The notes beneath the pieces were generated by a model. It did no database searches. It was not told the origin of the DNA and was given only the letters and a program-made list of their open reading frames with translations. The translations under genes were made by a program, and so were the position numbers. Shown here one piece after another: positions 1 through 64,000 of a stretch of DNA of 64,000 nt. Numbering within the stretch: the first letter of the stretch is position 1; each line of letters opens with the position of its first letter. Source of the DNA: Acidimicrobiia bacterium (GTDB taxonomy: Bacteria; Actinomycetota; Acidimicrobiia; IMCC26256; JAENVU01). The DNA lies in the NCBI GenBank assembly GCA_046598395.1, contig JBKJIQ010000047.1, positions 81,434-145,433 of the forward strand, read 5' to 3'.

Positions 1-42
1 GCCGAGGCCGGAGGCGGAGCCAGTCACCAGGTAGGTAGTCAT
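1..42 (-). CDS. SDR-family oxidoreductase, first 14 codons only (gene continues off the left edge)
   Basis: Reverse complement of 1..42 reads MTTYLVTGSASGLG, the TGxxxGxG Rossmann motif typical of an SDR N-terminus. A GAGGA Shine-Dalgarno-like sequence lies a few nt upstream. It sits 20 nt downstream of the cyclase gene stop on the same strand. Confidence 0.5.
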   Translation of the reverse strand, partial: MTTYLVTGSASGLG

Positions 43-62
43 GTCAGTTCCTCAGCATCTGT

Positions 63-995
63 TCACTTCGTCGCAGTCGGCGCTACGAGACCACCGCAGG
101 CGTAGGTGATCGGAAGCGGTGTGGCCGAAAGCAGAAACTCGTAGACCCCGTCGGCCGCACAATCGGTGGCGAGCTCATCGAGATCCCACTGCTGACCTTG
201 GGGCATGCCCACGTCCCGTAGCTCGATCATGTGCGTGGGGAAGAGGTACTGGTTCTCGCCGGGACACGGGTACGGCTCGAACACGTGCGTGTCGTTCGCG
301 ATCGCGGCGATGTCATGGTCGTGCAACCACTCGACCGCGTCGAGACCGATGCCCGGAGAGATGTCCGCGTAGCGATTCCGGTCTCCCACCCTCAGCCAAT
401 GCATCTGGCCAGTGCGCACCAACACGATGTCTCCGGGCAACGCCGTGAGCCCAGCCAATGCCAGACAGGAATCCAGGTCCGCGCCGGTCACCGCGTACGG
501 CTCGTTGAAGAACTCGACCCCATGAAACCGGGCCACGTCACACAACAGGCCGCGCGAGAGCACCGGGCCGAAATGTTCGATTCCGAGCTTGGTGGCGCCG
601 GATTCCATCGTGGTCGTAGCCGCGGCGATGCCGTTGTAGAGCAGGCCGTCGTAGCCCGCGTGAGACAGCGCATCCCAGTGGGTGGCCGATTGCGTGCCGG
701 TCACCACCTCGTCGTCGCTCGTCGCGAAGTCGCGTACGTCACCGCTGAAGGCGTACGACGCTTGCAGCATCGTGAGCGTGGGGTTCCTGCGGCCGAGAAT
801 GCGACCGGTTTGGGGACCGTCAAGGTCCATCGGGATCGAGAGCGAGAACGACACCCCGCGATGCACGGCGCCCGCACCGCGGCGGACCGCCGCGGCATCG
901 ATGAGGTTCAACGTGCCCCGTTGGTCATCGGCGCCCCAGCGCCCCCAGTTCGAGACCCGTTGCGCCAACGCTGCCTGTTCGGCGTCGAGCGGCAC
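63..995 (-). CDS. putative cyclase / arylformamidase-like family protein
   Basis: 310-aa ORF with a GTG start. Contains ...GTQSATHWDALSHAGYDG..., resembling the His/Asp metal motif of the putative-cyclase (kynurenine-formamidase-like) family. There is a 1-nt gap to the stop of the upstream ligase gene. Confidence 0.85.
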   Translation of the reverse strand: MPLDAEQAALAQRVSNWGRWGADDQRGTLNLIDAAAVRRGAGAVHRGVSFSLSIPMDLDGPQTGRILGRRNPTLTMLQASYAFSGDVRDFATSDDEVVTGTQSATHWDALSHAGYDGLLYNGIAAATTTMESGATKLGIEHFGPVLSRGLLCDVARFHGVEFFNEPYAVTGADLDSCLALAGLTALPGDIVLVRTGQMHWLRVGDRNRYADISPGIGLDAVEWLHDHDIAAIANDTHVFEPYPCPGENQYLFPTHMIELRDVGMPQGQQWDLDELATDCAADGVYEFLLSATPLPITYACGGLVAPTATK

Positions 996-996
996 G

Positions 997-2556
997 TCAG
1001 CTCCCGTAGATCGTGCGGAGTTCGTGCTTGAGTACCTTGCCGGTGGGATTGCGCGGCAGCACGGCGACGATCTCGAGCTGCTCCGGAATCTTCTGCACCA
1101 TCAGCCCTTCGTCTTTGCAGAACTCGAAGAGCTCCGGAAGCGTGGGCGGATTCGCCGGGTCCGCGGCCACGATGACCGCGCACGCACGTTCTCCGGATTG
1201 CGTATCGGGCAGGCCGATCACCGCGGCGTCGGCAATCGCGGGGTGGGTGAACAGCAGATCCTCCACTTCTTTGGCCGAAATGTTCTCCCCCTTGCGAATG
1301 ATCACGTCTTTGAGGCGGCCGGTGATCACCACGTGGTTGTCCTCGCGCACGATGCCGAGGTCGCCGGTGCGGAAGTAGCCGTCGGAGTCGAATCCCTCGG
1401 CGTTCAGGGCGGAATCGGTATACCCGAGGCACAAGTTTGGACCCTTGACGCGGATCTCACCCTCTTCGCCACGGCCCGCGACCGCGCCATCGAGGGTGAC
1501 CACGCGCACGTCGACGCCGAGGCAGAGAGCCCCCTCGGTGTTCGCGAGCTGCTCGTCGGTGGCGTCGACCCGGGCGATCGAGAGGATCGGACACTCGGTG
1601 AGTCCGTAGCCGGACGAGATCCCGATTCCCCCTAGCTCGTCCTTCACCTCGTAGTGCAGCTGCGGTGGCTTCGCCGCGCCGCCTCCCACAAATACTCGCG
1701 TCTCGGGGAACAACCGACGATCCGGTGTCGCCCGCTGCGCGGTGAGGTAGGCGAGGTGAAAGAACGTCCCTGCGCCCGCGATCGTCACTCGCTCCCGTTC
1801 GAGGACCGGGATCGTGAGATCCGGGACAAACGCCTCGACGATCACGTGGGGACAGCCCGCCATCAGCCCGGCGAACAGCCAGCCGATACCGCCGATGTGG
1901 GTGAACGGGAACACCATGGCGTTGCGGTCATCGGCCGTGAGGTTGAAGGCGTCGACCATCGAATAGGCCGACGCGGCCACGGTGTTGTCGTTATGGCGAG
2001 CGCCCTTCGGGTCCGCGGTGGTGCCTGATGTGTAGAACAGCCAGCGCAGCGGGCCATCGGCGCGAACACCCGGCGTGAAGGTGGCTCCACCAACGGGCAC
2101 GGGCGGCAGCGCCGCAACATCTCCATCGAGTGTGTCACCACGGTGCATCTCGAGCACCTCGACACCGGTGATCGCGCGCGCCATCGCACCAAAGTCGAAG
2201 CCCCGCCATTCGCCTGGCACCACCAGCAACTTGGCGCCGGCTTCGCGGACGACGAAAGCGACTTCGCGTTCGCGATAGATCGGCAGGATTGGGTTCTGCA
2301 CTGCCCCTAACCGAGCGAGGCCACCCACGAGCACCATCGACTCGATCCACGTGGGCATCTGCCACGACACCACATCACCTTCGCCGATTCCGCGAGCATG
2401 AAACGCGGCGGCCGCTCGCTCCGAGGCATCGCGATACTCGGCGAAGGTCAGCGTGCGCGAGTCCTCATCGATCACGAACCGCGCGTCAGGAGTATCCGCG
2501 GCGCGAGCAACGATCAACTCCCAGAGCGACGTGAACTGCGTCAGTCGTTGCGCCAC
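997..2556 (-). CDS. AMP-dependent acyl-CoA synthetase/ligase
   Basis: 519 aa. Carries the AMP-binding signature YTSGTTADPKGA, GYGLTE, and C-terminal PRNPTGKVLKHEL. Only a 4-nt gap separates it from the upstream SDR stop. Confidence 0.92.
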   Translation of the reverse strand: MAQRLTQFTSLWELIVARAADTPDARFVIDEDSRTLTFAEYRDASERAAAAFHARGIGEGDVVSWQMPTWIESMVLVGGLARLGAVQNPILPIYREREVAFVVREAGAKLLVVPGEWRGFDFGAMARAITGVEVLEMHRGDTLDGDVAALPPVPVGGATFTPGVRADGPLRWLFYTSGTTADPKGARHNDNTVAASAYSMVDAFNLTADDRNAMVFPFTHIGGIGWLFAGLMAGCPHVIVEAFVPDLTIPVLERERVTIAGAGTFFHLAYLTAQRATPDRRLFPETRVFVGGGAAKPPQLHYEVKDELGGIGISSGYGLTECPILSIARVDATDEQLANTEGALCLGVDVRVVTLDGAVAGRGEEGEIRVKGPNLCLGYTDSALNAEGFDSDGYFRTGDLGIVREDNHVVITGRLKDVIIRKGENISAKEVEDLLFTHPAIADAAVIGLPDTQSGERACAVIVAADPANPPTLPELFEFCKDEGLMVQKIPEQLEIVAVLPRNPTGKVLKHELRTIYGS

Positions 2557-2560
2557 CGCT

Positions 2561-3367
2561 TCAGCCTGCCTCGGCGGGGTTCGTCGGTGAAGTCTTCGGT
2601 TTCGGGAATCCGCCCCCGTAGGTCACCAGTCCCCCATCGATCGAGATGATCGAGCCGATCATGTACCTCGCTATGTCGGAAGCGACGTAGGCGATGCATT
2701 CAGCGACCTCCTCGGGTTCGGAAACGCCGATGCGACTCATCACGGGCCGCAAGACATCGAAGTCCGCATCCTCGGGGAGTCGGAAGCCCTTGGTGAGCGG
2801 CGTGCGCATCCCACCAGGTGCCACACAGTTGACCCGTACGCCCTGATCGACGTATTCGACCGCGAGCGCACGAGTCAGGTTCACGACGCCACCCTTCGAC
2901 GCGCAATAGGCCGCCGAGTACGGCTGACCCATGATCCCGGCGTTCGACGCGATGTTCACGATCGCGCCGCCACCGTCGAGCAAGTACGGAAGTGTGAATC
3001 GGCACATCAAGAACGTACCGGTGAGATTCACGCCGATGATGGATGCCCACCGCTCCGGCGACTCCTCTTCGCTTTTCGCAAACCCGCCGATACCGGCCGA
3101 GTTGACCAGGAGCTGCGGGCGACCGAGCTCCGTTGCGATCGCATCGACCGTGGCTTGGACCGAGGCCGGGTCGCTCACATCCGCGGCATACGGCTTGGCG
3201 GTACCGCCCGCGCCCACGATCTCGGCCACGGCGGCTTCCGCGGTCTCCGCAGACAGGTCGACCACCGCGACGGATGCGCCTTCCGCGGCGAACAGTGCAG
3301 CGGTGGCACGACCGAGGCCGGAACCGGCACCGGTGACAATCGCGACTCGGTCGGTGAAACGCGCCAT
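2561..3367 (-). CDS. SDR-family oxidoreductase
   Basis: I use the ATG at 3367 (sixth codon of track ORF 2561..3382, which opens with TTG), preceded by GGGAG. Motifs: VTGAGSGLG Rossmann motif and the YCASK catalytic YxxxK. Confidence 0.9.
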   Translation of the reverse strand: MARFTDRVAIVTGAGSGLGRATAALFAAEGASVAVVDLSAETAEAAVAEIVGAGGTAKPYAADVSDPASVQATVDAIATELGRPQLLVNSAGIGGFAKSEEESPERWASIIGVNLTGTFLMCRFTLPYLLDGGGAIVNIASNAGIMGQPYSAAYCASKGGVVNLTRALAVEYVDQGVRVNCVAPGGMRTPLTKGFRLPEDADFDVLRPVMSRIGVSEPEEVAECIAYVASDIARYMIGSIISIDGGLVTYGGGFPKPKTSPTNPAEAG

Positions 3368-3405
3368 GACGGGGACTCCCAAAGCTGGTGGACGACGGCG
3401 CAGAA

Positions 3406-3424
3406 ATCTAACGCCTCGTCAGGT
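3406..3424. promoter_or_regulatory. candidate operator, site 1 of a shared inverted-repeat box (ATCTAACGCCTCGTCAGGT)
   Basis: Lies in the 80-bp divergent intergenic region between starts 3367 (-) and 3448 (+). It matches the sites at 14286 and 23209 at 15/19 and 14/19 positions, with identical arm spacing. Confidence 0.45.
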
Positions 3425-3447
3425 CCGGCTCGTAGAGTCAAGAAATC

Positions 3448-4959
3448 ATGGTTGCATCCGCCCACACCGCGGCGCTCTTGCGCGTCGCCGCCGCCACCCA
3501 TCCCGACCGCGACGCCTACGTCCACAACAACAAGCGAGCCACCTACGCCTGGCTCGACCGGGTGGCCGACGGGTTCGCCACGACGTTGATCGGACTCGGA
3601 GTGCAACCCGGCGATGTGGTGGCCCTGATGCTGCCCTCCTCCATCAAGTTCGCAGCGTGCTACCTGGGCGCCCTCCGGGCCGGCGCGATTACCTCGGCCA
3701 TCAACGGTCGACTCGGCGAGAACGAGCAACGCAGCATCCTGGACCGCACCACCCCTGCGGTCACCGTGGTGGGAGACGGTGCCACGCCCCCCGACGGCGC
3801 GCCGATCGGCCAGGTCATCCGAGTCGAAGACCTCAAGGATGCGTTCGGCACGACGCCCACGGCCACGTTTCCGGACCTCACCATGACCGACGCGGCGTGC
3901 ATTGTTTGGACCAGCGGCACCACCGGGATCCCGAAGGGCGCGGTCTACGACCATGCACGCATGCGCGCCATCAGCGACAACATCGGCCAACTCACCGAAC
4001 CCGGCGATCGCCGGTTGGTCGTGCTCCCTTTTCCTCACGTGGGGTACATGACCCGCATGTGGGACGAACTCGCGAACGGCACCACGGTCGTGATCGCGAG
4101 TGAACCGTGGTCGGCCGCCGAGACGTTGCGGCTCATACGCGACGAACACATCACGATGGGAACCGGAGTTCCCACCCAATGGGAACTTGTCCTCTCCCAC
4201 CCGGACATCGCGGCCACAGATTTCTCGGGGCTGCGGGTGGTGGGAACCGGCGGCGCCACGATCGCTCCGGACTTGATTCGTCGGATGCGAGAGACGTTGC
4301 GATGTCCGGTCATCACCCGATACACGAGTACCGAGGCCGGCGTGACCACCAGCACCCTCGTTGGTGATCCCGACGACGTCATTGCGACCACCGTCGGCCG
4401 GCCCGCGCCGGATGTGGAACTGCGCATACTACCGATCGACGGCGACGTTCACGGAGGTGACGTTCACGGGCGCGTCGGCGATGTGGGCGAGATCCTGTCC
4501 CGGTCGCCCGCCATGATGCGGGAGTACTGGTGCGACCCCGTCACGACCGCGGCCACCATCGACGCCGACGGCTGGCTCCACACCGGAGACTTGGGCGTGA
4601 TCGGCGACGACGGCAACCTGCGAATCGTGGGTCGGCTCAAGGAGATGTACATCCGCGGCGGCTACAACGTGTATCCCTCCGAAGTGGAGGCAACGCTCGG
4701 AACTCACCCGGAGGTGGCACAGGTCGCGGTGATCGGAATGCCCGAACCGGTGCTCGGCGAGATCGGAGTGGCGTTCGTCGTCGCCACCGACGCTCAGGAC
4801 CCGCCTGATCTCACCACCCTGCGAGACTGGTGCCGGTCTCGTATTGCCGACTACAAGGCACCGGACAAACTCATCACGGTCGAGGCGTTGCCACTCAACG
4901 CCACCAACAAGGTCGACAAAGCCAGCCTCGCAACCACCTACGCGTCAACGCGGGCATAG
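3448..4959 (+). CDS. AMP-dependent acyl-CoA synthetase/ligase
   Basis: 503 aa with an ATG start. Carries WTSGTTGIPKGAVYDH, TGDLG, and C-terminal LNATNKVDK. Confidence 0.92.
   Translation: MVASAHTAALLRVAAATHPDRDAYVHNNKRATYAWLDRVADGFATTLIGLGVQPGDVVALMLPSSIKFAACYLGALRAGAITSAINGRLGENEQRSILDRTTPAVTVVGDGATPPDGAPIGQVIRVEDLKDAFGTTPTATFPDLTMTDAACIVWTSGTTGIPKGAVYDHARMRAISDNIGQLTEPGDRRLVVLPFPHVGYMTRMWDELANGTTVVIASEPWSAAETLRLIRDEHITMGTGVPTQWELVLSHPDIAATDFSGLRVVGTGGATIAPDLIRRMRETLRCPVITRYTSTEAGVTTSTLVGDPDDVIATTVGRPAPDVELRILPIDGDVHGGDVHGRVGDVGEILSRSPAMMREYWCDPVTTAATIDADGWLHTGDLGVIGDDGNLRIVGRLKEMYIRGGYNVYPSEVEATLGTHPEVAQVAVIGMPEPVLGEIGVAFVVATDAQDPPDLTTLRDWCRSRIADYKAPDKLITVEALPLNATNKVDKASLATTYASTRA
4441..4470 (+). 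repeat. in-frame 15-bp tandem duplication inside the ligase gene (GDVHG-GDVHG)
   Basis: ggcgacgttcacgga is directly followed by ggtgacgttcacggg (13/15 identical). The translation is DGDVHGGDVHG. Confidence 0.8.
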
Positions 4960-4995
4960 CGCGCGCAGCTGCCGCCGAAACAAAAGGACATCGAT

Positions 4996-5802
4996 ATGGC
5001 CATTCAAGAAGTGGGCTCGGGCGATACCCGCGTCAAGCCGATCAAGCTGGGCGGCGCACTCGTCACCATCGTGGAACCACACCGGGGCCACGAGGTCGAC
5101 TACAACCGCTGGTACGAGCGCGACCACTTCTACTCGGGCTGCATGATCGGCGCCTGGACCATCAGCGGTACCCGTTACGTTGCAACCCGTGCCCACAAGA
5201 ACGTGCGGTTCCCCGCGATTTCTGATGGCATTGCGCCGGTTGCGTCACCCTTGGATCAAGGTTCCTACGTCGCGATCTACTGGGTCCTCGCGGGCAAGTT
5301 CGGCGAATGGATTCGGTGGGGCACCGACCAGGTCAACTGGCTGCACGAGAACGAGCGGATGTTCTCCCATCGCGATCATGTGCACACCGCGATGTACAAG
5401 CTGCGTGGGGAGTCACACGCCGATGCCGACGGCGTTCCCGTGGAACTCGCGCTCGACCGCGGCTACCCCGGTCTCGTGATCATGATGGCCGAACCGCCCG
5501 AAGGTTCGGATGGCGCCTGGCTCACCGACTGGGTTTCGCAACGTTCGTCGGCGCCCGCCGATCAAGTGGTTGCACTCACGAGCGTTCCGCTCCTCGCCGA
5601 TGCCCCACCCGACGTTCCCCTCACCCCCGAGACCGAGCGCGTGTGCTTGCTCTGGTTCGACGAGCAGGATCCGCTGGATCGCTGGGACGGGTATCAAAAG
5701 ATCGCAGCCGACCTCGAAGCTGCCGGCGGACGCGTGGTGTTCGCGGCGCCGTTCATCAAGACGGTCCCCGGCACCGATACCTATACCGATCAGCTTTGGT
5801 AG
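4996..5802 (+). CDS. conserved hypothetical protein (no family I can name with confidence)
   Basis: 268-aa ORF whose ATG is preceded by AAGGA, starting 36 nt after the ligase stop. The translation is globular-looking (VTIVEPHRGHEVDYNRWYERDHF...), unlike the Arg/Pro-rich shadow ORFs. Confidence 0.7.
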   Translation: MAIQEVGSGDTRVKPIKLGGALVTIVEPHRGHEVDYNRWYERDHFYSGCMIGAWTISGTRYVATRAHKNVRFPAISDGIAPVASPLDQGSYVAIYWVLAGKFGEWIRWGTDQVNWLHENERMFSHRDHVHTAMYKLRGESHADADGVPVELALDRGYPGLVIMMAEPPEGSDGAWLTDWVSQRSSAPADQVVALTSVPLLADAPPDVPLTPETERVCLLWFDEQDPLDRWDGYQKIAADLEAAGGRVVFAAPFIKTVPGTDTYTDQLW

Positions 5803-5810
5803 CCGGTCCG

Positions 5811-6170
5811 GTGCCACCGAACTCCGACGAACACGACCAGGGAATCGAACCCGACGTTCGCTTCACCTACGCGAACGAGCGAACGTTCCTCGCGTGGAAT
5901 CGCACCGCGCTTGCGCTCATCGCAACCGGGGTTGCGGCAACCCAGCTCCTACCAAAGTTCGGTGTTGACTTCGGCCGCCGAATCCTCGGCCTGCCACTGA
6001 TCGCACTGGGCGCGGTCCTGGCAGTCACCAGCTACCAGTACTGGCAACGCAACCAACGGGCGATGCGTCGATCAGAGCCACTTCCGCGATCGCCGATGCC
6101 GCTGATCCTCTCGATCGGCATCGGTGGAGTGGCAGTCATTGCCGTGGTGCTGGGCCTGTTCGGCAACTGA
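5811..6170 (+). CDS. DUF202 (YidH-like) membrane protein
   Basis: ANERTFLAWNRTALALIATG motif followed by hydrophobic helices. I chose the GTG at 5811 because the rest of track ORF 5307..6170 overlaps the previous gene in another frame. Confidence 0.7.
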   Translation: MPPNSDEHDQGIEPDVRFTYANERTFLAWNRTALALIATGVAATQLLPKFGVDFGRRILGLPLIALGAVLAVTSYQYWQRNQRAMRRSEPLPRSPMPLILSIGIGGVAVIAVVLGLFGN

Positions 6171-6502
6171 TGGCGTCTCCCATCGAGCCCGGCGACGACG
6201 GTCTCTCCCCCGAGCGCACCGTGATGGCGTGGAACCGGTCCGGGATTGCATTTCTCGTGGCCATCGCCGCGCTCGGCCGACGACTCTGGCCGCTCGATCG
6301 GGGGAACCATCGGATCGTGCTCATCACTGTTGGCATCGCCGCGATGGCTTTCCTCGGGAGCCTCTGGAACGCATCGCGCCTTCGCACCCATTCGCGCTAC
6401 GGCGGCGAGACACTCGACCCCCACGCGTTTCGGCTGGTGAGCGGGGGAACGTTGGTACTGGCGGTCGCCGGGTTTGCCCTCGCGCTCTTCCCGGCGACCT
6501 AG
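6170..6502 (+). CDS. DUF202-like small membrane protein (YidG-like partner)
   Basis: 110 aa. TGATG stop/start overlap with the previous gene. ERTVMAWNRSGIAFLVAI motif plus three hydrophobic segments. Confidence 0.7.
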   Translation: MASPIEPGDDGLSPERTVMAWNRSGIAFLVAIAALGRRLWPLDRGNHRIVLITVGIAAMAFLGSLWNASRLRTHSRYGGETLDPHAFRLVSGGTLVLAVAGFALALFPAT

Positions 6503-7503
6503 CGGCCGCTCGGGTCCTCCGGCCGCAGCCGCGGCAGTACCGCGGCCGCGAAGAGCTCCAAGCTTTCCCAGGCCAAATGCGGCGGCAGTCCACCCGCGAG
6601 TGGGTTGAACGTCAGCGCACCGCCCGGTACCACCGCACCGGCGGCCGCGACCACTTCGTCGGGCGTTCCCACCAAAACCTGGGGCGACGCCTTGAGTTCA
6701 TCGATCGAGTTCGCGGACACCATCGGCACCGAGTGCTGGCCACCGGTCTGGATGCGCGCGTAGGTCTGTGCCTCGTGCAACACGTAGGGACCGATCTCGG
6801 ACCAGGTCTTTTCGGGGTCTTCGGTCACATGGATGAACGTCGGGCCCGACGGCTTCATCACGTAGCCGCCCTCGAAACCGACCTGCTCCGCTTCGTCGGC
6901 GTACCACTCGGCCAAGCGAGGATCGGAGTTCATGGGCAGCATCGGCAACCGCAATCGCGCCGCACGACGCGCCGCGGCTTCCACCCCACCCCCCACGAGG
7001 AGCGGTGGATGCGGATCGGTGAAGCCTCGAGGCGTCACCTGCACGGTTCTTCCTTCGTAGGTGAACTCCTCACCCGTGAACGCCTGCAACATCACCTCGA
7101 TGTGCGATTCGAGAATGGCACCGCGCCGTTTGATCTCTACGTCGGCCATCGCAAACTCTTCCGGTCGGTAGCCCGCCCCCACCACGGTCCAGACCCGCCC
7201 TCGAGCGATGTGATCCAGCACCACCAACTGCTCGGCGATCCGGATCGGATCATGCAACGGGAGGACCACCGCCGACAGCAGGATCGGCAGACGCTTCGTG
7301 GCACCCACGATCGCGGCGGCAGCCGTGATCGGAGCCGGCATCCACCCGTCTTCGAATCCGTGGTGTTCCGACACCACTCCGAAGTCGAAGCCGTGCTCAT
7401 CGGCGAAGCGAAACTGCTCGAGCGCGGCGGAGTAGATCTCGGCTTGAGTACTGGATCCGTCGACCGGAGCCCGGAAGTCGTGGCGCATGGTCAAGAAAGG
7501 CAT
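6499..7503 (-). CDS. LLM-class (luciferase-like) flavin/F420-dependent oxidoreductase
   Basis: I use the internal ATG at 7503 (MPFLTMRHDF...). Motifs: FGVVSEHHG and LDHIARGRVWTVVGAGYR. The upstream part of the track ORF overlaps the next gene. Confidence 0.85.
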   Translation of the reverse strand: MPFLTMRHDFRAPVDGSSTQAEIYSAALEQFRFADEHGFDFGVVSEHHGFEDGWMPAPITAAAAIVGATKRLPILLSAVVLPLHDPIRIAEQLVVLDHIARGRVWTVVGAGYRPEEFAMADVEIKRRGAILESHIEVMLQAFTGEEFTYEGRTVQVTPRGFTDPHPPLLVGGGVEAAARRAARLRLPMLPMNSDPRLAEWYADEAEQVGFEGGYVMKPSGPTFIHVTEDPEKTWSEIGPYVLHEAQTYARIQTGGQHSVPMVSANSIDELKASPQVLVGTPDEVVAAAGAVVPGGALTFNPLAGGLPPHLAWESLELFAAAVLPRLRPEDPSGR

Positions 7504-7514
7504 GTTCGCTCCGT

Positions 7515-8450
7515 TCAGCGGGTGAGGTCCGGGCCGACCTCGGCGCCAAAGCGCGCCATCTGGTCGCACAACTCGTCGAGAGAGCGGGCCGCGAACCGCA
7601 GTTGGAGGTGCGACACACCCATCGCGCCGTATTCGTTCAGTGAACTCGCGATCTTGGCCGGCGATCCGGTCAACGCATACTTGGGCGTCTCCCACTCGGG
7701 GTCACCGACGTAGATGTGTTCGGTGATCATGCCGATGTCGAACGTGGCACCGGGCCGCAACTCGTCGCGCTGCGCGTGGAGATAGTCGATCGACTCCGGC
7801 ATGAGCTTGCGCGGCGTTCCTTGGGGAATCCAGCCGTCGCCGCGAGCGGCAACGCGCCGCAACGCAGGCTTCGACGATCCGCCGATCCATACCGGCGGCC
7901 GGGGCTGCTGCACGGGTCGCGGCGCCAGACCCACATCGCCCACGTATTCGTCCAACCACGCTGCCACGATCCCATCGACCGCCGCGTCCGTGAGCGCGCC
8001 CCGGTCCTTGAACGAGACCCCGAGTGCATCGAACTCGCCTTCAACGTGGCCGGCCCCCACCCCCAGAATGACCCGGCCGCCCGAAAGTTTGTCGAGCGTG
8101 GCGAAGGCTTTGGCGGTCTCGAGCGGGTGGCGATATGCCGCAACGAACACGTTGGTCATCAAGCGGACGCGCTCGGTCTGGCCGGCCAGCCAACCGAGCG
8201 TGGCCACCGGGTGGTACCAGGTGGTCGACATCATCTCGGCCTTCTCACGAGGGATGGCGATGTGATCACAGATCGCCACGTAGAAGAAGCCCGCCCGATC
8301 GGCAGCCTGCGCGGCGGCGAGCAACTCGGCCGGCCCCGCACCCTCGCGTTCCCAGGGCATCGATGTGTTCACCGAGAGCGCCTGGACCGGCAGTTGGATG
8401 CCGTAGACGAGCCGACCTTCCGGTACGACGGACACGGTGGTGTGGGTCAC
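7515..8450 (-). CDS. LLM-class F420/flavin-dependent oxidoreductase
   Basis: The GTG at 8450 forms a GTGA overlap with the upstream gene's stop. Motifs: YVAICDHIAIP and LDKLSGGRVILGVGAGH. Confidence 0.85.
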   Translation of the reverse strand: MTHTTVSVVPEGRLVYGIQLPVQALSVNTSMPWEREGAGPAELLAAAQAADRAGFFYVAICDHIAIPREKAEMMSTTWYHPVATLGWLAGQTERVRLMTNVFVAAYRHPLETAKAFATLDKLSGGRVILGVGAGHVEGEFDALGVSFKDRGALTDAAVDGIVAAWLDEYVGDVGLAPRPVQQPRPPVWIGGSSKPALRRVAARGDGWIPQGTPRKLMPESIDYLHAQRDELRPGATFDIGMITEHIYVGDPEWETPKYALTGSPAKIASSLNEYGAMGVSHLQLRFAARSLDELCDQMARFGAEVGPDLTR

Positions 8451-9574
8451 GGGAGTTGCGCCTCTCGTTGTCGGGTCGTTGAGTGCAGCGAGTCGCGATC
8501 GAATATCGGCAGGACGTCGCGGCCGAACACCTCGAGCGATTCCTGGGCAATCTCCAACGGCAACGTGTTGTTGAGGACGCCGAAGATCAGTTGATCCGCA
8601 CCCGCGCCGCGCCACCGTTCCACCGACCGTGCCACATCCTCCGGCGCGCCGATACTGCGGCGACCGGCCACCACCGATTCCAGGAGTTCCTCAACGCTTG
8701 GCTCGGCGACGGTGAAGTTGGTGCGGTCGATCTCAACTGGGAGCGGGATCGAATCGAGCCAACGCACCACCAGCGACTGGTATTGCGCCGAACCGATGTG
8801 CCGGAACAACTCAACCGCGCGATTTCGATCTTCGAGACACAGCAACATAGAAACGCACGCCACGTTCTCATTGATGAACGCGCCCGCCGGCTCATCGCAC
8901 TTCGCGATGGCATTGCGATAGGTCTCGATCAGCGGCGCCAGATCCTCGGGCTCCCCCATCGTGAAGCACAACGCGCCCATGCCGAGCCGGCCCGCCTTCT
9001 CGAAGGTGGCGGGGCTTCCGCACGCGAGCCACAGCGGCGGATGCGGCGCGCTCCACATTCTCGGGAGCACGGAACGTGACGGCATCGAGAACGCCGTGCC
9101 GTCGTACGAGTACGGATCCTCGGTCAACATGCGAATGAGTTCGGGAAGGGTCTCGTCGAACAGATCGCGGGTGGTCTCCGCATCCGGAATGCCAAATCCT
9201 TGGTACTCGGTGCTCGACGATCCCCGCCCGACCCCGAGTTCGAAGCGGCCACCGCTGAGATGGTCGAGCATCGCGACGCGCTCGGCGATCCGCGCCGGGT
9301 GATTCACCGGGGGCGTGATGTTGAAGATCCCGGACCCGATGTGGATGTTCTTGGTACGCGCTGCGACGTACCCCATGAGAACCTCGCTCGCCGAGACGTG
9401 CGAGTACTCGCGCAGGAAATGGTGTTCGGTGAACCAGCCGTATTTGAACCCCGCGGCATCGGCCGTGACCGCAACCTCAACCTCGTCCAGCAGCCGTCGG
9501 TGTTCTGCGCCGCGTTGCGCGGTCGGGTCAGGTTGGTTCGGCACATGACCGGAATGAAAGACCCCGAACTCCAT
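8447..9574 (-). CDS. LLM-class flavin-dependent oxidoreductase
   Basis: 375 aa. Motifs: GWFTEHHFLREYSH and LDHLSGGRFELGVGRG. Confidence 0.9.
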   Translation of the reverse strand: MEFGVFHSGHVPNQPDPTAQRGAEHRRLLDEVEVAVTADAAGFKYGWFTEHHFLREYSHVSASEVLMGYVAARTKNIHIGSGIFNITPPVNHPARIAERVAMLDHLSGGRFELGVGRGSSSTEYQGFGIPDAETTRDLFDETLPELIRMLTEDPYSYDGTAFSMPSRSVLPRMWSAPHPPLWLACGSPATFEKAGRLGMGALCFTMGEPEDLAPLIETYRNAIAKCDEPAGAFINENVACVSMLLCLEDRNRAVELFRHIGSAQYQSLVVRWLDSIPLPVEIDRTNFTVAEPSVEELLESVVAGRRSIGAPEDVARSVERWRGAGADQLIFGVLNNTLPLEIAQESLEVFGRDVLPIFDRDSLHSTTRQREAQLP

Positions 9575-9626
9575 CCTTATTTGCCTTCTCTCTTTGCGGC
9601 GCGACGGGCGGTGCCGCTTGGGGCGA

Positions 9627-11087
9627 TCATGCGGGCCAGACGACGGACTGGAGGTCGCTGTAGGCGTGAAGTCCGAAGGAACCGCCGTCGCGGCCCACCC
9701 CGGACTGTTTCGTGCCGCCGAACGGGGTCTCCTGATTGCGCTGCACCGTGTTGATACCGATGTTCCCCGCTCGCATCCGCCGACTCACCGCCATGGCTCG
9801 AGCACTGTCCCCGCTGAAGACGTAGTCGTAGAGACCGAACTCGGTGCCGTTGGCGAGCGCGATGCCTTCGTCGTCGTCGTCGAACGGTATCGCCACGATC
9901 ACCGGGCCGAAGATCTCTTCTTGCACGACGCGCATCCCGCCGCGACACCCTGCGATGAGCGTGGGCTCCACGTACCAACCGCGCTCCAGCTGGCTCGGCC
10001 GAGCACCGCCCGCCAGCACCTCGCCGCCTTCTTCGATCCCCGAAGCCACGTAGCCCTCGATGCGATCACGGTGCGATTCGGTAATCACCGGACCCACCAC
10101 GGTGTCGCGCTCCAAGGGGTCGCCCACCTTCAGCATTGATGCCATCTTGGCGAGCCCGGCCACCACCGGTTCGTAGATCGACCGGTGCACAATCGCGCGG
10201 GTCGGCGCCGTGCAGATCTGGCCCGAGTGGAAGGTCCACACCGAACCGATCATGGCGACCGCGTTCTTCACGTCGGCATCGTCGAGCACCAGCGCGGCAC
10301 CCTTGCCGCCGAGCTCGAGGAGTTGACGCTTCATGCCCGCGCCCGCGACTTCACCGATGCGCGCGCCCACCCCACTCGATCCCGTAAAACTCACCATGTC
10401 GACGTTGGAAGATGCAACCAATGCTTCGCCGCTCTCCGGCGTTGAGCCCACCACGATGTTGATCACCCCGGACGGAAACCCCACCTGTTCCAAGAGCGCA
10501 ACCAGTTTGATGATGGCCAACGGGTCCTGGCCCGCCGGACGCACCACCACGGTGTTGCCCATCGCGAGCGCAGGTGCGATCTTGCCCACCATGTTCACGA
10601 TCGGGAAGTTGTACGACGTGATGCACGCCACCACGCCCACGGGCTGGCGCCGCGCGATTGCACCAATCACTCCGCCGGGCGCCAACGGTGTCCCGGCCAC
10701 CTCTTGGGGCGGCAACGGAATCACGGTCGGTTCCAATGCACCCCGGGCGTAGCGACCGAACCGCACCGCAGCCTGCGGCACTTGCATCGCCTTGCCGACC
10801 GTTGCGGTGCAACCGGTCTCGGCGATCACCAACGGAATGAAATCGTCGCGCTGCGCGTGCAACGCCTTGCCCGCCGCATCGAGCAGGTTGGCGCGTTCCT
10901 CCGGGGTGGTGCGGGACCACGAATCGAACGCTTCCCGGGCGGCACCCGCCGCAGCTTCGGCCTGAGCCGCCGAGGCCTCCGGGGCGCGACCCACCACTTC
11001 CTCGGTCGCAGGATTCACGATCGGGTACGTGCCGTGGTCACCATCGACCCACGACCCACCGATCAACAGCTGATACTCGTCAGTCAC
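9627..11087 (-). CDS. NAD(P)-dependent aldehyde dehydrogenase
   Basis: 486 aa. ELGGKGAALVL and FHSGQICTAPTR carry the catalytic Glu and Cys motifs of the ALDH family. Confidence 0.92.
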   Translation of the reverse strand: MTDEYQLLIGGSWVDGDHGTYPIVNPATEEVVGRAPEASAAQAEAAAGAAREAFDSWSRTTPEERANLLDAAGKALHAQRDDFIPLVIAETGCTATVGKAMQVPQAAVRFGRYARGALEPTVIPLPPQEVAGTPLAPGGVIGAIARRQPVGVVACITSYNFPIVNMVGKIAPALAMGNTVVVRPAGQDPLAIIKLVALLEQVGFPSGVINIVVGSTPESGEALVASSNVDMVSFTGSSGVGARIGEVAGAGMKRQLLELGGKGAALVLDDADVKNAVAMIGSVWTFHSGQICTAPTRAIVHRSIYEPVVAGLAKMASMLKVGDPLERDTVVGPVITESHRDRIEGYVASGIEEGGEVLAGGARPSQLERGWYVEPTLIAGCRGGMRVVQEEIFGPVIVAIPFDDDDEGIALANGTEFGLYDYVFSGDSARAMAVSRRMRAGNIGINTVQRNQETPFGGTKQSGVGRDGGSFGLHAYSDLQSVVWPA

Positions 11088-11165
11088 TCGCTTGTCCCCC
11101 GACTCGATTGCGTGAACCGATATTAGAACCTGTTCTCATTCCCCGCCTACCCATACAGTGACGCC

Positions 11166-12044
11166 ATGGAACTGAGCCGAGTTGGTCTTTGGACGCATGC
11201 GTTGGATGGGCTCCCCGCCGGACAGGCCGGGGAGGTCGCGGCGGAGATCGAGGAACTCGGTTACGGCGCACTGTGGCTCCCGGAGATGGCCGGGCGCGAC
11301 CCACTCGTTGCGGCGTCGTTGTACCTCGGGGCCACATCCAGGCTCGTGGTCGCCACCGGTATCGCCAACATCTACGGCCGAGACGCGCTGGCCATGGCGT
11401 GCGGTCACAAAGCGCTCACGGAGGCCTACCCCGATCGATTCCTGCTGGGGCTCGGCGTGAGTCATGCGCCCGCGGTTGAAGGACTCCGCGGTCACACGTA
11501 TGGCCCGCCGCTCACCATGATGCGCGAATACCTCGATGCCATGGATCGCGCCCCGTACTTCGCGGCCGCGCCGAGCACCGAGCCCACACGCGTGCTCGCC
11601 GCCCTCGGACCGAAGATGCTGGAACTCGCGGCGCAGCGAGCGGCCGGCGCGCATCCGTACTTCGTTCCGGTCGAGCACACGGCGTACGCCCGCGAGCATC
11701 TCGGACCCGATGCACTCCTCGCGCCGGAGCAGATGGTGGTACTCGAGACCGACCCGGACACGGCCCGGACCATCGCCCGGCGCGCGATGAAGACCTACCT
11801 CGCGCTCCCGAACTACACGAACAACCTGCGCCGGTTGGGATGGGGTGATCACGACCTCGAGCACGGCGGGTCCGACAAGCTGGTCGACGCGATCGTGGTG
11901 TGGGGTGACGAGTCGGCCATCAAAGACCGGGTCGAAGCACATCACCGCGCCGGCGCGGACCATGTGTGCATTCAGGTGCTCGCCGAAGACTTCTTCGGAG
12001 TCCCGAGCGCGCAGTGGCGCACGCTCGCAGACGCACTCCTCTAG
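11166..12044 (+). CDS. LLM-class F420/flavin-dependent oxidoreductase
   Basis: 292 aa with an ATG start. Motifs: LWLPEMAGRDP and DRFLLGLGVSH. Confidence 0.88.
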   Translation: MELSRVGLWTHALDGLPAGQAGEVAAEIEELGYGALWLPEMAGRDPLVAASLYLGATSRLVVATGIANIYGRDALAMACGHKALTEAYPDRFLLGLGVSHAPAVEGLRGHTYGPPLTMMREYLDAMDRAPYFAAAPSTEPTRVLAALGPKMLELAAQRAAGAHPYFVPVEHTAYAREHLGPDALLAPEQMVVLETDPDTARTIARRAMKTYLALPNYTNNLRRLGWGDHDLEHGGSDKLVDAIVVWGDESAIKDRVEAHHRAGADHVCIQVLAEDFFGVPSAQWRTLADALL

Positions 12045-12070
12045 CGCTAGCGCCGTCGTGACAGAAGTCC

Positions 12071-12958
12071 TCAGGTGGTCGAAGCGGCGAAGATGCTGCC
12101 GATCGACGCGTCGAGCATGGCGTCGAACTCGGCGGTCGATTGCTGCGCCGACAGACCCTCGGTGAGCGCCCGCGAGAAGCTGGCGATGACGCCGGTGTTG
12201 CGAGCCAAGCGCGCGTTGGCAACGTCGCGGGAGTAACCCCCGGACAGCGCCACCACCTTCAGCACGCGTGGGTGGTCCACGAGCTCGGCGTAGAAGTTGT
12301 CCGTCTCCGGCAAGGTGAGCTTGAGCATCACCTGCTGGTCATCACCGAGGGTGCCCACCTGCGCAAGGATCGCGGCTTTCAACAGGTCCTCGGCGGCGGC
12401 CTTCTCCGGGCTGTGAATATCGATCTCGGGCTCAATAATCGGAACCAGTCCGGCCGCGATGATCTGGCGGCCGACATCGAACTGTTGATCCACCACGGCA
12501 CTTACGCCCGCGGCGTTCGCCAGCTTGATCACGGAACGCATCTTGGTGCCGAACACTCCCTTTTCGAGCGCGTGGGCGAGGAGCGCATCGAGGTCCGACA
12601 TCGGCTTCATGATCTGCGCGCCGTCGACCTCGTCGGCCAGACCTTTGTCGACCTTGAGGAACGGGACGACCTTCTTGTTGGACCACAGGAACTCCGCGGT
12701 CCCCACGCCGTCGATATGACGGTCCATCGTGCCCTCGAAGAGAATCGCACCCAACACTCGGTCGCCGTTGAAGCTCGGACTCGTGATGATCCGGCTCCGC
12801 ATCTCGTGCATCTTGGTGAACATCTCTTCGTCACCGGAGTACTCACTCTCCTCCACGCCGTAGAGCGCGAGGGCCTTCGGAGTGCTTCCACCGCTTTGGT
12901 CGAGCGCGGCGATGAATCCCGGACGGGTCGCGATGGCGTTCCGCTGGTCACTGTTCAT
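12071..12958 (-). CDS. class I fructose-bisphosphate aldolase
   Basis: GFIAALDQSGGSTPKALALYG is the recognisable class I FBA N-terminal block. I chose the ATG at 12958 (MNSDQRN...), which has GAGGA upstream. The track ORF extends to 12982. Confidence 0.88.
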   Translation of the reverse strand: MNSDQRNAIATRPGFIAALDQSGGSTPKALALYGVEESEYSGDEEMFTKMHEMRSRIITSPSFNGDRVLGAILFEGTMDRHIDGVGTAEFLWSNKKVVPFLKVDKGLADEVDGAQIMKPMSDLDALLAHALEKGVFGTKMRSVIKLANAAGVSAVVDQQFDVGRQIIAAGLVPIIEPEIDIHSPEKAAAEDLLKAAILAQVGTLGDDQQVMLKLTLPETDNFYAELVDHPRVLKVVALSGGYSRDVANARLARNTGVIASFSRALTEGLSAQQSTAEFDAMLDASIGSIFAASTT

Positions 12959-13054
12959 GATCGAAGTCCTCATGGTTGGCACGGCTCATCAAGGCCGCCG
13001 CGTGGGTGGAGCGTCGGTGATCGGAGAAAAGAGTAGGTGCTGGCCCATCGCCGG

Positions 13055-14272
13055 TTACGCGTCGAGGTCGAGGCGCAACATTCGAATGGCGTTCGTGCGC
13101 ACGATCTGCACGATGCTGGCGTCGTCGAGGTCGGCCATGATGTCCATGGCCACCTTGCGGGAGTGCGGCCAGGTGGAGTCGGAGTGGGGGTAGTCGGTTT
13201 CGAAGGTGACGGTCTCCACGCCAATCTCATCCAGTGATTTCAAGCCATGGGGATCGTCGAAGAAGCACCCGAAGACGTGCTCGCGGTAGGCCTGGCTCGG
13301 CGGCACCTTCACCGTGTCGGCCACACCGCCCCACCCGCGATTCTCGGCCCACACCTTGTCGGCCCGATCCAAGACGTACGGGATCCAACCGATCTGGCCT
13401 TCGGAGAACGCGAGCTGCAGATCCGGAATGCGTTCCAACACGCCGGACATCAGATAGTCGGTGAGCGACATCGCCGCGTTCATGTAGGTGAGGGTGGAGC
13501 TGACCGCCGGTGGTGCATCGGCGGACGTCGACGGCATCTTGGAACTCGAGCCGATGTGCATCGACACCACGGTCTCGGTCTCGGCACACGCCGTGAAGAA
13601 TGGGTCCCAGTAGTGATCCGGGTCGTGAATCGACGGCAACCCGAGGAACGGTGGGATCTCGCTGAAGCAGACTGCATGGGCGCCGCGCGCCGCGTTGCGA
13701 CGTACCTCATCGGCGGCCAACTGTGCGTCCCACAGCTGGATGATCGGCAACGGAATGAGGCGACCACCAGAACCCGCACACCACTCGTCGAACTGCCAAT
13801 CGTTGTACGCCTTCACGCAGAGGTCGGCGAGTTCCTTGTCTTCGCGCTCGAGGAACGTCTGGCCGCAGAACCGCGGGAACGTGGGGAAGGACAGCGACGC
13901 CTCGACCCAGTTGGTGTCCATATCGATGAGCCGCTCCACCGGATTCCAGCAGCCGGGGCGCATGTCCTCCATAGTGATGGGACTCACTGTGATCTCCTCG
14001 CGCGGGACTCCCGCCGCGGCCATCACCCGGGTGAGCGGGTACCGAAGGTCCTCGATGTCCCACCAGTCGCACCAGGTGCCATCTTCACCCGGATCGGATT
14101 CGCGGTAGCTGAAGACGCCGCCCACGAAGTTCATCTCCGCCACCTTGCGCCGATGCATGGTGGGGCCGATTTCCCGGAACTTCTCCGGCAGGCGATCCAC
14201 CCATACGTTGGCGGGTTCCATCACGTGATCGTCGACGGAAATGATCTTCGGGAACTCTTCCGGGCTGAACAT
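13055..14272 (-). CDS. amidohydrolase-2 family metal-dependent hydrolase/decarboxylase
   Basis: 405 aa. The N-terminal ISVDDHVMEP and overall pattern are typical of the ACMSD-like amidohydrolase_2 family. Confidence 0.85.
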   Translation of the reverse strand: MFSPEEFPKIISVDDHVMEPANVWVDRLPEKFREIGPTMHRRKVAEMNFVGGVFSYRESDPGEDGTWCDWWDIEDLRYPLTRVMAAAGVPREEITVSPITMEDMRPGCWNPVERLIDMDTNWVEASLSFPTFPRFCGQTFLEREDKELADLCVKAYNDWQFDEWCAGSGGRLIPLPIIQLWDAQLAADEVRRNAARGAHAVCFSEIPPFLGLPSIHDPDHYWDPFFTACAETETVVSMHIGSSSKMPSTSADAPPAVSSTLTYMNAAMSLTDYLMSGVLERIPDLQLAFSEGQIGWIPYVLDRADKVWAENRGWGGVADTVKVPPSQAYREHVFGCFFDDPHGLKSLDEIGVETVTFETDYPHSDSTWPHSRKVAMDIMADLDDASIVQIVRTNAIRMLRLDLDA

Positions 14273-14285
14273 GGCGCCACGTTAC

Positions 14286-14304
14286 ATCTGACGACCCGTC
14301 AGAT
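14286..14304. promoter_or_regulatory. candidate operator, site 2 of the shared box; perfect palindrome ATCTGACG-ACC-CGTCAGAT
   Basis: Perfect 8-bp arms with a 3-bp spacer. It lies 14 nt upstream of the amidohydrolase start (14272) and 52 nt upstream of the MFS start (14356). An extra CTGACG half-site sits at 14308..14313. Confidence 0.55.
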
Positions 14305-14355
14305 CCGCTGACGCAGGGCCTTCAGTTCGGTCGACGGTGGTTCGATAGCTGAACC

Positions 14356-15747
14356 GTGAGCAATGGTTCGGGGACCTCCGTAGGACGCGTGGCGTTTCTG
14401 GCTGGGCTCGGCGGCGCGCTCTTCGGCTACGACACCGGCGTCATCGGCGGAGCCCAGCTTTTCATCCAGAAGGACTTCCACCTGTCGTCGTTGTCCGACG
14501 AGGTCCTCGTGGCCTGTGTTCTCATCGGCGCGATTTTCGGGTCTCTGATCGCCGGCAGCCTGGTGACCCGCATCGGTCGCCGGCACACGATTGGCGTCTC
14601 CGCGCTGCTGTTCATCGTTGGATCCGTCGCCGCGGCGGGCAGCCCGAATGCATCCTTTCTCGACGCCGCGCGCATTGTGGTGGGGATCGCGATCGGCATC
14701 GTCTCCGTGGCGGCGCCGCTCTACATTGCCGAGGTCGCACCCGCGGCTCGGCGGGGATCGCTGGTGGCGATCTACCAACTTGCGATCACCATTGGGATTT
14801 TTGCGGCGTACCTCGTGGACGAAGTCTTTGCGCACGACGAGGCCTGGCGCATCATGTTCGCGATCGGCGTGGCGCCCGCGGTCCTCCTCTTGGTGGGTCT
14901 GCGCGGACTCCCCGAATCACCGAGATGGCTCCTGGACCGCGGACGACGCGACGAAGCGGTTGCCGTCCTCGGCATCATGGATGCAAGCCGACCGGCCACG
15001 GAATCTCTCGCCGAAATCGACGAGGCTCGCGCCGGTGAGACAGGGCGCGGCTGGCGGGAACTCGCAGCGACGACCGCGCGTCGAGCACTCATCATCGCGG
15101 TAGGGCTCGCCCTGATCCAGCAACTGACCGGGATCAACACGATCATCTATTACGCACCGCGCATCTTCCAAGATGCCGGCCTCGGGTCCGCCTCCGCTGC
15201 CATCTGGGCTTCGATCACCGTGAGCATCGTGAACGTTGCGTCCACGTTCATTGCGATCCGGTTCGTGGATCGGGTGGGCCGCAAGCCATTGCTGACCATC
15301 GGCCTCATCGGCATGATCGGCGCGCTCCTCGCGCTCACCTTCGCATTCGCGATTGGCGACTCCGGTTCGGGCTTCGGCATCACCAGCGTGATCACCATTG
15401 GTGCGTTGTGGGTCTACGTGGGGTTCTTCGCCTTCTCGCTCGGGCCGATCGTGTGGATCGTCATCTCGGAGATCTTCCCGGCACCGGTGCGCGGACCGGG
15501 AAACGCGCTGGCCACCATGGCGGGTTGGATCGGGAACCTCGTGGTGTCGCTCACGTTCCTCAGCCTCATCGACGCGCTCGGCGAATCCGCCACCTTCGGG
15601 CTCTACGCGGCCGTGGGCATCGGCTCGGTGCTGTTCGTCCGCTCGCGGGTGCCCGAGACCAAGGGTCGCAGCCTCGAAGAGATCCAGAGCGAGCTGTCAG
15701 GACGGCGGTCAGGGGAACAGCCCAGAGTTGTCAGCCTCGTTCCCTGA
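14356..15747 (+). CDS. MFS sugar-porter family transporter
   Basis: 463 aa with a GTG start. Signature blocks: GGALFGYDTGVIGG, PESPRWL and PETKGRSLEEI. Confidence 0.92.
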   Translation: MSNGSGTSVGRVAFLAGLGGALFGYDTGVIGGAQLFIQKDFHLSSLSDEVLVACVLIGAIFGSLIAGSLVTRIGRRHTIGVSALLFIVGSVAAAGSPNASFLDAARIVVGIAIGIVSVAAPLYIAEVAPAARRGSLVAIYQLAITIGIFAAYLVDEVFAHDEAWRIMFAIGVAPAVLLLVGLRGLPESPRWLLDRGRRDEAVAVLGIMDASRPATESLAEIDEARAGETGRGWRELAATTARRALIIAVGLALIQQLTGINTIIYYAPRIFQDAGLGSASAAIWASITVSIVNVASTFIAIRFVDRVGRKPLLTIGLIGMIGALLALTFAFAIGDSGSGFGITSVITIGALWVYVGFFAFSLGPIVWIVISEIFPAPVRGPGNALATMAGWIGNLVVSLTFLSLIDALGESATFGLYAAVGIGSVLFVRSRVPETKGRSLEEIQSELSGRRSGEQPRVVSLVP

Positions 15748-15788
15748 CGACTCCCTCAACCAACCTGGCTTGACGGGAACGAAGATGA

Positions 15789-16388
15789 TCAGCCGTCAGA
15801 CCCGACGCGAAGCGGGTGACAATCCAGTACCGCGGGGAGCAGCATGCTGGACTCCCCATATGGGCACCGAGCAATCGTCGCACCCCGAATCAAGATCGAC
15901 GCGTGCCATCGACTCGAACGGCGTATCCGTGGCATAAGCGCAAGCGGTACCGACATCGATGACCGTCTTCTCCCATTGAAGAACGCCGTATGCAGGTCAC
16001 GTTGTACTGGTGTGGGCACAAATTGGAACAGGCTGCGATAGGCACCGCTGTTTGGCCCTACCCGCGAAAAGCTCAAATCGTAAAGCTTCGGTGTGATTGT
16101 CACGATCAGACCAACGGACTCATCCGCTTGCGACGGCGCCGGGGGCGCGTCCCAAGAAACCACCAGGCTCTCGCCAACCACCTTCAGCCGGACCCTCGTT
16201 TCCTTCACCCTTCCGGCAGCCCCACATTTCGCCCATGGCGTTGAGCGCACCCGCTGAGGTGTCGTCGCCGCGCACGCACGACTACTGGAACAGTTTCGGC
16301 TGGCCGCTCCATCTTCGCCGCCACAGGCAGCCGTCGAAACGAGGATCAGCGCGATGACGGCGGCGGGGTGTAACCGCCGATGGCCCAT
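15789..16388 (-). CDS. hypothetical lipoprotein with atypical composition
   Basis: The ATG at 16388 gives MGHRRLHPAAVIALILVSTAACGG, i.e. a signal peptide plus lipobox Cys. The middle of the translation looks beta-rich. The region is about 55% GC in two 60-nt lines I counted. It uses TTA, AGA-AGA and ATA codons and has no recognisable family. Confidence 0.45.
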   Translation of the reverse strand: MGHRRLHPAAVIALILVSTAACGGEDGAASRNCSSSRACAATTPQRVRSTPWAKCGAAGRVKETRVRLKVVGESLVVSWDAPPAPSQADESVGLIVTITPKLYDLSFSRVGPNSGAYRSLFQFVPTPVQRDLHTAFFNGRRRSSMSVPLALMPRIRRSSRWHASILIRGATIARCPYGESSMLLPAVLDCHPLRVGSDG

Positions 16389-16436
16389 GGACATCTGGGA
16401 CCCCAGATCAAGCCTCAAAGCAGCAGCTTCATCGGC

Positions 16437-17063
16437 CTATCGCCAGGCCGCGAGCACCGCGCCGGTCAGGGTCAAGGTCGCCACGAGCGAGAGCGTGTTC
16501 GCGATGACCGCCGCCGCGTAATCGTCGGGCACTCCGGCAACCGCGTCGGTGGGCATCACGAATTGGTAGCCGCGGTTCACCGCGTCGAACGCGAAGTTGG
16601 TCATCCCGATGTTGACCGATACGCCGACGCCCACAATCGTGGTCACCCCCAAGTTGCGCAACATCGGATCGAGCTGCGTCCCCGTCATCGGACCAAGGCC
16701 GTGATGGCGACCCAACACCACATCGCGCGCATCAACGCCGATCGCCGCGGGGACTCCCACCGCGTCCGATCCCGGCGCCAGCTGTACCGCAGCCTTGCGC
16801 ACCCCGGCAAACAGACGCGCGTTGCGGTTCGCACCAACGAGATCGGAACGGGTCTCCGCCGTGCAATGAAACACCGGTACCCCAATCTCGCGGGCACGTG
16901 CCGCGAGCGCAGCACAGTGTTCGATCAACCCGACGCGCGCGCCGGACGCCGCGAGCTCGGGCAACACCGACGGTTCGCCCACTACACCGTTCTGCACCTC
17001 CTGCAACACGAGCGCGGTGTGGCCGGCTGCAACCAACTCGGACAGATCCAGGGCCATGGTCAT
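16437..17063 (-). CDS. isochorismatase-family hydrolase
   Basis: The ATG at 17063 forms an ATGA overlap with the upstream ligase stop (17060). ...TALVLQEVQNGVV...VFHC...TTIVGVGVSVNIGMTNFAFDAVNRGY resembles the isochorismatase-like fold. Confidence 0.8.
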   Translation of the reverse strand: MTMALDLSELVAAGHTALVLQEVQNGVVGEPSVLPELAASGARVGLIEHCAALAARAREIGVPVFHCTAETRSDLVGANRNARLFAGVRKAAVQLAPGSDAVGVPAAIGVDARDVVLGRHHGLGPMTGTQLDPMLRNLGVTTIVGVGVSVNIGMTNFAFDAVNRGYQFVMPTDAVAGVPDDYAAAVIANTLSLVATLTLTGAVLAAWR

Positions 17064-18736
17064 TCCTCCGCGAACTGCAAATCGGCGTCGTCCATCAACA
17101 CGGCCTTCACGACTTTGCCCGTGGCGTTTCGGGGCAGCGGCTCGGTGCGGAACTCCCAGTGCGTCGGGACCTTGAAATAGGCAAGCGTCTCCGCACAAAA
17201 GGCCGAGAGTTCCTCGGGCGTTGCGGTCATGTCCGGCATCGCCACGATGACCGCCTTGACCTCCTGGCCGAGCGCTTCATGATCCACCGGAATCACGGCA
17301 ACTTCTGCGACCGCAGGATGTGCCTCTAACCGGTTTTCGATCTCGATTGGGTAGATGTTCTCACCGCCGCGCAGGATGAGATCGCGCTTGCGGGTTGCGA
17401 GGTAGAGGCGCCCGCCTTCTATGTGTCCGATGTCGCCGGTTCGAAGCCATCCGCCCGCCAGAATGGTGGCCGCGGTCTCCTCGGGTCTGCCCCAATATCC
17501 CGGCATCACCATGGGACCGCGCAGGAGGATCTCGCCGTCTTCTCCGTCGGGCAGCGCCGCGCCCATCACACCATCGTCGGAGACATCGCGAATCGTCAGC
17601 TGCACCGTCGGCAACGGCCGGCCGGCCGACTCGGGAAAGGCAACCAGTTCATCTCCCGCGTTGATCGTCGCCAACGCGGCGCACTCCGTCTGTCCGTACC
17701 CCACGCCCATGGCCCCGCGCAGGTTCGGGATCGCCTCGCGTGCCTTTTCCAAGAGCGCGGGCGAGAACGCCGAGCCACCGCCACCGCCTTGACGCAACCC
17801 GGTGAGGTCGTACTCCGCCAAGCGAGGGTGATGAATCACTCGGTGCAACATCGTCACCGTGTACGACCAGCCAGTAATCCCCTCGTCCTGAATCAGGCCC
17901 ATCACCACCTCGGGATCGAACCGACCGAGGGTCCACACCGAGCGCGTTCCGGAAATCATGAACGCGATGGCACCCATGTGGAGACCGGAAACGTGGAACA
18001 GCGGGTACGTGACCAACTGACAGACCGGGACTCCGCTCGCCGCTCCCCGCTTGCTCATGGCCATCCGTGCTCCATGAAAGAATGAGATTCCGATGGCGGC
18101 GAGCACGTTGCGATGCGTGTTCACCGCGCCCTTGGGCCGTCCCGTGGTTCCGCTCGTGTAAAGAATCAGTGCAGGGTCGTCCTCGGCAATGGGCTGGGTC
18201 GGCAGTGGCTCATCCGGATAGGCATTCCACGCGCGCTCGAACTCGTCCTCGATCACCAGCGTCGGAACCCCCGGGTCTTCGCCACCGAGACGTTCGAGCC
18301 GTTTGCGGTCGGCGATGAGCAAGGCGGGGTCACAATCCGCGATGCCGTAACGGATTTCGTCACCCACCCACCAACCATTGAGCCCCACCGCGATCGCACC
18401 CAAGCTGATCGTCGCCCAGAACGCCACAATCCATTCGGGGCAGTTCGCCGCGAGAATCGCGACTCGATCGCCGGGACCGACACCGTATTCCTCACGCAGG
18501 ACCCGGGCGACCGACGCCACCGCGCGCTGATGCTCACGGTGGGTGACCACGCGTCGCGTGTCGCGGTCACAGAACACCACGTACTCGCGATCGTCGAAGG
18601 CCTCCGCAGCCACGAGTGCATCCCGAAGGTTGGTAAGGCGGTTGGCAAACACCGTCATCGATTCGCCGCCCACCACTGCGGTCGTCACCTCAAAGAAGCC
18701 GCCCGACGCAGTCAACTGCACTTCGAGCGCGGCCAT
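17060..18736 (-). CDS. AMP-dependent acyl-CoA synthetase/ligase
   Basis: Motifs YTSGTTGRPKGAVNTH and GYGQTE. I chose the ATG at 18736 (MAALEVQL...). The track ORF begins with a TTG at 18808, so the start is uncertain by about 24 codons. Confidence 0.88.
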   Translation of the reverse strand: MAALEVQLTASGGFFEVTTAVVGGESMTVFANRLTNLRDALVAAEAFDDREYVVFCDRDTRRVVTHREHQRAVASVARVLREEYGVGPGDRVAILAANCPEWIVAFWATISLGAIAVGLNGWWVGDEIRYGIADCDPALLIADRKRLERLGGEDPGVPTLVIEDEFERAWNAYPDEPLPTQPIAEDDPALILYTSGTTGRPKGAVNTHRNVLAAIGISFFHGARMAMSKRGAASGVPVCQLVTYPLFHVSGLHMGAIAFMISGTRSVWTLGRFDPEVVMGLIQDEGITGWSYTVTMLHRVIHHPRLAEYDLTGLRQGGGGGSAFSPALLEKAREAIPNLRGAMGVGYGQTECAALATINAGDELVAFPESAGRPLPTVQLTIRDVSDDGVMGAALPDGEDGEILLRGPMVMPGYWGRPEETAATILAGGWLRTGDIGHIEGGRLYLATRKRDLILRGGENIYPIEIENRLEAHPAVAEVAVIPVDHEALGQEVKAVIVAMPDMTATPEELSAFCAETLAYFKVPTHWEFRTEPLPRNATGKVVKAVLMDDADLQFAEE

Positions 18737-18984
18737 GCCATCTGGAATCCCGGCTGCGTCCACCTCGCGGAGGCTAGCCACGCACGGCGAGACCCAACGG
18801 GAGCCCAAGGCTCAGAAAATATTCTCCGCGTGACTAGGAATTCGTCGGCTCATCGTGCACAATGGGTGGGTCCCCGGGAGCAGGCTGCGGGCCACCCTGC
18901 CCGGTCCGCCGGTCGCCCCGGGGGCATTTCATTTTCGCAGCAAAAACCGTCAACTCCTGCGGTCGTTCTGTCGATGTACCCACC

Positions 18985-19821
18985 ATGGTCACCCGGCGCG
19001 TCTCCCCCGTGCTCGTCCTCGTCGCAGGCTTGATCTGCGGGGTGACGGCGGGCGCGGCGTGGGCCGTGTCCTCGACCGCGCGCGACGAGCGCACCATTCT
19101 CAACGAGGCATACAGCATCGCGCGGAGTGAACCGGTTCGCGAGATCTTCGCTCGTCAGATCGCCGAGGCGTTCGTACCGCATTCCGCGGCGAGTTCACCG
19201 GCCGACTTGATCCGTTCGAACGACATCGGCCGCAAGGCGGTGGAATCCCCCGCGTTCCAGCAGGCGTTCGCCACCGCACTCGTGCCGATCTATCAACACT
19301 TGGTGCGCGGAACCACGGGTGACATCGTGCTCGACCCTGCCCTCGTGCAACAGGCAATCGCTTCCACCGGCGCCCAGGCGCCGCCGGACTTCTCGCTACA
19401 GATCGCGAGTGACGACATCCCCGACCTCCGGCCGACCCTCGACTTCATGAAAGCTGTCGCCGGCGCACTCGGCGCACTCGCGGTGCTCCTCATCGGCGTC
19501 GGACTGGGAATCGCGCCCCATCGCGGCCGAGCGGTGATGCGCATTGGGCGCTGGCTCATCACGACCGGTCTGATCACCATCCTCGTGTTCTGGGCGCTCC
19601 CCAACCTCGCACTGCTTCCACTCGGAGGTTGGATCGGGGTCATCGGGATCGTGCTCGCCACCGGAGATTGGCTGGTGGTTCCGGCGTCGGTGCTCACGGC
19701 GTTGGGAATCGTGATCGTCGTCATGGGTCGCGCGGGCGAAGCCGAAGAACGGCGTCGCACACTCTCGGTCATTCCCAGCCGCGTGGGCCGGGTTCCAACC
19801 CGAGCCAGCATCTCGACCTAG
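18985..19821 (+). CDS. hypothetical integral membrane protein
   Basis: The ATG at 18985 gives MVTRRVSPVLVLVAGLICGV... (an N-terminal TM segment). A soluble segment follows, then several C-terminal hydrophobic helices. No family recognised. Confidence 0.65.
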   Translation: MVTRRVSPVLVLVAGLICGVTAGAAWAVSSTARDERTILNEAYSIARSEPVREIFARQIAEAFVPHSAASSPADLIRSNDIGRKAVESPAFQQAFATALVPIYQHLVRGTTGDIVLDPALVQQAIASTGAQAPPDFSLQIASDDIPDLRPTLDFMKAVAGALGALAVLLIGVGLGIAPHRGRAVMRIGRWLITTGLITILVFWALPNLALLPLGGWIGVIGIVLATGDWLVVPASVLTALGIVIVVMGRAGEAEERRRTLSVIPSRVGRVPTRASIST

Positions 19822-19827
19822 CCGGAA

Positions 19828-20895
19828 CTAACCCTCGGTCAGTCCAGCGATCGCGCGATCGCGAACCCCGACGAAGCGCTCGAGCACCTGGTCGGCCCAC
19901 GTTGCGTCATCAGGAGCAAATGCGGCGCGCAGCTGTTCCTTGATGGCCGGCGCCACCGGTCCTTGCGGATCCGAATACCCATGGAGCCAAGCGTCGGCGC
20001 GCAACGCGTCGGACACCGCCACGATGTCGACGGTCCCCCACTCGATCGCCACTCCTGCAACGCCCACCCCCGGCAACCAGGTCTCTATCGCGTCGAGCAC
20101 ATCGCCACGGACGTCGGCCGAAACCGACGTCCCCTCGCTCGGAATCAGGTAGCCGTCGAAGCAGGTATCGAGGCGCGCCTTCCCGGCACGGTCGGGATGA
20201 CTCGCGATGAGTTCGCCGTGACCCCGTTCGCCCAGCCCGGTATGGAGGTCGAGAATTGCGACGCTGCGGGCGCCGGAGAGACGTTCGCGCACAATCCGCT
20301 CCAACGTGTGATGGGACCAGACTCTCGCGTGACCGCCGAAGAAAATTCCGGTCGGATGGTGGTACTGCCCACTGCTCACTGCGGCTTGGAGACCATCGAA
20401 TCCATTGCGACCCGCGAACTCGAGCAACGTTTCCGCGGTCGCCTGTCGGACTTGGTCGTCCCAGACGGCGGGGACCAGGGCGGCGGCAAGTTCGTCGTAG
20501 CCGGGATTGTCGGGGAGCGCATCGTCGAAGTCGATGCCGTTGCGATTGAGGTCCACGTTGTCTTCGTTCACCCGCCGGATCCACGCGAAGCCATACGGGT
20601 TGATCGCGTGAATCATCGTCACGGAAAGATCGCCGGGTAGGGGCACACCGTCGCGGAGCCAACTCGTCTGGCACAGGCTCCCGGCAAAGCCTTCCACGCC
20701 GTGGGTACCGGAGATCAGAAGGAGTCGGTTCGCGGCATCCTGGGCACCGAAGGTGGCGACGTCAGTAGCCAGCGCGGCGCCATCCGGTCCACGTTCTGGA
20801 TGATCGAACGTTGTGATCGCTCCCCCGGCGGCGAGAGCGGCGTCGAGAAACCCCTGACGAGCGTGTGTGAAGTCGGGCGCCAGCCTCACGGGCAT
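19828..20895 (-). CDS. DUF2817 / M14-like zinc carboxypeptidase-fold protein
   Basis: The ATG at 20895 gives MPVRLAPDF.... The LLISGTHGVEGFAGS block is typical of the DUF2817 (succinylglutamate-desuccinylase/aspartoacylase-like) family. Confidence 0.75.
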   Translation of the reverse strand: MPVRLAPDFTHARQGFLDAALAAGGAITTFDHPERGPDGAALATDVATFGAQDAANRLLLISGTHGVEGFAGSLCQTSWLRDGVPLPGDLSVTMIHAINPYGFAWIRRVNEDNVDLNRNGIDFDDALPDNPGYDELAAALVPAVWDDQVRQATAETLLEFAGRNGFDGLQAAVSSGQYHHPTGIFFGGHARVWSHHTLERIVRERLSGARSVAILDLHTGLGERGHGELIASHPDRAGKARLDTCFDGYLIPSEGTSVSADVRGDVLDAIETWLPGVGVAGVAIEWGTVDIVAVSDALRADAWLHGYSDPQGPVAPAIKEQLRAAFAPDDATWADQVLERFVGVRDRAIAGLTEG

Positions 20896-20914
20896 CGACC
20901 GACGACCTTCGGCT

Positions 20915-21424
20915 CTACGACTGGACCGGTTCGCCCGCCGCGGTAACGGCGTACCAAACATCGCCCAACGCGTTGCCGTTCACATCACCCGGCGCCGCGT
21001 CACCCGTGAACGTGTAGAGCAGGTGGCCGTTGTAGCTCACCCATTTCTCGCCGTTCGCCTGCTCAGGCGTGGCCGCCTTCTTCGTGAGCCCCGCACCCAG
21101 CGTGACCGACTCGGTCGCCTTCAGCGGCGGCCAGGCCGCCAGGACCCCGGCGGGGACTTTCGAGGTGGGAGACGTTCCGTCCGGCACGTAGAGATAGAGG
21201 ACCATGCCTTTGGAGTTAGCAACAACCTTCCCGAGTGTGGTGTCGGCGAGTTGCAATGTAGTTTGCCCCGCGGGCGCCGCTGCGGTACTCGAACTCGCCG
21301 ACTTCGACGGCTTCGTGGGAGTTGAGCCATAGACCCCGCCACCTTTGCTACCGCTGCTGCTTCCACACGCGCTCGCGAGCACCGCAACGCCCACTACCGC
21401 TCCGAGCCATTTGCGATTGATCAT
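20915..21424 (-). CDS. secreted-repeat lipoprotein (Lipoprotein_15 / COG4315-like)
   Basis: The ATG at 21424 gives MINRKWLGAVVGVAVLASACGS (lipobox). A Ser/Thr-rich linker follows, then two copies of the G..LY.....D type repeat (KGMVLYLYVPD, NGHLLYTFTGD). AGGAGG lies upstream. Confidence 0.8.
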   Translation of the reverse strand: MINRKWLGAVVGVAVLASACGSSSGSKGGGVYGSTPTKPSKSASSSTAAAPAGQTTLQLADTTLGKVVANSKGMVLYLYVPDGTSPTSKVPAGVLAAWPPLKATESVTLGAGLTKKAATPEQANGEKWVSYNGHLLYTFTGDAAPGDVNGNALGDVWYAVTAAGEPVQS

Positions 21425-21459
21425 GGGTCCTCCTCTGGACCTGGCCATCGTAGGCACGC

Positions 21460-23181
21460 TCAGCGCGTCGACACTGTCGCGGTATCGCGGCCCGACCGCA
21501 GAATCGTTCCCGGCGTAGCGCCGGTCGCGGCATTTGCGGTGACCGTCTCAACTCCATTGACCAACACGTGCTCTATTCCGTACGCGCCCGCGGTCAGCCG
21601 CGCGGAACCACCAGGAAGGTCCGCGACGAGCGTGGCGTGTTCCGATCCGATCGTGGCGGGGTCGAACACCACCAAATCGGCTCGTTGCCCAGTCGCGAGC
21701 ACACCGCGATCTCGAAGCCCGAACAGGCGGGCCGGATCGCTGGTGATCATCTGCACCGCCGATTCCACCGAGACCAGTTGGCGGTCCCGGATCATGTCGC
21801 CCAAGAATCGCGTGGTGTACGGGGCGCCGCACATGCGGTCAAGGTGCGCGCCGGCGTCGGACCCTCCGAGCATTGCGCGCGGGTCCTCCCACACCTCTTT
21901 GCGGAGGTCCCATGACGCGGCGTCGCCGTCGGGTGCAATCGGCCAGAGAATCGTGCGGAGATCATCGGCAACCACGATGTCGATCAACGTCGCGAATGGA
22001 TCCGTCCCGCGTTCCGCGGCCACGGCTTTCACCGTCCGACCTTTGAGCCCCTCATTGGCCGCCGAGTACGTGTCGCCGAGGACGTAGTTCGTCCAATCGG
22101 CGAGACGACGGAACACCCCCGCCTCCTCACTGTTCGCGCGGGCATTCATCCATTCACGAGTCTCGGGGTTCTTGAGCTTCGCTATTCGATCCGCCACCGG
22201 CAAGTTCAACACGTCGCCCCACCCGGGCAGCATGTTGAGTGCGCAGTAACTCAGAAAGCTCATGTTCATGGGCACCAGGACTGGCATGGTCAACGCCACC
22301 ACCCGTCCCCCGAGTTCGCGGGCGCGATCCGCGGCCGAAAGTTGGCGCGGCACGCGTTGGGGTACTCGGGAGTCGACCGTCAAGACGTTCCAGTTCAGGG
22401 GTCGGCCTCCGGCAGCCGACATGCGAGCGAGGAGATCGATCTCGTCATCGTCGAACTGATCGAGACAGCCGTCGATGATTGCTTCGAGCGACGTGCCCTC
22501 ATGGTCGCCGACGGCCGCGCACAACGCGAGCACCTCAGCCTCGCTCGCCCACCGGGACGCGACAGGCTGGCCGTCACCGTCCGAGTGAGTCTTCGACAGC
22601 GTGGTGGAGAAGCCCAGACCACCGGCGTCGATCGCAGTGTGCAACTCGCGCACCATCGCTTCGATCTCGGCGTCGGTGGCTTCCCGACCCACCGCTTCCG
22701 CGCCCATCACGTAGCGCCGCAACGCGCAATGGCCCACAAGGAAGCCCGCGTTCACCGCCACCTTGCCATCGAGTCGGCCCAGATATTGCGCAAAGGTTTC
22801 CCAGTCCCATTCGACGCCGTGTTCCAACGCGGTCAGCGGCATCCCCTCGACCTTGGCCATCATGCGCCGGAGGTAGTCGGCATCCTCCGCGTGCAACGGC
22901 GCGAGCGTAAAGCCGCAGTTGCCGCCGATCACGGTGGTCACCCCGTGCACATTGCTCGGCGACGCGCTGGCATCCCAGAAGAGCTGTGCGTCGTAGTGGG
23001 TGTGCGGATCGACGAACCCCGGCGTCACCATGAGGCCGCCGGCGTCAATCTCGCGCTGCGCACTTCCCTCGACATCACCCACTTCGACGATGAGCCCGTC
23101 CTGTACTGCGACGTCGGCTTGGCGAGCCGAAGCACCCGTACCGTCCACGACCGTCGCGCCCTTCACCACTACGTCGAACAT
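21460..23181 (-). CDS. N-acyl-D-amino-acid deacylase-like amidohydrolase
   Basis: The ATG at 23181 is preceded by GGAGG and gives MFDVVVKGATVVDGTG.... PGFVDPHTHYD is the metal-binding motif. The 222 upstream codons of the track ORF are Arg/Gly-rich and overlap the next gene. Confidence 0.88.
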   Translation of the reverse strand: MFDVVVKGATVVDGTGASARQADVAVQDGLIVEVGDVEGSAQREIDAGGLMVTPGFVDPHTHYDAQLFWDASASPSNVHGVTTVIGGNCGFTLAPLHAEDADYLRRMMAKVEGMPLTALEHGVEWDWETFAQYLGRLDGKVAVNAGFLVGHCALRRYVMGAEAVGREATDAEIEAMVRELHTAIDAGGLGFSTTLSKTHSDGDGQPVASRWASEAEVLALCAAVGDHEGTSLEAIIDGCLDQFDDDEIDLLARMSAAGGRPLNWNVLTVDSRVPQRVPRQLSAADRARELGGRVVALTMPVLVPMNMSFLSYCALNMLPGWGDVLNLPVADRIAKLKNPETREWMNARANSEEAGVFRRLADWTNYVLGDTYSAANEGLKGRTVKAVAAERGTDPFATLIDIVVADDLRTILWPIAPDGDAASWDLRKEVWEDPRAMLGGSDAGAHLDRMCGAPYTTRFLGDMIRDRQLVSVESAVQMITSDPARLFGLRDRGVLATGQRADLVVFDPATIGSEHATLVADLPGGSARLTAGAYGIEHVLVNGVETVTANAATGATPGTILRSGRDTATVSTR

Positions 23182-23208
23182 CACAACCTCCGCGCACTCG
23201 CACCACAG

Positions 23209-23227
23209 ATCTGACGAGTTGTCAGAG
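23209..23227. promoter_or_regulatory. candidate operator, site 3 of the shared box (ATCTGACGAGTTGTCAGAG)
   Basis: Lies 28 nt upstream of the deacylase-like start (23181). It is identical to the 14286 site at 15/19 positions, including ATCTGACGA and GTCAGA, with the same spacing. Confidence 0.45.
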
Positions 23228-23288
23228 TAGAGGTTGCCGGCGACGGGTCGATATTTCTCCATTCGATCCGCGTACTCGGACCGTGGAC

Positions 23289-24146
23289 TCAGGGGCGTTG
23301 CTCGGGGTTGGGATTCAGCGCACGGGGTCGACACAGCATCTGCTGACCGCCCGTCGCGAGCAGCACGCCCGACTCGGACCACACCGAGCCGACACCGGAT
23401 ACCAATCCGTCGCCAGCCGACGGCGAGTGGGCATCGGTCAAGAGAAACTCGCTCGACGGATCGAGCGCGTGGAAACGCGCCTGCACGTCGATACTCGGCG
23501 CGTACCAATCGGTGTTGTCGGGATGCCCACGCATGGCGACCGGCCAGAGCACCGTGTCGAGCACCAAGAGCGAGCGACCGGCATCGACGAACGGGTCGTC
23601 GAAGGTTGCCGTAGGCCGAAACCGGTACCACGCGTTCTCGTGGAACTCCCCGGCCGGGCGGTTGTCCCAATCGTCGATCCAGTCGCAGGGCCGAAACTCG
23701 AGGTTGTCCCAAAATGCAAACTGGGGTCCCGGGGAGATACCCGCGGCCGCCATCCGCTCGCCCGCGGTCGGACACGACTGCGGGCCAAGCACGTCGGGCA
23801 TCGTCCACGCAGCGTGCTCGAGGCCATCCACCTCGCCGACCACCCAAGTCATCGCTTCGAGAATCGGCGCACCGCGCTGACTCATCGACACTCCGATGGA
23901 TTCCACCCGTTTCGTCCGTCGCAACGTCCGCACCGACAACTCGACCGTGTCGAAATCCGCCACACCGAGGAAATGACAGGAGAACGAAGCCGGTCGCCGC
24001 AGATCGGTATGAGCACCGGCCGCCCGCAACGCTAAGGCAGCGAGGAACCCGCCATTCGGTCCCCAGATCTCCCAGTCACGTGTGATCTGACCGGTGAACC
24101 GACCGTCAGCGCCGACCACGGCGGTATCAACATCAAGTGCGCCCAT
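23289..24146 (-). CDS. acyl-CoA thioesterase (TesB-like double hotdog)
   Basis: The ATG at 24146 gives MGALDVDTAVVG.... The 285-aa length and pattern (WEIWGPNGGFLAALALRAA...) match thioesterase-II-like proteins. Confidence 0.75.
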   Translation of the reverse strand: MGALDVDTAVVGADGRFTGQITRDWEIWGPNGGFLAALALRAAGAHTDLRRPASFSCHFLGVADFDTVELSVRTLRRTKRVESIGVSMSQRGAPILEAMTWVVGEVDGLEHAAWTMPDVLGPQSCPTAGERMAAAGISPGPQFAFWDNLEFRPCDWIDDWDNRPAGEFHENAWYRFRPTATFDDPFVDAGRSLLVLDTVLWPVAMRGHPDNTDWYAPSIDVQARFHALDPSSEFLLTDAHSPSAGDGLVSGVGSVWSESGVLLATGGQQMLCRPRALNPNPEQRP

Positions 24147-24235
24147 CGCCGAGATCGTACGGAACGAACCTGCTTGGCGCCCAGCAATAATCGCCCGGCG
24201 GTATCCTCCGGCGGAATCTGACCGAGGAGCACCAG

Positions 24236-25831
24236 GTGGCACGCGCGGATATCGAATGGGGAACCATCCCGAAGTTGCTGCACCACGCGGCGACAACTCG
24301 CGGCGAGGCCCCGGCGATCTACGACGGCGAAGCCGTGGTCTCGTGGGCCGAGCTCGAGCGAGTCGCCCGGCGCGCCGCGGCGGCGTATATCGCACTCGGC
24401 GTGGAGTCGGGTGATCGGGTCGCGATCTGGGCGCCCAACGTATGGGAATGGATCCCGGCCGCGCTTGGTATTCACCTCGCCGGCGGAGTGCTCGTTCCGC
24501 TCAACACCCGGTACAAGGGAGTAGAGGCCGCGTACATCCTCGGCCGCAGCGGAGCAAAGGTCCTGATCACGATGGGAGAATTTCTGGGGACCGACTACGC
24601 AGGCATGCTCGCCGGTGCCGTCGAGATCGCCACCGATCTCCCGGAGGTTCGTGCGGTCGTCACGCTGCGTACCACCGGCCCAAGCAGCTGGGATGCGTTC
24701 CTCGCGTCGGGTGCCCACGTCAGCGAATCCACGGTGACCGAGCGCGCGGATGCCGTCTCCACGGACGACCTGTCCGACATCCTGTTCACCTCGGGCACTA
24801 CCGGAAACCCGAAGGGCGTCATGACCACCCACGGTGCCAACCTCCGGGCGTTCCAGGCCTGGAGCGACGTTGTTGGCCTGCGCGACGGTGACCGCTACCT
24901 CATCGTCAATCCGTTCTTCCACGCGTTCGGCTACAAGGCCGGTTGGCTGAGCGCGCTCCTGACGGGCGCGACGATTCATCCCCAAGCTGTGTTCGACGTG
25001 GACCAGGTGCTCGAGCGCGTGACCCGCGAGCACATCACGATGTTGCCCGGTCCCCCAACGCTGTTCCACACCATTCTGGATCACCCACGCCGGGCCGACT
25101 ACGACCTCTCGACCCTCCGGCTTGCGGTCACCGGCGCGGCCGCGATTCCCGTGGAACTCATCGTGCGCATGCGCGACGAACTCACTTTCGAGACGATCAT
25201 CACGGGGTACGGGCTGACCGAGGCTTGCGGCATTGCGACCATGTGTCGGTTCGATGACGACCCCGATACCATCGCCACCACCAGCGGCCGTGCGATTCCT
25301 GACGTTGAAGTGATCGTGGTCGACCCCGATGGTACCGAACAACCGGCCGGCGAGCCCGGCGAAGTTGTGGTCCGTGGCTACAACGTCATGCTCGGGTACT
25401 TCGACGATCCCGAAGAAACCACGGCCACCATCGATGCCGACGGCTGGCTCCACACCGGCGACATCGGCGTGATGGATGTTCGTGGGTACCTCAAGATCAC
25501 GGACCGCACCAAGGACATGTTCATCGTCGGCGGATTCAACGCGTACCCGGCGGAAATCGAGAATCTGATGTTGCACAACGACGCGATCGCACAGGTCGCA
25601 GTGATCGGAATCCCCGATGATCGCATGGGCGAGGTCGGAATGGCCTTCGTGGTGTTGCGCCCCGGAGCGCACACGACCGCCGCGGAGATCACGGCCTGGA
25701 GCCGGGCATACATGGCCAACTTCAAGGTGCCCCGCCGAGTGGAAATTGTGGATCAGCTCCCCCTGAACGCCACCGGCAAGGTGCTCAAGTACGAACTCCG
25801 AGCCCGCGCGGGCACGCCGTTCGCTCCCTGA
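24236..25831 (+). CDS. AMP-dependent acyl-CoA synthetase/ligase
   Basis: 531 aa. The GTG start is preceded by GAGGAG. Motifs: FTSGTTGNPKGVMTTH and GYGLTE. Confidence 0.92.
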   Translation: MARADIEWGTIPKLLHHAATTRGEAPAIYDGEAVVSWAELERVARRAAAAYIALGVESGDRVAIWAPNVWEWIPAALGIHLAGGVLVPLNTRYKGVEAAYILGRSGAKVLITMGEFLGTDYAGMLAGAVEIATDLPEVRAVVTLRTTGPSSWDAFLASGAHVSESTVTERADAVSTDDLSDILFTSGTTGNPKGVMTTHGANLRAFQAWSDVVGLRDGDRYLIVNPFFHAFGYKAGWLSALLTGATIHPQAVFDVDQVLERVTREHITMLPGPPTLFHTILDHPRRADYDLSTLRLAVTGAAAIPVELIVRMRDELTFETIITGYGLTEACGIATMCRFDDDPDTIATTSGRAIPDVEVIVVDPDGTEQPAGEPGEVVVRGYNVMLGYFDDPEETTATIDADGWLHTGDIGVMDVRGYLKITDRTKDMFIVGGFNAYPAEIENLMLHNDAIAQVAVIGIPDDRMGEVGMAFVVLRPGAHTTAAEITAWSRAYMANFKVPRRVEIVDQLPLNATGKVLKYELRARAGTPFAP

Positions 25832-25856
25832 GTTCTCGGCTGCCACGGGAAGCGCC

Positions 25857-25875
25857 GTTGCACGTTGCGTGCAAC
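25857..25875. promoter_or_regulatory. candidate TetR operator: GTTGCACG-TTG-CGTGCAAC
   Basis: Perfect 8-bp inverted arms with a 3-bp spacer. It lies 26 nt after the ligase stop and 21 nt before the TetR ATG (25896). It could alternatively be a small terminator hairpin. Confidence 0.45.
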
Positions 25876-25895
25876 TACCTCTACCGTGCCGCCCG

Positions 25896-26483
25896 ATGAC
25901 AAGTGCCCCGGCCGTCGACGGCCGCTCCGCCCGAGCACAGCGCACCCGCGACTCCGTGGTGAACGCGGTCCTCGAACTCGCCAACGCCGGCAGCACTCGG
26001 CCGACCGCTCGTGAGATCGCCGACCGGGCCGGGATCTCGGTTCGGTCGGTCTACGTACATTTTGAGGACCTTGACGACCTGTTCCGCTCCGCGGCCGACC
26101 GCCATTTCGAACGCATGGCCGCATTGTTGGCACCCATCGACGATGCCCTCCCGCTCGACCAGCGAACCGCGGCCGCGGTGGACCAACGGATCGCGATCCA
26201 TGAGCAGTTCGGCACCATCCGAAGGGCGGCCGAGCTTTGGGCACCCCAATCCCCTGCCCTCGCCGAGGTCCTCCGCTTGGGTCGCGAGGTGGCCCGCTAC
26301 GACATTGAACGCCTCTTCGGTTCCGAACTCATTGGCCGCGACGACCATGACATCGCGCTCGGCGCCGTGACGCTGCTGATGAGTCCCGAAGCGTGGGACA
26401 GTTTGCGCGGCCAGGGGCTTTCGGTTAACGCCGCTCGCGAGATTGTGCTCCACGCCACCAACCGCCTGCTCGACGAAAAGTGA
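25896..26483 (+). CDS. TetR-family transcriptional regulator
   Basis: N-terminal HTH TAREIADRAGISVRSVYVHF. I prefer the ATG at 25896 over the track GTG at 25869, which falls inside the palindrome. Confidence 0.88.
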   Translation: MTSAPAVDGRSARAQRTRDSVVNAVLELANAGSTRPTAREIADRAGISVRSVYVHFEDLDDLFRSAADRHFERMAALLAPIDDALPLDQRTAAAVDQRIAIHEQFGTIRRAAELWAPQSPALAEVLRLGREVARYDIERLFGSELIGRDDHDIALGAVTLLMSPEAWDSLRGQGLSVNAAREIVLHATNRLLDEK

Positions 26484-26493
26484 TGGATCCTTG

Positions 26494-27411
26494 ATGGACG
26501 TACTGCGCACGCCCGACGATCGGTTCGTTGGCCTCCCCGATTACCCATTCGCCCCCCACTACCGCAAGGTTCCACAGGGAAACGGGGACGGCGACCTCCG
26601 GATTCACTATGTCGATGAGGGCCCCGCCGACGCGGCCGAAACGATCCTACTGATGCACGGTGAGCCTTCGTGGAGCTTCCTGTACCGCCATATGATCCCG
26701 ATCCTCGCGGCAGCGGGCCATCGGGTCGTTGCTCCCGATCTCGTGGGCTTCGGACGCTCGGACAAGCCCACTCCCCGCACCGAGTACACCTACCAACGCC
26801 ACGTCGACTGGATGGTCGCGTGGCTGACCGACCTGGAACTCAGCGGCATCACGCTCGTCTGTCAGGACTGGGGCGGTCTCATCGGTTTACGGCTCGTCGC
26901 GGCAATGCCGGACCGCTTTCGGAGGGTCGTGGCCGCCAATACGTTTCTCCCCACCGGAGACCAACCTCCGGGTGATGCGTTCCTCGCTTGGCAGAAGTTC
27001 TCCCAAGAGGTCGAGCCGTTCCCCACGGGGCGCATCATCAACGGTGGCTGCATGACCGACCTCTCCGAAGCGGTGATCGCCGGCTACGACGCGCCATTCC
27101 CCGACGAGACCTACAAGGAAGGTGCCCGACAGTTTCCGCTCCTCGTGCCGACATCGCCCGACGATCCGGCTGCGGCGCCGAACCGCGCCGCGTGGGAAGT
27201 GCTCTCGAGTTTCCACCGACCGTTCCTAACCGCCTTCTCCGACGGCGACGCCGTCACCGGCGGCGGCGATGTTCCGATTCGCGCCAAGATCCCGGGCACC
27301 GTCGGTCAGCCGCACACCACCATTGTCGGAGGCGGCCACTTCCTGCAGGAAGACCGTGGGCCCGAACTCGCCGCCGTCGTCAACGACTTCATCTCGGGAA
27401 CTCCGGCATGA
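26494..27411 (+). CDS. haloalkane dehalogenase (DhlA/DhmA-like, alpha/beta hydrolase)
   Basis: The ATG at 26494 gives MDVLRTPDDRF.... Motifs: HGEPSWSFLYRHMIP, GFGRSDKP, the nucleophile elbow QDWGG, and the catalytic His in GGGHFLQED. It starts 10 nt after the TetR stop. Confidence 0.88.
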   Translation: MDVLRTPDDRFVGLPDYPFAPHYRKVPQGNGDGDLRIHYVDEGPADAAETILLMHGEPSWSFLYRHMIPILAAAGHRVVAPDLVGFGRSDKPTPRTEYTYQRHVDWMVAWLTDLELSGITLVCQDWGGLIGLRLVAAMPDRFRRVVAANTFLPTGDQPPGDAFLAWQKFSQEVEPFPTGRIINGGCMTDLSEAVIAGYDAPFPDETYKEGARQFPLLVPTSPDDPAAAPNRAAWEVLSSFHRPFLTAFSDGDAVTGGGDVPIRAKIPGTVGQPHTTIVGGGHFLQEDRGPELAAVVNDFISGTPA

Positions 27412-27501
27412 CCCGGCCCCACTCGCCTTGTCGAACTGTCTAGGGTCAGCGCCAGTGTTCCGGGGGGAAGCACACCAAACTGAATGGTGCGGAGTGCTCC
27501 C

Positions 27502-29664
27502 ATGAACGCGCTCGCGCTCCGCTATATCCCCGACGCGAATATTCGCAAAGCCCTCGCGTGGCTGATCCCCCTCGGGATCGTTACCTTCGCGGTCACCGTG
27601 TACCCGTACCCGGCACCGCTGGGCATCATCCTCAACGGCGCGCTCGTGGGCGGCCGGATTGCGCTCATCGCACTGGGCATCGCACTGGTCTACCGGTCGA
27701 ACCGCGTCATCAACTTCGCCGCGGCCGATCTGGGGGTCGCGCCAGCCACGCTCACCGTGATGCTCGTACTCGGGTTCAGTTGGAACTATTGGCTCGGCGC
27801 GATCGTCGGGCTCACCAGCGCGCTGGTGCTCGGCGCGCTCACCGAACTCATCGTCATTCGACGGTTCCGCAACGCTCCGCGCCTGATTTTGACTGTCGCC
27901 ACCATCGGTGTTTCCCAGATCTTGCTGTACATCGCATTCGGGATTCCCGGGTGGCTCGGTGGCGACACGCTGAGCGGGCTGGGACAACGGTTGGCACCAC
28001 CGTTCACGATCAACTGGTCGTTCGGCGGGACCATCTTCAACGCCAACGACATCGTCACACTCGTGACGGTCCCGCTCTGCCTCGTCGCGCTCACGCTGTT
28101 TCTCACCAAGTCGCAGACCGGTACTGCGGTACGCGCCGCCGCCGAACGATCCGACCGAGCCGCGATGTTGGGCATTCCGGTCGGTCGGGTGCAGACCATC
28201 GTCTGGATCATCGCGTCGACCCTGGCCTTCATCGCGATCTTTCTCCGTGCGGGGACCGTCGGCCTGCCGATCGGATCAGCCCTCGGGCCGGCATTCTTGA
28301 TTCAAGCCATCGGCGCGGCAGTGATCGGCAGCTTCGAGCGCTTCCCGACCATCGCGATCGCATCGGTCGCGATCGGGATCCTCGACCAGTGCAACACATT
28401 CCAGTCCGGGAACCGCCCGGCGTTCAACGATGTCGCCCTGTTCCTCATTGTGCTGATTGCGCTGCTGTTCGCCAAGCGCGCCAGTACCACCCGCGCCGGC
28501 GACGTCAGTACGTGGAAAGCAGTCGGCGAAGTCAAGCGCGTTCCTCCCGAGATCGCCCGGCTCCCGGAGGTTCGATTCGCGCTCTGGGGCGTAGGGCTCG
28601 TGATCATCGGCGCGCTGATTGCACTTCCGGCGTTTCTCGCCGAATCGCGGTTGAGTCTTGCGAGCGTCATGGCCATCTTCTCGATGGTTGCGCTCTCCCT
28701 CGTGGTCCTCACCGGGTGGGCCGGCCAAGTGAGCCTTGGTCAAGTGGCGTTCATGGCTATCGGCGGAGCAGTCGGAGGTGCACTGACCTCGAACGAGGGT
28801 TGGGACATCTCGTTGGCGATGTTTGTTGCCGGGTTGGTCGGCGCGGCCGTTGCCGTGGTCATCGGGTACCCGGCGATTCGGCGACGAGGACTCACGCTGG
28901 CCGTCATCACGCTGGCCTTTGCCCTCGTGACCCAGACCTACATCCTGAACCGCGAGTTCTTCGGTGGCTGGCTCCCCGATTCACGCATCGAGCGACCCGA
29001 CATCTTCGGCGTCATCAGCATCAAGTCGGAGACGAGCTTCTACTACTTCTCGCTGGTGGTGCTCGGCCTCATGATGTTGGCCGCCCGCGGTATCCGCCGG
29101 AGCCGCACCGGCCGAGCCCTCGTTGCGATTCGCGAGAATGAAAGCGCGGCGCGCTCCTATGGCATCGACGCAGTGCGCACCACCGTGGTCGCATTCGCAA
29201 TCTCCGGATTCATGGCCGCAGTCGCGGGTGTGCTCTTCGTGCATGAACAAAACGGGCTCGGCACCGCCCCTTACCACCCGAGCGAGAGCCTCATCGCGTT
29301 CTCGACGGTCGTCATCGGCGGCTTGGGCTCGATCCCTGGTGCAGTCCTCGGGGCGTTCTATATCCGAGGCGCGCAGTACTTCCTACCCGGCAACTGGCAG
29401 TTGATCGCCAGCGGTGCCGGGGTCGTGCTGGTGCTGTGGCTCCTGCCTGGTGGTCTCGGCGCCGCACTGGTCCGGGCCCGGGACGCCTACCTGCGTTGGG
29501 TCGCCGGTCGGCGCGGCATTGTGGTCCCGAGCTTGCTGGCGGACCGGCGCGTGGAGACCGAATCGTCGGAAGCGGTCGCGCTCCCCCATGGCGCAACCCC
29601 GTTGCCCACTAGCGCAGCCGAAAACCAACCGGTTGGCGAAGCGATCTCCGAGGTCGCCCCATGA
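27502..29664 (+). CDS. fused LivH-LivM type ABC transporter permease
   Basis: The ATG at 27502 has GGAG upstream. The N-terminal half contains LGIALVYRSNRVINFAAADLG (LivH-like). The C-terminal half contains LTGWAGQVSLGQVAFMAIGG (LivM-like). About 720 aa with many TM helices. Confidence 0.88.
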   Translation: MNALALRYIPDANIRKALAWLIPLGIVTFAVTVYPYPAPLGIILNGALVGGRIALIALGIALVYRSNRVINFAAADLGVAPATLTVMLVLGFSWNYWLGAIVGLTSALVLGALTELIVIRRFRNAPRLILTVATIGVSQILLYIAFGIPGWLGGDTLSGLGQRLAPPFTINWSFGGTIFNANDIVTLVTVPLCLVALTLFLTKSQTGTAVRAAAERSDRAAMLGIPVGRVQTIVWIIASTLAFIAIFLRAGTVGLPIGSALGPAFLIQAIGAAVIGSFERFPTIAIASVAIGILDQCNTFQSGNRPAFNDVALFLIVLIALLFAKRASTTRAGDVSTWKAVGEVKRVPPEIARLPEVRFALWGVGLVIIGALIALPAFLAESRLSLASVMAIFSMVALSLVVLTGWAGQVSLGQVAFMAIGGAVGGALTSNEGWDISLAMFVAGLVGAAVAVVIGYPAIRRRGLTLAVITLAFALVTQTYILNREFFGGWLPDSRIERPDIFGVISIKSETSFYYFSLVVLGLMMLAARGIRRSRTGRALVAIRENESAARSYGIDAVRTTVVAFAISGFMAAVAGVLFVHEQNGLGTAPYHPSESLIAFSTVVIGGLGSIPGAVLGAFYIRGAQYFLPGNWQLIASGAGVVLVLWLLPGGLGAALVRARDAYLRWVAGRRGIVVPSLLADRRVETESSEAVALPHGATPLPTSAAENQPVGEAISEVAP

Positions 29665-32642
29665 CCGCGGTGGCTCGGCCCGACGGCGTTGGTCGGCTCC
29701 GCTATTGGGCGCGCTCCCTCGGCGGCGGCGCACCGCTCTACCCGATATTCGTCCTGTTTGGACTCACCGCGGTCGACCAGTTCGACAAGACCGCATTCCG
29801 GGTCCTGCTACCCGACATTGCGAAGGATCTCAACCTCACCATCGGCGACGCGATTCAACTCGTGGGCCTGGTTGGCGCGGCCGCAATTCTGCTCGCGGTC
29901 CCGATCGGCTTTCTCGCCGACCGGCGCAAGCGGGTTCCCATCGCGATCCTCGGTGGAGTGATCTGGGGTGCGTTCTCTCTGCTCACCGGTTTCGCCACGA
30001 CCACGTGGATCATGTTCATCGCTCGAGCCGGATCGCAGCTGGGTGAAGCCGCGAACGCCCCCACCCACAACTCGCTCCTCGCGGACTATTACCCCTTCGA
30101 GGCCCGCAACGGCGTGTTCTCCCTTCACCGAGCCGCCCTCGCGGTCGGTGCGGGCATCGGACCGCTCATCGCGGGGCCAGTCGGCGCCGCGTTCGGTTGG
30201 CGAGTTCCCTTCATCCTGTTCGCCATCCCCACTGCGATCATGGTGCTCCTCGCAACCCGACTCCGTGAGCCGGTCCGCGGTCACTACGAGCGAGCCGCGA
30301 TGGGCGCTTCGGAAGAAAGCATCGCCACCGAGGAGGTTCCGCCTTCGTTCGCAGAGTCGTGGCGCATCGTCTGGAACGTTGGCACGTTGCGGCGGATCTT
30401 CTACGCGCTCCCGTTCCTCGCGACGGCCTTCATCGGTCTGGGTGAGATGAGCAGCCTCTTCTACACGAAGATCTTCCATGTCGGGACCGCGCAACGCGGA
30501 TACATCGCGGCGGCCCTCGCCCCGGCTCAGCTCATCGCGCTGATGATCGGCGCGCCGATCGCGACCCGCCTCTTGCTGCGCGGACCTGCGCTGATTCCTC
30601 GCTTCATCGCCGCGGTGAGTGTCGGTGTGGCGGTGGCATGGGCCGGGTTCGCGTTGAGCCCGAACCTCGGAATCGCAATCGGGCTGAACGCGCTCCTCGT
30701 GGCGGGCGCGGTGCTCATCTCCCCGGTGATCTTCGTGATGTTGTCGCTCACGATTCCGCCCAAGGTTCGTTCGTTCGGTTACGCCGCGGCGTCGCTGTTC
30801 ATTCTCCCGGGGATCGTCATCTATCTCATCATCGGTGCGCTCGCGGACTCGATCGGGCTGCGCGCGGCCATCCTCATCAACGTGCCGATCTTCCTCCTCG
30901 GTTCGGCCCTCATCGCGAGTTCCGGACTGGAGATCGACCGCGACATCCGGAGGGTTTGGGGGCAGGCCGCTGCTCTTTCGGAGGTGTTGTTCGAGCGGCG
31001 CCAAGGCCGGGTCAAGATGCTGCTCTGCCGCGGCATCAATGTGAAGTACGACAACGTGCAGGTGCTCTTCAACGTCGATTTCGATATTGACGAGGGGGAG
31101 ATCGTCGCACTCCTCGGGACCAACGGTGCGGGGAAGTCGACCTTGCTGAAGGCGATCGCCGGTCTCGTTGAACCCGCCGACGGCTCCATCATCTTCGATG
31201 GCCGCGACATGACCTACACCCCGCCGAATGAGACCGCAGGCCGCGGTGTCACGATGGTTCCGGGAGGTCAAGGCGTGTTCCCGGCCCTGACCGTCAAAGA
31301 GAACCTCGGACTCGCAGGTTGGCTGCACCGCAAGGACAAGGCCCGCGTCGCCAAAGCAACCGAACACGTCCTCGACATCTTTCCCGTCTTGCGCGACCGC
31401 CTTGATCAAGCCGCGGGCAACCTCTCGGGTGGACAACAACAAATGCTCACCCTCGGCATGGCGTTTATCGAACGGCCCCGCCTCCTCATGATCGACGAAC
31501 TCTCGCTCGGCCTGGCACCAGCGGTCGTCGGTCAGCTGCTCGGGATCGTTCGTGAACTACGGGATTCCGGGACGACCATCATCCTCGTGGAGCAATCGGT
31601 CAACGTTGCGCTCACGATCGCGGAGACCGCCTATTTCATGGAGAAGGGAGAGATCCGGTTCCACGGTCCCACCGCCGAACTCTTGGACCGACCCGATGTG
31701 CTGCGTTCGGTCTTCCTCGAAGGCGCCGCTTCGAAGAACAGCACCGCAGCGAACACTGCACCAGCATCCCCGGCGACCACAACTCTTCGACCCACGGTCA
31801 ATGGAGATGCGTCAACCGAGGGCGAGAGTATCGATCGGCTGGAAGTCCGTGGTCTGAGGAAGCGGTACGGCGGGGTCGTGGCACTTGACGATGTGTCGCT
31901 CACGATTAGCGCCGGGGAAATCGTCGGGTTCATTGGCCCCAATGGTGCGGGAAAGACGTCGCTCTTCGATGCGATATCGGGGTTCCTTCCGATCGACGGC
32001 GGTCGGGTGCTGATGGCTGCCAACGACGGCGAGACCTACGACCTCACGGAGCGGCCCGCCCAGGTCCGGTCGCGCCTCGGACTCGGGCGATCGTTCCAGG
32101 ATGGTCGCCTCTTCCCCGCCCTGACGGTGCGCGAGACCATCGCGGTCGCACTCGAGTGCAGCGTCGCGGTGAAGGACCCCATTGCGGCGGCGCTCTACCT
32201 CCCCGCCGTCATCGACTCCGAAGCTGCGGTCTACGAACGCGTGGAGCAACTGATCGAGTTCATGGGCCTCGAAGCGTTCCGGGACAAGTTCACGCACGAA
32301 CTATCGACGGGCAGCCGGCGCATCGTCGACCTTGCGTGCGTCCTCGCTCACCAGCCCACCGTCTTGTTACTCGACGAGCCGTCGAGCGGAATCGCGCAGC
32401 GTGAGTCCGAGGCGCTCGGTCCATTGATGCTCAAGATTCGTGACCAACTCGGCGCGAGCCTGCTCGTGATCGAACACGACCTTCCGTTGCTGTCCTCGGT
32501 ATCTGATCGCATGATCGCGATGGATCTCGGCGCCGTGATAGCGATGGGTCCACCCCAGGAGGTGGTACACGACCCCGTGGTCGTGGCCTCGTACCTGGGA
32601 GACAACGAAGCCGCGATCGCTCGTTCGGGCGACCGGAACTAG
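29661..32642 (+). CDS. tri-domain protein: 12-TM MFS domain fused to LivF-like and LivG-like ABC ATPase domains
   Basis: 993-aa uninterrupted ORF with an ATGA overlap to the permease gene. Residues about 20-440 contain 12 hydrophobic segments and the MFS loop motif GFLADRRKR. NBD1 has Walker A GTNGAGKST, signature LSGGQQQ and Walker B LLMIDE. NBD2 has GPNGAGKTS, LSTGSRR and LLLDEP. Confidence 0.85.
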   Translation: MTAVARPDGVGRLRYWARSLGGGAPLYPIFVLFGLTAVDQFDKTAFRVLLPDIAKDLNLTIGDAIQLVGLVGAAAILLAVPIGFLADRRKRVPIAILGGVIWGAFSLLTGFATTTWIMFIARAGSQLGEAANAPTHNSLLADYYPFEARNGVFSLHRAALAVGAGIGPLIAGPVGAAFGWRVPFILFAIPTAIMVLLATRLREPVRGHYERAAMGASEESIATEEVPPSFAESWRIVWNVGTLRRIFYALPFLATAFIGLGEMSSLFYTKIFHVGTAQRGYIAAALAPAQLIALMIGAPIATRLLLRGPALIPRFIAAVSVGVAVAWAGFALSPNLGIAIGLNALLVAGAVLISPVIFVMLSLTIPPKVRSFGYAAASLFILPGIVIYLIIGALADSIGLRAAILINVPIFLLGSALIASSGLEIDRDIRRVWGQAAALSEVLFERRQGRVKMLLCRGINVKYDNVQVLFNVDFDIDEGEIVALLGTNGAGKSTLLKAIAGLVEPADGSIIFDGRDMTYTPPNETAGRGVTMVPGGQGVFPALTVKENLGLAGWLHRKDKARVAKATEHVLDIFPVLRDRLDQAAGNLSGGQQQMLTLGMAFIERPRLLMIDELSLGLAPAVVGQLLGIVRELRDSGTTIILVEQSVNVALTIAETAYFMEKGEIRFHGPTAELLDRPDVLRSVFLEGAASKNSTAANTAPASPATTTLRPTVNGDASTEGESIDRLEVRGLRKRYGGVVALDDVSLTISAGEIVGFIGPNGAGKTSLFDAISGFLPIDGGRVLMAANDGETYDLTERPAQVRSRLGLGRSFQDGRLFPALTVRETIAVALECSVAVKDPIAAALYLPAVIDSEAAVYERVEQLIEFMGLEAFRDKFTHELSTGSRRIVDLACVLAHQPTVLLLDEPSSGIAQRESEALGPLMLKIRDQLGASLLVIEHDLPLLSSVSDRMIAMDLGAVIAMGPPQEVVHDPVVVASYLGDNEAAIARSGDRN

Positions 32643-32651
32643 GGGGAAACT

Positions 32652-34358
32652 ATGGAACCGACTCAAGGCCGTACTGGCGGCGCCAATCGACCGAGCGCGG
32701 CAAAGCGTTACGGCCCGCTGGCGGTGATCGTGGCGATCGTGGCAGTGATCGCGATCATCTTCGCGGTCTCGAGTGGTGACGACAAGAAGTCAGAAACCAC
32801 GACCACAACCGGCTCCGGAGCCACCACGAGCGGCAAGGCGCCATGGACCTTGTTCGACAAGGCCGACACCACCACCAACTGGGGTCCGCACTGCGATACC
32901 AAGCTCGGCAAGATCAAGATCCCGTGGAACTATGCGGCGCCCTGTGCGAAGCAGTTCAGCGGTGACAACGGCGGTGCCACCGCCGACGGCGTCACCAAAG
33001 ACGCCATCAAGATCGTCGTCTACCAAGGCGACCCGGCGAAGAACCCGCTCCAGGCCGCTTCGGTCTCCAAGGCGGGCGGGGATGTGAGTCCGGCGAGCGC
33101 TCGGCTCACGTACGACGGCTACTTCAAGATGTTCTCGAAGTATTACAACACCTACGGCCGGAAACTCGACATCGTCTATTTCCCGGGAACCGGTGGTCCG
33201 ATGGACGAGGTCACGGCCCGCGCGGATGCCGACACGATCGCCGAGATGCATCCGTTCGCGGTGATCTCCGGCCCCAACCAGACTCCGGTCTGGGCCGAGG
33301 AACTGACCTCGAGGAACGTGTTGTGCCTGGGCAACTGTTCGCTCGCGGTGCCCACCAAGACCATCGAAGCGAATGCGCCGTACCTCCTCGGCGTCGGGCC
33401 CACCCCCGAACAGGCCGGGCTTATGACCGCCAAACTCGTGACTGGACAGCTGGCAGGTAAGAACGCGGTCTATGGCGGCGATGCGGTGAAGAACAAGAAG
33501 CGGGTGTTCGCGGTCACCCATTACGACACCGTCGACGGTCAACAAAAAGCCGCATTCGCGATACTGAAGGCCGCGCTCACCAAAGGCGGGGTGAAGATCG
33601 CCGCGGACCTGTCCTTCCAACTCGACCTTGCTCGTGGGCAAGAGAACGCCCGAGTCATGATCGCGAAGCTGAAGGAGGCCGGGGTCACCACCGTCGTGTA
33701 CACCGGCGACCCGCTCACACCCCAGAACCTCACCAAGGAGGCAACGGCTCAGAACTACTTCCCCGAGTGGGTGATCGGGTCGAACGTGCTCGTGGACATC
33801 GCGGTGTTCGGGCGCACGTACGATCAGGAACAGTGGAAGCACGCATTCGGCCTGGCCCTCACGCCAGCCCGCGTCAACCAGAGCGCCAACCCCGGGTACA
33901 ACCTCTATAAGTGGTTCAACGGTGGTCCGCCGCCGGACAACACCTACGGCATCATCCTCGGCGACCTGTCCCAGATCGTGGCCGGTATCCATATCACCGG
34001 TCCGAATTTGACCCCCGAGACGTTTAAGGACGCGATCTTCAACGCTCCGATCGCGGGAGGGAACCCGCTCGCGCCCCGCGCCTCACGAGGACAACACGGT
34101 CTCTGGCCGGGCGTCGATTGGGGCGGCTCGGACGACACCGGACTGATCTGGTGGAACCCGAAAGCCCGAGGCGAGAACGAAATCGGCGTGGTCGGCGACG
34201 GTCTCTACGAATACACCCAAATGGGCAAGCGCTGGATCCTCTCCGAGATCCCGACCACCGATCCCGGCCTCTTCGATCCGTCGAAATCGGTCTCGATCTT
34301 CACCGCAGTTCCCAAGCAGTACCAACCGCCGAGCTACCCCTCGCCGGCGAATAAATAG
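32652..34358 (+). CDS. ABC transporter substrate-binding protein (LivJ-superfamily-like, TM-anchored, 568 aa)
   Basis: The ATG has GGGGGA upstream and lies 9 nt after the ATPase gene stop. An N-terminal TM helix (LAVIVAIVAVIAIIFAV) is followed by a Thr/Ser-rich linker. It is paralogous to the next gene. The function call rests on operon context and overall pattern. Confidence 0.75.
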   Translation: MEPTQGRTGGANRPSAAKRYGPLAVIVAIVAVIAIIFAVSSGDDKKSETTTTTGSGATTSGKAPWTLFDKADTTTNWGPHCDTKLGKIKIPWNYAAPCAKQFSGDNGGATADGVTKDAIKIVVYQGDPAKNPLQAASVSKAGGDVSPASARLTYDGYFKMFSKYYNTYGRKLDIVYFPGTGGPMDEVTARADADTIAEMHPFAVISGPNQTPVWAEELTSRNVLCLGNCSLAVPTKTIEANAPYLLGVGPTPEQAGLMTAKLVTGQLAGKNAVYGGDAVKNKKRVFAVTHYDTVDGQQKAAFAILKAALTKGGVKIAADLSFQLDLARGQENARVMIAKLKEAGVTTVVYTGDPLTPQNLTKEATAQNYFPEWVIGSNVLVDIAVFGRTYDQEQWKHAFGLALTPARVNQSANPGYNLYKWFNGGPPPDNTYGIILGDLSQIVAGIHITGPNLTPETFKDAIFNAPIAGGNPLAPRASRGQHGLWPGVDWGGSDDTGLIWWNPKARGENEIGVVGDGLYEYTQMGKRWILSEIPTTDPGLFDPSKSVSIFTAVPKQYQPPSYPSPANK

Positions 34359-34371
34359 CGCACCATTGTGA

Positions 34372-34416
34372 GGGGTCATCTCCCGGTGCCGTGCCTCGGC
34401 GCCGGGAGGTGACCCC
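34372..34416 (+). other. intercistronic RNA stem-loop (19-bp stem, 7-nt loop) between the two binding-protein genes
   Basis: 34372..34390 ggggtcatctcccggtgcc pairs with 34398..34416 ggcgccgggaggtgacccc. That gives 17 Watson-Crick pairs plus 2 G-U pairs in the sense RNA; those two would be C-A mismatches in the antisense RNA. The loop is gtgcctc and there is no U-tract after it. Confidence 0.7.
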
Positions 34417-34431
34417 ACTACCCTGCGCGGT

Positions 34432-36126
34432 GTGGAACCCACCGCACGCACCCCCAGACCTGCCACGAGCCCGCTGCGCCGATACCTCCCCTTCGTCGCC
34501 GGAGTCGTGGTCATCGCGGTCGTGGTGGTCGCGGTCAATCTGGCCGGTGGCGACAAGAAGACCTCGACCCCCGCATCGACCAGCGGCGCGAACGGAGCCG
34601 TCGGCGGCGGGCCCGTCACCCTCACCGATGCCAACCGGTCCTCGGTCACCTGGGGTCCGCAATGTGACGTGAAACGCGGGACGGTGGCGGTGCCGCTGAC
34701 CTACGCCCCACCCTGCGTCAAGCCGTTTACCGGATCGAATGGGGGCGCAACCAGCCAAGGCGTTACCGCGACTGCGGTCACCGTCGTGCTGTACCAGGCC
34801 CAGCCCGACCTGTTGCAAAACGTCGCGCTCCAGCGCAGCGGCTCCGACGAATCGCTCGCCAACGAAGCCAAGACCGTCCAGCAGTACATCGACTTCTTCG
34901 AGTCGCACTACGAGAGCTACGGCCGCAAGGTCAACCTCGTGGTGTTCAAGGCAAGCGGAGCGCCCGATGACGACACATCCGCTCGGGCCGATGCCATCAA
35001 GGTCGCCAAAGAAATCAAGGCCTTCGCCTCCTTCGGCGGACCCGGCCAAACCGAGGCCTACGCACAGGAGTTGGCGGCGGACGGCGTCCTGTGCCTCGGC
35101 GACTGTTTGCTCGCTTCGTCGCAGTCTTTCGTCGATCAACGCGCACCGAACATCTGGCTCACGCTTCCTGCTGTCGACCAATCCGCAGTTCATTGGGCCA
35201 ACTTCGTGGGGAAAGAACTCAACGGTCACCGTGCACAGTGGGCCGGGGACGCGGCGCTCGAACAGAAGCAACGCGTGTTCGGTCTGGTGCGCTTCGACGA
35301 ATCCTTCGCCGGATTCCAAGAGGCCGGCAAACAACTCATCGCCGGCCTGAAGACGGCCGGGGTGAAGCTCGCCGTCGACGCGCCGTACGAACTCGACATC
35401 GCGAAGGCGCAGGAGAATGCCCGCAACACCATCGCCAAGCTCAAGTCCGCGCACGTGACGACGGTGATGTTCGCCGGCGACCCACTCACTCCCTCCTACA
35501 TCACCGCTGAGGCCACCGCCCAGAAGTACTTCCCCGAGTGGGTGGTGCTTGGCGCGGCGTACAGCGACACATCACTGTTCGGTCGCACGTTCGACCAGGC
35601 CCAATGGAAGCACGCGTTCGGTGTGACCTCGCTGTACGTTCCGACGCCCCAAAAGCTCGACCAGTACTCCGAGATCTTGGTGTGGCAGAACGGAACGGCT
35701 CCCGCGGCCAAGACCTACAAGCTGCTCGTGCAAGCACCCTTGATCTTCTACACGGCCATGCACTTGGCCGGTCCGAAGCTCACCCCCGACACATTCCGGA
35801 ATGCGCTGTTCCGCTTCCCCTCGAGCAAGACCGACCCGAGTCAGATCCACTTCTCGTGGGGCCACCACAACATCTGGAAGACCACCGATTACTTCGGCGC
35901 GGATGACGCCACCTTGATTTGGTGGAACCCCGATGCCACCGGCGCCGACGAGGTGGGCAACCAAGGCCGCGGAATGTGGGAGTTCGCCAACGGCGGGCAA
36001 CGCTTCTTGCCCACAGACTGGCCCGAGGGTGAGCCGAACCTCTTCACGCCCGCAAACTCGGTCACTCAGTTCAACCGCTTTCCGCCCGGCGAAGGTCCGC
36101 CGAGTTATCCCTCACCCGCTCCCTGA
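34432..36126 (+). CDS. ABC transporter substrate-binding protein, tandem paralog (564 aa, TM-anchored)
   Basis: The GTG start gives MEPTARTP..., parallel to MEPTQGRT... in the upstream paralog. Shared blocks include WGPQCD..., PPC.KPF.G.NGGAT and the C-terminal PPSYPSPA. Confidence 0.75.
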   Translation: MEPTARTPRPATSPLRRYLPFVAGVVVIAVVVVAVNLAGGDKKTSTPASTSGANGAVGGGPVTLTDANRSSVTWGPQCDVKRGTVAVPLTYAPPCVKPFTGSNGGATSQGVTATAVTVVLYQAQPDLLQNVALQRSGSDESLANEAKTVQQYIDFFESHYESYGRKVNLVVFKASGAPDDDTSARADAIKVAKEIKAFASFGGPGQTEAYAQELAADGVLCLGDCLLASSQSFVDQRAPNIWLTLPAVDQSAVHWANFVGKELNGHRAQWAGDAALEQKQRVFGLVRFDESFAGFQEAGKQLIAGLKTAGVKLAVDAPYELDIAKAQENARNTIAKLKSAHVTTVMFAGDPLTPSYITAEATAQKYFPEWVVLGAAYSDTSLFGRTFDQAQWKHAFGVTSLYVPTPQKLDQYSEILVWQNGTAPAAKTYKLLVQAPLIFYTAMHLAGPKLTPDTFRNALFRFPSSKTDPSQIHFSWGHHNIWKTTDYFGADDATLIWWNPDATGADEVGNQGRGMWEFANGGQRFLPTDWPEGEPNLFTPANSVTQFNRFPPGEGPPSYPSPAP

Positions 36127-36770
36127 CCCGACCGCACTTCTGTCGCTCGGGTCCGGAGCACCGCGACCCACTCTCTGCGTTCCGTGTCGTACCGACGGAT
36201 CACCCGCGCGGGATTACCGACCGCTACCGAATAGCTCGGGAGCTCCCCGGTGACCACCGAGCCCGCCCCGACGGCCACGTGTTCGCCAACCTGGGCGCCC
36301 GGCAACACGATCGAGCCATGACCGAGCCACGAACCGGCGCCCACCACCACCGGCTTCGGCGGCGCGAACTGCTCCCCGATCGTGAGATCGACATTCTCGT
36401 AGCCGTGGTTCGCGTCCGTGATGTACACGTTGTGACCAGTGAACACACCGTCGCCGATCACGATCGACTCGTGACCGACCACACCGCTCCCCCGCCCGAT
36501 CAACACGTGATCGCCGATCGTCACCACCGGGTTGTGATCCGGGACATGGCCCGGCATCACGCCGGCGGCCAACGAGCAATACGGCCCCACAATGACGTCC
36601 GCGCCGATCCGGATGTACGGCTCTCCGTAGAGCGCCACCGTCGGAAACAGAATTCCGCTCCGAGCGCCGAAGGCCCCAAAGGACCTGCCGCGTCGGCTGT
36701 CCGGTCCGATCGCGGCGTGCATGGCGTACCAGCGGAACGCCGCATCAAAGAGTTCACTCCGCCCGCGCAC
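36105..36770 (-). CDS. hexapeptide-repeat (LbH) acyltransferase
   Basis: 221 aa with left-handed beta-helix repeats: IGADVIVGPYCSL, IGDHVLIGRGSGVVGH, IGDGVFTGHNVYI, VGAGSWLGHGSIVLPG, VGEHVAVGAGSVV. Confidence 0.85.
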   Translation of the reverse strand: MRGRSELFDAAFRWYAMHAAIGPDSRRGRSFGAFGARSGILFPTVALYGEPYIRIGADVIVGPYCSLAAGVMPGHVPDHNPVVTIGDHVLIGRGSGVVGHESIVIGDGVFTGHNVYITDANHGYENVDLTIGEQFAPPKPVVVGAGSWLGHGSIVLPGAQVGEHVAVGAGSVVTGELPSYSVAVGNPARVIRRYDTERREWVAVLRTRATEVRSGQGAGEG

Positions 36771-36813
36771 CGAGGCAATGTAGCCACCGACGGGGAACCC
36801 CTACCATCCCGGG

Positions 36814-37839
36814 ATGCACATCGGGTTGCTGTTCGACTTTCCGCAGCGTGACGGCGGCGATGGGTTGGAGGCGGCAGTGCGGCTCGGCCTCGTCGCCAGC
36901 GGCGTGGATCTCGCGGGAGTGACGTTCACCCGCCGAGAGGCCATCGGACATCCGACCTGCCCCGTGGAGGATGTGGTGGTTGGCTTCGACGAACTCGTCG
37001 CTGAGGGCGTCGACATCATCATCGGACCATCGATCTCCGACAACTGCCTCGCGCCTCGGGATGCGGCAGACCGCGCTCAGGTCCCCACGATCAACTACTC
37101 GGGCGGTGAGCGCACCCGGTCGGATTGGATGTTTCAATACCAAGTGGGATCGCTCGAGGACGAGCCCCCGCTGCTCGTCGACCGAATGCGCGAACGCGCC
37201 ATGAGTCGGTGTGTTGTCATTCACGACGCGTCGATCGTTGGCGAGCGCTACCGGGAAGTGCTCGGCTGGTCGACCGCCGACGCCGGAATCGAGATCGCGC
37301 ACAGTGCCGCGATCGAACCGTTGGCCACTGACCTCGCTGCGATCATCACGGAGATGCGGGGCCATGACCCCGACGTGGTCGTGTATCTCGGACTCGGCGC
37401 CTCATCGCACGCCGTAGCGACGGCCATCCGCGACGCGAGGTGGGACACTCCCGTACTCGCGAACTCGGCGCTGATGTTCGGCTACCTCCGCCCCGAGTGG
37501 CACGAAGCCTGGGTGCAATGGGAATACATCGACACCGTGGCCGACGACAACCAGACCCGACAGGCGTTCGCTGTGCTCGATCGTCGGAGCGCGGCGAGCC
37601 CCGTGGGGTGTTGCGCGTACGACATCGGCCGACTCGTGGGCGCGGCGGCGCGCCGGGCGGATCGCATCGATCGCGCCGGTCTGCGCGAGGGACTCGAACG
37701 AGTGAAGCAACTGCCGGCGGCATCGGGGTACGACGGCACCCTGATGGGGTTCGGCGTTCAGGACCGCGCCGCGCTGAAGGGCCAGTTTCTCGTCCTGCGC
37801 GCGTGGCGCGATGGCCGCAGCGTGCAGGTCCCCCGTTAG
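36814..37839 (+). CDS. periplasmic-binding-protein type 1 fold protein lacking any signal peptide (AmiC-like cytoplasmic?)
   Basis: 341 aa. It starts directly with MHIGLLFDFP..., which looks like the first beta strand of LivJ-type binding proteins. No upstream in-frame start is available, because the track ORF begins here. No hydrophobic N-terminus. Confidence 0.7.
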   Translation: MHIGLLFDFPQRDGGDGLEAAVRLGLVASGVDLAGVTFTRREAIGHPTCPVEDVVVGFDELVAEGVDIIIGPSISDNCLAPRDAADRAQVPTINYSGGERTRSDWMFQYQVGSLEDEPPLLVDRMRERAMSRCVVIHDASIVGERYREVLGWSTADAGIEIAHSAAIEPLATDLAAIITEMRGHDPDVVVYLGLGASSHAVATAIRDARWDTPVLANSALMFGYLRPEWHEAWVQWEYIDTVADDNQTRQAFAVLDRRSAASPVGCCAYDIGRLVGAAARRADRIDRAGLREGLERVKQLPAASGYDGTLMGFGVQDRAALKGQFLVLRAWRDGRSVQVPR

Positions 37840-38651
37840 CCAGCCGCCTCGTCCGGCGTCGCCTTCGTCTCACCGTCGGCCGCGCGCGCCAGACTCGCTT
37901 CGAGCGCGGCCATGAGGTCCAACACCTTGGCCGGCGCGTCAGGCGCGGCCGGGGCAACGATCTCCTCGCCGGCGGCCTTCTTGTCGATCAGGGCAAGCAG
38001 TTGCTCGCGGTACTCGTCGTGATACTTCGTGGCATCGAAATCACCCGAGAGCGCCTCGACCAATTGCCGAGCCATCAACACCTCGCGATCGTTGAACTCG
38101 ACATCACCGGACTCCGGCAGACCGAGCGTGGACCGATCCACGATCTCATCGGCATACCGCATCGTTTCGACACACAACATGCCATCGACGGGCCGGATTG
38201 CAACCAGACGCTCTTTGGCGCGAATCACGACCCGGCCGACGGCAACCTTGCCGAGCTCCGTCATCGCATCCACGAGTAGCTGATAGGGCTTGGCTGCTTT
38301 CTCATCCACCATCACGTAATACGGCGTGTCGAAGTAGATCGGGTCGATGTCGGCGAGGTCGACGAAGTCCTCGATGTCAATCGTGTGGCCGGCCTTGGGT
38401 GCGAGAGCGTCGAGCTCGTCCTTCTCGACGATCACATACCGGCCCTTCTCGATCTCGTACCCCTTCACGATGCGATCGGACGTGACTTCGTCGCCCGTCT
38501 GTTCCGAGACCCGCCGGTACCGGACCCGGGACGCGGTCCCGGCTTCGAGTTGATTGAACGAAACATCGCGCGACTTCGTGGCCGGCGTGAGCTTCACCGG
38601 CACCGTCACAAGTCCAAAGCTGATGGTTCCAGTCCACACCGCGGTGGGCAC
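37836..38651 (-). CDS. ku: Ku DNA end-binding protein (NHEJ)
   Basis: 271 aa with a GTG start. VWTGTISFGLVTVPVKL and IDPIYFDTPYYV are characteristic bacterial Ku blocks. Confidence 0.93.
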   Translation of the reverse strand: MPTAVWTGTISFGLVTVPVKLTPATKSRDVSFNQLEAGTASRVRYRRVSEQTGDEVTSDRIVKGYEIEKGRYVIVEKDELDALAPKAGHTIDIEDFVDLADIDPIYFDTPYYVMVDEKAAKPYQLLVDAMTELGKVAVGRVVIRAKERLVAIRPVDGMLCVETMRYADEIVDRSTLGLPESGDVEFNDREVLMARQLVEALSGDFDATKYHDEYREQLLALIDKKAAGEEIVAPAAPDAPAKVLDLMAALEASLARAADGETKATPDEAAG

Positions 38652-38694
38652 GACGACGACCTCCGGTCCGGGAATGAACCACTAGGTTCGCACA

Positions 38695-39582
38695 ATGGCC
38701 GACGTCGCCGTGCAGATCGGCACGCGAACTCTTCAGCTGTCCAATCTCGGCAAGGTTCTCTACCCCGATACTGGCTTCACGAAGGCGGGCGTCGTCGACT
38801 ACTACGCCCGCATCGCACCGTTGATCGGCCCCCATCTCACGGGCCGTCCGCTCACCCTCGTGCGGTATCCCGATGGCGTGGAAGGCAAGTCGTTCTTCGA
38901 AAAACGGCGGCCACCGTCGGCACCGGACTGGGTGGAAGTGGGCGGCGAACTCGGATCCGTGCTGTGCGACGAGCCCGCCACACTCGTCTGGCTTGCGAAC
39001 CTCGCGGCACTCGAACTCCATACCCATCAACACACCGTCGAGGCACCCGACCTCCCCACTGCGGTGGTAATCGACCTCGATCCCGGCCCACCCGCAACCG
39101 TGATCGACTGCGCGCGGGTCGCCCTCGATCTCCGTGCGGTCCTCGATCGGCTCGATCTGGTCTCGGTGGTGAAGACCTCGGGCTCGAAGGGGCTGCACCT
39201 CTCGGTCCCGATCGCCACGGGGACCGCCGATGACGAAACCACGAAAGCATTCGCGCTCGCGCTCGGTCGGATCCTGGCGAGCGCCGCGCCCGATCGAGTC
39301 ACGATCGCGATGGCCAAGGAGCAACGCCCGGGCAAGGTATTCATCGACTGGAGCCAGAACGATCGGCACAAGACCACCGTCGCCGCGTATTCGCTCCGAG
39401 CGCGATCGCATCCCACCGTGTCGACTCCGGTCACCTGGGACGAAATCTCCACGGCCGCCAAGATGGGCGATACTGCGCTCCTCACCTTCGAAACCGACGC
39501 GGTCCTGGAGCGGGCGGCGAGTCTGGGCGATCTCTACGCCGCGAATCTCAATGGCCAACAGCTCCTCCCGACCCTTGCGTAG
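38695..39582 (+). CDS. stand-alone LigD polymerase/primase domain protein (NHEJ)
   Basis: 295 aa. Contains LSNLGKVLYP, VRYPDGVEGKSFFEKR, and TSGSKGLHLSVPI, typical of the LigD Pol domain. There is no ATP-dependent ligase domain in this ORF or anywhere in the window. Confidence 0.9.
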   Translation: MADVAVQIGTRTLQLSNLGKVLYPDTGFTKAGVVDYYARIAPLIGPHLTGRPLTLVRYPDGVEGKSFFEKRRPPSAPDWVEVGGELGSVLCDEPATLVWLANLAALELHTHQHTVEAPDLPTAVVIDLDPGPPATVIDCARVALDLRAVLDRLDLVSVVKTSGSKGLHLSVPIATGTADDETTKAFALALGRILASAAPDRVTIAMAKEQRPGKVFIDWSQNDRHKTTVAAYSLRARSHPTVSTPVTWDEISTAAKMGDTALLTFETDAVLERAASLGDLYAANLNGQQLLPTLA

Positions 39583-39592
39583 TCTCGGCCCC

Positions 39593-40411
39593 ATGGAGCT
39601 CCGAGGTTCGGTCGCAATCGTCACCGGCGCGAGTCGGGGTGTGGGCGCGGCAACCGCCATCGCACTCGGCGCCCAAGGGGTCAGCGTGGTCTGCGCGGCG
39701 CGCGCTACCGATGCTGCACCCTTGCCGACTCCGGGGACACTGGATGCCACCGTACGCACGATCACCAACGCCGGCGGAATCGCGATTTCGTGTCCCACGA
39801 ACCTCGCGATGGACCGCCAGGTCGAAGCAATGGTCGACACAACGATCGAACGGTTCGGGCGGGTCGACATCCTCGTGAACAACGCCGCGATCACCTTCCC
39901 CGGTGATATCGAACTTCCGATAAAGCGGTTCGATCTGATCTTCGCCGTCGATCTACGGGCCGCCGTTATCGCCGCACAACGCTGCCTGCCAGGGATGATC
40001 AAGCGAGAAGCGGGGTCAATCGTCAATGTGTCATCGGCCGCCGCGCTCAACTACTACCCCGGCCAGATGGCCTACGGCATGGCCAAGGCCGCACTCGAAC
40101 ATTTCACTGTCTCGCTCGCCAGCCAGCTCACTCCGCACCACATCGCAGTGAACACGTTCCGCATCGATGTCCCCGTGGCCTCCGAGGGATTTCTCGCCGC
40201 GATGCCCAACATCGATCACTCCGATTGGGAGCCGCCCGAGGTGGCGGCCGAAGGAATCCTGTGGATGCTGACCCAACCCGCTTCCTCCACCGGGCAGAGT
40301 GTGGGCATGGCCCAGCTGCGGGCCGAACAGGGCATCATGACGACGCGAGCTCTGCGTCCCCATGTGCAGGCCGCCACGATGAACGTGCAGTCGCCACTCG
40401 GAATGCCCTGA
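39593..40411 (+). CDS. SDR-family oxidoreductase
   Basis: The ATG at 39593 gives MELRGSVAIVTGASRGVG. Also has NNAA and YGMAK (YxxxK). It starts 10 nt after the LigD-Pol stop. Confidence 0.88.
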   Translation: MELRGSVAIVTGASRGVGAATAIALGAQGVSVVCAARATDAAPLPTPGTLDATVRTITNAGGIAISCPTNLAMDRQVEAMVDTTIERFGRVDILVNNAAITFPGDIELPIKRFDLIFAVDLRAAVIAAQRCLPGMIKREAGSIVNVSSAAALNYYPGQMAYGMAKAALEHFTVSLASQLTPHHIAVNTFRIDVPVASEGFLAAMPNIDHSDWEPPEVAAEGILWMLTQPASSTGQSVGMAQLRAEQGIMTTRALRPHVQAATMNVQSPLGMP

Positions 40412-40467
40412 TCCATTTCGTCGCCGCGGCTTCGGCAGCCAGGGCGTCGGGTACGGTCCCGTCTCTC

Positions 40468-41148
40468 ATGACCGGAGTGGCGATCACCGCGCGCGCGGTT
40501 TCCTTCGAATACCGCACCGGTCCGCGTCGCGTCGACGTCTTGCGCGATCTCGACTTCGACATCGCGGCCGGCGAACACATTGCCATCACCGGATCGTCAG
40601 GTGCAGGGAAGACGACCCTGTTGGCGCTCCTCGGCGGTCTGGAACGGGTCCAGTCGGGCAGCCTCACCGTGGGTGATCAGGACCTCTCTCCGCTCCGCGG
40701 TGATGGGCTGGCCGAGTACCGCCAACAAACGGTCGGATTCGTCTTTCAACATTTCGGACTCCTCGGCAATCTCACGGCGCTCGAGAATGTGGAACTCGCG
40801 ATGACCATCGCAGCGCGGGACCGCAAGCTGCGACGGGCTCGAGCGGTCGAACTCCTCGACGCGGTCGGAGTCGGGCACCGGGCCGATCATCGCCCCGCGC
40901 ACCTGAGTGGCGGTGAATCACAGCGTGTTGCGGTCGCCCGGGCCCTGGCGAATGATCCTGCCCTCGTGCTCGCCGATGAGCCCACGGGAAACCTCGACGG
41001 CGACACCGCAACCACCGTCTTGGATCTCCTCGACGACATCGCCCGCGCTCGCCTCTGCACCATGGTCACGGTCACGCACGACCCGGCGGTGGCCGGTCGC
41101 GCGGCCCGGCAGTTCCATCTCACCGACGGCACCATCGAGAACGCATGA
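40468..41148 (+). CDS. ABC transporter ATP-binding protein (MacB/LolD-type)
   Basis: ATG at 40468. Walker A GSSGAGKTT, signature LSGGESQR, Walker B LVLADEPTGNLD. Confidence 0.9.
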   Translation: MTGVAITARAVSFEYRTGPRRVDVLRDLDFDIAAGEHIAITGSSGAGKTTLLALLGGLERVQSGSLTVGDQDLSPLRGDGLAEYRQQTVGFVFQHFGLLGNLTALENVELAMTIAARDRKLRRARAVELLDAVGVGHRADHRPAHLSGGESQRVAVARALANDPALVLADEPTGNLDGDTATTVLDLLDDIARARLCTMVTVTHDPAVAGRAARQFHLTDGTIENA

Positions 41149-41155
41149 CCCACGG

Positions 41156-42460
41156 ATGCCGCCGATGAGTTGGTTCGATGCGTTCGTTGCGGCCGGGCGA
41201 TCTTTGGCTCGGCGATCGGGTCGGGCTGCACTCACGGTCCTCGCCGTTGCGCTCGCAGCCGCGTTGCTGAGCGCGCTGTTGATTATTTCGAGTGCCGCCC
41301 AAACGCGGGTGTTGAGTCAGCTCTCGAAAGGTGGACCGCTCGCCGGGATCCAGGTCGCAGCAGCCGCACCCGGACCCGACGCGCTCGACACCGACAACCC
41401 GAAACCCGGACGCGCCCGAGCCATCGACACTGCGGCGATTCGGCGGATCCAGCGCCTCACGCAGGTGCGGTCGGTGCTCCCGCTCGAGACCAATCCCGTC
41501 CTCGCCGTGCCCCAGGACCGGAGCATCGAGCCGTTCCGCAATTCCATTGCCGGGCTCGATCTTCGCCGGGTCACTTCCCTGCCGATCAGCGTGGTGGTCG
41601 GGCGGACTCCGACCCCAAAGTCGAAGACCGAGGTCGCCGTGACCGAGGGGTATCTCCACCGCCTTGGCCTGGACCGCAAGACCGCGATCAAGGCGATCGG
41701 TACTGAGGTCGAACTCGGCGCGCCCCGCGTGTTTCAGTCGGGTCGGCGTCGCGTTGAGGTGCGTGGTCGATGGTTGAAGGCACAGATCGTTGGGGTTGTT
41801 GCTCAGCAGGTCTTCGATTCACAGTTTCTCGGCTCACGCGAGATGGTGCGAGACGCGCGATCGTGGTCGAGCCAGTCGGTGGCGAACTCCGAGTTCGGGA
41901 TTCCAGCCGCGCGCTATGCAGGCCTCTTCGTGATCGCGGACGGACTCAACTCGGTGGGAACGGTCCGGGCTCGGATCACGGCGTTGGGCTACTCGACGAG
42001 TGCGCCGGAGAATCTGGTGGAGACCGTTCGTCGGTATCTCCGAGTGGTTGAGATTGTGCTCGCAGGGATTGGTCTGATCGCGCTCGCCATCGCGGCGCTT
42101 GGCATCACAAACGCGTTGCTCGCTGCCATCCGGGAGCGCCGCCGAGAGATCGGCGTCCTCAAGGCAATCGGAGCGAAGGACCGCGACGTTCGGCGTCTCT
42201 TTCTTATCGAGGCGGGCGCGACGGGATTGGTCGGTGGTCTGTTAGGAACGCTGGCGGGGTACGGCATCGCTCGCATTCTCGGCGCGGTTGTCAACAGCTA
42301 TCTCGTCGATCAGGGCCTCCCCGGCGTGGGGATCGGACTGCCGTGGCTCGTCCTGCTTGGTGGCGTCTTCGGCTCCGCCATGCTTGCCACTCTGGCGGGC
42401 CTGATTCCGGCGCAGCGGGCGGCCCGGCTCCCGGCGCGCGACGCGATGGGAGACGCATGA
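41156..42460 (+). CDS. FtsX/MacB-type ABC transporter permease
   Basis: The ATG at 41156 gives MPPMSWFDAF.... One N-terminal TM helix is followed by a roughly 250-aa extracytoplasmic segment and a C-terminal FtsX-like 3-TM block (IGVLKAIGAKDRDVRRLFLIEAG). Confidence 0.85.
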   Translation: MPPMSWFDAFVAAGRSLARRSGRAALTVLAVALAAALLSALLIISSAAQTRVLSQLSKGGPLAGIQVAAAAPGPDALDTDNPKPGRARAIDTAAIRRIQRLTQVRSVLPLETNPVLAVPQDRSIEPFRNSIAGLDLRRVTSLPISVVVGRTPTPKSKTEVAVTEGYLHRLGLDRKTAIKAIGTEVELGAPRVFQSGRRRVEVRGRWLKAQIVGVVAQQVFDSQFLGSREMVRDARSWSSQSVANSEFGIPAARYAGLFVIADGLNSVGTVRARITALGYSTSAPENLVETVRRYLRVVEIVLAGIGLIALAIAALGITNALLAAIRERRREIGVLKAIGAKDRDVRRLFLIEAGATGLVGGLLGTLAGYGIARILGAVVNSYLVDQGLPGVGIGLPWLVLLGGVFGSAMLATLAGLIPAQRAARLPARDAMGDA

Positions 42461-43212
42461 CCCGCGGCCGAGTTACCACTATCGGACTGGCCGTCACGCT
42501 GGTGCTGGCGGCGTGCAGCAGCGGTGCACCCCCGACCGTCGCGACGACCCCCGCCGGAGCCCGCGATGTTTACGTGGCGCTCGGAAACGGTGAGACCGCC
42601 GGCAATGGCGTGAAGGACCGGATCCGAGACGCCTGGCCGCAGGTCGTCTATCGGGATCAGCTGTCGAAGGCGTCGATCTTCGCCAACTTCGGCGAAGAGG
42701 ACGTGACCGTCGCCGACGCACTGACCGACCAGCTGCTCCCTGCACTTGCACTCAATCCGACGGTAGCGACGGTGCACCTCACCGACGATCAATTCCTGCG
42801 TACACCCGTCGCCGATTTCGAACGAAACCTCATGACGCTGGTTCGTCGGTTGCAACGCAACGGTCGCACCGCGGTCGTGATCGGCACCATCCTGCCGCAG
42901 GACCGCGAACCGGGTGTTCTGGCGTGCACCCCAAACCCTCCCCTCAACGCAGCGCGCTGTCGGATCGGAAGCATTGGCGATCCGACCGAGGGCAACGCCC
43001 GGCTCGAACTCTTCAATGCCGCGATTCGCCGCGTGGCATCAGCAACGGATGCGCGACTCGCCGACGTCCACGCCGCCTTTCTCGCGGCCCGAGCCGCGGG
43101 TGGCGAGGACGCACTCTGGGCCGGCAACGACTTCTCTCCGAATGTGGCCGGCCATCAGATACTCGCCCGTGAGTTCGGTACGGGCGTCCGGGATGCGCTG
43201 AAATCGCGCTGA
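42457..43212 (+). CDS. SGNH/GDSL-fold lipoprotein with apparently degenerate catalytic motifs
   Basis: ATGA overlap with the permease gene. Lipobox in LAVTLVLAACSS. Block I reads ALGNGETAG instead of GDS(L), and block V reads NDFSPNVAGH instead of DxxHPN..GH. Confidence 0.7.
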   Translation: MTRGRVTTIGLAVTLVLAACSSGAPPTVATTPAGARDVYVALGNGETAGNGVKDRIRDAWPQVVYRDQLSKASIFANFGEEDVTVADALTDQLLPALALNPTVATVHLTDDQFLRTPVADFERNLMTLVRRLQRNGRTAVVIGTILPQDREPGVLACTPNPPLNAARCRIGSIGDPTEGNARLELFNAAIRRVASATDARLADVHAAFLAARAAGGEDALWAGNDFSPNVAGHQILAREFGTGVRDALKSR

Positions 43213-43895
43213 TGCCTCCGCGCGATTCACAACGAAGCCGTGTGTACCGCGCCGAGACGCCGCTCGGTGGACGTCGGCTTCCCGCCCTGCCCGACTGCGC
43301 GTCCTACCTCGACGACGTCGTGGGGTCCCTCTGGTGGAACGCTCGGTTCCCCGAACTCGACTTGTTTCGTGCCCCGCGGCTCCGGCCGGGCAACGGCGCC
43401 CGCCAGGCGTTCTATCGGGAGGAGGCCGACGGCCCCACGATCACGCTCCCCCGGCGCTACCGGACCGCAGCGGTCATCCTGCACGAGCTTGCCCATTGGG
43501 CCCTGGGTCAGGAACTCGACCTCCCGAACCATGGCCGGACGTTCACGCGCCTTCTCCTCGACGCCACCGCCGAGTTCATGGGCCCGGCCAAGCGCGATCT
43601 CCTCGCTGCGGGATACACCGAGCATCGCGTACGCATCGGACCGCCACCGCGGATCGGACGTGACGGCCGCTACGACTACACCTGGGACGAACGGCTCCGC
43701 GTCAGCCGGGGCAAGAACGTCATCGTGGGGTGGGGTGATGCTGAGTACACCACCGGCGCCCTCATTTCCCGCGCCCATCGGACGGTCACGCTTCTCCATG
43801 AGCATGGGGAGCAACGCATTCCCGAACGTGAGATCTGGCGCGTGACGAGCCTCGATCTCCCGGCCGACGGGGGCCAACATCCTCGGCCTCAGTGA
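43212..43895 (+). CDS. HExxH putative metallohydrolase (actinobacterial TIGR04338-like family)
   Basis: TGATG overlap with the previous gene. 227 aa. N-terminal SRVYRAE and the zinc motif ILHELAHW. No signal peptide. Confidence 0.7.
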   Translation: MPPRDSQRSRVYRAETPLGGRRLPALPDCASYLDDVVGSLWWNARFPELDLFRAPRLRPGNGARQAFYREEADGPTITLPRRYRTAAVILHELAHWALGQELDLPNHGRTFTRLLLDATAEFMGPAKRDLLAAGYTEHRVRIGPPPRIGRDGRYDYTWDERLRVSRGKNVIVGWGDAEYTTGALISRAHRTVTLLHEHGEQRIPEREIWRVTSLDLPADGGQHPRPQ

Positions 43896-43905
43896 GGCTC
43901 GCTCA

Positions 43906-44496
43906 TCAGTCCAACGCCTGGCGGGCCTCCGAAAGCCCGCGGCCGTGGCGACCGAGGAGATCGGCCCACGAATCGCCGGTGTCGACGCCCGGCCCGTTGC
44001 CCGGCCACCCTTCCGTGTGGATCAACAGCCGTTGACACAGGTCCCGCGGCGGATCAAATGAAACGCCGAGACCCGAGCAGACATCGTGGGCGTGCAGTAT
44101 CAGTTCGAGCCCGCCGCGGGCAGCGAAGTCGACCGGCGTCGCGGTTTCGGCCTCGGGGAACCGCCAGATAATGGCGCGATCGCTCGGGGCGGCCACGATG
44201 ACGACTGCGTACAACATCGTGGTGACTGCGCGCAGGCCGTCGACCAACTCGGTGGGATCGGAACCGGGAAGCGCGTGGAGTTCGCTGAAGTTCGGATACG
44301 AGTCTTGTCGGAGTGACCCAAGCATCAATGCGTAGGCAAACACACAATCAATGGTGTGATCAGCCGTGTCGAAGCAATTCCAGTCGAGCGTGCCGGCGGG
44401 GACCGACCAGTCACGATCGATCCCCTCGTTCCATGCGGCGATGACGAGATCGCCGAGGAGCCGAAAGTCGGCTGGCGAAAATCCGGCGTCCGCCAC
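43906..44496 (-). CDS. DinB/mycothiol-maleylpyruvate-isomerase N-terminal domain family protein
   Basis: I chose the GTG at 44496 because everything upstream in the track ORF overlaps the thiolase gene. His-containing helices TADHTIDC and LELILHAHD resemble the DinB metal triad. Confidence 0.6.
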   Translation of the reverse strand: MADAGFSPADFRLLGDLVIAAWNEGIDRDWSVPAGTLDWNCFDTADHTIDCVFAYALMLGSLRQDSYPNFSELHALPGSDPTELVDGLRAVTTMLYAVVIVAAPSDRAIIWRFPEAETATPVDFAARGGLELILHAHDVCSGLGVSFDPPRDLCQRLLIHTEGWPGNGPGVDTGDSWADLLGRHGRGLSEARQALD

Positions 44497-44510
44497 AGTG
44501 ACCGCCGGCC

Positions 44511-45725
44511 TTAGTTCAGGCGTTCCACGATCATCGCCATGCCCTGGCCGCCGCCCACGCACATTGTCTCGAGCCCCACCGTCTGGTTGGCGTCTTCGAG
44601 GCCGTTGAGCAGTGTCCCCATGATGCGCGCCCCGGTCATCCCGAACGGATGACCAAGCGCGATCGCTCCACCATTCACGTTCAGCTTGTCCATGCTGATG
44701 CCCAGCGCCTTGGCGGACGGGATCACCTGCGCAGCAAACGCTTCGTTGATCTCCACCAGGTCCACATCGTCGATCGTCATTCCCGCGCGAGCGAGCGCCT
44801 GCCGGCTCGCCTCGATGGGACCGAGACCCATGATCTCGGGATCGAGTCCGGTCACGCCGGAGGAGACGATGCGAGCGATGGGGGTGATGCCGAGCTCGCG
44901 AGCCCGCGTATCGCTCATCACTACAACCGCCGCCGCACCATCGTTGAGTGGGCACGCATTGCCGGCCGTGAGACGGCCGGTGGGACGAAACGCGGGCGCT
45001 AATGATCCCAACTTCTCCCGTGTGGTGCTGGGACGCGGGCAATCGTCCGCGCTGATCACTGCGCCGGCTGCGGTCGTGTACGGCGTGATCTCACGCTCGA
45101 AGAATCCCCGCTCGATCGCGGCACCGGCGCGCTGCTGCGAGGTAAACGCGTAGTCGTCCATCTCTTCGCGTGAGACGTTCTCCACCTCGGCCACATTCTC
45201 GGCGGTCTCGCCCATCGCGATGTAGACGTCGGGCAGCCCGGATGGCGGAGTCCACGGACCCTGGTCGCCCGCGGTGCGAGCGGCGGAGCGCACTGCGGCT
45301 TCGTCGAACCGGTGGTTCTGGGTGTTCGGGGTGTGGTCGGAGCTACCGCCGACCATGAACCGACTCACGGCCTCCACGCCGGCCGCGATGAACACATCGC
45401 CCTCGCCCGCCTTGATCGCGTGAGACGCCATCCGAATGGTCTGGAGCGACGACGAGCAGTACCGGGTAATCGTGCAGCCCGGAACCGTGGGCATTCCCGC
45501 GAGGACCGCCACGACCCGGCCCATGTTGAAGCCTTGTTCCCCGCCGGGGAGGCCACAGCCGAGCATGAGGTCCGAGACTTCGTTGCGATCAAGCTCGGGA
45601 ACCTTCTTGAGCGCCGCGTCCACGATGAATGCGGCCATGTCATCGGCGCGCTCGTCGACGAAGGATCCCTTGAAGGCCCGGCCGATGGGGGTACGGGCGA
45701 CGGCAACAATGACAGCTTCGGGCAT
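44511..45725 (-). CDS. acetyl-CoA C-acyltransferase (thiolase)
   Basis: 404 aa. Nucleophile Cys in RYCSSSLQ, plus NGGAIALGHPFGMTGAR and CVGGGQGMA. Confidence 0.93.
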   Translation of the reverse strand: MPEAVIVAVARTPIGRAFKGSFVDERADDMAAFIVDAALKKVPELDRNEVSDLMLGCGLPGGEQGFNMGRVVAVLAGMPTVPGCTITRYCSSSLQTIRMASHAIKAGEGDVFIAAGVEAVSRFMVGGSSDHTPNTQNHRFDEAAVRSAARTAGDQGPWTPPSGLPDVYIAMGETAENVAEVENVSREEMDDYAFTSQQRAGAAIERGFFEREITPYTTAAGAVISADDCPRPSTTREKLGSLAPAFRPTGRLTAGNACPLNDGAAAVVVMSDTRARELGITPIARIVSSGVTGLDPEIMGLGPIEASRQALARAGMTIDDVDLVEINEAFAAQVIPSAKALGISMDKLNVNGGAIALGHPFGMTGARIMGTLLNGLEDANQTVGLETMCVGGGQGMAMIVERLN

Positions 45726-45762
45726 GACAGCTCCTGAGGAATGTTCGCGGGGTCTGCGGAGA

Positions 45763-46293
45763 TTAGGTGCTGCGGTCGAGTCGACGCAGTTCGTCCCGAT
45801 AACGGGCGCCGTTCTGCACGTACTGACGGGCCCCGAGTTTGATCATCATTTCCGGATCCACCGCGTCGAGCCGAAGCTTGGCCGGCACCCCGAGCGCCAT
45901 CGCCCGACTCGGAACCCGCATGTCGTTGGGTACCAACGCGGCGGCACCCACGAGTGCCTCGTCTTCCACGACGGCACGATGCAGTACGACGGCGCCCGAC
46001 CCGACCAGGGCTCCATTGCCGATCGTGCAGCATTCCATATGCGCGAGATGGCCGATCACGCAGTCGTCGCCGATCAACGTCGGATTCAGCAACGTGGAAT
46101 GGACCACGCTGCCATCCTGGATGCTGGTGCGGGCGCCGACGGTGATCCGGCCGTAGTCGCCGCGCAAGACTGCCTGGGGCCACACCGTGGACTCCGGTCC
46201 GATGTGGACATCGCCGATCACCGTGGCGTCGGGATGGACGTAGGCGGTGGGGTCAATCTGGGGAACGAGGTCGCCGAGCGCGTAGATGGCCAT
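45763..46293 (-). CDS. gamma-carbonic-anhydrase-like (PaaY/YrdA) LbH protein
   Basis: The ATG at 46293 gives MAIYALGDLVPQIDPTAYVHPDATVIGDVHIG, a typical gamma-CA family N-terminus with hexapeptide repeats. Confidence 0.85.
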   Translation of the reverse strand: MAIYALGDLVPQIDPTAYVHPDATVIGDVHIGPESTVWPQAVLRGDYGRITVGARTSIQDGSVVHSTLLNPTLIGDDCVIGHLAHMECCTIGNGALVGSGAVVLHRAVVEDEALVGAAALVPNDMRVPSRAMALGVPAKLRLDAVDPEMMIKLGARQYVQNGARYRDELRRLDRST

Positions 46294-46332
46294 CGCCGGA
46301 GCGTACGGGAACTGCTCCACTACCGTTGCCCC

Positions 46333-47145
46333 ATGCTCGATGCCGACCAACTCACCGGCCACCTCGACGCGATCAGCCGAGATGGATACACCGTGGTGGA
46401 GAACGCGATTGCTCCTGACCTGCTCGATGCCCTCACCGCAGACCTGGTTCGACTCGAGGCGTTCTTCGACGTAGCACCGTCCCCAAATGTCTTCGAAGGC
46501 GCGAACACCCTGCGTCTCTACAACCTCTTGGCCCTGAGCCCGGTTTGGCAGCAGGTTCCCGTCCATGAACACGTACTCCCGATCGTCGAAGGGGTACTTG
46601 ACCGCGGGTGTCTCGTTTCCTCGTTGTCATCAATTCGCATTCAACCGGGCGAGACCGCACAACCCATCCACGCCGACGACCAACTCATGCCCCTCGACAA
46701 GCCTCACGCTCCCACCGTGTGCAACTCGATGTGGGCGCTCACCGACTTCACCGATGCCAATGGCGCCACGCGCATCATGCCAAGCACCCATCTTGCCGAT
46801 CACTCCCCCAACTACGGACAGGCCTGCGACTCGGTGCCGGCGGCGATGCCTCGCGGGAGCGTCCTCATCTGGCACGGTTCGCTGTGGCACGGCGGCGGAC
46901 CCAACTCCACCGAACAGGATCGCATCGGGATCGCGATGAACTATTGCGCGGGCTGGGTCCGCCAACAGGAGAACCAACAGCTCGGTATCCCGGTCGGCGT
47001 CGCCCGCACCTTCTCGCCGCGCCTGCGCGAACTCGTGGGCTACGGCGTCTACAACATGCTCATCGGCCACATCAACAAGCACAGCCCCGAGGAACTGCTC
47101 GATTCCTTCCCCGGCACTGCCCCCATGGTGTGGGACGCGGTATGA
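46333..47145 (+). CDS. phytanoyl-CoA dioxygenase (PhyH) family Fe(II)/2OG oxygenase
   Basis: The ATG at 46333 gives MLDADQLTGHLDAISRDGYTVVENAI. QPIHADD carries the HxD motif, and a distal His lies in LWHGGGPN. Confidence 0.8.
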   Translation: MLDADQLTGHLDAISRDGYTVVENAIAPDLLDALTADLVRLEAFFDVAPSPNVFEGANTLRLYNLLALSPVWQQVPVHEHVLPIVEGVLDRGCLVSSLSSIRIQPGETAQPIHADDQLMPLDKPHAPTVCNSMWALTDFTDANGATRIMPSTHLADHSPNYGQACDSVPAAMPRGSVLIWHGSLWHGGGPNSTEQDRIGIAMNYCAGWVRQQENQQLGIPVGVARTFSPRLRELVGYGVYNMLIGHINKHSPEELLDSFPGTAPMVWDAV

Positions 47146-47164
47146 CCCGTCGGCTCGAGCGCTG

Positions 47165-48073
47165 ATGCACGAAGGCTCGAAGAAAGCAATCTTCGCCGCG
47201 CTCGCCGCGAACGTCGGCATTGCGATTGCGAAGTTCGCAGCGGCAACCATCACGGGATCCGCGTCGATGCTGGCGGAAGCGATCCACTCCACGGCCGACA
47301 GTGGCAACCAAGGCCTGTTGCTCCTCGGCGGACGGCGATCACGCCGTTCCCCAGATGCGGACCACCCGTTTGGTTACGGCGCCGAGCGGTACTTCTGGGC
47401 GTTCGTCGTGGCGTTGGTCCTGTTCACCTTGGGTGCGCTGTTCTCGCTGTATGAAGGCGTAGAGAAGCTCCGGACCCCACACGCCGTGGAAAGTCCCACC
47501 GTTGCGTTCGTGGTACTCGGCATCGCCGTGGTGCTCGAGTCCTGGTCACTGCGCACCGCCATCCGCGAGGCTGGCGCGCATCGCACCGGTGGATGGCGTG
47601 AGTTCATCCGCGACACCAAGAACCCCGAGTTACCGGTGGTGCTCCTCGAAGACACCGGCGCACTGGCCGGGCTTGCACTCGCGCTGATCGGCCTGGGCCT
47701 CGCCGTCGCCACTGACGAACCACGGTTCGATGCGATCGGATCACTCGCGATCGGAATACTCCTTGGTGGCATCGCGATCGTGCTCGCCGTGGAGATGAAG
47801 AGCCTGCTCATCGGCGAGAGTGCGGCACCGTCGGTGCAAGATCTGATTCGGTCGACGATCGCCGGCTCCCCCGAGGTACGTCGTGTGATCCACCTCCGCA
47901 CGCTGCACCTCGGACCGGAGGAGCTCCTGGTTGCCGCCAAGATCGACGTTGCGGTCGTCACCGTTGCCGAGCTGGCCCGGGTGATCGACGCCGTGGAGGT
48001 TCGCGTCCGCACTGCGGTCCCCGAGGCCAACCTGATCTACCTCGAGCCCGACCTCGACCGCTCCAAGGCATAG
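47165..48073 (+). CDS. cation diffusion facilitator (CDF) metal efflux transporter
   Basis: 302 aa. Motifs: AEAIHSTADSGNQ and DADHPFGYGAERYFWAF, with six hydrophobic helices. Confidence 0.9.
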   Translation: MHEGSKKAIFAALAANVGIAIAKFAAATITGSASMLAEAIHSTADSGNQGLLLLGGRRSRRSPDADHPFGYGAERYFWAFVVALVLFTLGALFSLYEGVEKLRTPHAVESPTVAFVVLGIAVVLESWSLRTAIREAGAHRTGGWREFIRDTKNPELPVVLLEDTGALAGLALALIGLGLAVATDEPRFDAIGSLAIGILLGGIAIVLAVEMKSLLIGESAAPSVQDLIRSTIAGSPEVRRVIHLRTLHLGPEELLVAAKIDVAVVTVAELARVIDAVEVRVRTAVPEANLIYLEPDLDRSKA

Positions 48074-48099
48074 CTCCTCCGACGGCGACCGTGACTCCT

Positions 48100-48516
48100 T
48101 TACTCCGGGGTGAAGTCGACGAGAGCGACGGACTCCGATCGACGATCGAGAACGACGCGTACCCCCAGATCGAGGCGTAACTCGCTCGGCGCCAGGTTCA
48201 CCAGGTTCCCAACGACACGCGGGCCCTCTTCCAACTCGACGACCAGCACCGCGTACGGGAGGTGCTCCGCGAACGCCGGGTCGGTCGGGCGGTGGGTCAC
48301 GGTCCAGGTGAAGACGCGCCCACGACCCGCGGTCGGTTGCCACGACCAGTCCGCGGAGCCGCACACAGCACACAGAATGCGCGGCGGATGCCGCCACGTG
48401 ACGCAGGTGTCGCAGCGCTGAAGATGCAGGACACCCGTAGCTGCCGCGCGTTCGTAGAACTCCGCGCCCAGTCCGTTTGACCCCGGCAGGATCCGGTCGG
48501 CGGGCGGCGTGTTCAT
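48100..48516 (-). CDS. DUF35 zinc-ribbon/OB-fold protein
   Basis: 138 aa. Zinc ribbon CDTC...CAVC, followed by the OB-fold block VFTWTVTH...[23 protein letters not shown] overlap with the upstream thiolase-like gene. Confidence 0.85.
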
Positions 48517-49688
48517 CGGTCCACTCCGAGAATCGCGATGCTGCCGTCGCCGAAGTCGCCCCAGCCGGTCACGAGGCCGAGCTCGGCACCCGGTACCTGC
48601 AGGCTCGCGTCACCCCGGATCTGACGCACTGCCTCAACCACGTGGTTCATGCCCCACATATGACCTTGTGAGAGCAACCCGCCGTGCGTATTGGTGGGCA
48701 GTGCGCCGTCCATCCCGAGCCGACCGTCACGCACGAACGCACCTGCCTCTCCCCGTTCACAAAATCCCAACGATTCGAGCTGCAGCAACACCACGTAGGT
48801 GAAGCAGTCATAGATCTCGGCGAAGTCGATGTCGTTCGGTCCGACCCCCGCCATCGCGAACGCGCGCGGCGCCGCGTCGGACAAACCAATGTGGAACAGG
48901 TCGGGCCGGTTCGCGATGTCGTCCGCCGGCGACGGGTGACCTTCACCAACGCCGAGAATCATCGCGGGTGGTTGCGCCAAATCCCGGGCGCGTTCCGCCG
49001 ACGTTACGACCACCGCGGCCGCGCAATCGGTCTCCACGCAACAGTCGAACAGCCGGAACGGCTCACTCACCCACGGACTGGCGAGGTAGTCGTCCATCGT
49101 GAGTTCTCGGCCCCGCATCAGCGCCTTCGGGTGGTGATGGGCATGCCGACGAAATGCGAGTGCGACCTCGCCGGTGTCTGAGGCCAAGGTGCCGTAGAGC
49201 TGTTGATGGCGGGTGGCGATCCAGCCGTAGAACTGTGCCGCGGAACGAGCCCCGTACGGCAGATAAAAGTCGACGAGTACGTCGGCGACCGCGTTGGCAT
49301 CCATGCCTCGTCGGGGTACGCGTTGGCCGGGACGGTGACGGAAGACCGAATACCCGTTCCAGCCGACGACCACCAACACCGTGTTTGCCACCCCGGCCGC
49401 AACCGCGATCGCCGCGTTCTGGACGGCCGCGACCGACGACGCGCCGCCCATATGGACCGTCGCGGAATACGCGACCGACGGAATCCCGAGATTTGCCGCG
49501 AGCTCCTCCACCGTGGTGTAGCCAGGTGGCGGCACTACGCCGTCGATGTCTGCGGTGGTCAGCCCCGCGTCGGCGATTGCTTCCTGGGCGACGCGCAACA
49601 TCATCTCCACGGGCAACTCATCGGCACCGCGGAGGTATTCCGTTTCGGCCACGCCCACGATCGCGGCGGCGCCGGACAACCCGCTCAC
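48513..49688 (-). CDS. thiolase-fold lipid-transfer (SCP-x/Ltp-like) protein lacking the canonical nucleophilic Cys
   Basis: GTG at 49688, 1 nt after the upstream gene's stop codon (49690..49692). Contains [24 protein letters not shown] and [11 protein letters not shown]. The position where thiolases have xCASG reads HMGGASS. Confidence 0.82.
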
Positions 49689-49689
49689 G

Positions 49690-50772
49690 TCACGTCCCCC
49701 CGTGGGCCGGACCGCCCACCCGAGCGAACGCGTCGACCACGCGGGCGCGCCAGTCGAAGAGATCTCTGCCGCGTGACGCATCGGTCCGACCCATGCGCAC
49801 GACGACGAGATCATTCGCCGGCGAGATCAAGATTGATTGGCCTTCGTAACCGTTCGCCCAGAAGGATCCGCATTCGTCGTTGGTGACCCACCATTGCCAT
49901 CCGTAACCACGGCCGTCGTCCGGATCGATGGAACGTAACCGCCGGCCGCTATCGACCCAACCCTCCGGCAGCACTCGCTGTGCGTCCCACACCCCGTCCC
50001 GCAAGTACAGGTAGCCGAATCGTGCAAGGTCCTCGGCGGTCGCATGGACATACGACGACGCCACCCAGAGACCGGTGGCGTCCATCGTGGGTGCTGCCGT
50101 CGTCATACCGATTGGTTCGAACAGCCGGTGCCAAAGAAAGTCGACATACGGTTCCCCGCGTCCGATGACGTCGGCCACGATTCCCGAAATCACGTTCGTC
50201 GTCCCGCTCGAATAGTTGAACCGGGCGCCGGGTGCCGCCGTCGCGGGACGGGATCGAGCGAACGCACCCACATCCGCGGTCCCCTCCCCAAAGAGCATGT
50301 CAATGACTTGTGATCCTCCGGCATCCACGTAGTCCTCGTTCCACGCGAGGCCGTCGCGCATCGCGAGCAGATCGGACAGCGTGATCGAGGCCCGTTCGTC
50401 GCCCCGCCACTCCGGAACCAGCCCCGCTTCGTCGAGACGCAGCCGACCCTCCCCTACGAGGATGCCGACGATGGCATGCAGCATCGATTTCGCCATCGAC
50501 CACGAGAGCAGCGGTGTCGATCGGTCCACGGGGGTCGGGTCGCCAACCCAGTTCGGCAGGGCGTTCGCATACCGTTCCGCAACCAAGCGACCGTGATGCA
50601 CCACCAGGACTGCATAGGTGGTCTCGTAGCGCGGGTCGGTAAACATCTCGTCGACCAGGCCCTCGACATCGATGGCAGCCGGCACCGTAGCCCGCTCCCA
50701 TGCGGTCGTCGGCCACGCCAGCCCGGCGGGTTGGGACGGCAAGGCAACGAGAGGGGCAGCGAGATTCACCAT
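49690..50772 (-). CDS. serine hydrolase (beta-lactamase / class C-like family)
   Basis: 360 aa with an ATG start. SxxK motif in [10 protein letters not shown]. Confidence 0.85.
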
Positions 50773-50857
50773 GGCCTTTACCTTGGCACGCGGTGGCCGG
50801 CCCGAGCACGTTGCGATCGTCCAATAGCCTCATCGGACCCCAACCAGGAGCGGCCCC

Positions 50858-52333
50858 ATGACCGAACCGATTGCGACGACAACCTCCGGCACGGTTCGGG
50901 GCATTACCCGCGATGGCATTCACGTCTTCCGATCGATTCCCTATGCCGCGCCGCCCGTCGGATCCCGCCGGTTCCGCCCACCGGAACCGGTTGCCCCGTG
51001 GGATGGCGTACGTGACGCCATCGCATTCGGACCCGTCACACCGCAGAATCCGTCGCCACTGGAGACGATGATGGGGGCGCCCGAACCCGTCGTCAGCGAG
51101 ACCGACTCGCTCAGCCTCACGATCTTCACGCCGGCGCTCGACGATTCCCTGCGTCCGGTGATGTTCTGGATTCACGGTGGTGCGTTCGTCATCGGCTCCG
51201 GATCCTCACCGATCTACGACGGTCGCCGGTTCGCACAGAACGGTGATGTGGTGGTCGTCAGCATCAACTATCGGCTCGGTGCGTTCGGATTCCTGCACCT
51301 CGAGCAGATCTTCGGCGCCGAGTTCGCGGGATCCGGCAACGCCGCCATCCTCGATCAGGTCCTGGCCCTCGAGTGGGTACGAGACAACATCGCGGCCTTC
51401 GGCGGCGATCCGGATCAGGTCACGATCTTCGGAGAATCCGCGGGCGGCATGAGCGTGGGGACCCTGCTCGGGATGCCCGCAGCGCAGGGTCTGTTTGCTC
51501 GCGCGATTGTGCAATCGGGCGGAAGCTCGTTCTGCGCCACGAGTGACGCTGCCACAGAAGTTGCTCGCTCCGTGCTGGCTGCGGCAGGGATCAAAACTGT
51601 GGCCGATCTCGAGTCGGCCTCGATGGACTCGATCCTCGCCGCTCAGGGCAAGGTGTCGGCTTCGGTTGCGACGATCGATCTCCCGTTCATGCCCGTCGTC
51701 GATGGCACGGCGCTCCCGCAACGGCCGATCGACGCGATCCGGGACGGTCTCGGCGCGGTTCCCACCATCATTGGCACCAACCTCGACGAGATGACGCTCT
51801 TCACCGTCCTCGATCTCGGACTGGGCGACATCGACGTCGACGTTGTGAGCGCTGCGCTCACCGCGACCTTCGGCGATGAGGCGGAGCACGTCCTGGCCAC
51901 CTACGCAAGCCTCTACCCGGATGCCGATCCCATGGACCTGTTGGTCACCATCGGGACCGACCGGGTGTTTCGCCATCCTGCGCTGCGTCTGGCCGAAGCC
52001 GGCTTGGATACTCGCCCCACGTTCATGTACCTGTTCACGTGGCCGTCTCCGATCATGGCGGGCAAACTCAAGAGCTGCCACGCGCTGGAGTTACCGTTCG
52101 TGTGGGACGCGCTCGAGCGCCCGGGGCTCTCATTGCTCACCGGCGACGGCCCCGAGCGCGCATCGCTCGCCACCGCCATGCACACGGCCTGGATCAAGTT
52201 CGCGAGGACCGGCGACCCCGGGTGGCCCGCGTACGACGTCGAGCAGCGCGCCACGCAACGCTTCGACGCTCCGCTCGAGATTGTCCACGACCCGATGCCC
52301 GACCAGCGCATCCTTTGGGCCGACGTCCACTGA
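50858..52333 (+). CDS. type-B carboxylesterase/lipase
   Basis: 491 aa. AGGAG lies upstream. Motifs: FRSIPYAAPP, IHGGAF, and the nucleophile elbow GESAGG. Confidence 0.92.
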   Translation: MTEPIATTTSGTVRGITRDGIHVFRSIPYAAPPVGSRRFRPPEPVAPWDGVRDAIAFGPVTPQNPSPLETMMGAPEPVVSETDSLSLTIFTPALDDSLRPVMFWIHGGAFVIGSGSSPIYDGRRFAQNGDVVVVSINYRLGAFGFLHLEQIFGAEFAGSGNAAILDQVLALEWVRDNIAAFGGDPDQVTIFGESAGGMSVGTLLGMPAAQGLFARAIVQSGGSSFCATSDAATEVARSVLAAAGIKTVADLESASMDSILAAQGKVSASVATIDLPFMPVVDGTALPQRPIDAIRDGLGAVPTIIGTNLDEMTLFTVLDLGLGDIDVDVVSAALTATFGDEAEHVLATYASLYPDADPMDLLVTIGTDRVFRHPALRLAEAGLDTRPTFMYLFTWPSPIMAGKLKSCHALELPFVWDALERPGLSLLTGDGPERASLATAMHTAWIKFARTGDPGWPAYDVEQRATQRFDAPLEIVHDPMPDQRILWADVH

Positions 52334-52363
52334 GTTCGTCCTCGGAACTCACCGACTCGGGCA

Positions 52364-53143
52364 CTACTGAACGGTGGCACCGCCGTCGACCACCAAGGCG
52401 TGACCCACCATGTAGCTCGCGGCATCCGAGCAGAGCCACACGATCGCGGCGGCGATCTCACTCGGTGTCCCCAGGCGGCCCATCGGTACCCCTGCGGTCA
52501 TCGCTCGCTCCACCCGCTCATCGCCGCCCATGAAGCCTTCGAGCATCGGCGTTCGCACGCTCCCCGGACAGACGCAGTTCACTCGCACACCCCGGGGCGC
52601 ACACTCCAGGGCGGCCGACTTGGTGAGCCCCACCACACCGTGCTTACTGGCCACGTACGCAGGAAGTCCGGCGAAGCCCACCAGGCCGGCACCCGACGCG
52701 ACGTTGACGATCGCACCGCGCCCGGCCTTCACCATCACGGGCAGTTCTGCTCGCATCGAAAAGAACACGCCGTCGAGATTGACCGCCATCGTGGCGCGCC
52801 AGGAGTCGAGCGGATAATCGACCACACTGCCCGGTTGCCCGGTGGTACCCGCGTTGTTGACCGCAAAATCCAGCGCACCGAAGGTATCGACACAGGCAGC
52901 GACCAGGGCCTCGGTTGCCTCGGGCCGGGTCACGTCGGTCTCGACGAACACCGCGTCCGCGCCCAGTGCGATTGCCTCGGCCACCACCGACTCTCCCGCG
53001 CTCGACGCCGCCGCCAGATCGGCCACGACCACCTGCGCCCCAACTCGCGCGAACTCCAACACCGTGGCGCGGCCCAAGCCGGACGCAGCACCGGTGACCA
53101 ACCCGGCTCGGCCACGCATCGACGACGAACCAGGATCGCTCAC
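52364..53143 (-). CDS. SDR-family oxidoreductase
   Basis: 259 aa. VTGAASGLG, NNAG and YVASK. GTGA overlap with the upstream SDR. Confidence 0.9.
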   Translation of the reverse strand: MSDPGSSSMRGRAGLVTGAASGLGRATVLEFARVGAQVVVADLAAASSAGESVVAEAIALGADAVFVETDVTRPEATEALVAACVDTFGALDFAVNNAGTTGQPGSVVDYPLDSWRATMAVNLDGVFFSMRAELPVMVKAGRGAIVNVASGAGLVGFAGLPAYVASKHGVVGLTKSAALECAPRGVRVNCVCPGSVRTPMLEGFMGGDERVERAMTAGVPMGRLGTPSEIAAAIVWLCSDAASYMVGHALVVDGGATVQ

Positions 53144-53943
53144 CCGAAGTACTCCCCGCCGTTCACGTCCAAGGTCTGACCGGTGATCATCCGGGCCATG
53201 CCCGACGCGAAGAACACAATCGATTGCGCAATGTCCTCTTGCGGCGGAATCTCACCCAGGGGAATTTCACGGGTGATTTCGTTGATCACGTCCTCACGAG
53301 ACAACCCGCGCGACGACATCTGCCAATCGACGTACATCTGGACATTCGGCCCCCAAATCCAACCGGGTACTACGGCGTTCACCCGAATGTGATCGACCGC
53401 GAGTTCGGTCGCCAACGACCGGGTCACGGTGATGAGTGCACTCTTGCTCGCGGCGTAGCCGGCTTCGTTGGGTCGAATCTTGCGAGCGCTCTGGGACGCC
53501 ACCATCACCACGCTGCCGGCACCGCAGGCGCGTAACGCCGGGAGACACGCTCGCGTCATGTTCACCGGGCCGAAGAAGTTGACTTCGATGATCTTGCGCC
53601 AGACATCGAGGTCGGCATCCGCGACCGATTGGAACGCGTCACCCCGAAAGGCACTATTGACCACGATGTCGATCGCGCCGAACTCCTCCGCTGCCCGCGC
53701 CGCGATGCGCTCGCAATCCTCGGGCTTGGTCACGCTGCCCGCCACCGCGAGTGCCTGTCCCCCCGAGCCGGCGATCTCCGCCGCCACATCGTCGAGGCGC
53801 TCGGCGTTGCGCGCCACCAGCACCACCGCCGCGCCTTCTCGGGCCAGGGCGAGTGCGGTGGCACGGCCCAACCCCGGGCCGACGCCGGTCACAACCGCGA
53901 CCTTCCCATTCACGAGTCCCGGTCGTGTCACCGCCGCCCTCAC
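53140..53943 (-). CDS. SDR-family oxidoreductase
   Basis: 267 aa. VTGVGPGLG and YAASK. Confidence 0.88.
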   Translation of the reverse strand: MRAAVTRPGLVNGKVAVVTGVGPGLGRATALALAREGAAVVLVARNAERLDDVAAEIAGSGGQALAVAGSVTKPEDCERIAARAAEEFGAIDIVVNSAFRGDAFQSVADADLDVWRKIIEVNFFGPVNMTRACLPALRACGAGSVVMVASQSARKIRPNEAGYAASKSALITVTRSLATELAVDHIRVNAVVPGWIWGPNVQMYVDWQMSSRGLSREDVINEITREIPLGEIPPQEDIAQSIVFFASGMARMITGQTLDVNGGEYFG

Positions 53944-54272
53944 ACGGTCCCCGGCCCTGCGTGAATACCGTCTTCATCAGCCGAGCGGGTTCTGCCCGAA
54001 CGGCGGAGCGCGGCCACCAACTCCGAACTCGAATAGAGCACCGCCGCCCCCACGATCGCCGGTCCGAGGACCAGCAGAGCGAAGAGCCAGTGAAACGCAC
54101 CCTCACCACTTTCGGCTCCCACGGTGTAGTTCGTGATCTTGGCCGCGGTCGTCGAGACCGTAGTCTGGGCTGGAAAGGCAGCCCCGATCACAAAAGCACC
54201 GGCTACCCCGATGATCAACAACGCGGCCGCCAAGGCTCGCAGTCGATTCGCCCGTCCCTTACTGTTCGCCAC
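53940..54272 (-). CDS. hypothetical small membrane protein (2 TM)
   Basis: The GTG at 54272 is preceded by GGGGGAG. Two hydrophobic helices (LAAALLIIGVAGAFVIGAAF, WLFALLVLGPAIVGAAVLY). Its stop overlaps the SDR start (GTGA). No family recognised. Confidence 0.4.
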   Translation of the reverse strand: MANSKGRANRLRALAAALLIIGVAGAFVIGAAFPAQTTVSTTAAKITNYTVGAESGEGAFHWLFALLVLGPAIVGAAVLYSSSELVAALRRSGRTRSADEDGIHAGPGTV

Positions 54273-54371
54273 TGCTCCCCCTCGATCGTTCTCGGTTTCG
54301 CGTTCGCGTTCGGTCGCCCCGAAGGGCGACAGGGTGTCAGGATCGGCGTCGGCCGGCAACCCGGAGGTTCC

Positions 54372-55079
54372 ATGATCAAGCGCATCGGCTTCGTACGGCG
54401 TCACCCCAGCCTGGACGTCGAGGCATTCCATGCACGGTGGCGGGGTCAACACGCCGAACTGGTTGCCGCCAGTCCGGCGGCTCAGGGTCAGCTCCTCCGG
54501 TACGAACAGCACCGACGCACCGACCGCGATTATGAACGCGTCGAGTGCGGGTACGACGGAGTGGCGGTGCAGTGGTACGACTCATGGGAGGGCTTTCAAT
54601 CCATGCGCGAAGACCCGCGCCACGCCGCAGTCATCGATGACTCCCATGATCTCTTCAGCGAAGTGCTCGAAGTCTTCACCGAACCCGAGATGGAGGTCAT
54701 CGCCGGCCCGGCCCACCGAGGCGAGTCCATTACCAAGCTCATCTGCGGTGTCCGCCACAAAGCCGGGATGGAACTCGACGAGTTTCACCGCTACTGGTGG
54801 GAGACCCACGGCCCGCTCAACGCGGACACCCCGGCGGTCCGCAAGTATTTCATTCGTTACGAGCAGAACCATCGCCTCGCACAGGACTACTCCCGCCCGG
54901 AGTGCGATCTCGACGGCGTCACGATCGAGTGGTTTCGCAGTGCACGGGACTTCTTCGCAATGGCGGTCGACCCGGAAAGCCGCGATGTGATCCGCAACGA
55001 CGAGAGTAACTTCCTCGACCCCAATGGTCTGCTCTGGATGCTCACCGGGCCTGAGTACGTGGTGCTCGACCGACGCTGA
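54372..55079 (+). CDS. tandem EthD-domain protein
   Basis: The ATG at 54372 has GGAGG upstream. Two internally similar halves: IGFVRRHPSLDVEAFHARW...GVAVQWYDS and ICGVRHKAGMELDEFHRYW...GVTIEWFRS. Confidence 0.8.
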   Translation: MIKRIGFVRRHPSLDVEAFHARWRGQHAELVAASPAAQGQLLRYEQHRRTDRDYERVECGYDGVAVQWYDSWEGFQSMREDPRHAAVIDDSHDLFSEVLEVFTEPEMEVIAGPAHRGESITKLICGVRHKAGMELDEFHRYWWETHGPLNADTPAVRKYFIRYEQNHRLAQDYSRPECDLDGVTIEWFRSARDFFAMAVDPESRDVIRNDESNFLDPNGLLWMLTGPEYVVLDRR

Positions 55080-55164
55080 CCGTCCCGAGCTCACCTCCTC
55101 GACGTTTGTCGGATTGGGGGCGCTCACCGCCACCCATTCGACAGACGCCAGCCTGCGTCACGCG

Positions 55165-56202
55165 CTACAAGCAGAGTTCCGCCATCGTCTGGAGTGTGGG
55201 CGCGTCGCCGTAGAGCAGGATCTGGGTGACGCACGACTCGCGCCACATCTCGAGATCGTCACGGATCTTTTCCTTCGGACCGATCAGTGCGGTTTCCTCG
55301 ATGAGGGACTGCGGTACCGCCGCCGCGGCTTCGTCCTTCTTTCCCGCAAGATAGAGATCCTGGATCTCGCGGGTCTCGGCCTCATACCCCATGCGGGCGA
55401 AGACGTTGGCGTGGAAGTTCACCTCGCGCGCGCCCATGCCGCCGATATACAACGCCAGGACGGGACGCATGAAGCCGGCCGCTTCCTCGACGTCGTCGTG
55501 GATGATTACCGGCACCGTGGCCGCTACCGTGAAGTCGTCGGCGGTATGGCGAGCCCCGGGCCGAGCGAATCCTTCGGCCAGCGCCGCCCGGTAGAAGCCG
55601 TCGGCTTTGGGTGAGTAGTAGATAGCTAGCCAACCATCCGCGATCTCGCCGGTGAGCGCCACATTCTTGGGACCTTCGGCCGCGAGGTAGATCGGAAGGT
55701 CTTCGCGCCGCGGATGCGTGATCGAACGCACGGCCTTGCCCAGCCCGGTCCCGCCCGGATACGGCAACCTGTAGTGCTCGCCGGCGTAGGTCATCGGCTT
55801 CTCGCGAGCGAGAATCTGCCGAATGATCTCCACGTACTCGCGGGTGCGCGCCAGCGGCTTGGCGTAGGGCTGGCCGTACCACCCTTCCACGACCTGGGGC
55901 CCGGACGCACCGAGCCCGAGAATGAATCGACCGTTGGTGAGGTGGTCCATCGTGATCGCGGCCATCGCGGTGGCCGTGGGGGTACGGGCCGACATCTGCA
56001 CGATCGACGTTCCGAGTTGGATCCGTGAGGTCTGCGACCCCCACCAGGCGAGCGGTGTGAGTGCGTCAGATCCGTAGGCCTCCGCAGTCCACGCCGACGA
56101 GTACCCGAGTCGCTCCGCTTCGAGCAGCGTGTCCGCGATGCCGACCGGAGGCGCCGCGCCCCAATAGCCGATCATGAATCCGAGTTCGAGGTGCTTGGTC
56201 AT
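55165..56202 (-). CDS. LLM-class F420/flavin-dependent oxidoreductase
   Basis: The ATG at 56202 gives MTKHLELGFMIGYW.... Motifs: SAWTAEAYGSDA and DHLTNGRFILGLGASG. Confidence 0.88.
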   Translation of the reverse strand: MTKHLELGFMIGYWGAAPPVGIADTLLEAERLGYSSAWTAEAYGSDALTPLAWWGSQTSRIQLGTSIVQMSARTPTATAMAAITMDHLTNGRFILGLGASGPQVVEGWYGQPYAKPLARTREYVEIIRQILAREKPMTYAGEHYRLPYPGGTGLGKAVRSITHPRREDLPIYLAAEGPKNVALTGEIADGWLAIYYSPKADGFYRAALAEGFARPGARHTADDFTVAATVPVIIHDDVEEAAGFMRPVLALYIGGMGAREVNFHANVFARMGYEAETREIQDLYLAGKKDEAAAAVPQSLIEETALIGPKEKIRDDLEMWRESCVTQILLYGDAPTLQTMAELCL

Positions 56203-56222
56203 GGCGGCTGAGATTAGCGACG

Positions 56223-56981
56223 TCAGCTGCGTCGCGGCGCCAGCTCGACGCGGATCGATGCTCGCACTTCCTCGCCGACGAGAAACCACACCGCAAACTC
56301 CTCATCGGTCACGACCTCCGCGAGATCGCATTGTTCGCCGGGATCAACCCCCACGCCGAACTCGATTGTCGCGCGCACGACACTGTGCCCGGCCCCTGCA
56401 CCAGCGAGGAAGTCCTCCACGGGAACCCAGTAGAGCGCGTTGTTCACGTGGCCGAAGACATCGAAATCGGTGCTGCGCACGGCCCACGCAACGCGGGGTG
56501 CGTCCGAAAGTGGACTCGGATGGCTCAGCCTTGCGCTCACTTTGTTGGCGCGCACCGCATCGCCGTAGGCGACGAAGAACTCCTCCGGCAGCGACCGGGG
56601 CGCGCCCGTGTCCACACTGACGTAGACCCATACCGCACGCGCCGTCACCAACACACCTTGTTGCAGCGCAGTGCGGGTGTCGTTCAACTCGTGGCCGACG
56701 ATGGTGGTCGTGCGCTCGGCCCAGCGGCCACCCACACCGGTGCAACACGTGGTGATTTCGAGATCCTCGTAGATCGTGGGCAGCCGCGATATTTCGTAGG
56801 TCATCCGCCGGAGAATCCAGCCCCGACCATCGGGCAGATGAGCCTCCGCGGCGTCGTCGGCCGCGATGTCCTGGAGATACCGAGCGAATGCGTCCAGGCG
56901 TAGACGCCCTCCCATCGTCACGTCGCCCAGACGCACCCGCTGACCGGCAACAAACGCCCGACCATCACCGAGGTTGCTCAT
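56223..56981 (-). CDS. acyl-ACP thioesterase-like hotdog-fold protein
   Basis: 252 aa with two hotdog halves. The overall pattern (RVRLGDVTMGGRLRLDAFARYLQD..., STDFDVFGHVNNALYW) resembles the acyl-ACP thioesterase family. Confidence 0.7.
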   Translation of the reverse strand: MSNLGDGRAFVAGQRVRLGDVTMGGRLRLDAFARYLQDIAADDAAEAHLPDGRGWILRRMTYEISRLPTIYEDLEITTCCTGVGGRWAERTTTIVGHELNDTRTALQQGVLVTARAVWVYVSVDTGAPRSLPEEFFVAYGDAVRANKVSARLSHPSPLSDAPRVAWAVRSTDFDVFGHVNNALYWVPVEDFLAGAGAGHSVVRATIEFGVGVDPGEQCDLAEVVTDEEFAVWFLVGEEVRASIRVELAPRRS

Positions 56982-57541
56982 GGAAACACCCGCGCCAGCC
57001 CACGGACGAGCGCATCCACGTACCGCGGCTCACCGCGAGGACCGAGCCCGCGCACCCGTGGTGGCAGTTCGATCTGGATACCGCCACCACGAGGGAGATT
57101 CACCGGGTTCCGAGGATGGAGCCCCCGAAGCTCTCGCGGGATCTCGTCCACGTCGTCGATCACTTCGAAACCGTCGAGTTCCGCGCGCAACCGAGTCGAC
57201 GCCGACGCGGCGAAGGTTCGATTCGAGCCACCCACCAAGAGCCGGGTCCACGACCCCTCGCGCCCGTAACCGTGCAGCGACACCACGACGTCAACGTGGT
57301 CAAGAAATGCACGAAGGTTTGGAGCCACCTCGGGATCGTAGAGGTGGGATGGCACATGCCATCGCGAACCTTCGGGTTGCTCGACCGCGTAGAGCGACGC
57401 GCCAATCGCCTCGGCCGCCCGCCGTGCGACCTCGGCGGTGCCGCGCTCCAAGGACCCGCCGTGCAGCGCCATGAACCCAACGCCACTCCGCAGTTCACTG
57501 GTCTCCAACACGCCGGGTTGAGCCAGGAGATCGGCGATCAT
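56978..57541 (-). CDS. poly-gamma-glutamate hydrolase-like (UPF0714/PghP family) protein
   Basis: The ATG at 57541 gives MIADLLAQPGV.... Blocks MALHGGSLERGT, VVSLHGY and IQIELP resemble the PghP-type zinc hydrolase family. ATGA overlap with the downstream thioesterase-like gene. Confidence 0.65.
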   Translation of the reverse strand: MIADLLAQPGVLETSELRSGVGFMALHGGSLERGTAEVARRAAEAIGASLYAVEQPEGSRWHVPSHLYDPEVAPNLRAFLDHVDVVVSLHGYGREGSWTRLLVGGSNRTFAASASTRLRAELDGFEVIDDVDEIPRELRGLHPRNPVNLPRGGGIQIELPPRVRGLGPRGEPRYVDALVRGLARVFP

Positions 57542-57566
57542 CGTTGCGAACGAACGAACAGCGCGT

Positions 57567-57854
57567 TCACGCCCTGGCGCGGCTGCGACGGGCCTGCGAT
57601 GCGGCCGCATGCGTCGAGAGGTCGGCAATGAACGCGGCGACCACGAGGACCCACCCAAACCCCGACACACCGTTGACCCGCTGATAACAGAGCGTCCACG
57701 CCAACGTGGTCCACGGCATGAATATGAACCCGACGAACCCCATCCAGAAGTGCTGGAAGGCGATCCCCATGCGGTCGGTAAAGAAGAACACCACGGCGAT
57801 AGCCAGCCGCGGCGACATCATCGCGAAGAGCGCTACCAGACAGCCACAACCCAT
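57567..57854 (-). CDS. hypothetical small membrane protein
   Basis: 95 aa and strongly hydrophobic (AIAVVFFFTD, GFVGFIFMPWTTLAW, FGWVLVVAAFIADL). It ends 25 nt upstream of the PghP-like gene on the same strand. Confidence 0.55.
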   Translation of the reverse strand: MGCGCLVALFAMMSPRLAIAVVFFFTDRMGIAFQHFWMGFVGFIFMPWTTLAWTLCYQRVNGVSGFGWVLVVAAFIADLSTHAAASQARRSRARA

Positions 57855-57878
57855 GGGACCGAACCGTAGGCCCTCGGG

Positions 57879-58754
57879 CTACCCGAGTGCAGCTTCCAAG
57901 CGATCCAGTTCACGCGGATCGTCGGTCGTGGGCACCAGAACGAACTCGTCACAACCTGACTCCTCGAGCCCGGCAACGACATCCCGGAGCTTCACAGGAT
58001 CGTTCAAACAACACATCGACGCCATCGCGGCCGAGGCAGCATCGCCGAAGGACGATAAATAGTTCCGGGCGTACCCTTCGAGACGGTCGGCGGCGCCGTC
58101 GCCCAAGGCAAACCAGGTGGACGTGGCGAGCCACGGTCGCGTCTTCCGGCCGGCTTTCGTCCACGCGATTCGGACGGCATCAAACGTTCCCCGAACCGAA
58201 TCGATATCGGGCGCAAGATCGAAACCCGACAGTCCATCCGCCCACCGTGCCGAACGCGCCAACGATTTGGGCCCCATCGAAGCCGTCAGAATCGGTGGAC
58301 CACCCGGTTGCACCGGGGTCGGACCAATCGGTGGGATCCCTTCGACCACGACGTCGCCACGCCACACCGCGCGCATGGTCTCGACCTGTTCGTCCAGCTT
58401 CGCAAACCGGGCAGTGGTTTCCGCACCGACTGCCGCGTAGTCCTGGTCGCGTCCTCCCACGCCGACTCCGAGGGTCAGACGACCCTCGGACAACACGTCG
58501 ATGGTGGCAGCTTGCTTCGCCAGGCGTACCGCATCATGAGTGGGAAGCACCACGATGGTGGAAACAAGACGCACCCGCCGCGTGGCGGCGGCCGCAAACG
58601 CGAGTGAGCTGACGAGTTCGTGGCTCGGATAGGCCACTCGTTCACCAACCGCCACGCTTGCGTACGGACCGTCGTCGATTCGCCGACACCATTCTCGGAT
58701 GGCAGGACCGTCCACGCCTACCACAAACGAGGGCAGCGTCATCCCCAACAACAT
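57879..58754 (-). CDS. LLM-class flavin/F420-dependent oxidoreductase
   Basis: 291 aa. Motif IDVLSEGRLTLGVGVGG. Confidence 0.85.
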   Translation of the reverse strand: MLLGMTLPSFVVGVDGPAIREWCRRIDDGPYASVAVGERVAYPSHELVSSLAFAAAATRRVRLVSTIVVLPTHDAVRLAKQAATIDVLSEGRLTLGVGVGGRDQDYAAVGAETTARFAKLDEQVETMRAVWRGDVVVEGIPPIGPTPVQPGGPPILTASMGPKSLARSARWADGLSGFDLAPDIDSVRGTFDAVRIAWTKAGRKTRPWLATSTWFALGDGAADRLEGYARNYLSSFGDAASAAMASMCCLNDPVKLRDVVAGLEESGCDEFVLVPTTDDPRELDRLEAALG

Positions 58755-58762
58755 GGTGGCGG

Positions 58763-60010
58763 TCAGGCGTTCTTGGGGATTTCCCGGAACGGCGCGCCCT
58801 TGTGCGGGTCGGGTTCCTTGGGGAGCCCGAGCGCTCGCTCGCCGATGATGTTGCGTTGCACCTGGTCGGTGCCGCCGTAAATCGACGGGCCGGGCGAAAA
58901 CAACACCATTTCCTGTTGGATCCCGCCGCTCATGCTGTCTTTGCCCATGACCGCCAAGTGGGGCCCGAGGACCCGGGTCGCAAGTTCACGATTGAGCCGC
59001 AAGATATCGCTCATCATCAGCTTCGCCAGGTTCGGTGCCGCTGCACTCGCGCCACCGCTGCGCATGCGCAGACTGGAGTACTTCCCGATCTGCTGCAAGG
59101 TCCAGAGTTTGGCGATCCCTTGGCGCAGGACCGCGTCATCGAGCGTCCCGTTTTCTCGGGCCAGCTCAATGATCCGCTGTGCCATTCCGCCGCCACCGCC
59201 GCCGGTACCACCGGTGCGGACCTGCCCAACGGTGTCGCCGACCCGCAATCCGAGCTGCTTCGCGAGCGGTCCGGGAAACGCCGAGCCCGCTCCACCACTC
59301 CCGCCGCTTCCGAGCCCGGCGCGTTCGGCCGCGAGGGTGGTGTTCGCCACCGCCCATCCGTTGTTGAGCCCGCCGATCATGTTCGCGTCGGGAACTCGGG
59401 CGCCGTCGAGGAAGACCTCGTTGAACATGGCGCGGCCGGTCATCTCCTTCAGCGGCCGGATCTCGATGCCGGGTTGATCCATTTCGATCCCGAAATAGGT
59501 GATCCCCGTGTGCTTCGGCGAGTCCGGATCGGTGCGCGCGATCAGCATGCCCATATTGCAGGTCTGTGCGGTTGAGGTCCACACCTTCTGGCCGGTGATG
59601 ACCCACTCGTCGCCATCCCGCTCGGCTTTGCACTGCAACCCCGCAAGGTCCGAACCCGCGCCCGGCTCGCTGAACAGCTGACACCAGGCGTCGGAGCCGT
59701 TCAAAATGCGCGCGAGCCAGACGTCTTTCTGCTCGCGCGATGCGTGCGCAACCAGCGTGGGCGCGGCCAAGAGGTAACCCAGCCCCGCGGGCGGACCGAC
59801 CGCGCCGGCCGCCGCCAACTCCTCGTTGACCACATTGGCGAGCGCACGGCTGTACCCGCGTCCGAAGTCGGCCTCAGGGAACGTGGGTGCCGCGTACCCC
59901 GATGCTCCGAGGAGCTCCCACCACTGCGCAACCGTGAGGTCGGGATCCCAGTTCTGCTCGATCCAAGCGCGCACTTCATCGCGGACGGCTTCAGGTGTGA
60001 TCGATGCCAT
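58763..60010 (-). CDS. acyl-CoA dehydrogenase
   Basis: 415 aa. The ATG has GGAGGA upstream. Contains QLFSEPGAGSDLAGL and DEWVITGQKVWTS, plus the C-terminal IYGGTDQVQRNIIGERALGLP. Confidence 0.92.
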   Translation of the reverse strand: MASITPEAVRDEVRAWIEQNWDPDLTVAQWWELLGASGYAAPTFPEADFGRGYSRALANVVNEELAAAGAVGPPAGLGYLLAAPTLVAHASREQKDVWLARILNGSDAWCQLFSEPGAGSDLAGLQCKAERDGDEWVITGQKVWTSTAQTCNMGMLIARTDPDSPKHTGITYFGIEMDQPGIEIRPLKEMTGRAMFNEVFLDGARVPDANMIGGLNNGWAVANTTLAAERAGLGSGGSGGAGSAFPGPLAKQLGLRVGDTVGQVRTGGTGGGGGGMAQRIIELARENGTLDDAVLRQGIAKLWTLQQIGKYSSLRMRSGGASAAAPNLAKLMMSDILRLNRELATRVLGPHLAVMGKDSMSGGIQQEMVLFSPGPSIYGGTDQVQRNIIGERALGLPKEPDPHKGAPFREIPKNA

Positions 60011-60064
60011 GAAATCCTCCGGTGGCGAGTGTTCAGCGACGAACGTTTCGAAACAAGCAAACTG

Positions 60065-60406
60065 TTAGAGCAGGTCGAGCATCTTTTCGGGGGGCCGGGC
60101 AATGACACCGCGATCACCGACGATGACGACTGGGCGTTCCATGAGCTCGGGATGCTCCAGCAACAACTCCACCACCTGATCCCGACTGATGTAATCGTTG
60201 GCGACGAGCCCGAGATCCTTGAACCGGTTGTCTTTGCGGACCAGGTCGGCAGGCTGCTCCGCTATCACATCGACGATCCGTTCGAGGGTGGCACGGTCGG
60301 GCGGCGTCTTGAGGTACTCGGTCACGGTCGCATCCACATGGTGGTCGGATGCAATACCCATCGCCCCGCGCGACTTGGAGCACGACGGGTTGTGAAAGAT
60401 CTGCAT
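60065..60406 (-). CDS. ArsC-family (arsenate reductase / Spx-like fold) protein
   Basis: The ATG at 60406 gives MQIFHNPSCSKSR..., the N-terminal Cys motif of the ArsC family. 113 aa. Confidence 0.8.
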   Translation of the reverse strand: MQIFHNPSCSKSRGAMGIASDHHVDATVTEYLKTPPDRATLERIVDVIAEQPADLVRKDNRFKDLGLVANDYISRDQVVELLLEHPELMERPVVIVGDRGVIARPPEKMLDLL

Positions 60407-60425
60407 TTCGGTCACGGCCGTGAGG

Positions 60426-61121
60426 CTAATCCCGAGATTCGGATGCGAGCCGGTCCAGCGCGGTCGCGAGGCGCGCGACCTCCGCTTCCAGGGCGGCCAC
60501 TCGGCCGAGCAACGCACCCACGTTCGTGACCTCCGCCACATCGGAAGGCGCAGAGCTAGCCGCAGTCACCCGGTCGCCGGTCGTCGCGGTCGTCGCGGTC
60601 GTCGCGGTCGTCGCGGTCGTCGCGGTCGTCGCGGTCGAGAGGCACTCGCGCCAGCGTGATTCTTTGTGGCCCGGTTCCCGGTGGAGCTGTTCGACCAGCG
60701 GACCGTCCTCATGCAGGGCCAGGCGACCCAACGCCTCGTCGAGCGATTCAAGGGTGGCGAATGCGTACAGCCTCTCCGTGCGCGCCTTGAGCTCTCCGGG
60801 CGTCTGGGCGCCTCGCAGGAGGAGGACACAAAGCAGTGCCAGCTCTGGCTTTCCCATCGGCAACGCCCGAGCCAGAAGTTCTGAGTACTTGATCGCCCGT
60901 CCACCGAGCGGCTTCTCTCGCCGGACCAGTTCGAGTGTTCGCAGCTCGTCGAGCCCGGCCTCGACGGTGGCTCCGCTGTAGCTCACCACTGGCGCACGGT
61001 TGGTCGACTGATTGCAAGCGCTCATGAGTGCGTTCAGGCTCAGGGGGTACTGATCCGGCGTCGTGCGTCCCTTCTCCAGCAGACATCCCAATATCCGTGC
61101 GGCCACCGACGAAATCTCCAT
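60426..61121 (-). CDS. yceH: YceH / DUF480 (UPF0502) family protein with an internal (TAT)6 repeat
   Basis: The ATG at 61121 gives MEISSVAARILGCLLEKGRTTPDQYPLSLNAL...LLLRGAQTPGELK...REPGHKESRW, colinear with what I recall of E. coli YceH. A C-terminal coiled-coil-like LLGRVAALEAEVARL is also present. Confidence 0.85.
   Translation of the reverse strand: MEISSVAARILGCLLEKGRTTPDQYPLSLNALMSACNQSTNRAPVVSYSGATVEAGLDELRTLELVRREKPLGGRAIKYSELLARALPMGKPELALLCVLLLRGAQTPGELKARTERLYAFATLESLDEALGRLALHEDGPLVEQLHREPGHKESRWRECLSTATTATTATTATTATTATTGDRVTAASSAPSDVAEVTNVGALLGRVAALEAEVARLATALDRLASESRD
60579..60632. repeat. six perfect tandem copies of the 9-bp unit ggtcgtcgc (in-frame within yceH)
   Basis: Read directly: units at 60579, 60588, 60597, 60606, 60615 and 60624, with partial copies on both flanks. 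On the minus strand it encodes TATTATTATTATTATTAT. Confidence 0.95.
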
Positions 61122-61165
61122 CCCCGGCAAGCTAGCTATCCAGCGGCGCGGATACATTTTCCACG

Positions 61166-62299
61166 ATGACTGAATCAACTTCCCGCCAGTTTCTGGGCCG
61201 CGACGATGTCAACGACATCGAATCGATTATCAGAGACGACGCCCGAGATTTCGGGACCGAGCACCACACCACGACCGCGCGCGGCGACACCATCTTCACG
61301 TGGGACTACACCCGCACCCGTGAGGGTCTCGGCAAGCTCTACGAGAAGGCCAAGACGTCGCAGTGGAACGGCTCCACCGAACTCGACTGGTCCATCGACG
61401 TCGACATCGAGCAGGTCGCACGGGAGATGTCCGGCGCGGTGAGCTTCTTCCAACAGCGAATGACCGATGTTGACGGTTCACCGGTGCGCAAGTGGGGCGA
61501 CGCCGAGTGGCTGCAGTTCCAAATGGAAGCGTTCAACTGGCGGATGAGCCAGTTCCTGCACGGCGAACAAGGAGCCCTGCTCTGCACCGCGAAGATCGTG
61601 GTCACCACTCCGTGGATCGATGCGAAGTACTACGCGGCCACCCAGGTCATGGACGAAGCGCGACACGTCGAAGTGTTCGCGCGTTATCTCGACGAAAAGC
61701 TCGACGGCCACTACCCCGTCAACCCGAACCTGCAGCTGCTCATCGACGACGTGCTCGGTGACTCGCGTTGGGACATGACCTACATGGGCATGCAGATCAT
61801 GATCGAAGGCCTGGCCCTCGCCGCGTTCGGCTTCATGCACCACATCACCCAAGAGCCACTCCTCAAGAAGTTGCTCCGCTACGTAATGAGCGACGAAGCC
61901 CGTCACGTTGCCTTCGGTGTGTTGTCGCTCCAGGAGTACTACCAAGGCCTGTCATCCGCAGAGCTTCGCGAGCGCCAAGAGTTCGCGTTCGAGGCGGCGA
62001 TTCGAATGCGCGACCGGTTGATGATGCAGGCCGTGTGGGAACGCATGGGGATCGATCGCCGCACCATCACCGAGACGATGTTCCGCCTCCGCGCCGAAGG
62101 CGGTAACCCATTCCAGGCCGCACTGTTCTCCAAGATCGTGCCGAACTGCAAGAAGCTCGGCCTGCTCGACGCGGGCGACGGCTGGCTGCGCGATCGATTC
62201 ACCGAGATCGGCGTCATCGAGTACGAGGACGCCATGGACACCGGCGAGGAATACGCGATGCTCGACCTCGTCACCGCCGACCGGGCGGCCGTCAGCTGA
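61166..62299 (+). CDS. ferritin-like diiron-carboxylate protein (putative oxygenase)
   Basis: 377 aa. Two DEARH (ExxH) motifs (DEARHVEVF, DEARHVAFG), plus upstream Glu-containing helices (HGEQGAL, MIEGLALAAF). Confidence 0.78.
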   Translation: MTESTSRQFLGRDDVNDIESIIRDDARDFGTEHHTTTARGDTIFTWDYTRTREGLGKLYEKAKTSQWNGSTELDWSIDVDIEQVAREMSGAVSFFQQRMTDVDGSPVRKWGDAEWLQFQMEAFNWRMSQFLHGEQGALLCTAKIVVTTPWIDAKYYAATQVMDEARHVEVFARYLDEKLDGHYPVNPNLQLLIDDVLGDSRWDMTYMGMQIMIEGLALAAFGFMHHITQEPLLKKLLRYVMSDEARHVAFGVLSLQEYYQGLSSAELRERQEFAFEAAIRMRDRLMMQAVWERMGIDRRTITETMFRLRAEGGNPFQAALFSKIVPNCKKLGLLDAGDGWLRDRFTEIGVIEYEDAMDTGEEYAMLDLVTADRAAVS

Positions 62300-62978
62300 C
62301 GCCGTTCGCGTCCGTAGAGTCCGGCCACGCAACGTCGAGGCCGAGCGCGTGTCCCAGCCGCTCCTGGTACACGGCGCGAGAGATTGTCACAGCACCGAGC
62401 GAGGCGAGGTGCGGTGTCGCCCACTGCACATCGAACACCGCGGCTCCGATGCTGCGGAGCTGATCCACGGTCCCAGCCAACGCCACCTTGGACGCGTCAG
62501 TGACCCGATGAAACATCGACTCCCCGGCGAACAGACCGTTGATCGCCACACCGTACAGACCGCCCACGAGTTCCCCGGCGCGCCAGGTTTCCACGCTGTG
62601 GGCCCATCCGAGTTGGTGGAGCCTCGTGTAGGCGGTCACAAACTCTTCGTCGATCCAACCGTGCGGGCGGCGCGGATCGCCACACCCACGCATGACCGCC
62701 TCGAACGAGGTATCGAGACGGATCTCGAAGTCTCCGAGACGCCGTCGTAACGACCGGCTCACGTGAAGCCCGTCGAGCGGGATGATCCCTCGCTCAACCG
62801 GCGACCACCAACCGAGCCGTCGCCGTCGGCCGACGCGCATCGGGAACAACCCGGCTCGATACGCCGCGAGCAGCGTTCCCGGTTCGAGGTCCGCCCCCAC
62901 GCCCGCCACATCGCCATCCCCGGCTGCCTCCGGATCGGGTAATGCCCACGCCGATGGCGGCGGCTCAAACGGTCTCAT
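62292..62978 (-). CDS. aat: leucyl/phenylalanyl-tRNA--protein transferase
   Basis: The ATG at 62978 gives MRPFEPPPS.... Contains LLAAYRAGLFPM, WWSP.RGIIPL, GGLYGV..G..F.GESMFH and VFDVQW, typical of Aat. Confidence 0.9.
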   Translation of the reverse strand: MRPFEPPPSAWALPDPEAAGDGDVAGVGADLEPGTLLAAYRAGLFPMRVGRRRRLGWWSPVERGIIPLDGLHVSRSLRRRLGDFEIRLDTSFEAVMRGCGDPRRPHGWIDEEFVTAYTRLHQLGWAHSVETWRAGELVGGLYGVAINGLFAGESMFHRVTDASKVALAGTVDQLRSIGAAVFDVQWATPHLASLGAVTISRAVYQERLGHALGLDVAWPDSTDANGVS

Positions 62979-63020
62979 CACTCTTCCGAGTCTCCCCCAC
63001 GAACCGCGCGGCTCGGGCCG

Positions 63021-63055
63021 CGTGGCGTCACGGCGCGTGGCGTCACGGCGCGTGG
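63021..63055. repeat. 15-bp tandem direct repeat cgtggcgtcacggcg, 2.3 copies, intergenic
   Basis: Units at 63021..63035 and 63036..63050 are identical, and cgtgg repeats again at 63051..63055. It lies between the gltD stop (63056) and the aat start (62978). Confidence 0.9.
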
Positions 63056-64000
63056 TTATCGCACACCGATGGGGGCGGCGTCCGGGGTGAGTGGAGACGG
63101 CAGATCGGAGTCGCCCATCAGGAACCGATCGACCGCGGCCGCACACGATCGGCCTTCGGCGATGGCCCACACGATCAGGCTCTGACCCCGACCCATATCG
63201 CCGCAGACGAACACACCCTCCACGTTGGTCTGCCATTCGCTGCTGCGCGCGACGTTGCCGCGATCGTTGCATTCGATCCCGAGCTGTTCGAGCATGCCGG
63301 TGCGCTCGGGGCCCACAAACCCCATCGCCAGCAATGCAATGTCGCAGGGAAGTTCGAAGTCGGAGTCTTCGACCTTCTCGAAGCTCATTCGGCCGTCGAC
63401 GAACTTCTGCTCCACTTCATGGGCGCGCAGCGCTCGGACATTCCCCGACTCATCGCCGAGAAAGCACTCGGTATTCACCGCAAAGACCCGCTCGCCGCCT
63501 TCCTCGTGGGCGGATGACGTGCGGTAGATGAGCGGCCACGTGGGCCACGGGTTCGCATCGGGGCGTGCATTGGGTGGCCGCGCCATGATCTCGAATTGGT
63601 GGATCGTGGCCGCGCCATGACGATGCGACGTTCCCAAGCAATCAGCTCCGGTGTCCCCACCACCGATGATCACCACGTGCTTGCCGGCCGCGGAGAACGG
63701 GTGCTCGGCGAGGTCACCGGCCTGCACCTTGTTCGCCGGTGGCAAGAACTCCATTGCCTGATAAACGCCCGCGAGGTCGCGACCCGGAATTGGCAAATCT
63801 CGGGCGGTCGTGGCCCCTCCGGCGAGGACGATCACGTCGAAGTCGCGTTGCAACTCCTCCACGGAAACGTTCTCGCCCACGTTGGCGTTGACCCGGAACC
63901 GTGTGCCCTCTGTTTCCATCTGCGCGAGACGACGGTCCAGCACGCGCTTCTCCATCTTGAACTCGGGAATGCCGTAGCGGAGGAGACCGCCGATGCGATC
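63056..64000 (-). CDS. gltD: glutamate synthase small (beta) subunit, C-terminal about 315 codons (gene continues off the right edge)
   Basis: The frame stays open to the window end. The reverse translation of 63956..64000 gives DRIGGLLRYGIPEFK ahead of MEKRVL.... Contains VVIIGGGDTGADC and VFVCGDMGRGQSLIVWAIAEGR. Confidence 0.92.
   Translation of the reverse strand, partial: DRIGGLLRYGIPEFKMEKRVLDRRLAQMETEGTRFRVNANVGENVSVEELQRDFDVIVLAGGATTARDLPIPGRDLAGVYQAMEFLPPANKVQAGDLAEHPFSAAGKHVVIIGGGDTGADCLGTSHRHGAATIHQFEIMARPPNARPDANPWPTWPLIYRTSSAHEEGGERVFAVNTECFLGDESGNVRALRAHEVEQKFVDGRMSFEKVEDSDFELPCDIALLAMGFVGPERTGMLEQLGIECNDRGNVARSSEWQTNVEGVFVCGDMGRGQSLIVWAIAEGRSCAAAVDRFLMGDSDLPSPLTPDAAPIGVR

Follow-up and report, generated by a model that had tools for sequence, protein, structure and literature searches.

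Steroid catabolism in the Actinobacteria is controlled by the TetR repressors KstR and KstR2 (operator motifs TnnAACnnGTTnnA and AnCAAGnnCTTGnT, respectively), whose short palindromes are scattered over a large catabolic island. Fatty acid degradation in Escherichia coli is regulated by FadR, a protein of the GntR family with the 17-bp operator ATCTGGTACGACCAGAT. The TetR-type FadR of Bacillus and Thermus senses acyl-CoA and represses beta-oxidation operons; its palindromic boxes are found at several promoters (PMC5397183). In mycobacteria, the TetR-family protein FdmR (Rv0238) represses fatty acid degradation genes in response to long-chain acyl-CoA (PMC12403877), and Rv0238 belongs to a set of five TFTRs that are conserved throughout the mycobacteria (PMC4482099).

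Here we describe a regulon that is new, and whose mechanism would be that of an ordinary TetR-type repressor system. The window that we analyzed (the whole stretch of DNA, 64 kb, from an uncultured Acidimicrobiia bacterium) carries three copies of a palindromic box (Table 1). As with KstR and KstR2, a TetR repressor would act on short palindromes scattered over a large catabolic island, and the content of the island is also similar (ligases, acyl-CoA dehydrogenases [ACADs], SDRs, and ChsH2-like proteins). The box was rejected as a KstR operator because its sequence does not fit the KstR motif. A separate KstR-like site, TAGAACCTGTTCTC, lies at positions 11124-11137, inside the box island, and thus a second system probably coexists there. 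The candidate regulator differs from the TetR-type FadR in its operator sequence and in the family of its C-terminal domain. The regulon appears to work like that of FdmR, spanning many operons of ACADs, thiolases, hydratases, and ligases; genes for fatty acid degradation, the targets of FdmR, are indeed found behind boxes (ACAD, thiolase, enoyl-CoA hydratase [ECH], CoA-transferase, and AMP-ligase). The island in the window goes beyond FdmR-type targets by adding other enzyme types: the fatty acid degradation targets in the FdmR study reportedly did not include Amidohydro_2, luciferase-like monooxygenase, or D-aminoacylase-like island genes.

Table 1. Boxes, transcription units, and putative -10 hexamers of the box island, with the TetR gene of the window
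Feature	Coordinates	Strand	Description	Basis
Box 1	3406..3424	n/a	ATCTAACGCCTCGTCAGGT = ATCTAACG-CCT-CGTCAGGT; 2/16 mismatches to consensus; divergent promoter region of units 1a and 1b, 38 nt to SDR start (3367), 23 nt to ligase start (3448)	
Box 2	14286..14304	n/a	ATCTGACGACCCGTCAGAT = ATCTGACG-ACC-CGTCAGAT; perfect 8-3-8 palindrome; between units 2a and 2b, 13 nt to Amidohydro_2 start (14272), 51 nt to MFS start (14356)	
Box 3	23209..23227	n/a	ATCTGACGAGTTGTCAGAG = ATCTGACG-AGT-TGTCAGAG; 2/16 mismatches; upstream of unit 3, 27 nt to Amidohydro_3 start (23181)	
Unit 1a	63..3367	-	SDR 2561-3367, AMP-ligase 997-2556, cyclase-family protein 63-995	Pfam
Unit 1b	3448..6502	+	AMP-ligase 3448-4959, conserved hypothetical 4996-5802, DUF202 membrane proteins	Pfam
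Unit 2a	12071..14272	-	Amidohydro_2 13055-14272, class I fructose-bisphosphate-aldolase-like 12071-12982	Pfam and NCBIfam
Unit 2b	14356..15747	+	MFS Sugar_tr transporter (sugar porter)	Pfam
Unit 3	19828..23181	-	Amidohydro_3/D-aminoacylase-like 21460-23181, Lipoprotein_15 20915-21457, DUF2817 19828-20961	Pfam
Putative -10 TAGAGT, ligase operon (1b)	3433..3438	+	8 nt past box 1, 9 nt ahead of ATG 3448	read from sequence
Putative -10 TAGATT, SDR operon (1a)	3405..3410	-	overlaps edge of box 1	read from sequence
Putative -10 TAACGT, leaderless Amidohydro_2 promoter (2a)	14279..14284	-	starts 1 nt after box 2, ends 6 nt before ATG	
Putative -10 TACTCT, unit 3	23224..23229	-	overlaps upstream edge of box 3	read from sequence
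Window TetR gene	25869-26483			
Palindrome at window TetR gene	25857-25875		GTTGCACG-TTG-CGTGCAAC, perfect	

The three 19-bp sequences are exactly those quoted in the preliminary description, and the gene calls beside them proved correct when the Pfam assignments were checked. Using the consensus ATCTGACGNNNCGTCAGAT, i.e., ATCTGACG-N3-CGTCAGAT, which was validated externally, we found three sites with at most 2/16 mismatches in the 64-kb window, versus 0.032 expected from dinucleotide shuffling, and no shuffle out of 1000 yielded three sites at this threshold; at three to four mismatches, the signal of the box cannot be separated from noise. The zero expectation given earlier for a more degenerate pattern is post hoc, because that pattern was fitted to the sites. 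The core of the box, CTGAC(G)-N3-(C)GTCAG, is nearly invariant: in a set of 60 distinct sites, the CTGAC at half-site positions 3-7 shows ≥94% conservation, and the spacer varies freely. At 19 bp, this 8-3-8 palindrome falls within the range of TetR operators (∼15-20 bp) and is suited to a dimer.

The boxes are real, evolutionarily conserved, promoter-located sites associated with genes of the TetR_C_38 family (PF19352). Phylogenetic footprinting recovered the box in many genomes: each of the three units has orthologues in other Actinomycetota with the box just upstream (those of Amidohydro_2, the D-aminoacylase-like gene, SDR, ligase, and MFS), which supports the original proposal that one palindromic box is common to several promoters. 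Close relatives keep both arms and the distance to the orthologous start codons, with a variable spacer (GAC, ACC, GGG, GAT). The counterpart of box 2, perfect or with a single mismatch, is found at the same distance from the start codon in four loci (L001, L002, L003, and L004), with a different spacer in each; in L004, the box lies ∼50 nt upstream of a 90%-identical orthologue of the MFS gene. The 83%-identical orthologue of the box 3 gene in L001 and L002 has a perfect box 29 nt upstream, and more distant homologues (62%-67% identical) have upstream boxes in four other loci. In six loci, a perfect box marks the 5′ ends of homologues of the SDR, cyclase, hypothetical, and ligase genes. Gene order is also found elsewhere: that of unit 1b in L001, that of unit 3 in L001 and L002, and the gene pair of unit 2a in L003.

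In public genomes, the perfect 19-mer occurs in at least 119 stretches, of which ∼100 of those listed are from Actinomycetota and none from Mycobacterium. Among the matches listed, 77 of 103 perfect boxes are promoter-proximal, and the median distance between box and start codon is 25 nt. The families behind the boxes, again among the matches listed, are Amidohydro_2 (18 homologues with a box at the 5′ end), acyl-CoA dehydrogenase (12), luciferase-like monooxygenase (10), DoxX-like (9, assigned by a weak Pfam match that does not reach the curated cut-off), SDR (8), Amidohydro_3 (6), and CoA-transferase (5); thiolases, enoyl-CoA hydratases, and AMP-ligases are further box-linked genes across genomes. 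Amidohydro_2, which in the window has a class I aldolase as operon partner and faces a sugar-porter gene, is very highly conserved, with 7907 matches at E ≤ 1e-30 and, among the matches listed, 120 environmental homologues at 74%-97% identity. Characterized members of this family are mostly decarboxylases, lactonases, or hydratases. The sites had been presented at first as a dispersed, amide-catabolic regulon, and neither term finds much support: the three sites sit within a conserved island of ∼23 kb, the genes of which stand together in Streptomyces as one box-linked cluster, and across genomes the boxes accompany mainly acyl-CoA-type catabolism, beside two amidohydrolase-fold genes.

Among 150 small proteins encoded ≤3 kb from boxes, a single DNA-binding family recurs, TetR_N with TetR_C_38; its HTH matches PF00440 at the N terminus. 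In 80 metagenome loci (529 kb) chosen by the TetR_C_38 protein alone, we observed 52 boxes at ≤2 mismatches, versus ∼0.3 expected. A box touches the TetR_C_38 gene in 26 of these 80 loci (13 just upstream, 12 just downstream), and its position just upstream, in 13/72 loci, is the classic pattern of autoregulation. Five boxes surround the TetR_C_38 gene of an Actinomadura locus, and the conserved Streptomyces orthologue, of 215 aa, is accompanied by six boxes in 20 kb, among ACAD, thiolase, and ECH genes. Nocardia and Frankiales-like members also belong to the family. Its recognition helix, TSPATFYQYF, is invariant, in parallel with the invariance of the operator core. Acidimicrobiia-labeled members share this helix, and at one of their loci a box lies 5.5 kb away between ligase and ACAD genes; at an Acidimicrobiia TetR_C_38-like locus with the helix MSSATFYQYF, we found no box. 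A literature search returned no publication on PF19352, and we found no solved structure. As no PF19352 gene was found in the 64-kb window, the most likely reader of the boxes, judging from these sequences, would be an uncharacterized TetR_C_38 repressor encoded outside it. The preliminary description had proposed a dimeric transcription factor with no regulator nearby. A dimeric reader is supported; as for the regulator, none that is cognate lies beside any of the sites, a statement that holds for the window only, and a candidate family can now be named. We consider it probable that the boxes are operators of a homodimeric TetR_C_38 repressor, controlling beta-oxidation-like genes and the island across Actinomycetota.

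Adjacency to TetR_C_38 is guilt by association, and the TetR gene could be a regulon member of another factor. The box would then be a genuine operator read by a different family (e.g., GntR/FadR-like, MarR, or IclR), with TetR_C_38 as a frequent member of the regulon. We regard this as unlikely. It would agree with the lack of a regulator beside the window sites, with the absence of TetR_C_38 genes within 8 kb in all of the ∼50 box-centered loci labeled Acidimicrobiia, and with a loose likeness of the arms to the operator of E. coli FadR, in which the outer bases are alike (ATCTG...CAGAT) while spacing, core, and protein family differ. Yet no second DNA-binding family recurs near the boxes: GntR, MarR, IclR, and LysR are absent from the 25 families listed there (all with at least two members), and GerE and HTH_31 are represented by two proteins each. 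We treat the FadR resemblance as coincidental. The autoregulatory position of the boxes and the parallel between the HTH and the operator core also argue for TetR_C_38 itself.

That the TetR encoded in the window reads the three boxes is considerably less likely still. The window encodes no other clear regulator; like TetR_C_38 genes in ∼20 other loci, the gene occupies the slot directly after a FadD-like ligase; and the protein has in common with the distantly related TetR_C_38 proteins the N-terminal motif AVDGR..R..TR. Nevertheless, it gives no TetR_C_38 Pfam match, its similarity to that family is confined to the HTH region, and its recognition helix reads ISVRSVYVHF instead of TSPATFYQYF. 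Moreover, as had been noted, this gene is tied to another palindrome, which is perfect and is conserved beside the orthologue in L003. This palindrome shares with the box the 8-3-8 layout and the ACG-N3-CGT center and differs in its outer bases, in parallel with the different helix.

The position of the boxes relative to the putative promoters suggests how they may act. Hexamers were assigned by eye, and a scan for E. coli-type consensus promoters gave no match; TAGAGT of the ligase operon matches the actinobacterial TAnnnT pattern and, at its distance from box 1, would place the box over the -35 region. The conserved arrangement is either box-G-TAnnnT-N6-ATG or a TAnnnT that overlaps the edge of the box. 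In the former, spacing is kept while the hexamer varies (TAGGTT in L001, TAGCCT in L003 and L060, TAACGT in L004); the geometry in which the -10 overlaps the box recurs at distant Amidohydro_2 promoters. The boxes would thus overlap the -10/-35 regions of leaderless or short-leader promoters, a placement in which they would behave as repressor operators. It also bears on the idea that the inverted repeat forms an RNA hairpin in 5′ leaders (for stability, attenuation, or processing), which we judge highly improbable. Sites 2 and 3 do fold into hairpins of 6-8 bp, with z-scores of -1.2 to -4.0, and 13 complementary changes in both arms occur among box variants, but these are set against 84 single-arm deviations, 68 of which would break pairing; the arms show conservation of sequence and not covariation. 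In addition, site 1 forms no hairpin on the + strand, the box lies upstream of the putative transcription start in leaderless Amidohydro_2 promoters, it serves divergent genes in both orientations, no terminator-like T tract is present, and Rfam covariance models matched no known structured RNA in the whole window at the gathering threshold. Finally, a REP/MITE-like dispersed repeat or a chance match, suggested by a short GC-rich palindrome recurring in intergenic DNA, has a negligible probability given the excess over shuffled sequence, flanks whose identity beyond the 19 bp is 24%-30% (∼25% being random), the single copy per promoter with no tandem or clustered arrays, the promoter-proximal placement, and a start-codon distance conserved across genera that otherwise differ throughout.

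If the boxes are TetR_C_38 operators, a homodimer would occupy ATCTGACG-N3-CGTCAGAT, with its gene presumably elsewhere in this genome. Because the box appears to overlap the -10/-35 region, the bound dimer would block RNA polymerase, and it would do so at the three promoter regions of the island that serve five transcription units. A small ligand on the C-terminal domain of the repressor, most likely an acyl-CoA or an intermediate of the pathway, would then derepress the five units jointly. The same operator-repressor pair would be at work in Acidimicrobiia, Streptomyces/Kitasatospora, Actinomadura, and Frankiales-like lineages. This scheme resembles TetR/tetO in its homodimer with an N-terminal HTH, its odd-length palindromic operator with a free center, and its putative promoter overlap, as well as the TetR family generally in the autoregulatory sites at the candidate regulator's own gene in many genomes. 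Unlike a typical TetR system, it would use a 19-bp 8-3-8 operator with the half-site ATCTGACG and a C-terminal domain of family PF19352, the regulator is usually apart from most of its targets, and the regulon comprises multiple operons instead of a single divergent efflux gene.

On a more speculative reading, which we hold to be less likely than not, one deeply conserved pair of TetR_C_38 and this operator would govern an uncharacterized Actinomycetota pathway around Amidohydro_2, its regulator being not simply an orthologue of FdmR. On this reading, luciferase-like monooxygenases, the D-aminoacylase-like hydrolase, an aldehyde dehydrogenase, and acyl-CoA ligases would be other parts of the putative pathway, which would be widespread in environmental bacteria, from abundant uncultured Acidimicrobiia to Streptomyces. 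The ligand of the regulator would then name the substrate, with the Streptomyces orthologue as a tractable handle. Our analysis turns an anonymous palindrome into a testable regulon, with a defined operator, a candidate regulator family, and targets shared with culturable Streptomyces. It ties genes of beta-oxidation type to an island of Amidohydro_2, luciferase-like monooxygenases, and the D-aminoacylase-like gene, and once the ligand is identified, thousands of genes from the environment would gain an annotation.

The three 19-bp inverted repeats (boxes 1-3) are present in the window exactly as the preliminary description gave them, and the genes it had named beside them are correct (see table). 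Because its degenerate pattern had been fitted to the sites, we instead counted against ATCTGACG-N3-CGTCAGAT, the perfectly palindromic form found at site 2, and later validated it on independent genomes. At up to two mismatches in 16 positions, the window (65% GC) contains 3 sites versus 0.032 expected per dinucleotide-preserving shuffle, and none of 1000 such shuffles contained three or more. At three to four mismatches the counts fall to background level, and thus give no evidence of additional weak sites in the window. An extra half-site, GCTGACGC, lies just past box 2, and its counterpart in a 97% relative (locus L004) is only partly conserved (TGTCAAC).

Boxes, palindromes and associated genes in the window
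Feature	Position	Strand	Context
Box 1	3406-3424		between SDR-ligase-cyclase (start 3367, -) and ligase-hypothetical-DUF202 (start 3448)
Box 2	14286-14304		between Amidohydro_2 (start 14272, -), which precedes a class I aldolase-like gene, and the Sugar_tr MFS gene (start 14356)
Box 3	23209-23227		27 nt upstream of Amidohydro_3 / D-aminoacylase-like (start 23181, -), followed by Lipoprotein_15 and DUF2817 genes
Amidohydro_2 gene	13055-14272	-	
Half-site GCTGACGC	14307-14314		2 nt past box 2, MFS side
KstR-like palindrome TAGAACCTGTTCTC	11124-11137		divergent promoter region, aldehyde dehydrogenase / luciferase-like monooxygenase operon versus monooxygenase gene at 11166
AT-rich imperfect palindrome AGAAAATATTCT	18813-18826		between AMP-ligase (start 18808, -) and membrane-protein gene (18862)
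Hypothetical (membrane-protein) gene	18862-19821		divergent from the ligase operon
FadD-like AMP-ligase and TetR pair	24236-26483		TetR directly follows the ligase
Palindrome GTTGCACG-TTG-CGTGCAAC	25857-25875		perfect 8-3-8, overlapping the TetR gene start
TetR gene	25869-26483		
ChsH2-type (DUF35) zinc-ribbon/OB-fold gene	48100-48516		adjoins the 433-aa ORF; the window has no box close by, just a lone half-site at 48619
433-aa ORF	48513-49814		

The box is conserved across genomes. In the four loci with the closest Amidohydro_2 orthologues (97, 93, 93 and 87% identity), it is perfect over 19 bp in three and carries a single mismatch, at an outermost position, in the fourth (L003). The distance from box end to Amidohydro_2 start codon is 13 nt in all four, with spacers GAT, ACC, ACC and GGG. 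In L001 and L002 this distance is kept despite a different upstream gene and the absence of the MFS gene, and the D-aminoacylase-like orthologue likewise has a perfect box, 29 nt upstream. The Amidohydro_2 protein is itself unusually conserved: it has 7,907 matches at E <= 1e-30, the best 120 of which, from environmental sequences, are 74-97% identical, nearly all 400-408 aa long and overwhelmingly from Acidimicrobiia MAGs, which assigns the window to an uncultured member of the Acidimicrobiia. No NCBIfam name was found for it.

Scanning prokaryotic genomes, one for each species, we recovered the perfect 19-mer in at least 119 stretches. Among the matches listed, about 100 are from Actinomycetota, with about 50 Acidimicrobiia MAGs and about 35 Streptomyces or Kitasatospora. 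On the actinobacterial contigs among these listed matches, 77 of 103 boxes are promoter-proximal and 17 lie deep inside ORFs, with a median distance of 25 nt to the next start codon. The downstream families, also among the matches listed, are Amidohydro_2 (18 loci), acyl-CoA dehydrogenase (12), luciferase-like monooxygenase (10), DoxX-like (9, by a weak Pfam match below the cut-off), SDR (8), Amidohydro_3 (6), CoA-transferase III (5), AMP-ligase (3) and MFS (2); thiolase, enoyl-CoA hydratase and aldehyde dehydrogenase genes are also found downstream of boxes. Elsewhere the box accompanies homologues of genes from all three units of the window, among them the cyclase (in L090) and the 268-aa hypothetical (in L040). 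In Streptomyces (L005, L014) the units are contiguous, in the order SDR, box, luciferase-like monooxygenase, D-aminoacylase-like, aldehyde dehydrogenase and, further on, Amidohydro_2. The three sites of the window thus belong to one conserved island of ~23 kb; the dispersed regulon proposed earlier stands for the regulon as a whole, not for these three sites.

The position of the box relative to putative promoter elements argues for a repressor as its reader. Upstream of Amidohydro_2, the window and its close relatives share the arrangement box-G-TAnnnT-N6-ATG, with the hexamers TAACGT, TAGGTT, TAGCCT and TAGCCT read from the sequence. We infer that TAnnnT is an actinobacterial -10 element at leaderless-mRNA spacing, which would place the box over the spacer and -35 region. 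In more distant genomes TAnnnT (TAGAAT, TAATCT, TAGCAT, TACAAT) reaches into the upstream edge of the box, and a Shine-Dalgarno leader comes after it; site 3 (TACTCT) and site 1 on its SDR side (TAGATT) show this second arrangement, and on the ligase side of site 1 TAGAGT lies 8 nt past the box. A bound protein would therefore occlude core promoter elements at every box. Scans for E. coli-type promoters and terminators found nothing at the three sites, as expected in a 65% GC actinobacterium.

No regulator was found beside the sites in the window, as the preliminary description had noted. Besides the TetR gene, the window encodes no HTH protein apart from a DUF480 protein among the small ORFs at 27-64 kb. 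The hypothetical gene at 18862 was rejected as a hidden regulator: its product is hydrophobic, membrane-spanning by sequence, and has no Pfam or NCBIfam match. The AT-rich palindrome next to it, AGAAAATATTCT, may be another operator.

A candidate emerged from box-centred loci in other genomes, where TetR_N combined with PF19352 (TetR_C_38) is the only recurrent DNA-binding family. By clustering it is present in five such loci (L010, L037, L055, L071 and L091), and when 150 small proteins encoded within 3 kb of boxes were classified by Pfam, four belonged to it; GntR, MarR, IclR and LysR are absent from the 25 families listed in this classification, which include all those with at least two members. 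In the Actinomadura locus (L010), five boxes surround the TetR_C_38 gene. As an independent set we used 80 metagenome loci (529 kb) picked by TetR_C_38 protein similarity alone, and found 52 boxes at up to two mismatches versus ~0.3 expected. A box touches the TetR_C_38 gene in 26 of these 80 loci, against a chance rate of ~0.001 per such interval; it precedes the coding region by 15-120 nt in 13/72 and lies just past the stop, before the next gene, in 12/78. In the 60 distinct boxes found close to TetR genes, conservation is at least 94% at half-site positions 3-7 (CTGAC) and looser at position 8 and the two outermost ones; the spacer varies freely. The Amidohydro_2 proteins of the TetR-selected loci are at most 72% identical to that of the window.

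The Streptomyces orthologue of TetR_C_38 is a conserved 215-aa TetR, whose locus holds six boxes over 20 kb with ACAD, thiolase, ChsH2-like and ECH genes. From Streptomyces through Frankiales-like MAGs the HTH segment AGTSPATFYQYF does not vary, and a 235-member cluster includes Acidimicrobiia-labelled proteins with an identical recognition helix (TSPATFYQYF), one of whose loci has a box between ligase and ACAD genes, 5.5 kb from the regulator. Near an Acidimicrobiia member that has diverged further (helix MSSATFYQYF), no box was found. We found no solved structure resembling the C-terminal domain and, in the literature searched, no mention of PF19352 or of the box motif strings. PF19352 is our candidate regulator family for the box, and the regulator itself would be encoded outside the window.

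Two further observations concern this family. Of 150 listed proteins related to the TetR_C_38 profile, about 20 (P0370, P0374, P0379 and others) match it over two stretches and are ~350-490 aa long, most of them 430-490; they are predicted tandem double-TetR proteins, reminiscent of the Mce3R-type architecture. A variant box, ATCTGACA-CAG-TGTCAG(A/G/C)T, in which the G-to-A and C-to-T changes are symmetric and the spacer is conserved, recurs in seven loci (L158, L178, L181, L189, L199, L203 and L151), in several metagenome loci 1.6-5.4 kb from TetR_C_38 genes; it may represent a conserved site of low affinity, or one that a paralogue recognises.

The window's own TetR is a divergent relative of the TetR_C_38 proteins: it shares with them an N-terminal AVDGR..R..TR motif, but has a different recognition helix and lacks the PF19352 match. 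Ligase-TetR_C_38 pairs syntenic with the window's ligase-TetR pair occur in ~20 metagenome loci (ligase 56-64% identical), which suggests replacement by a paralogue in a conserved slot. The link of this TetR to a different palindrome, proposed earlier, is borne out, and its L003 orthologue has GTTGCACA-CGC-TGTGCAAC in the same position (L003 669-687). Given the different helix and the conserved palindrome, the window TetR is probably a paralogue-like repressor with GTTGCACG-TTG-CGTGCAAC as its own operator. This palindrome has the 8-3-8 architecture and ACG-N3-CGT centre of the main box with different outer bases, lending indirect support to a TetR of this clade reading the ATCTGACG box.

Several other identities were considered for the box. 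FdmR (Rv0238) is described in PMC12403877 as a repressor of fatty-acid degradation that responds to long-chain acyl-CoA and, according to PMC4482099, is conserved throughout the mycobacteria. The papers citing FdmR that were consulted give the gene number Rv0238 and no motif. Homology searches and cluster names gave no link between TetR_C_38 and Rv0238, only Streptomyces, Frankiales-like, Nocardia and Acidimicrobiia names. No Mycobacterium genome is among the 119 listed matches to the perfect box, which is weak evidence against the box being the FdmR motif. A KstR site was rejected. Separately, TAGAACCTGTTCTC (one mismatch to TAGAACNNGTTCTA) hints at a further TetR-type regulator of the same ~23-kb island. 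Against an RNA element, site 1 does not fold into a hairpin on the plus strand and the hairpins of the other sites are modest; no Rfam match or terminator-like tail was found in the window or at the three sites, respectively; and the 60 distinct boxes show 84 single-arm deviations, 68 of them helix-breaking, versus 13 complementary double changes. A PafBC/RecA-NDp-like promoter motif and a GntR/FadR-type site were dropped: the spacing is inconsistent, and GntR is absent from the families listed near boxes. A REP-like repeat is dismissed, since outside the 19 bp the sites are unrelated (24-30% identity).

The earlier proposal of a conserved operator for a dimeric factor, encoded elsewhere, that co-regulates several units is supported and extended. 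The predicted mechanism is that of ordinary TetR-type repressor regulons, and its logic comes nearest to that of FdmR, KstR, KstR2 and the TetR-type FadR of Bacillus and Thermus. The amide-catabolic label previously attached to it rests on three superfamily names and finds no support in that form; across genomes the regulon is dominated by acyl-CoA metabolism. Given these acyl-CoA genes and the pairing, in the window, of Amidohydro_2 with an aldolase and a sugar-type transporter, we infer that this is probably an acyl-CoA-linked catabolic regulon, whose ligand would be an acyl-CoA or a pathway intermediate.
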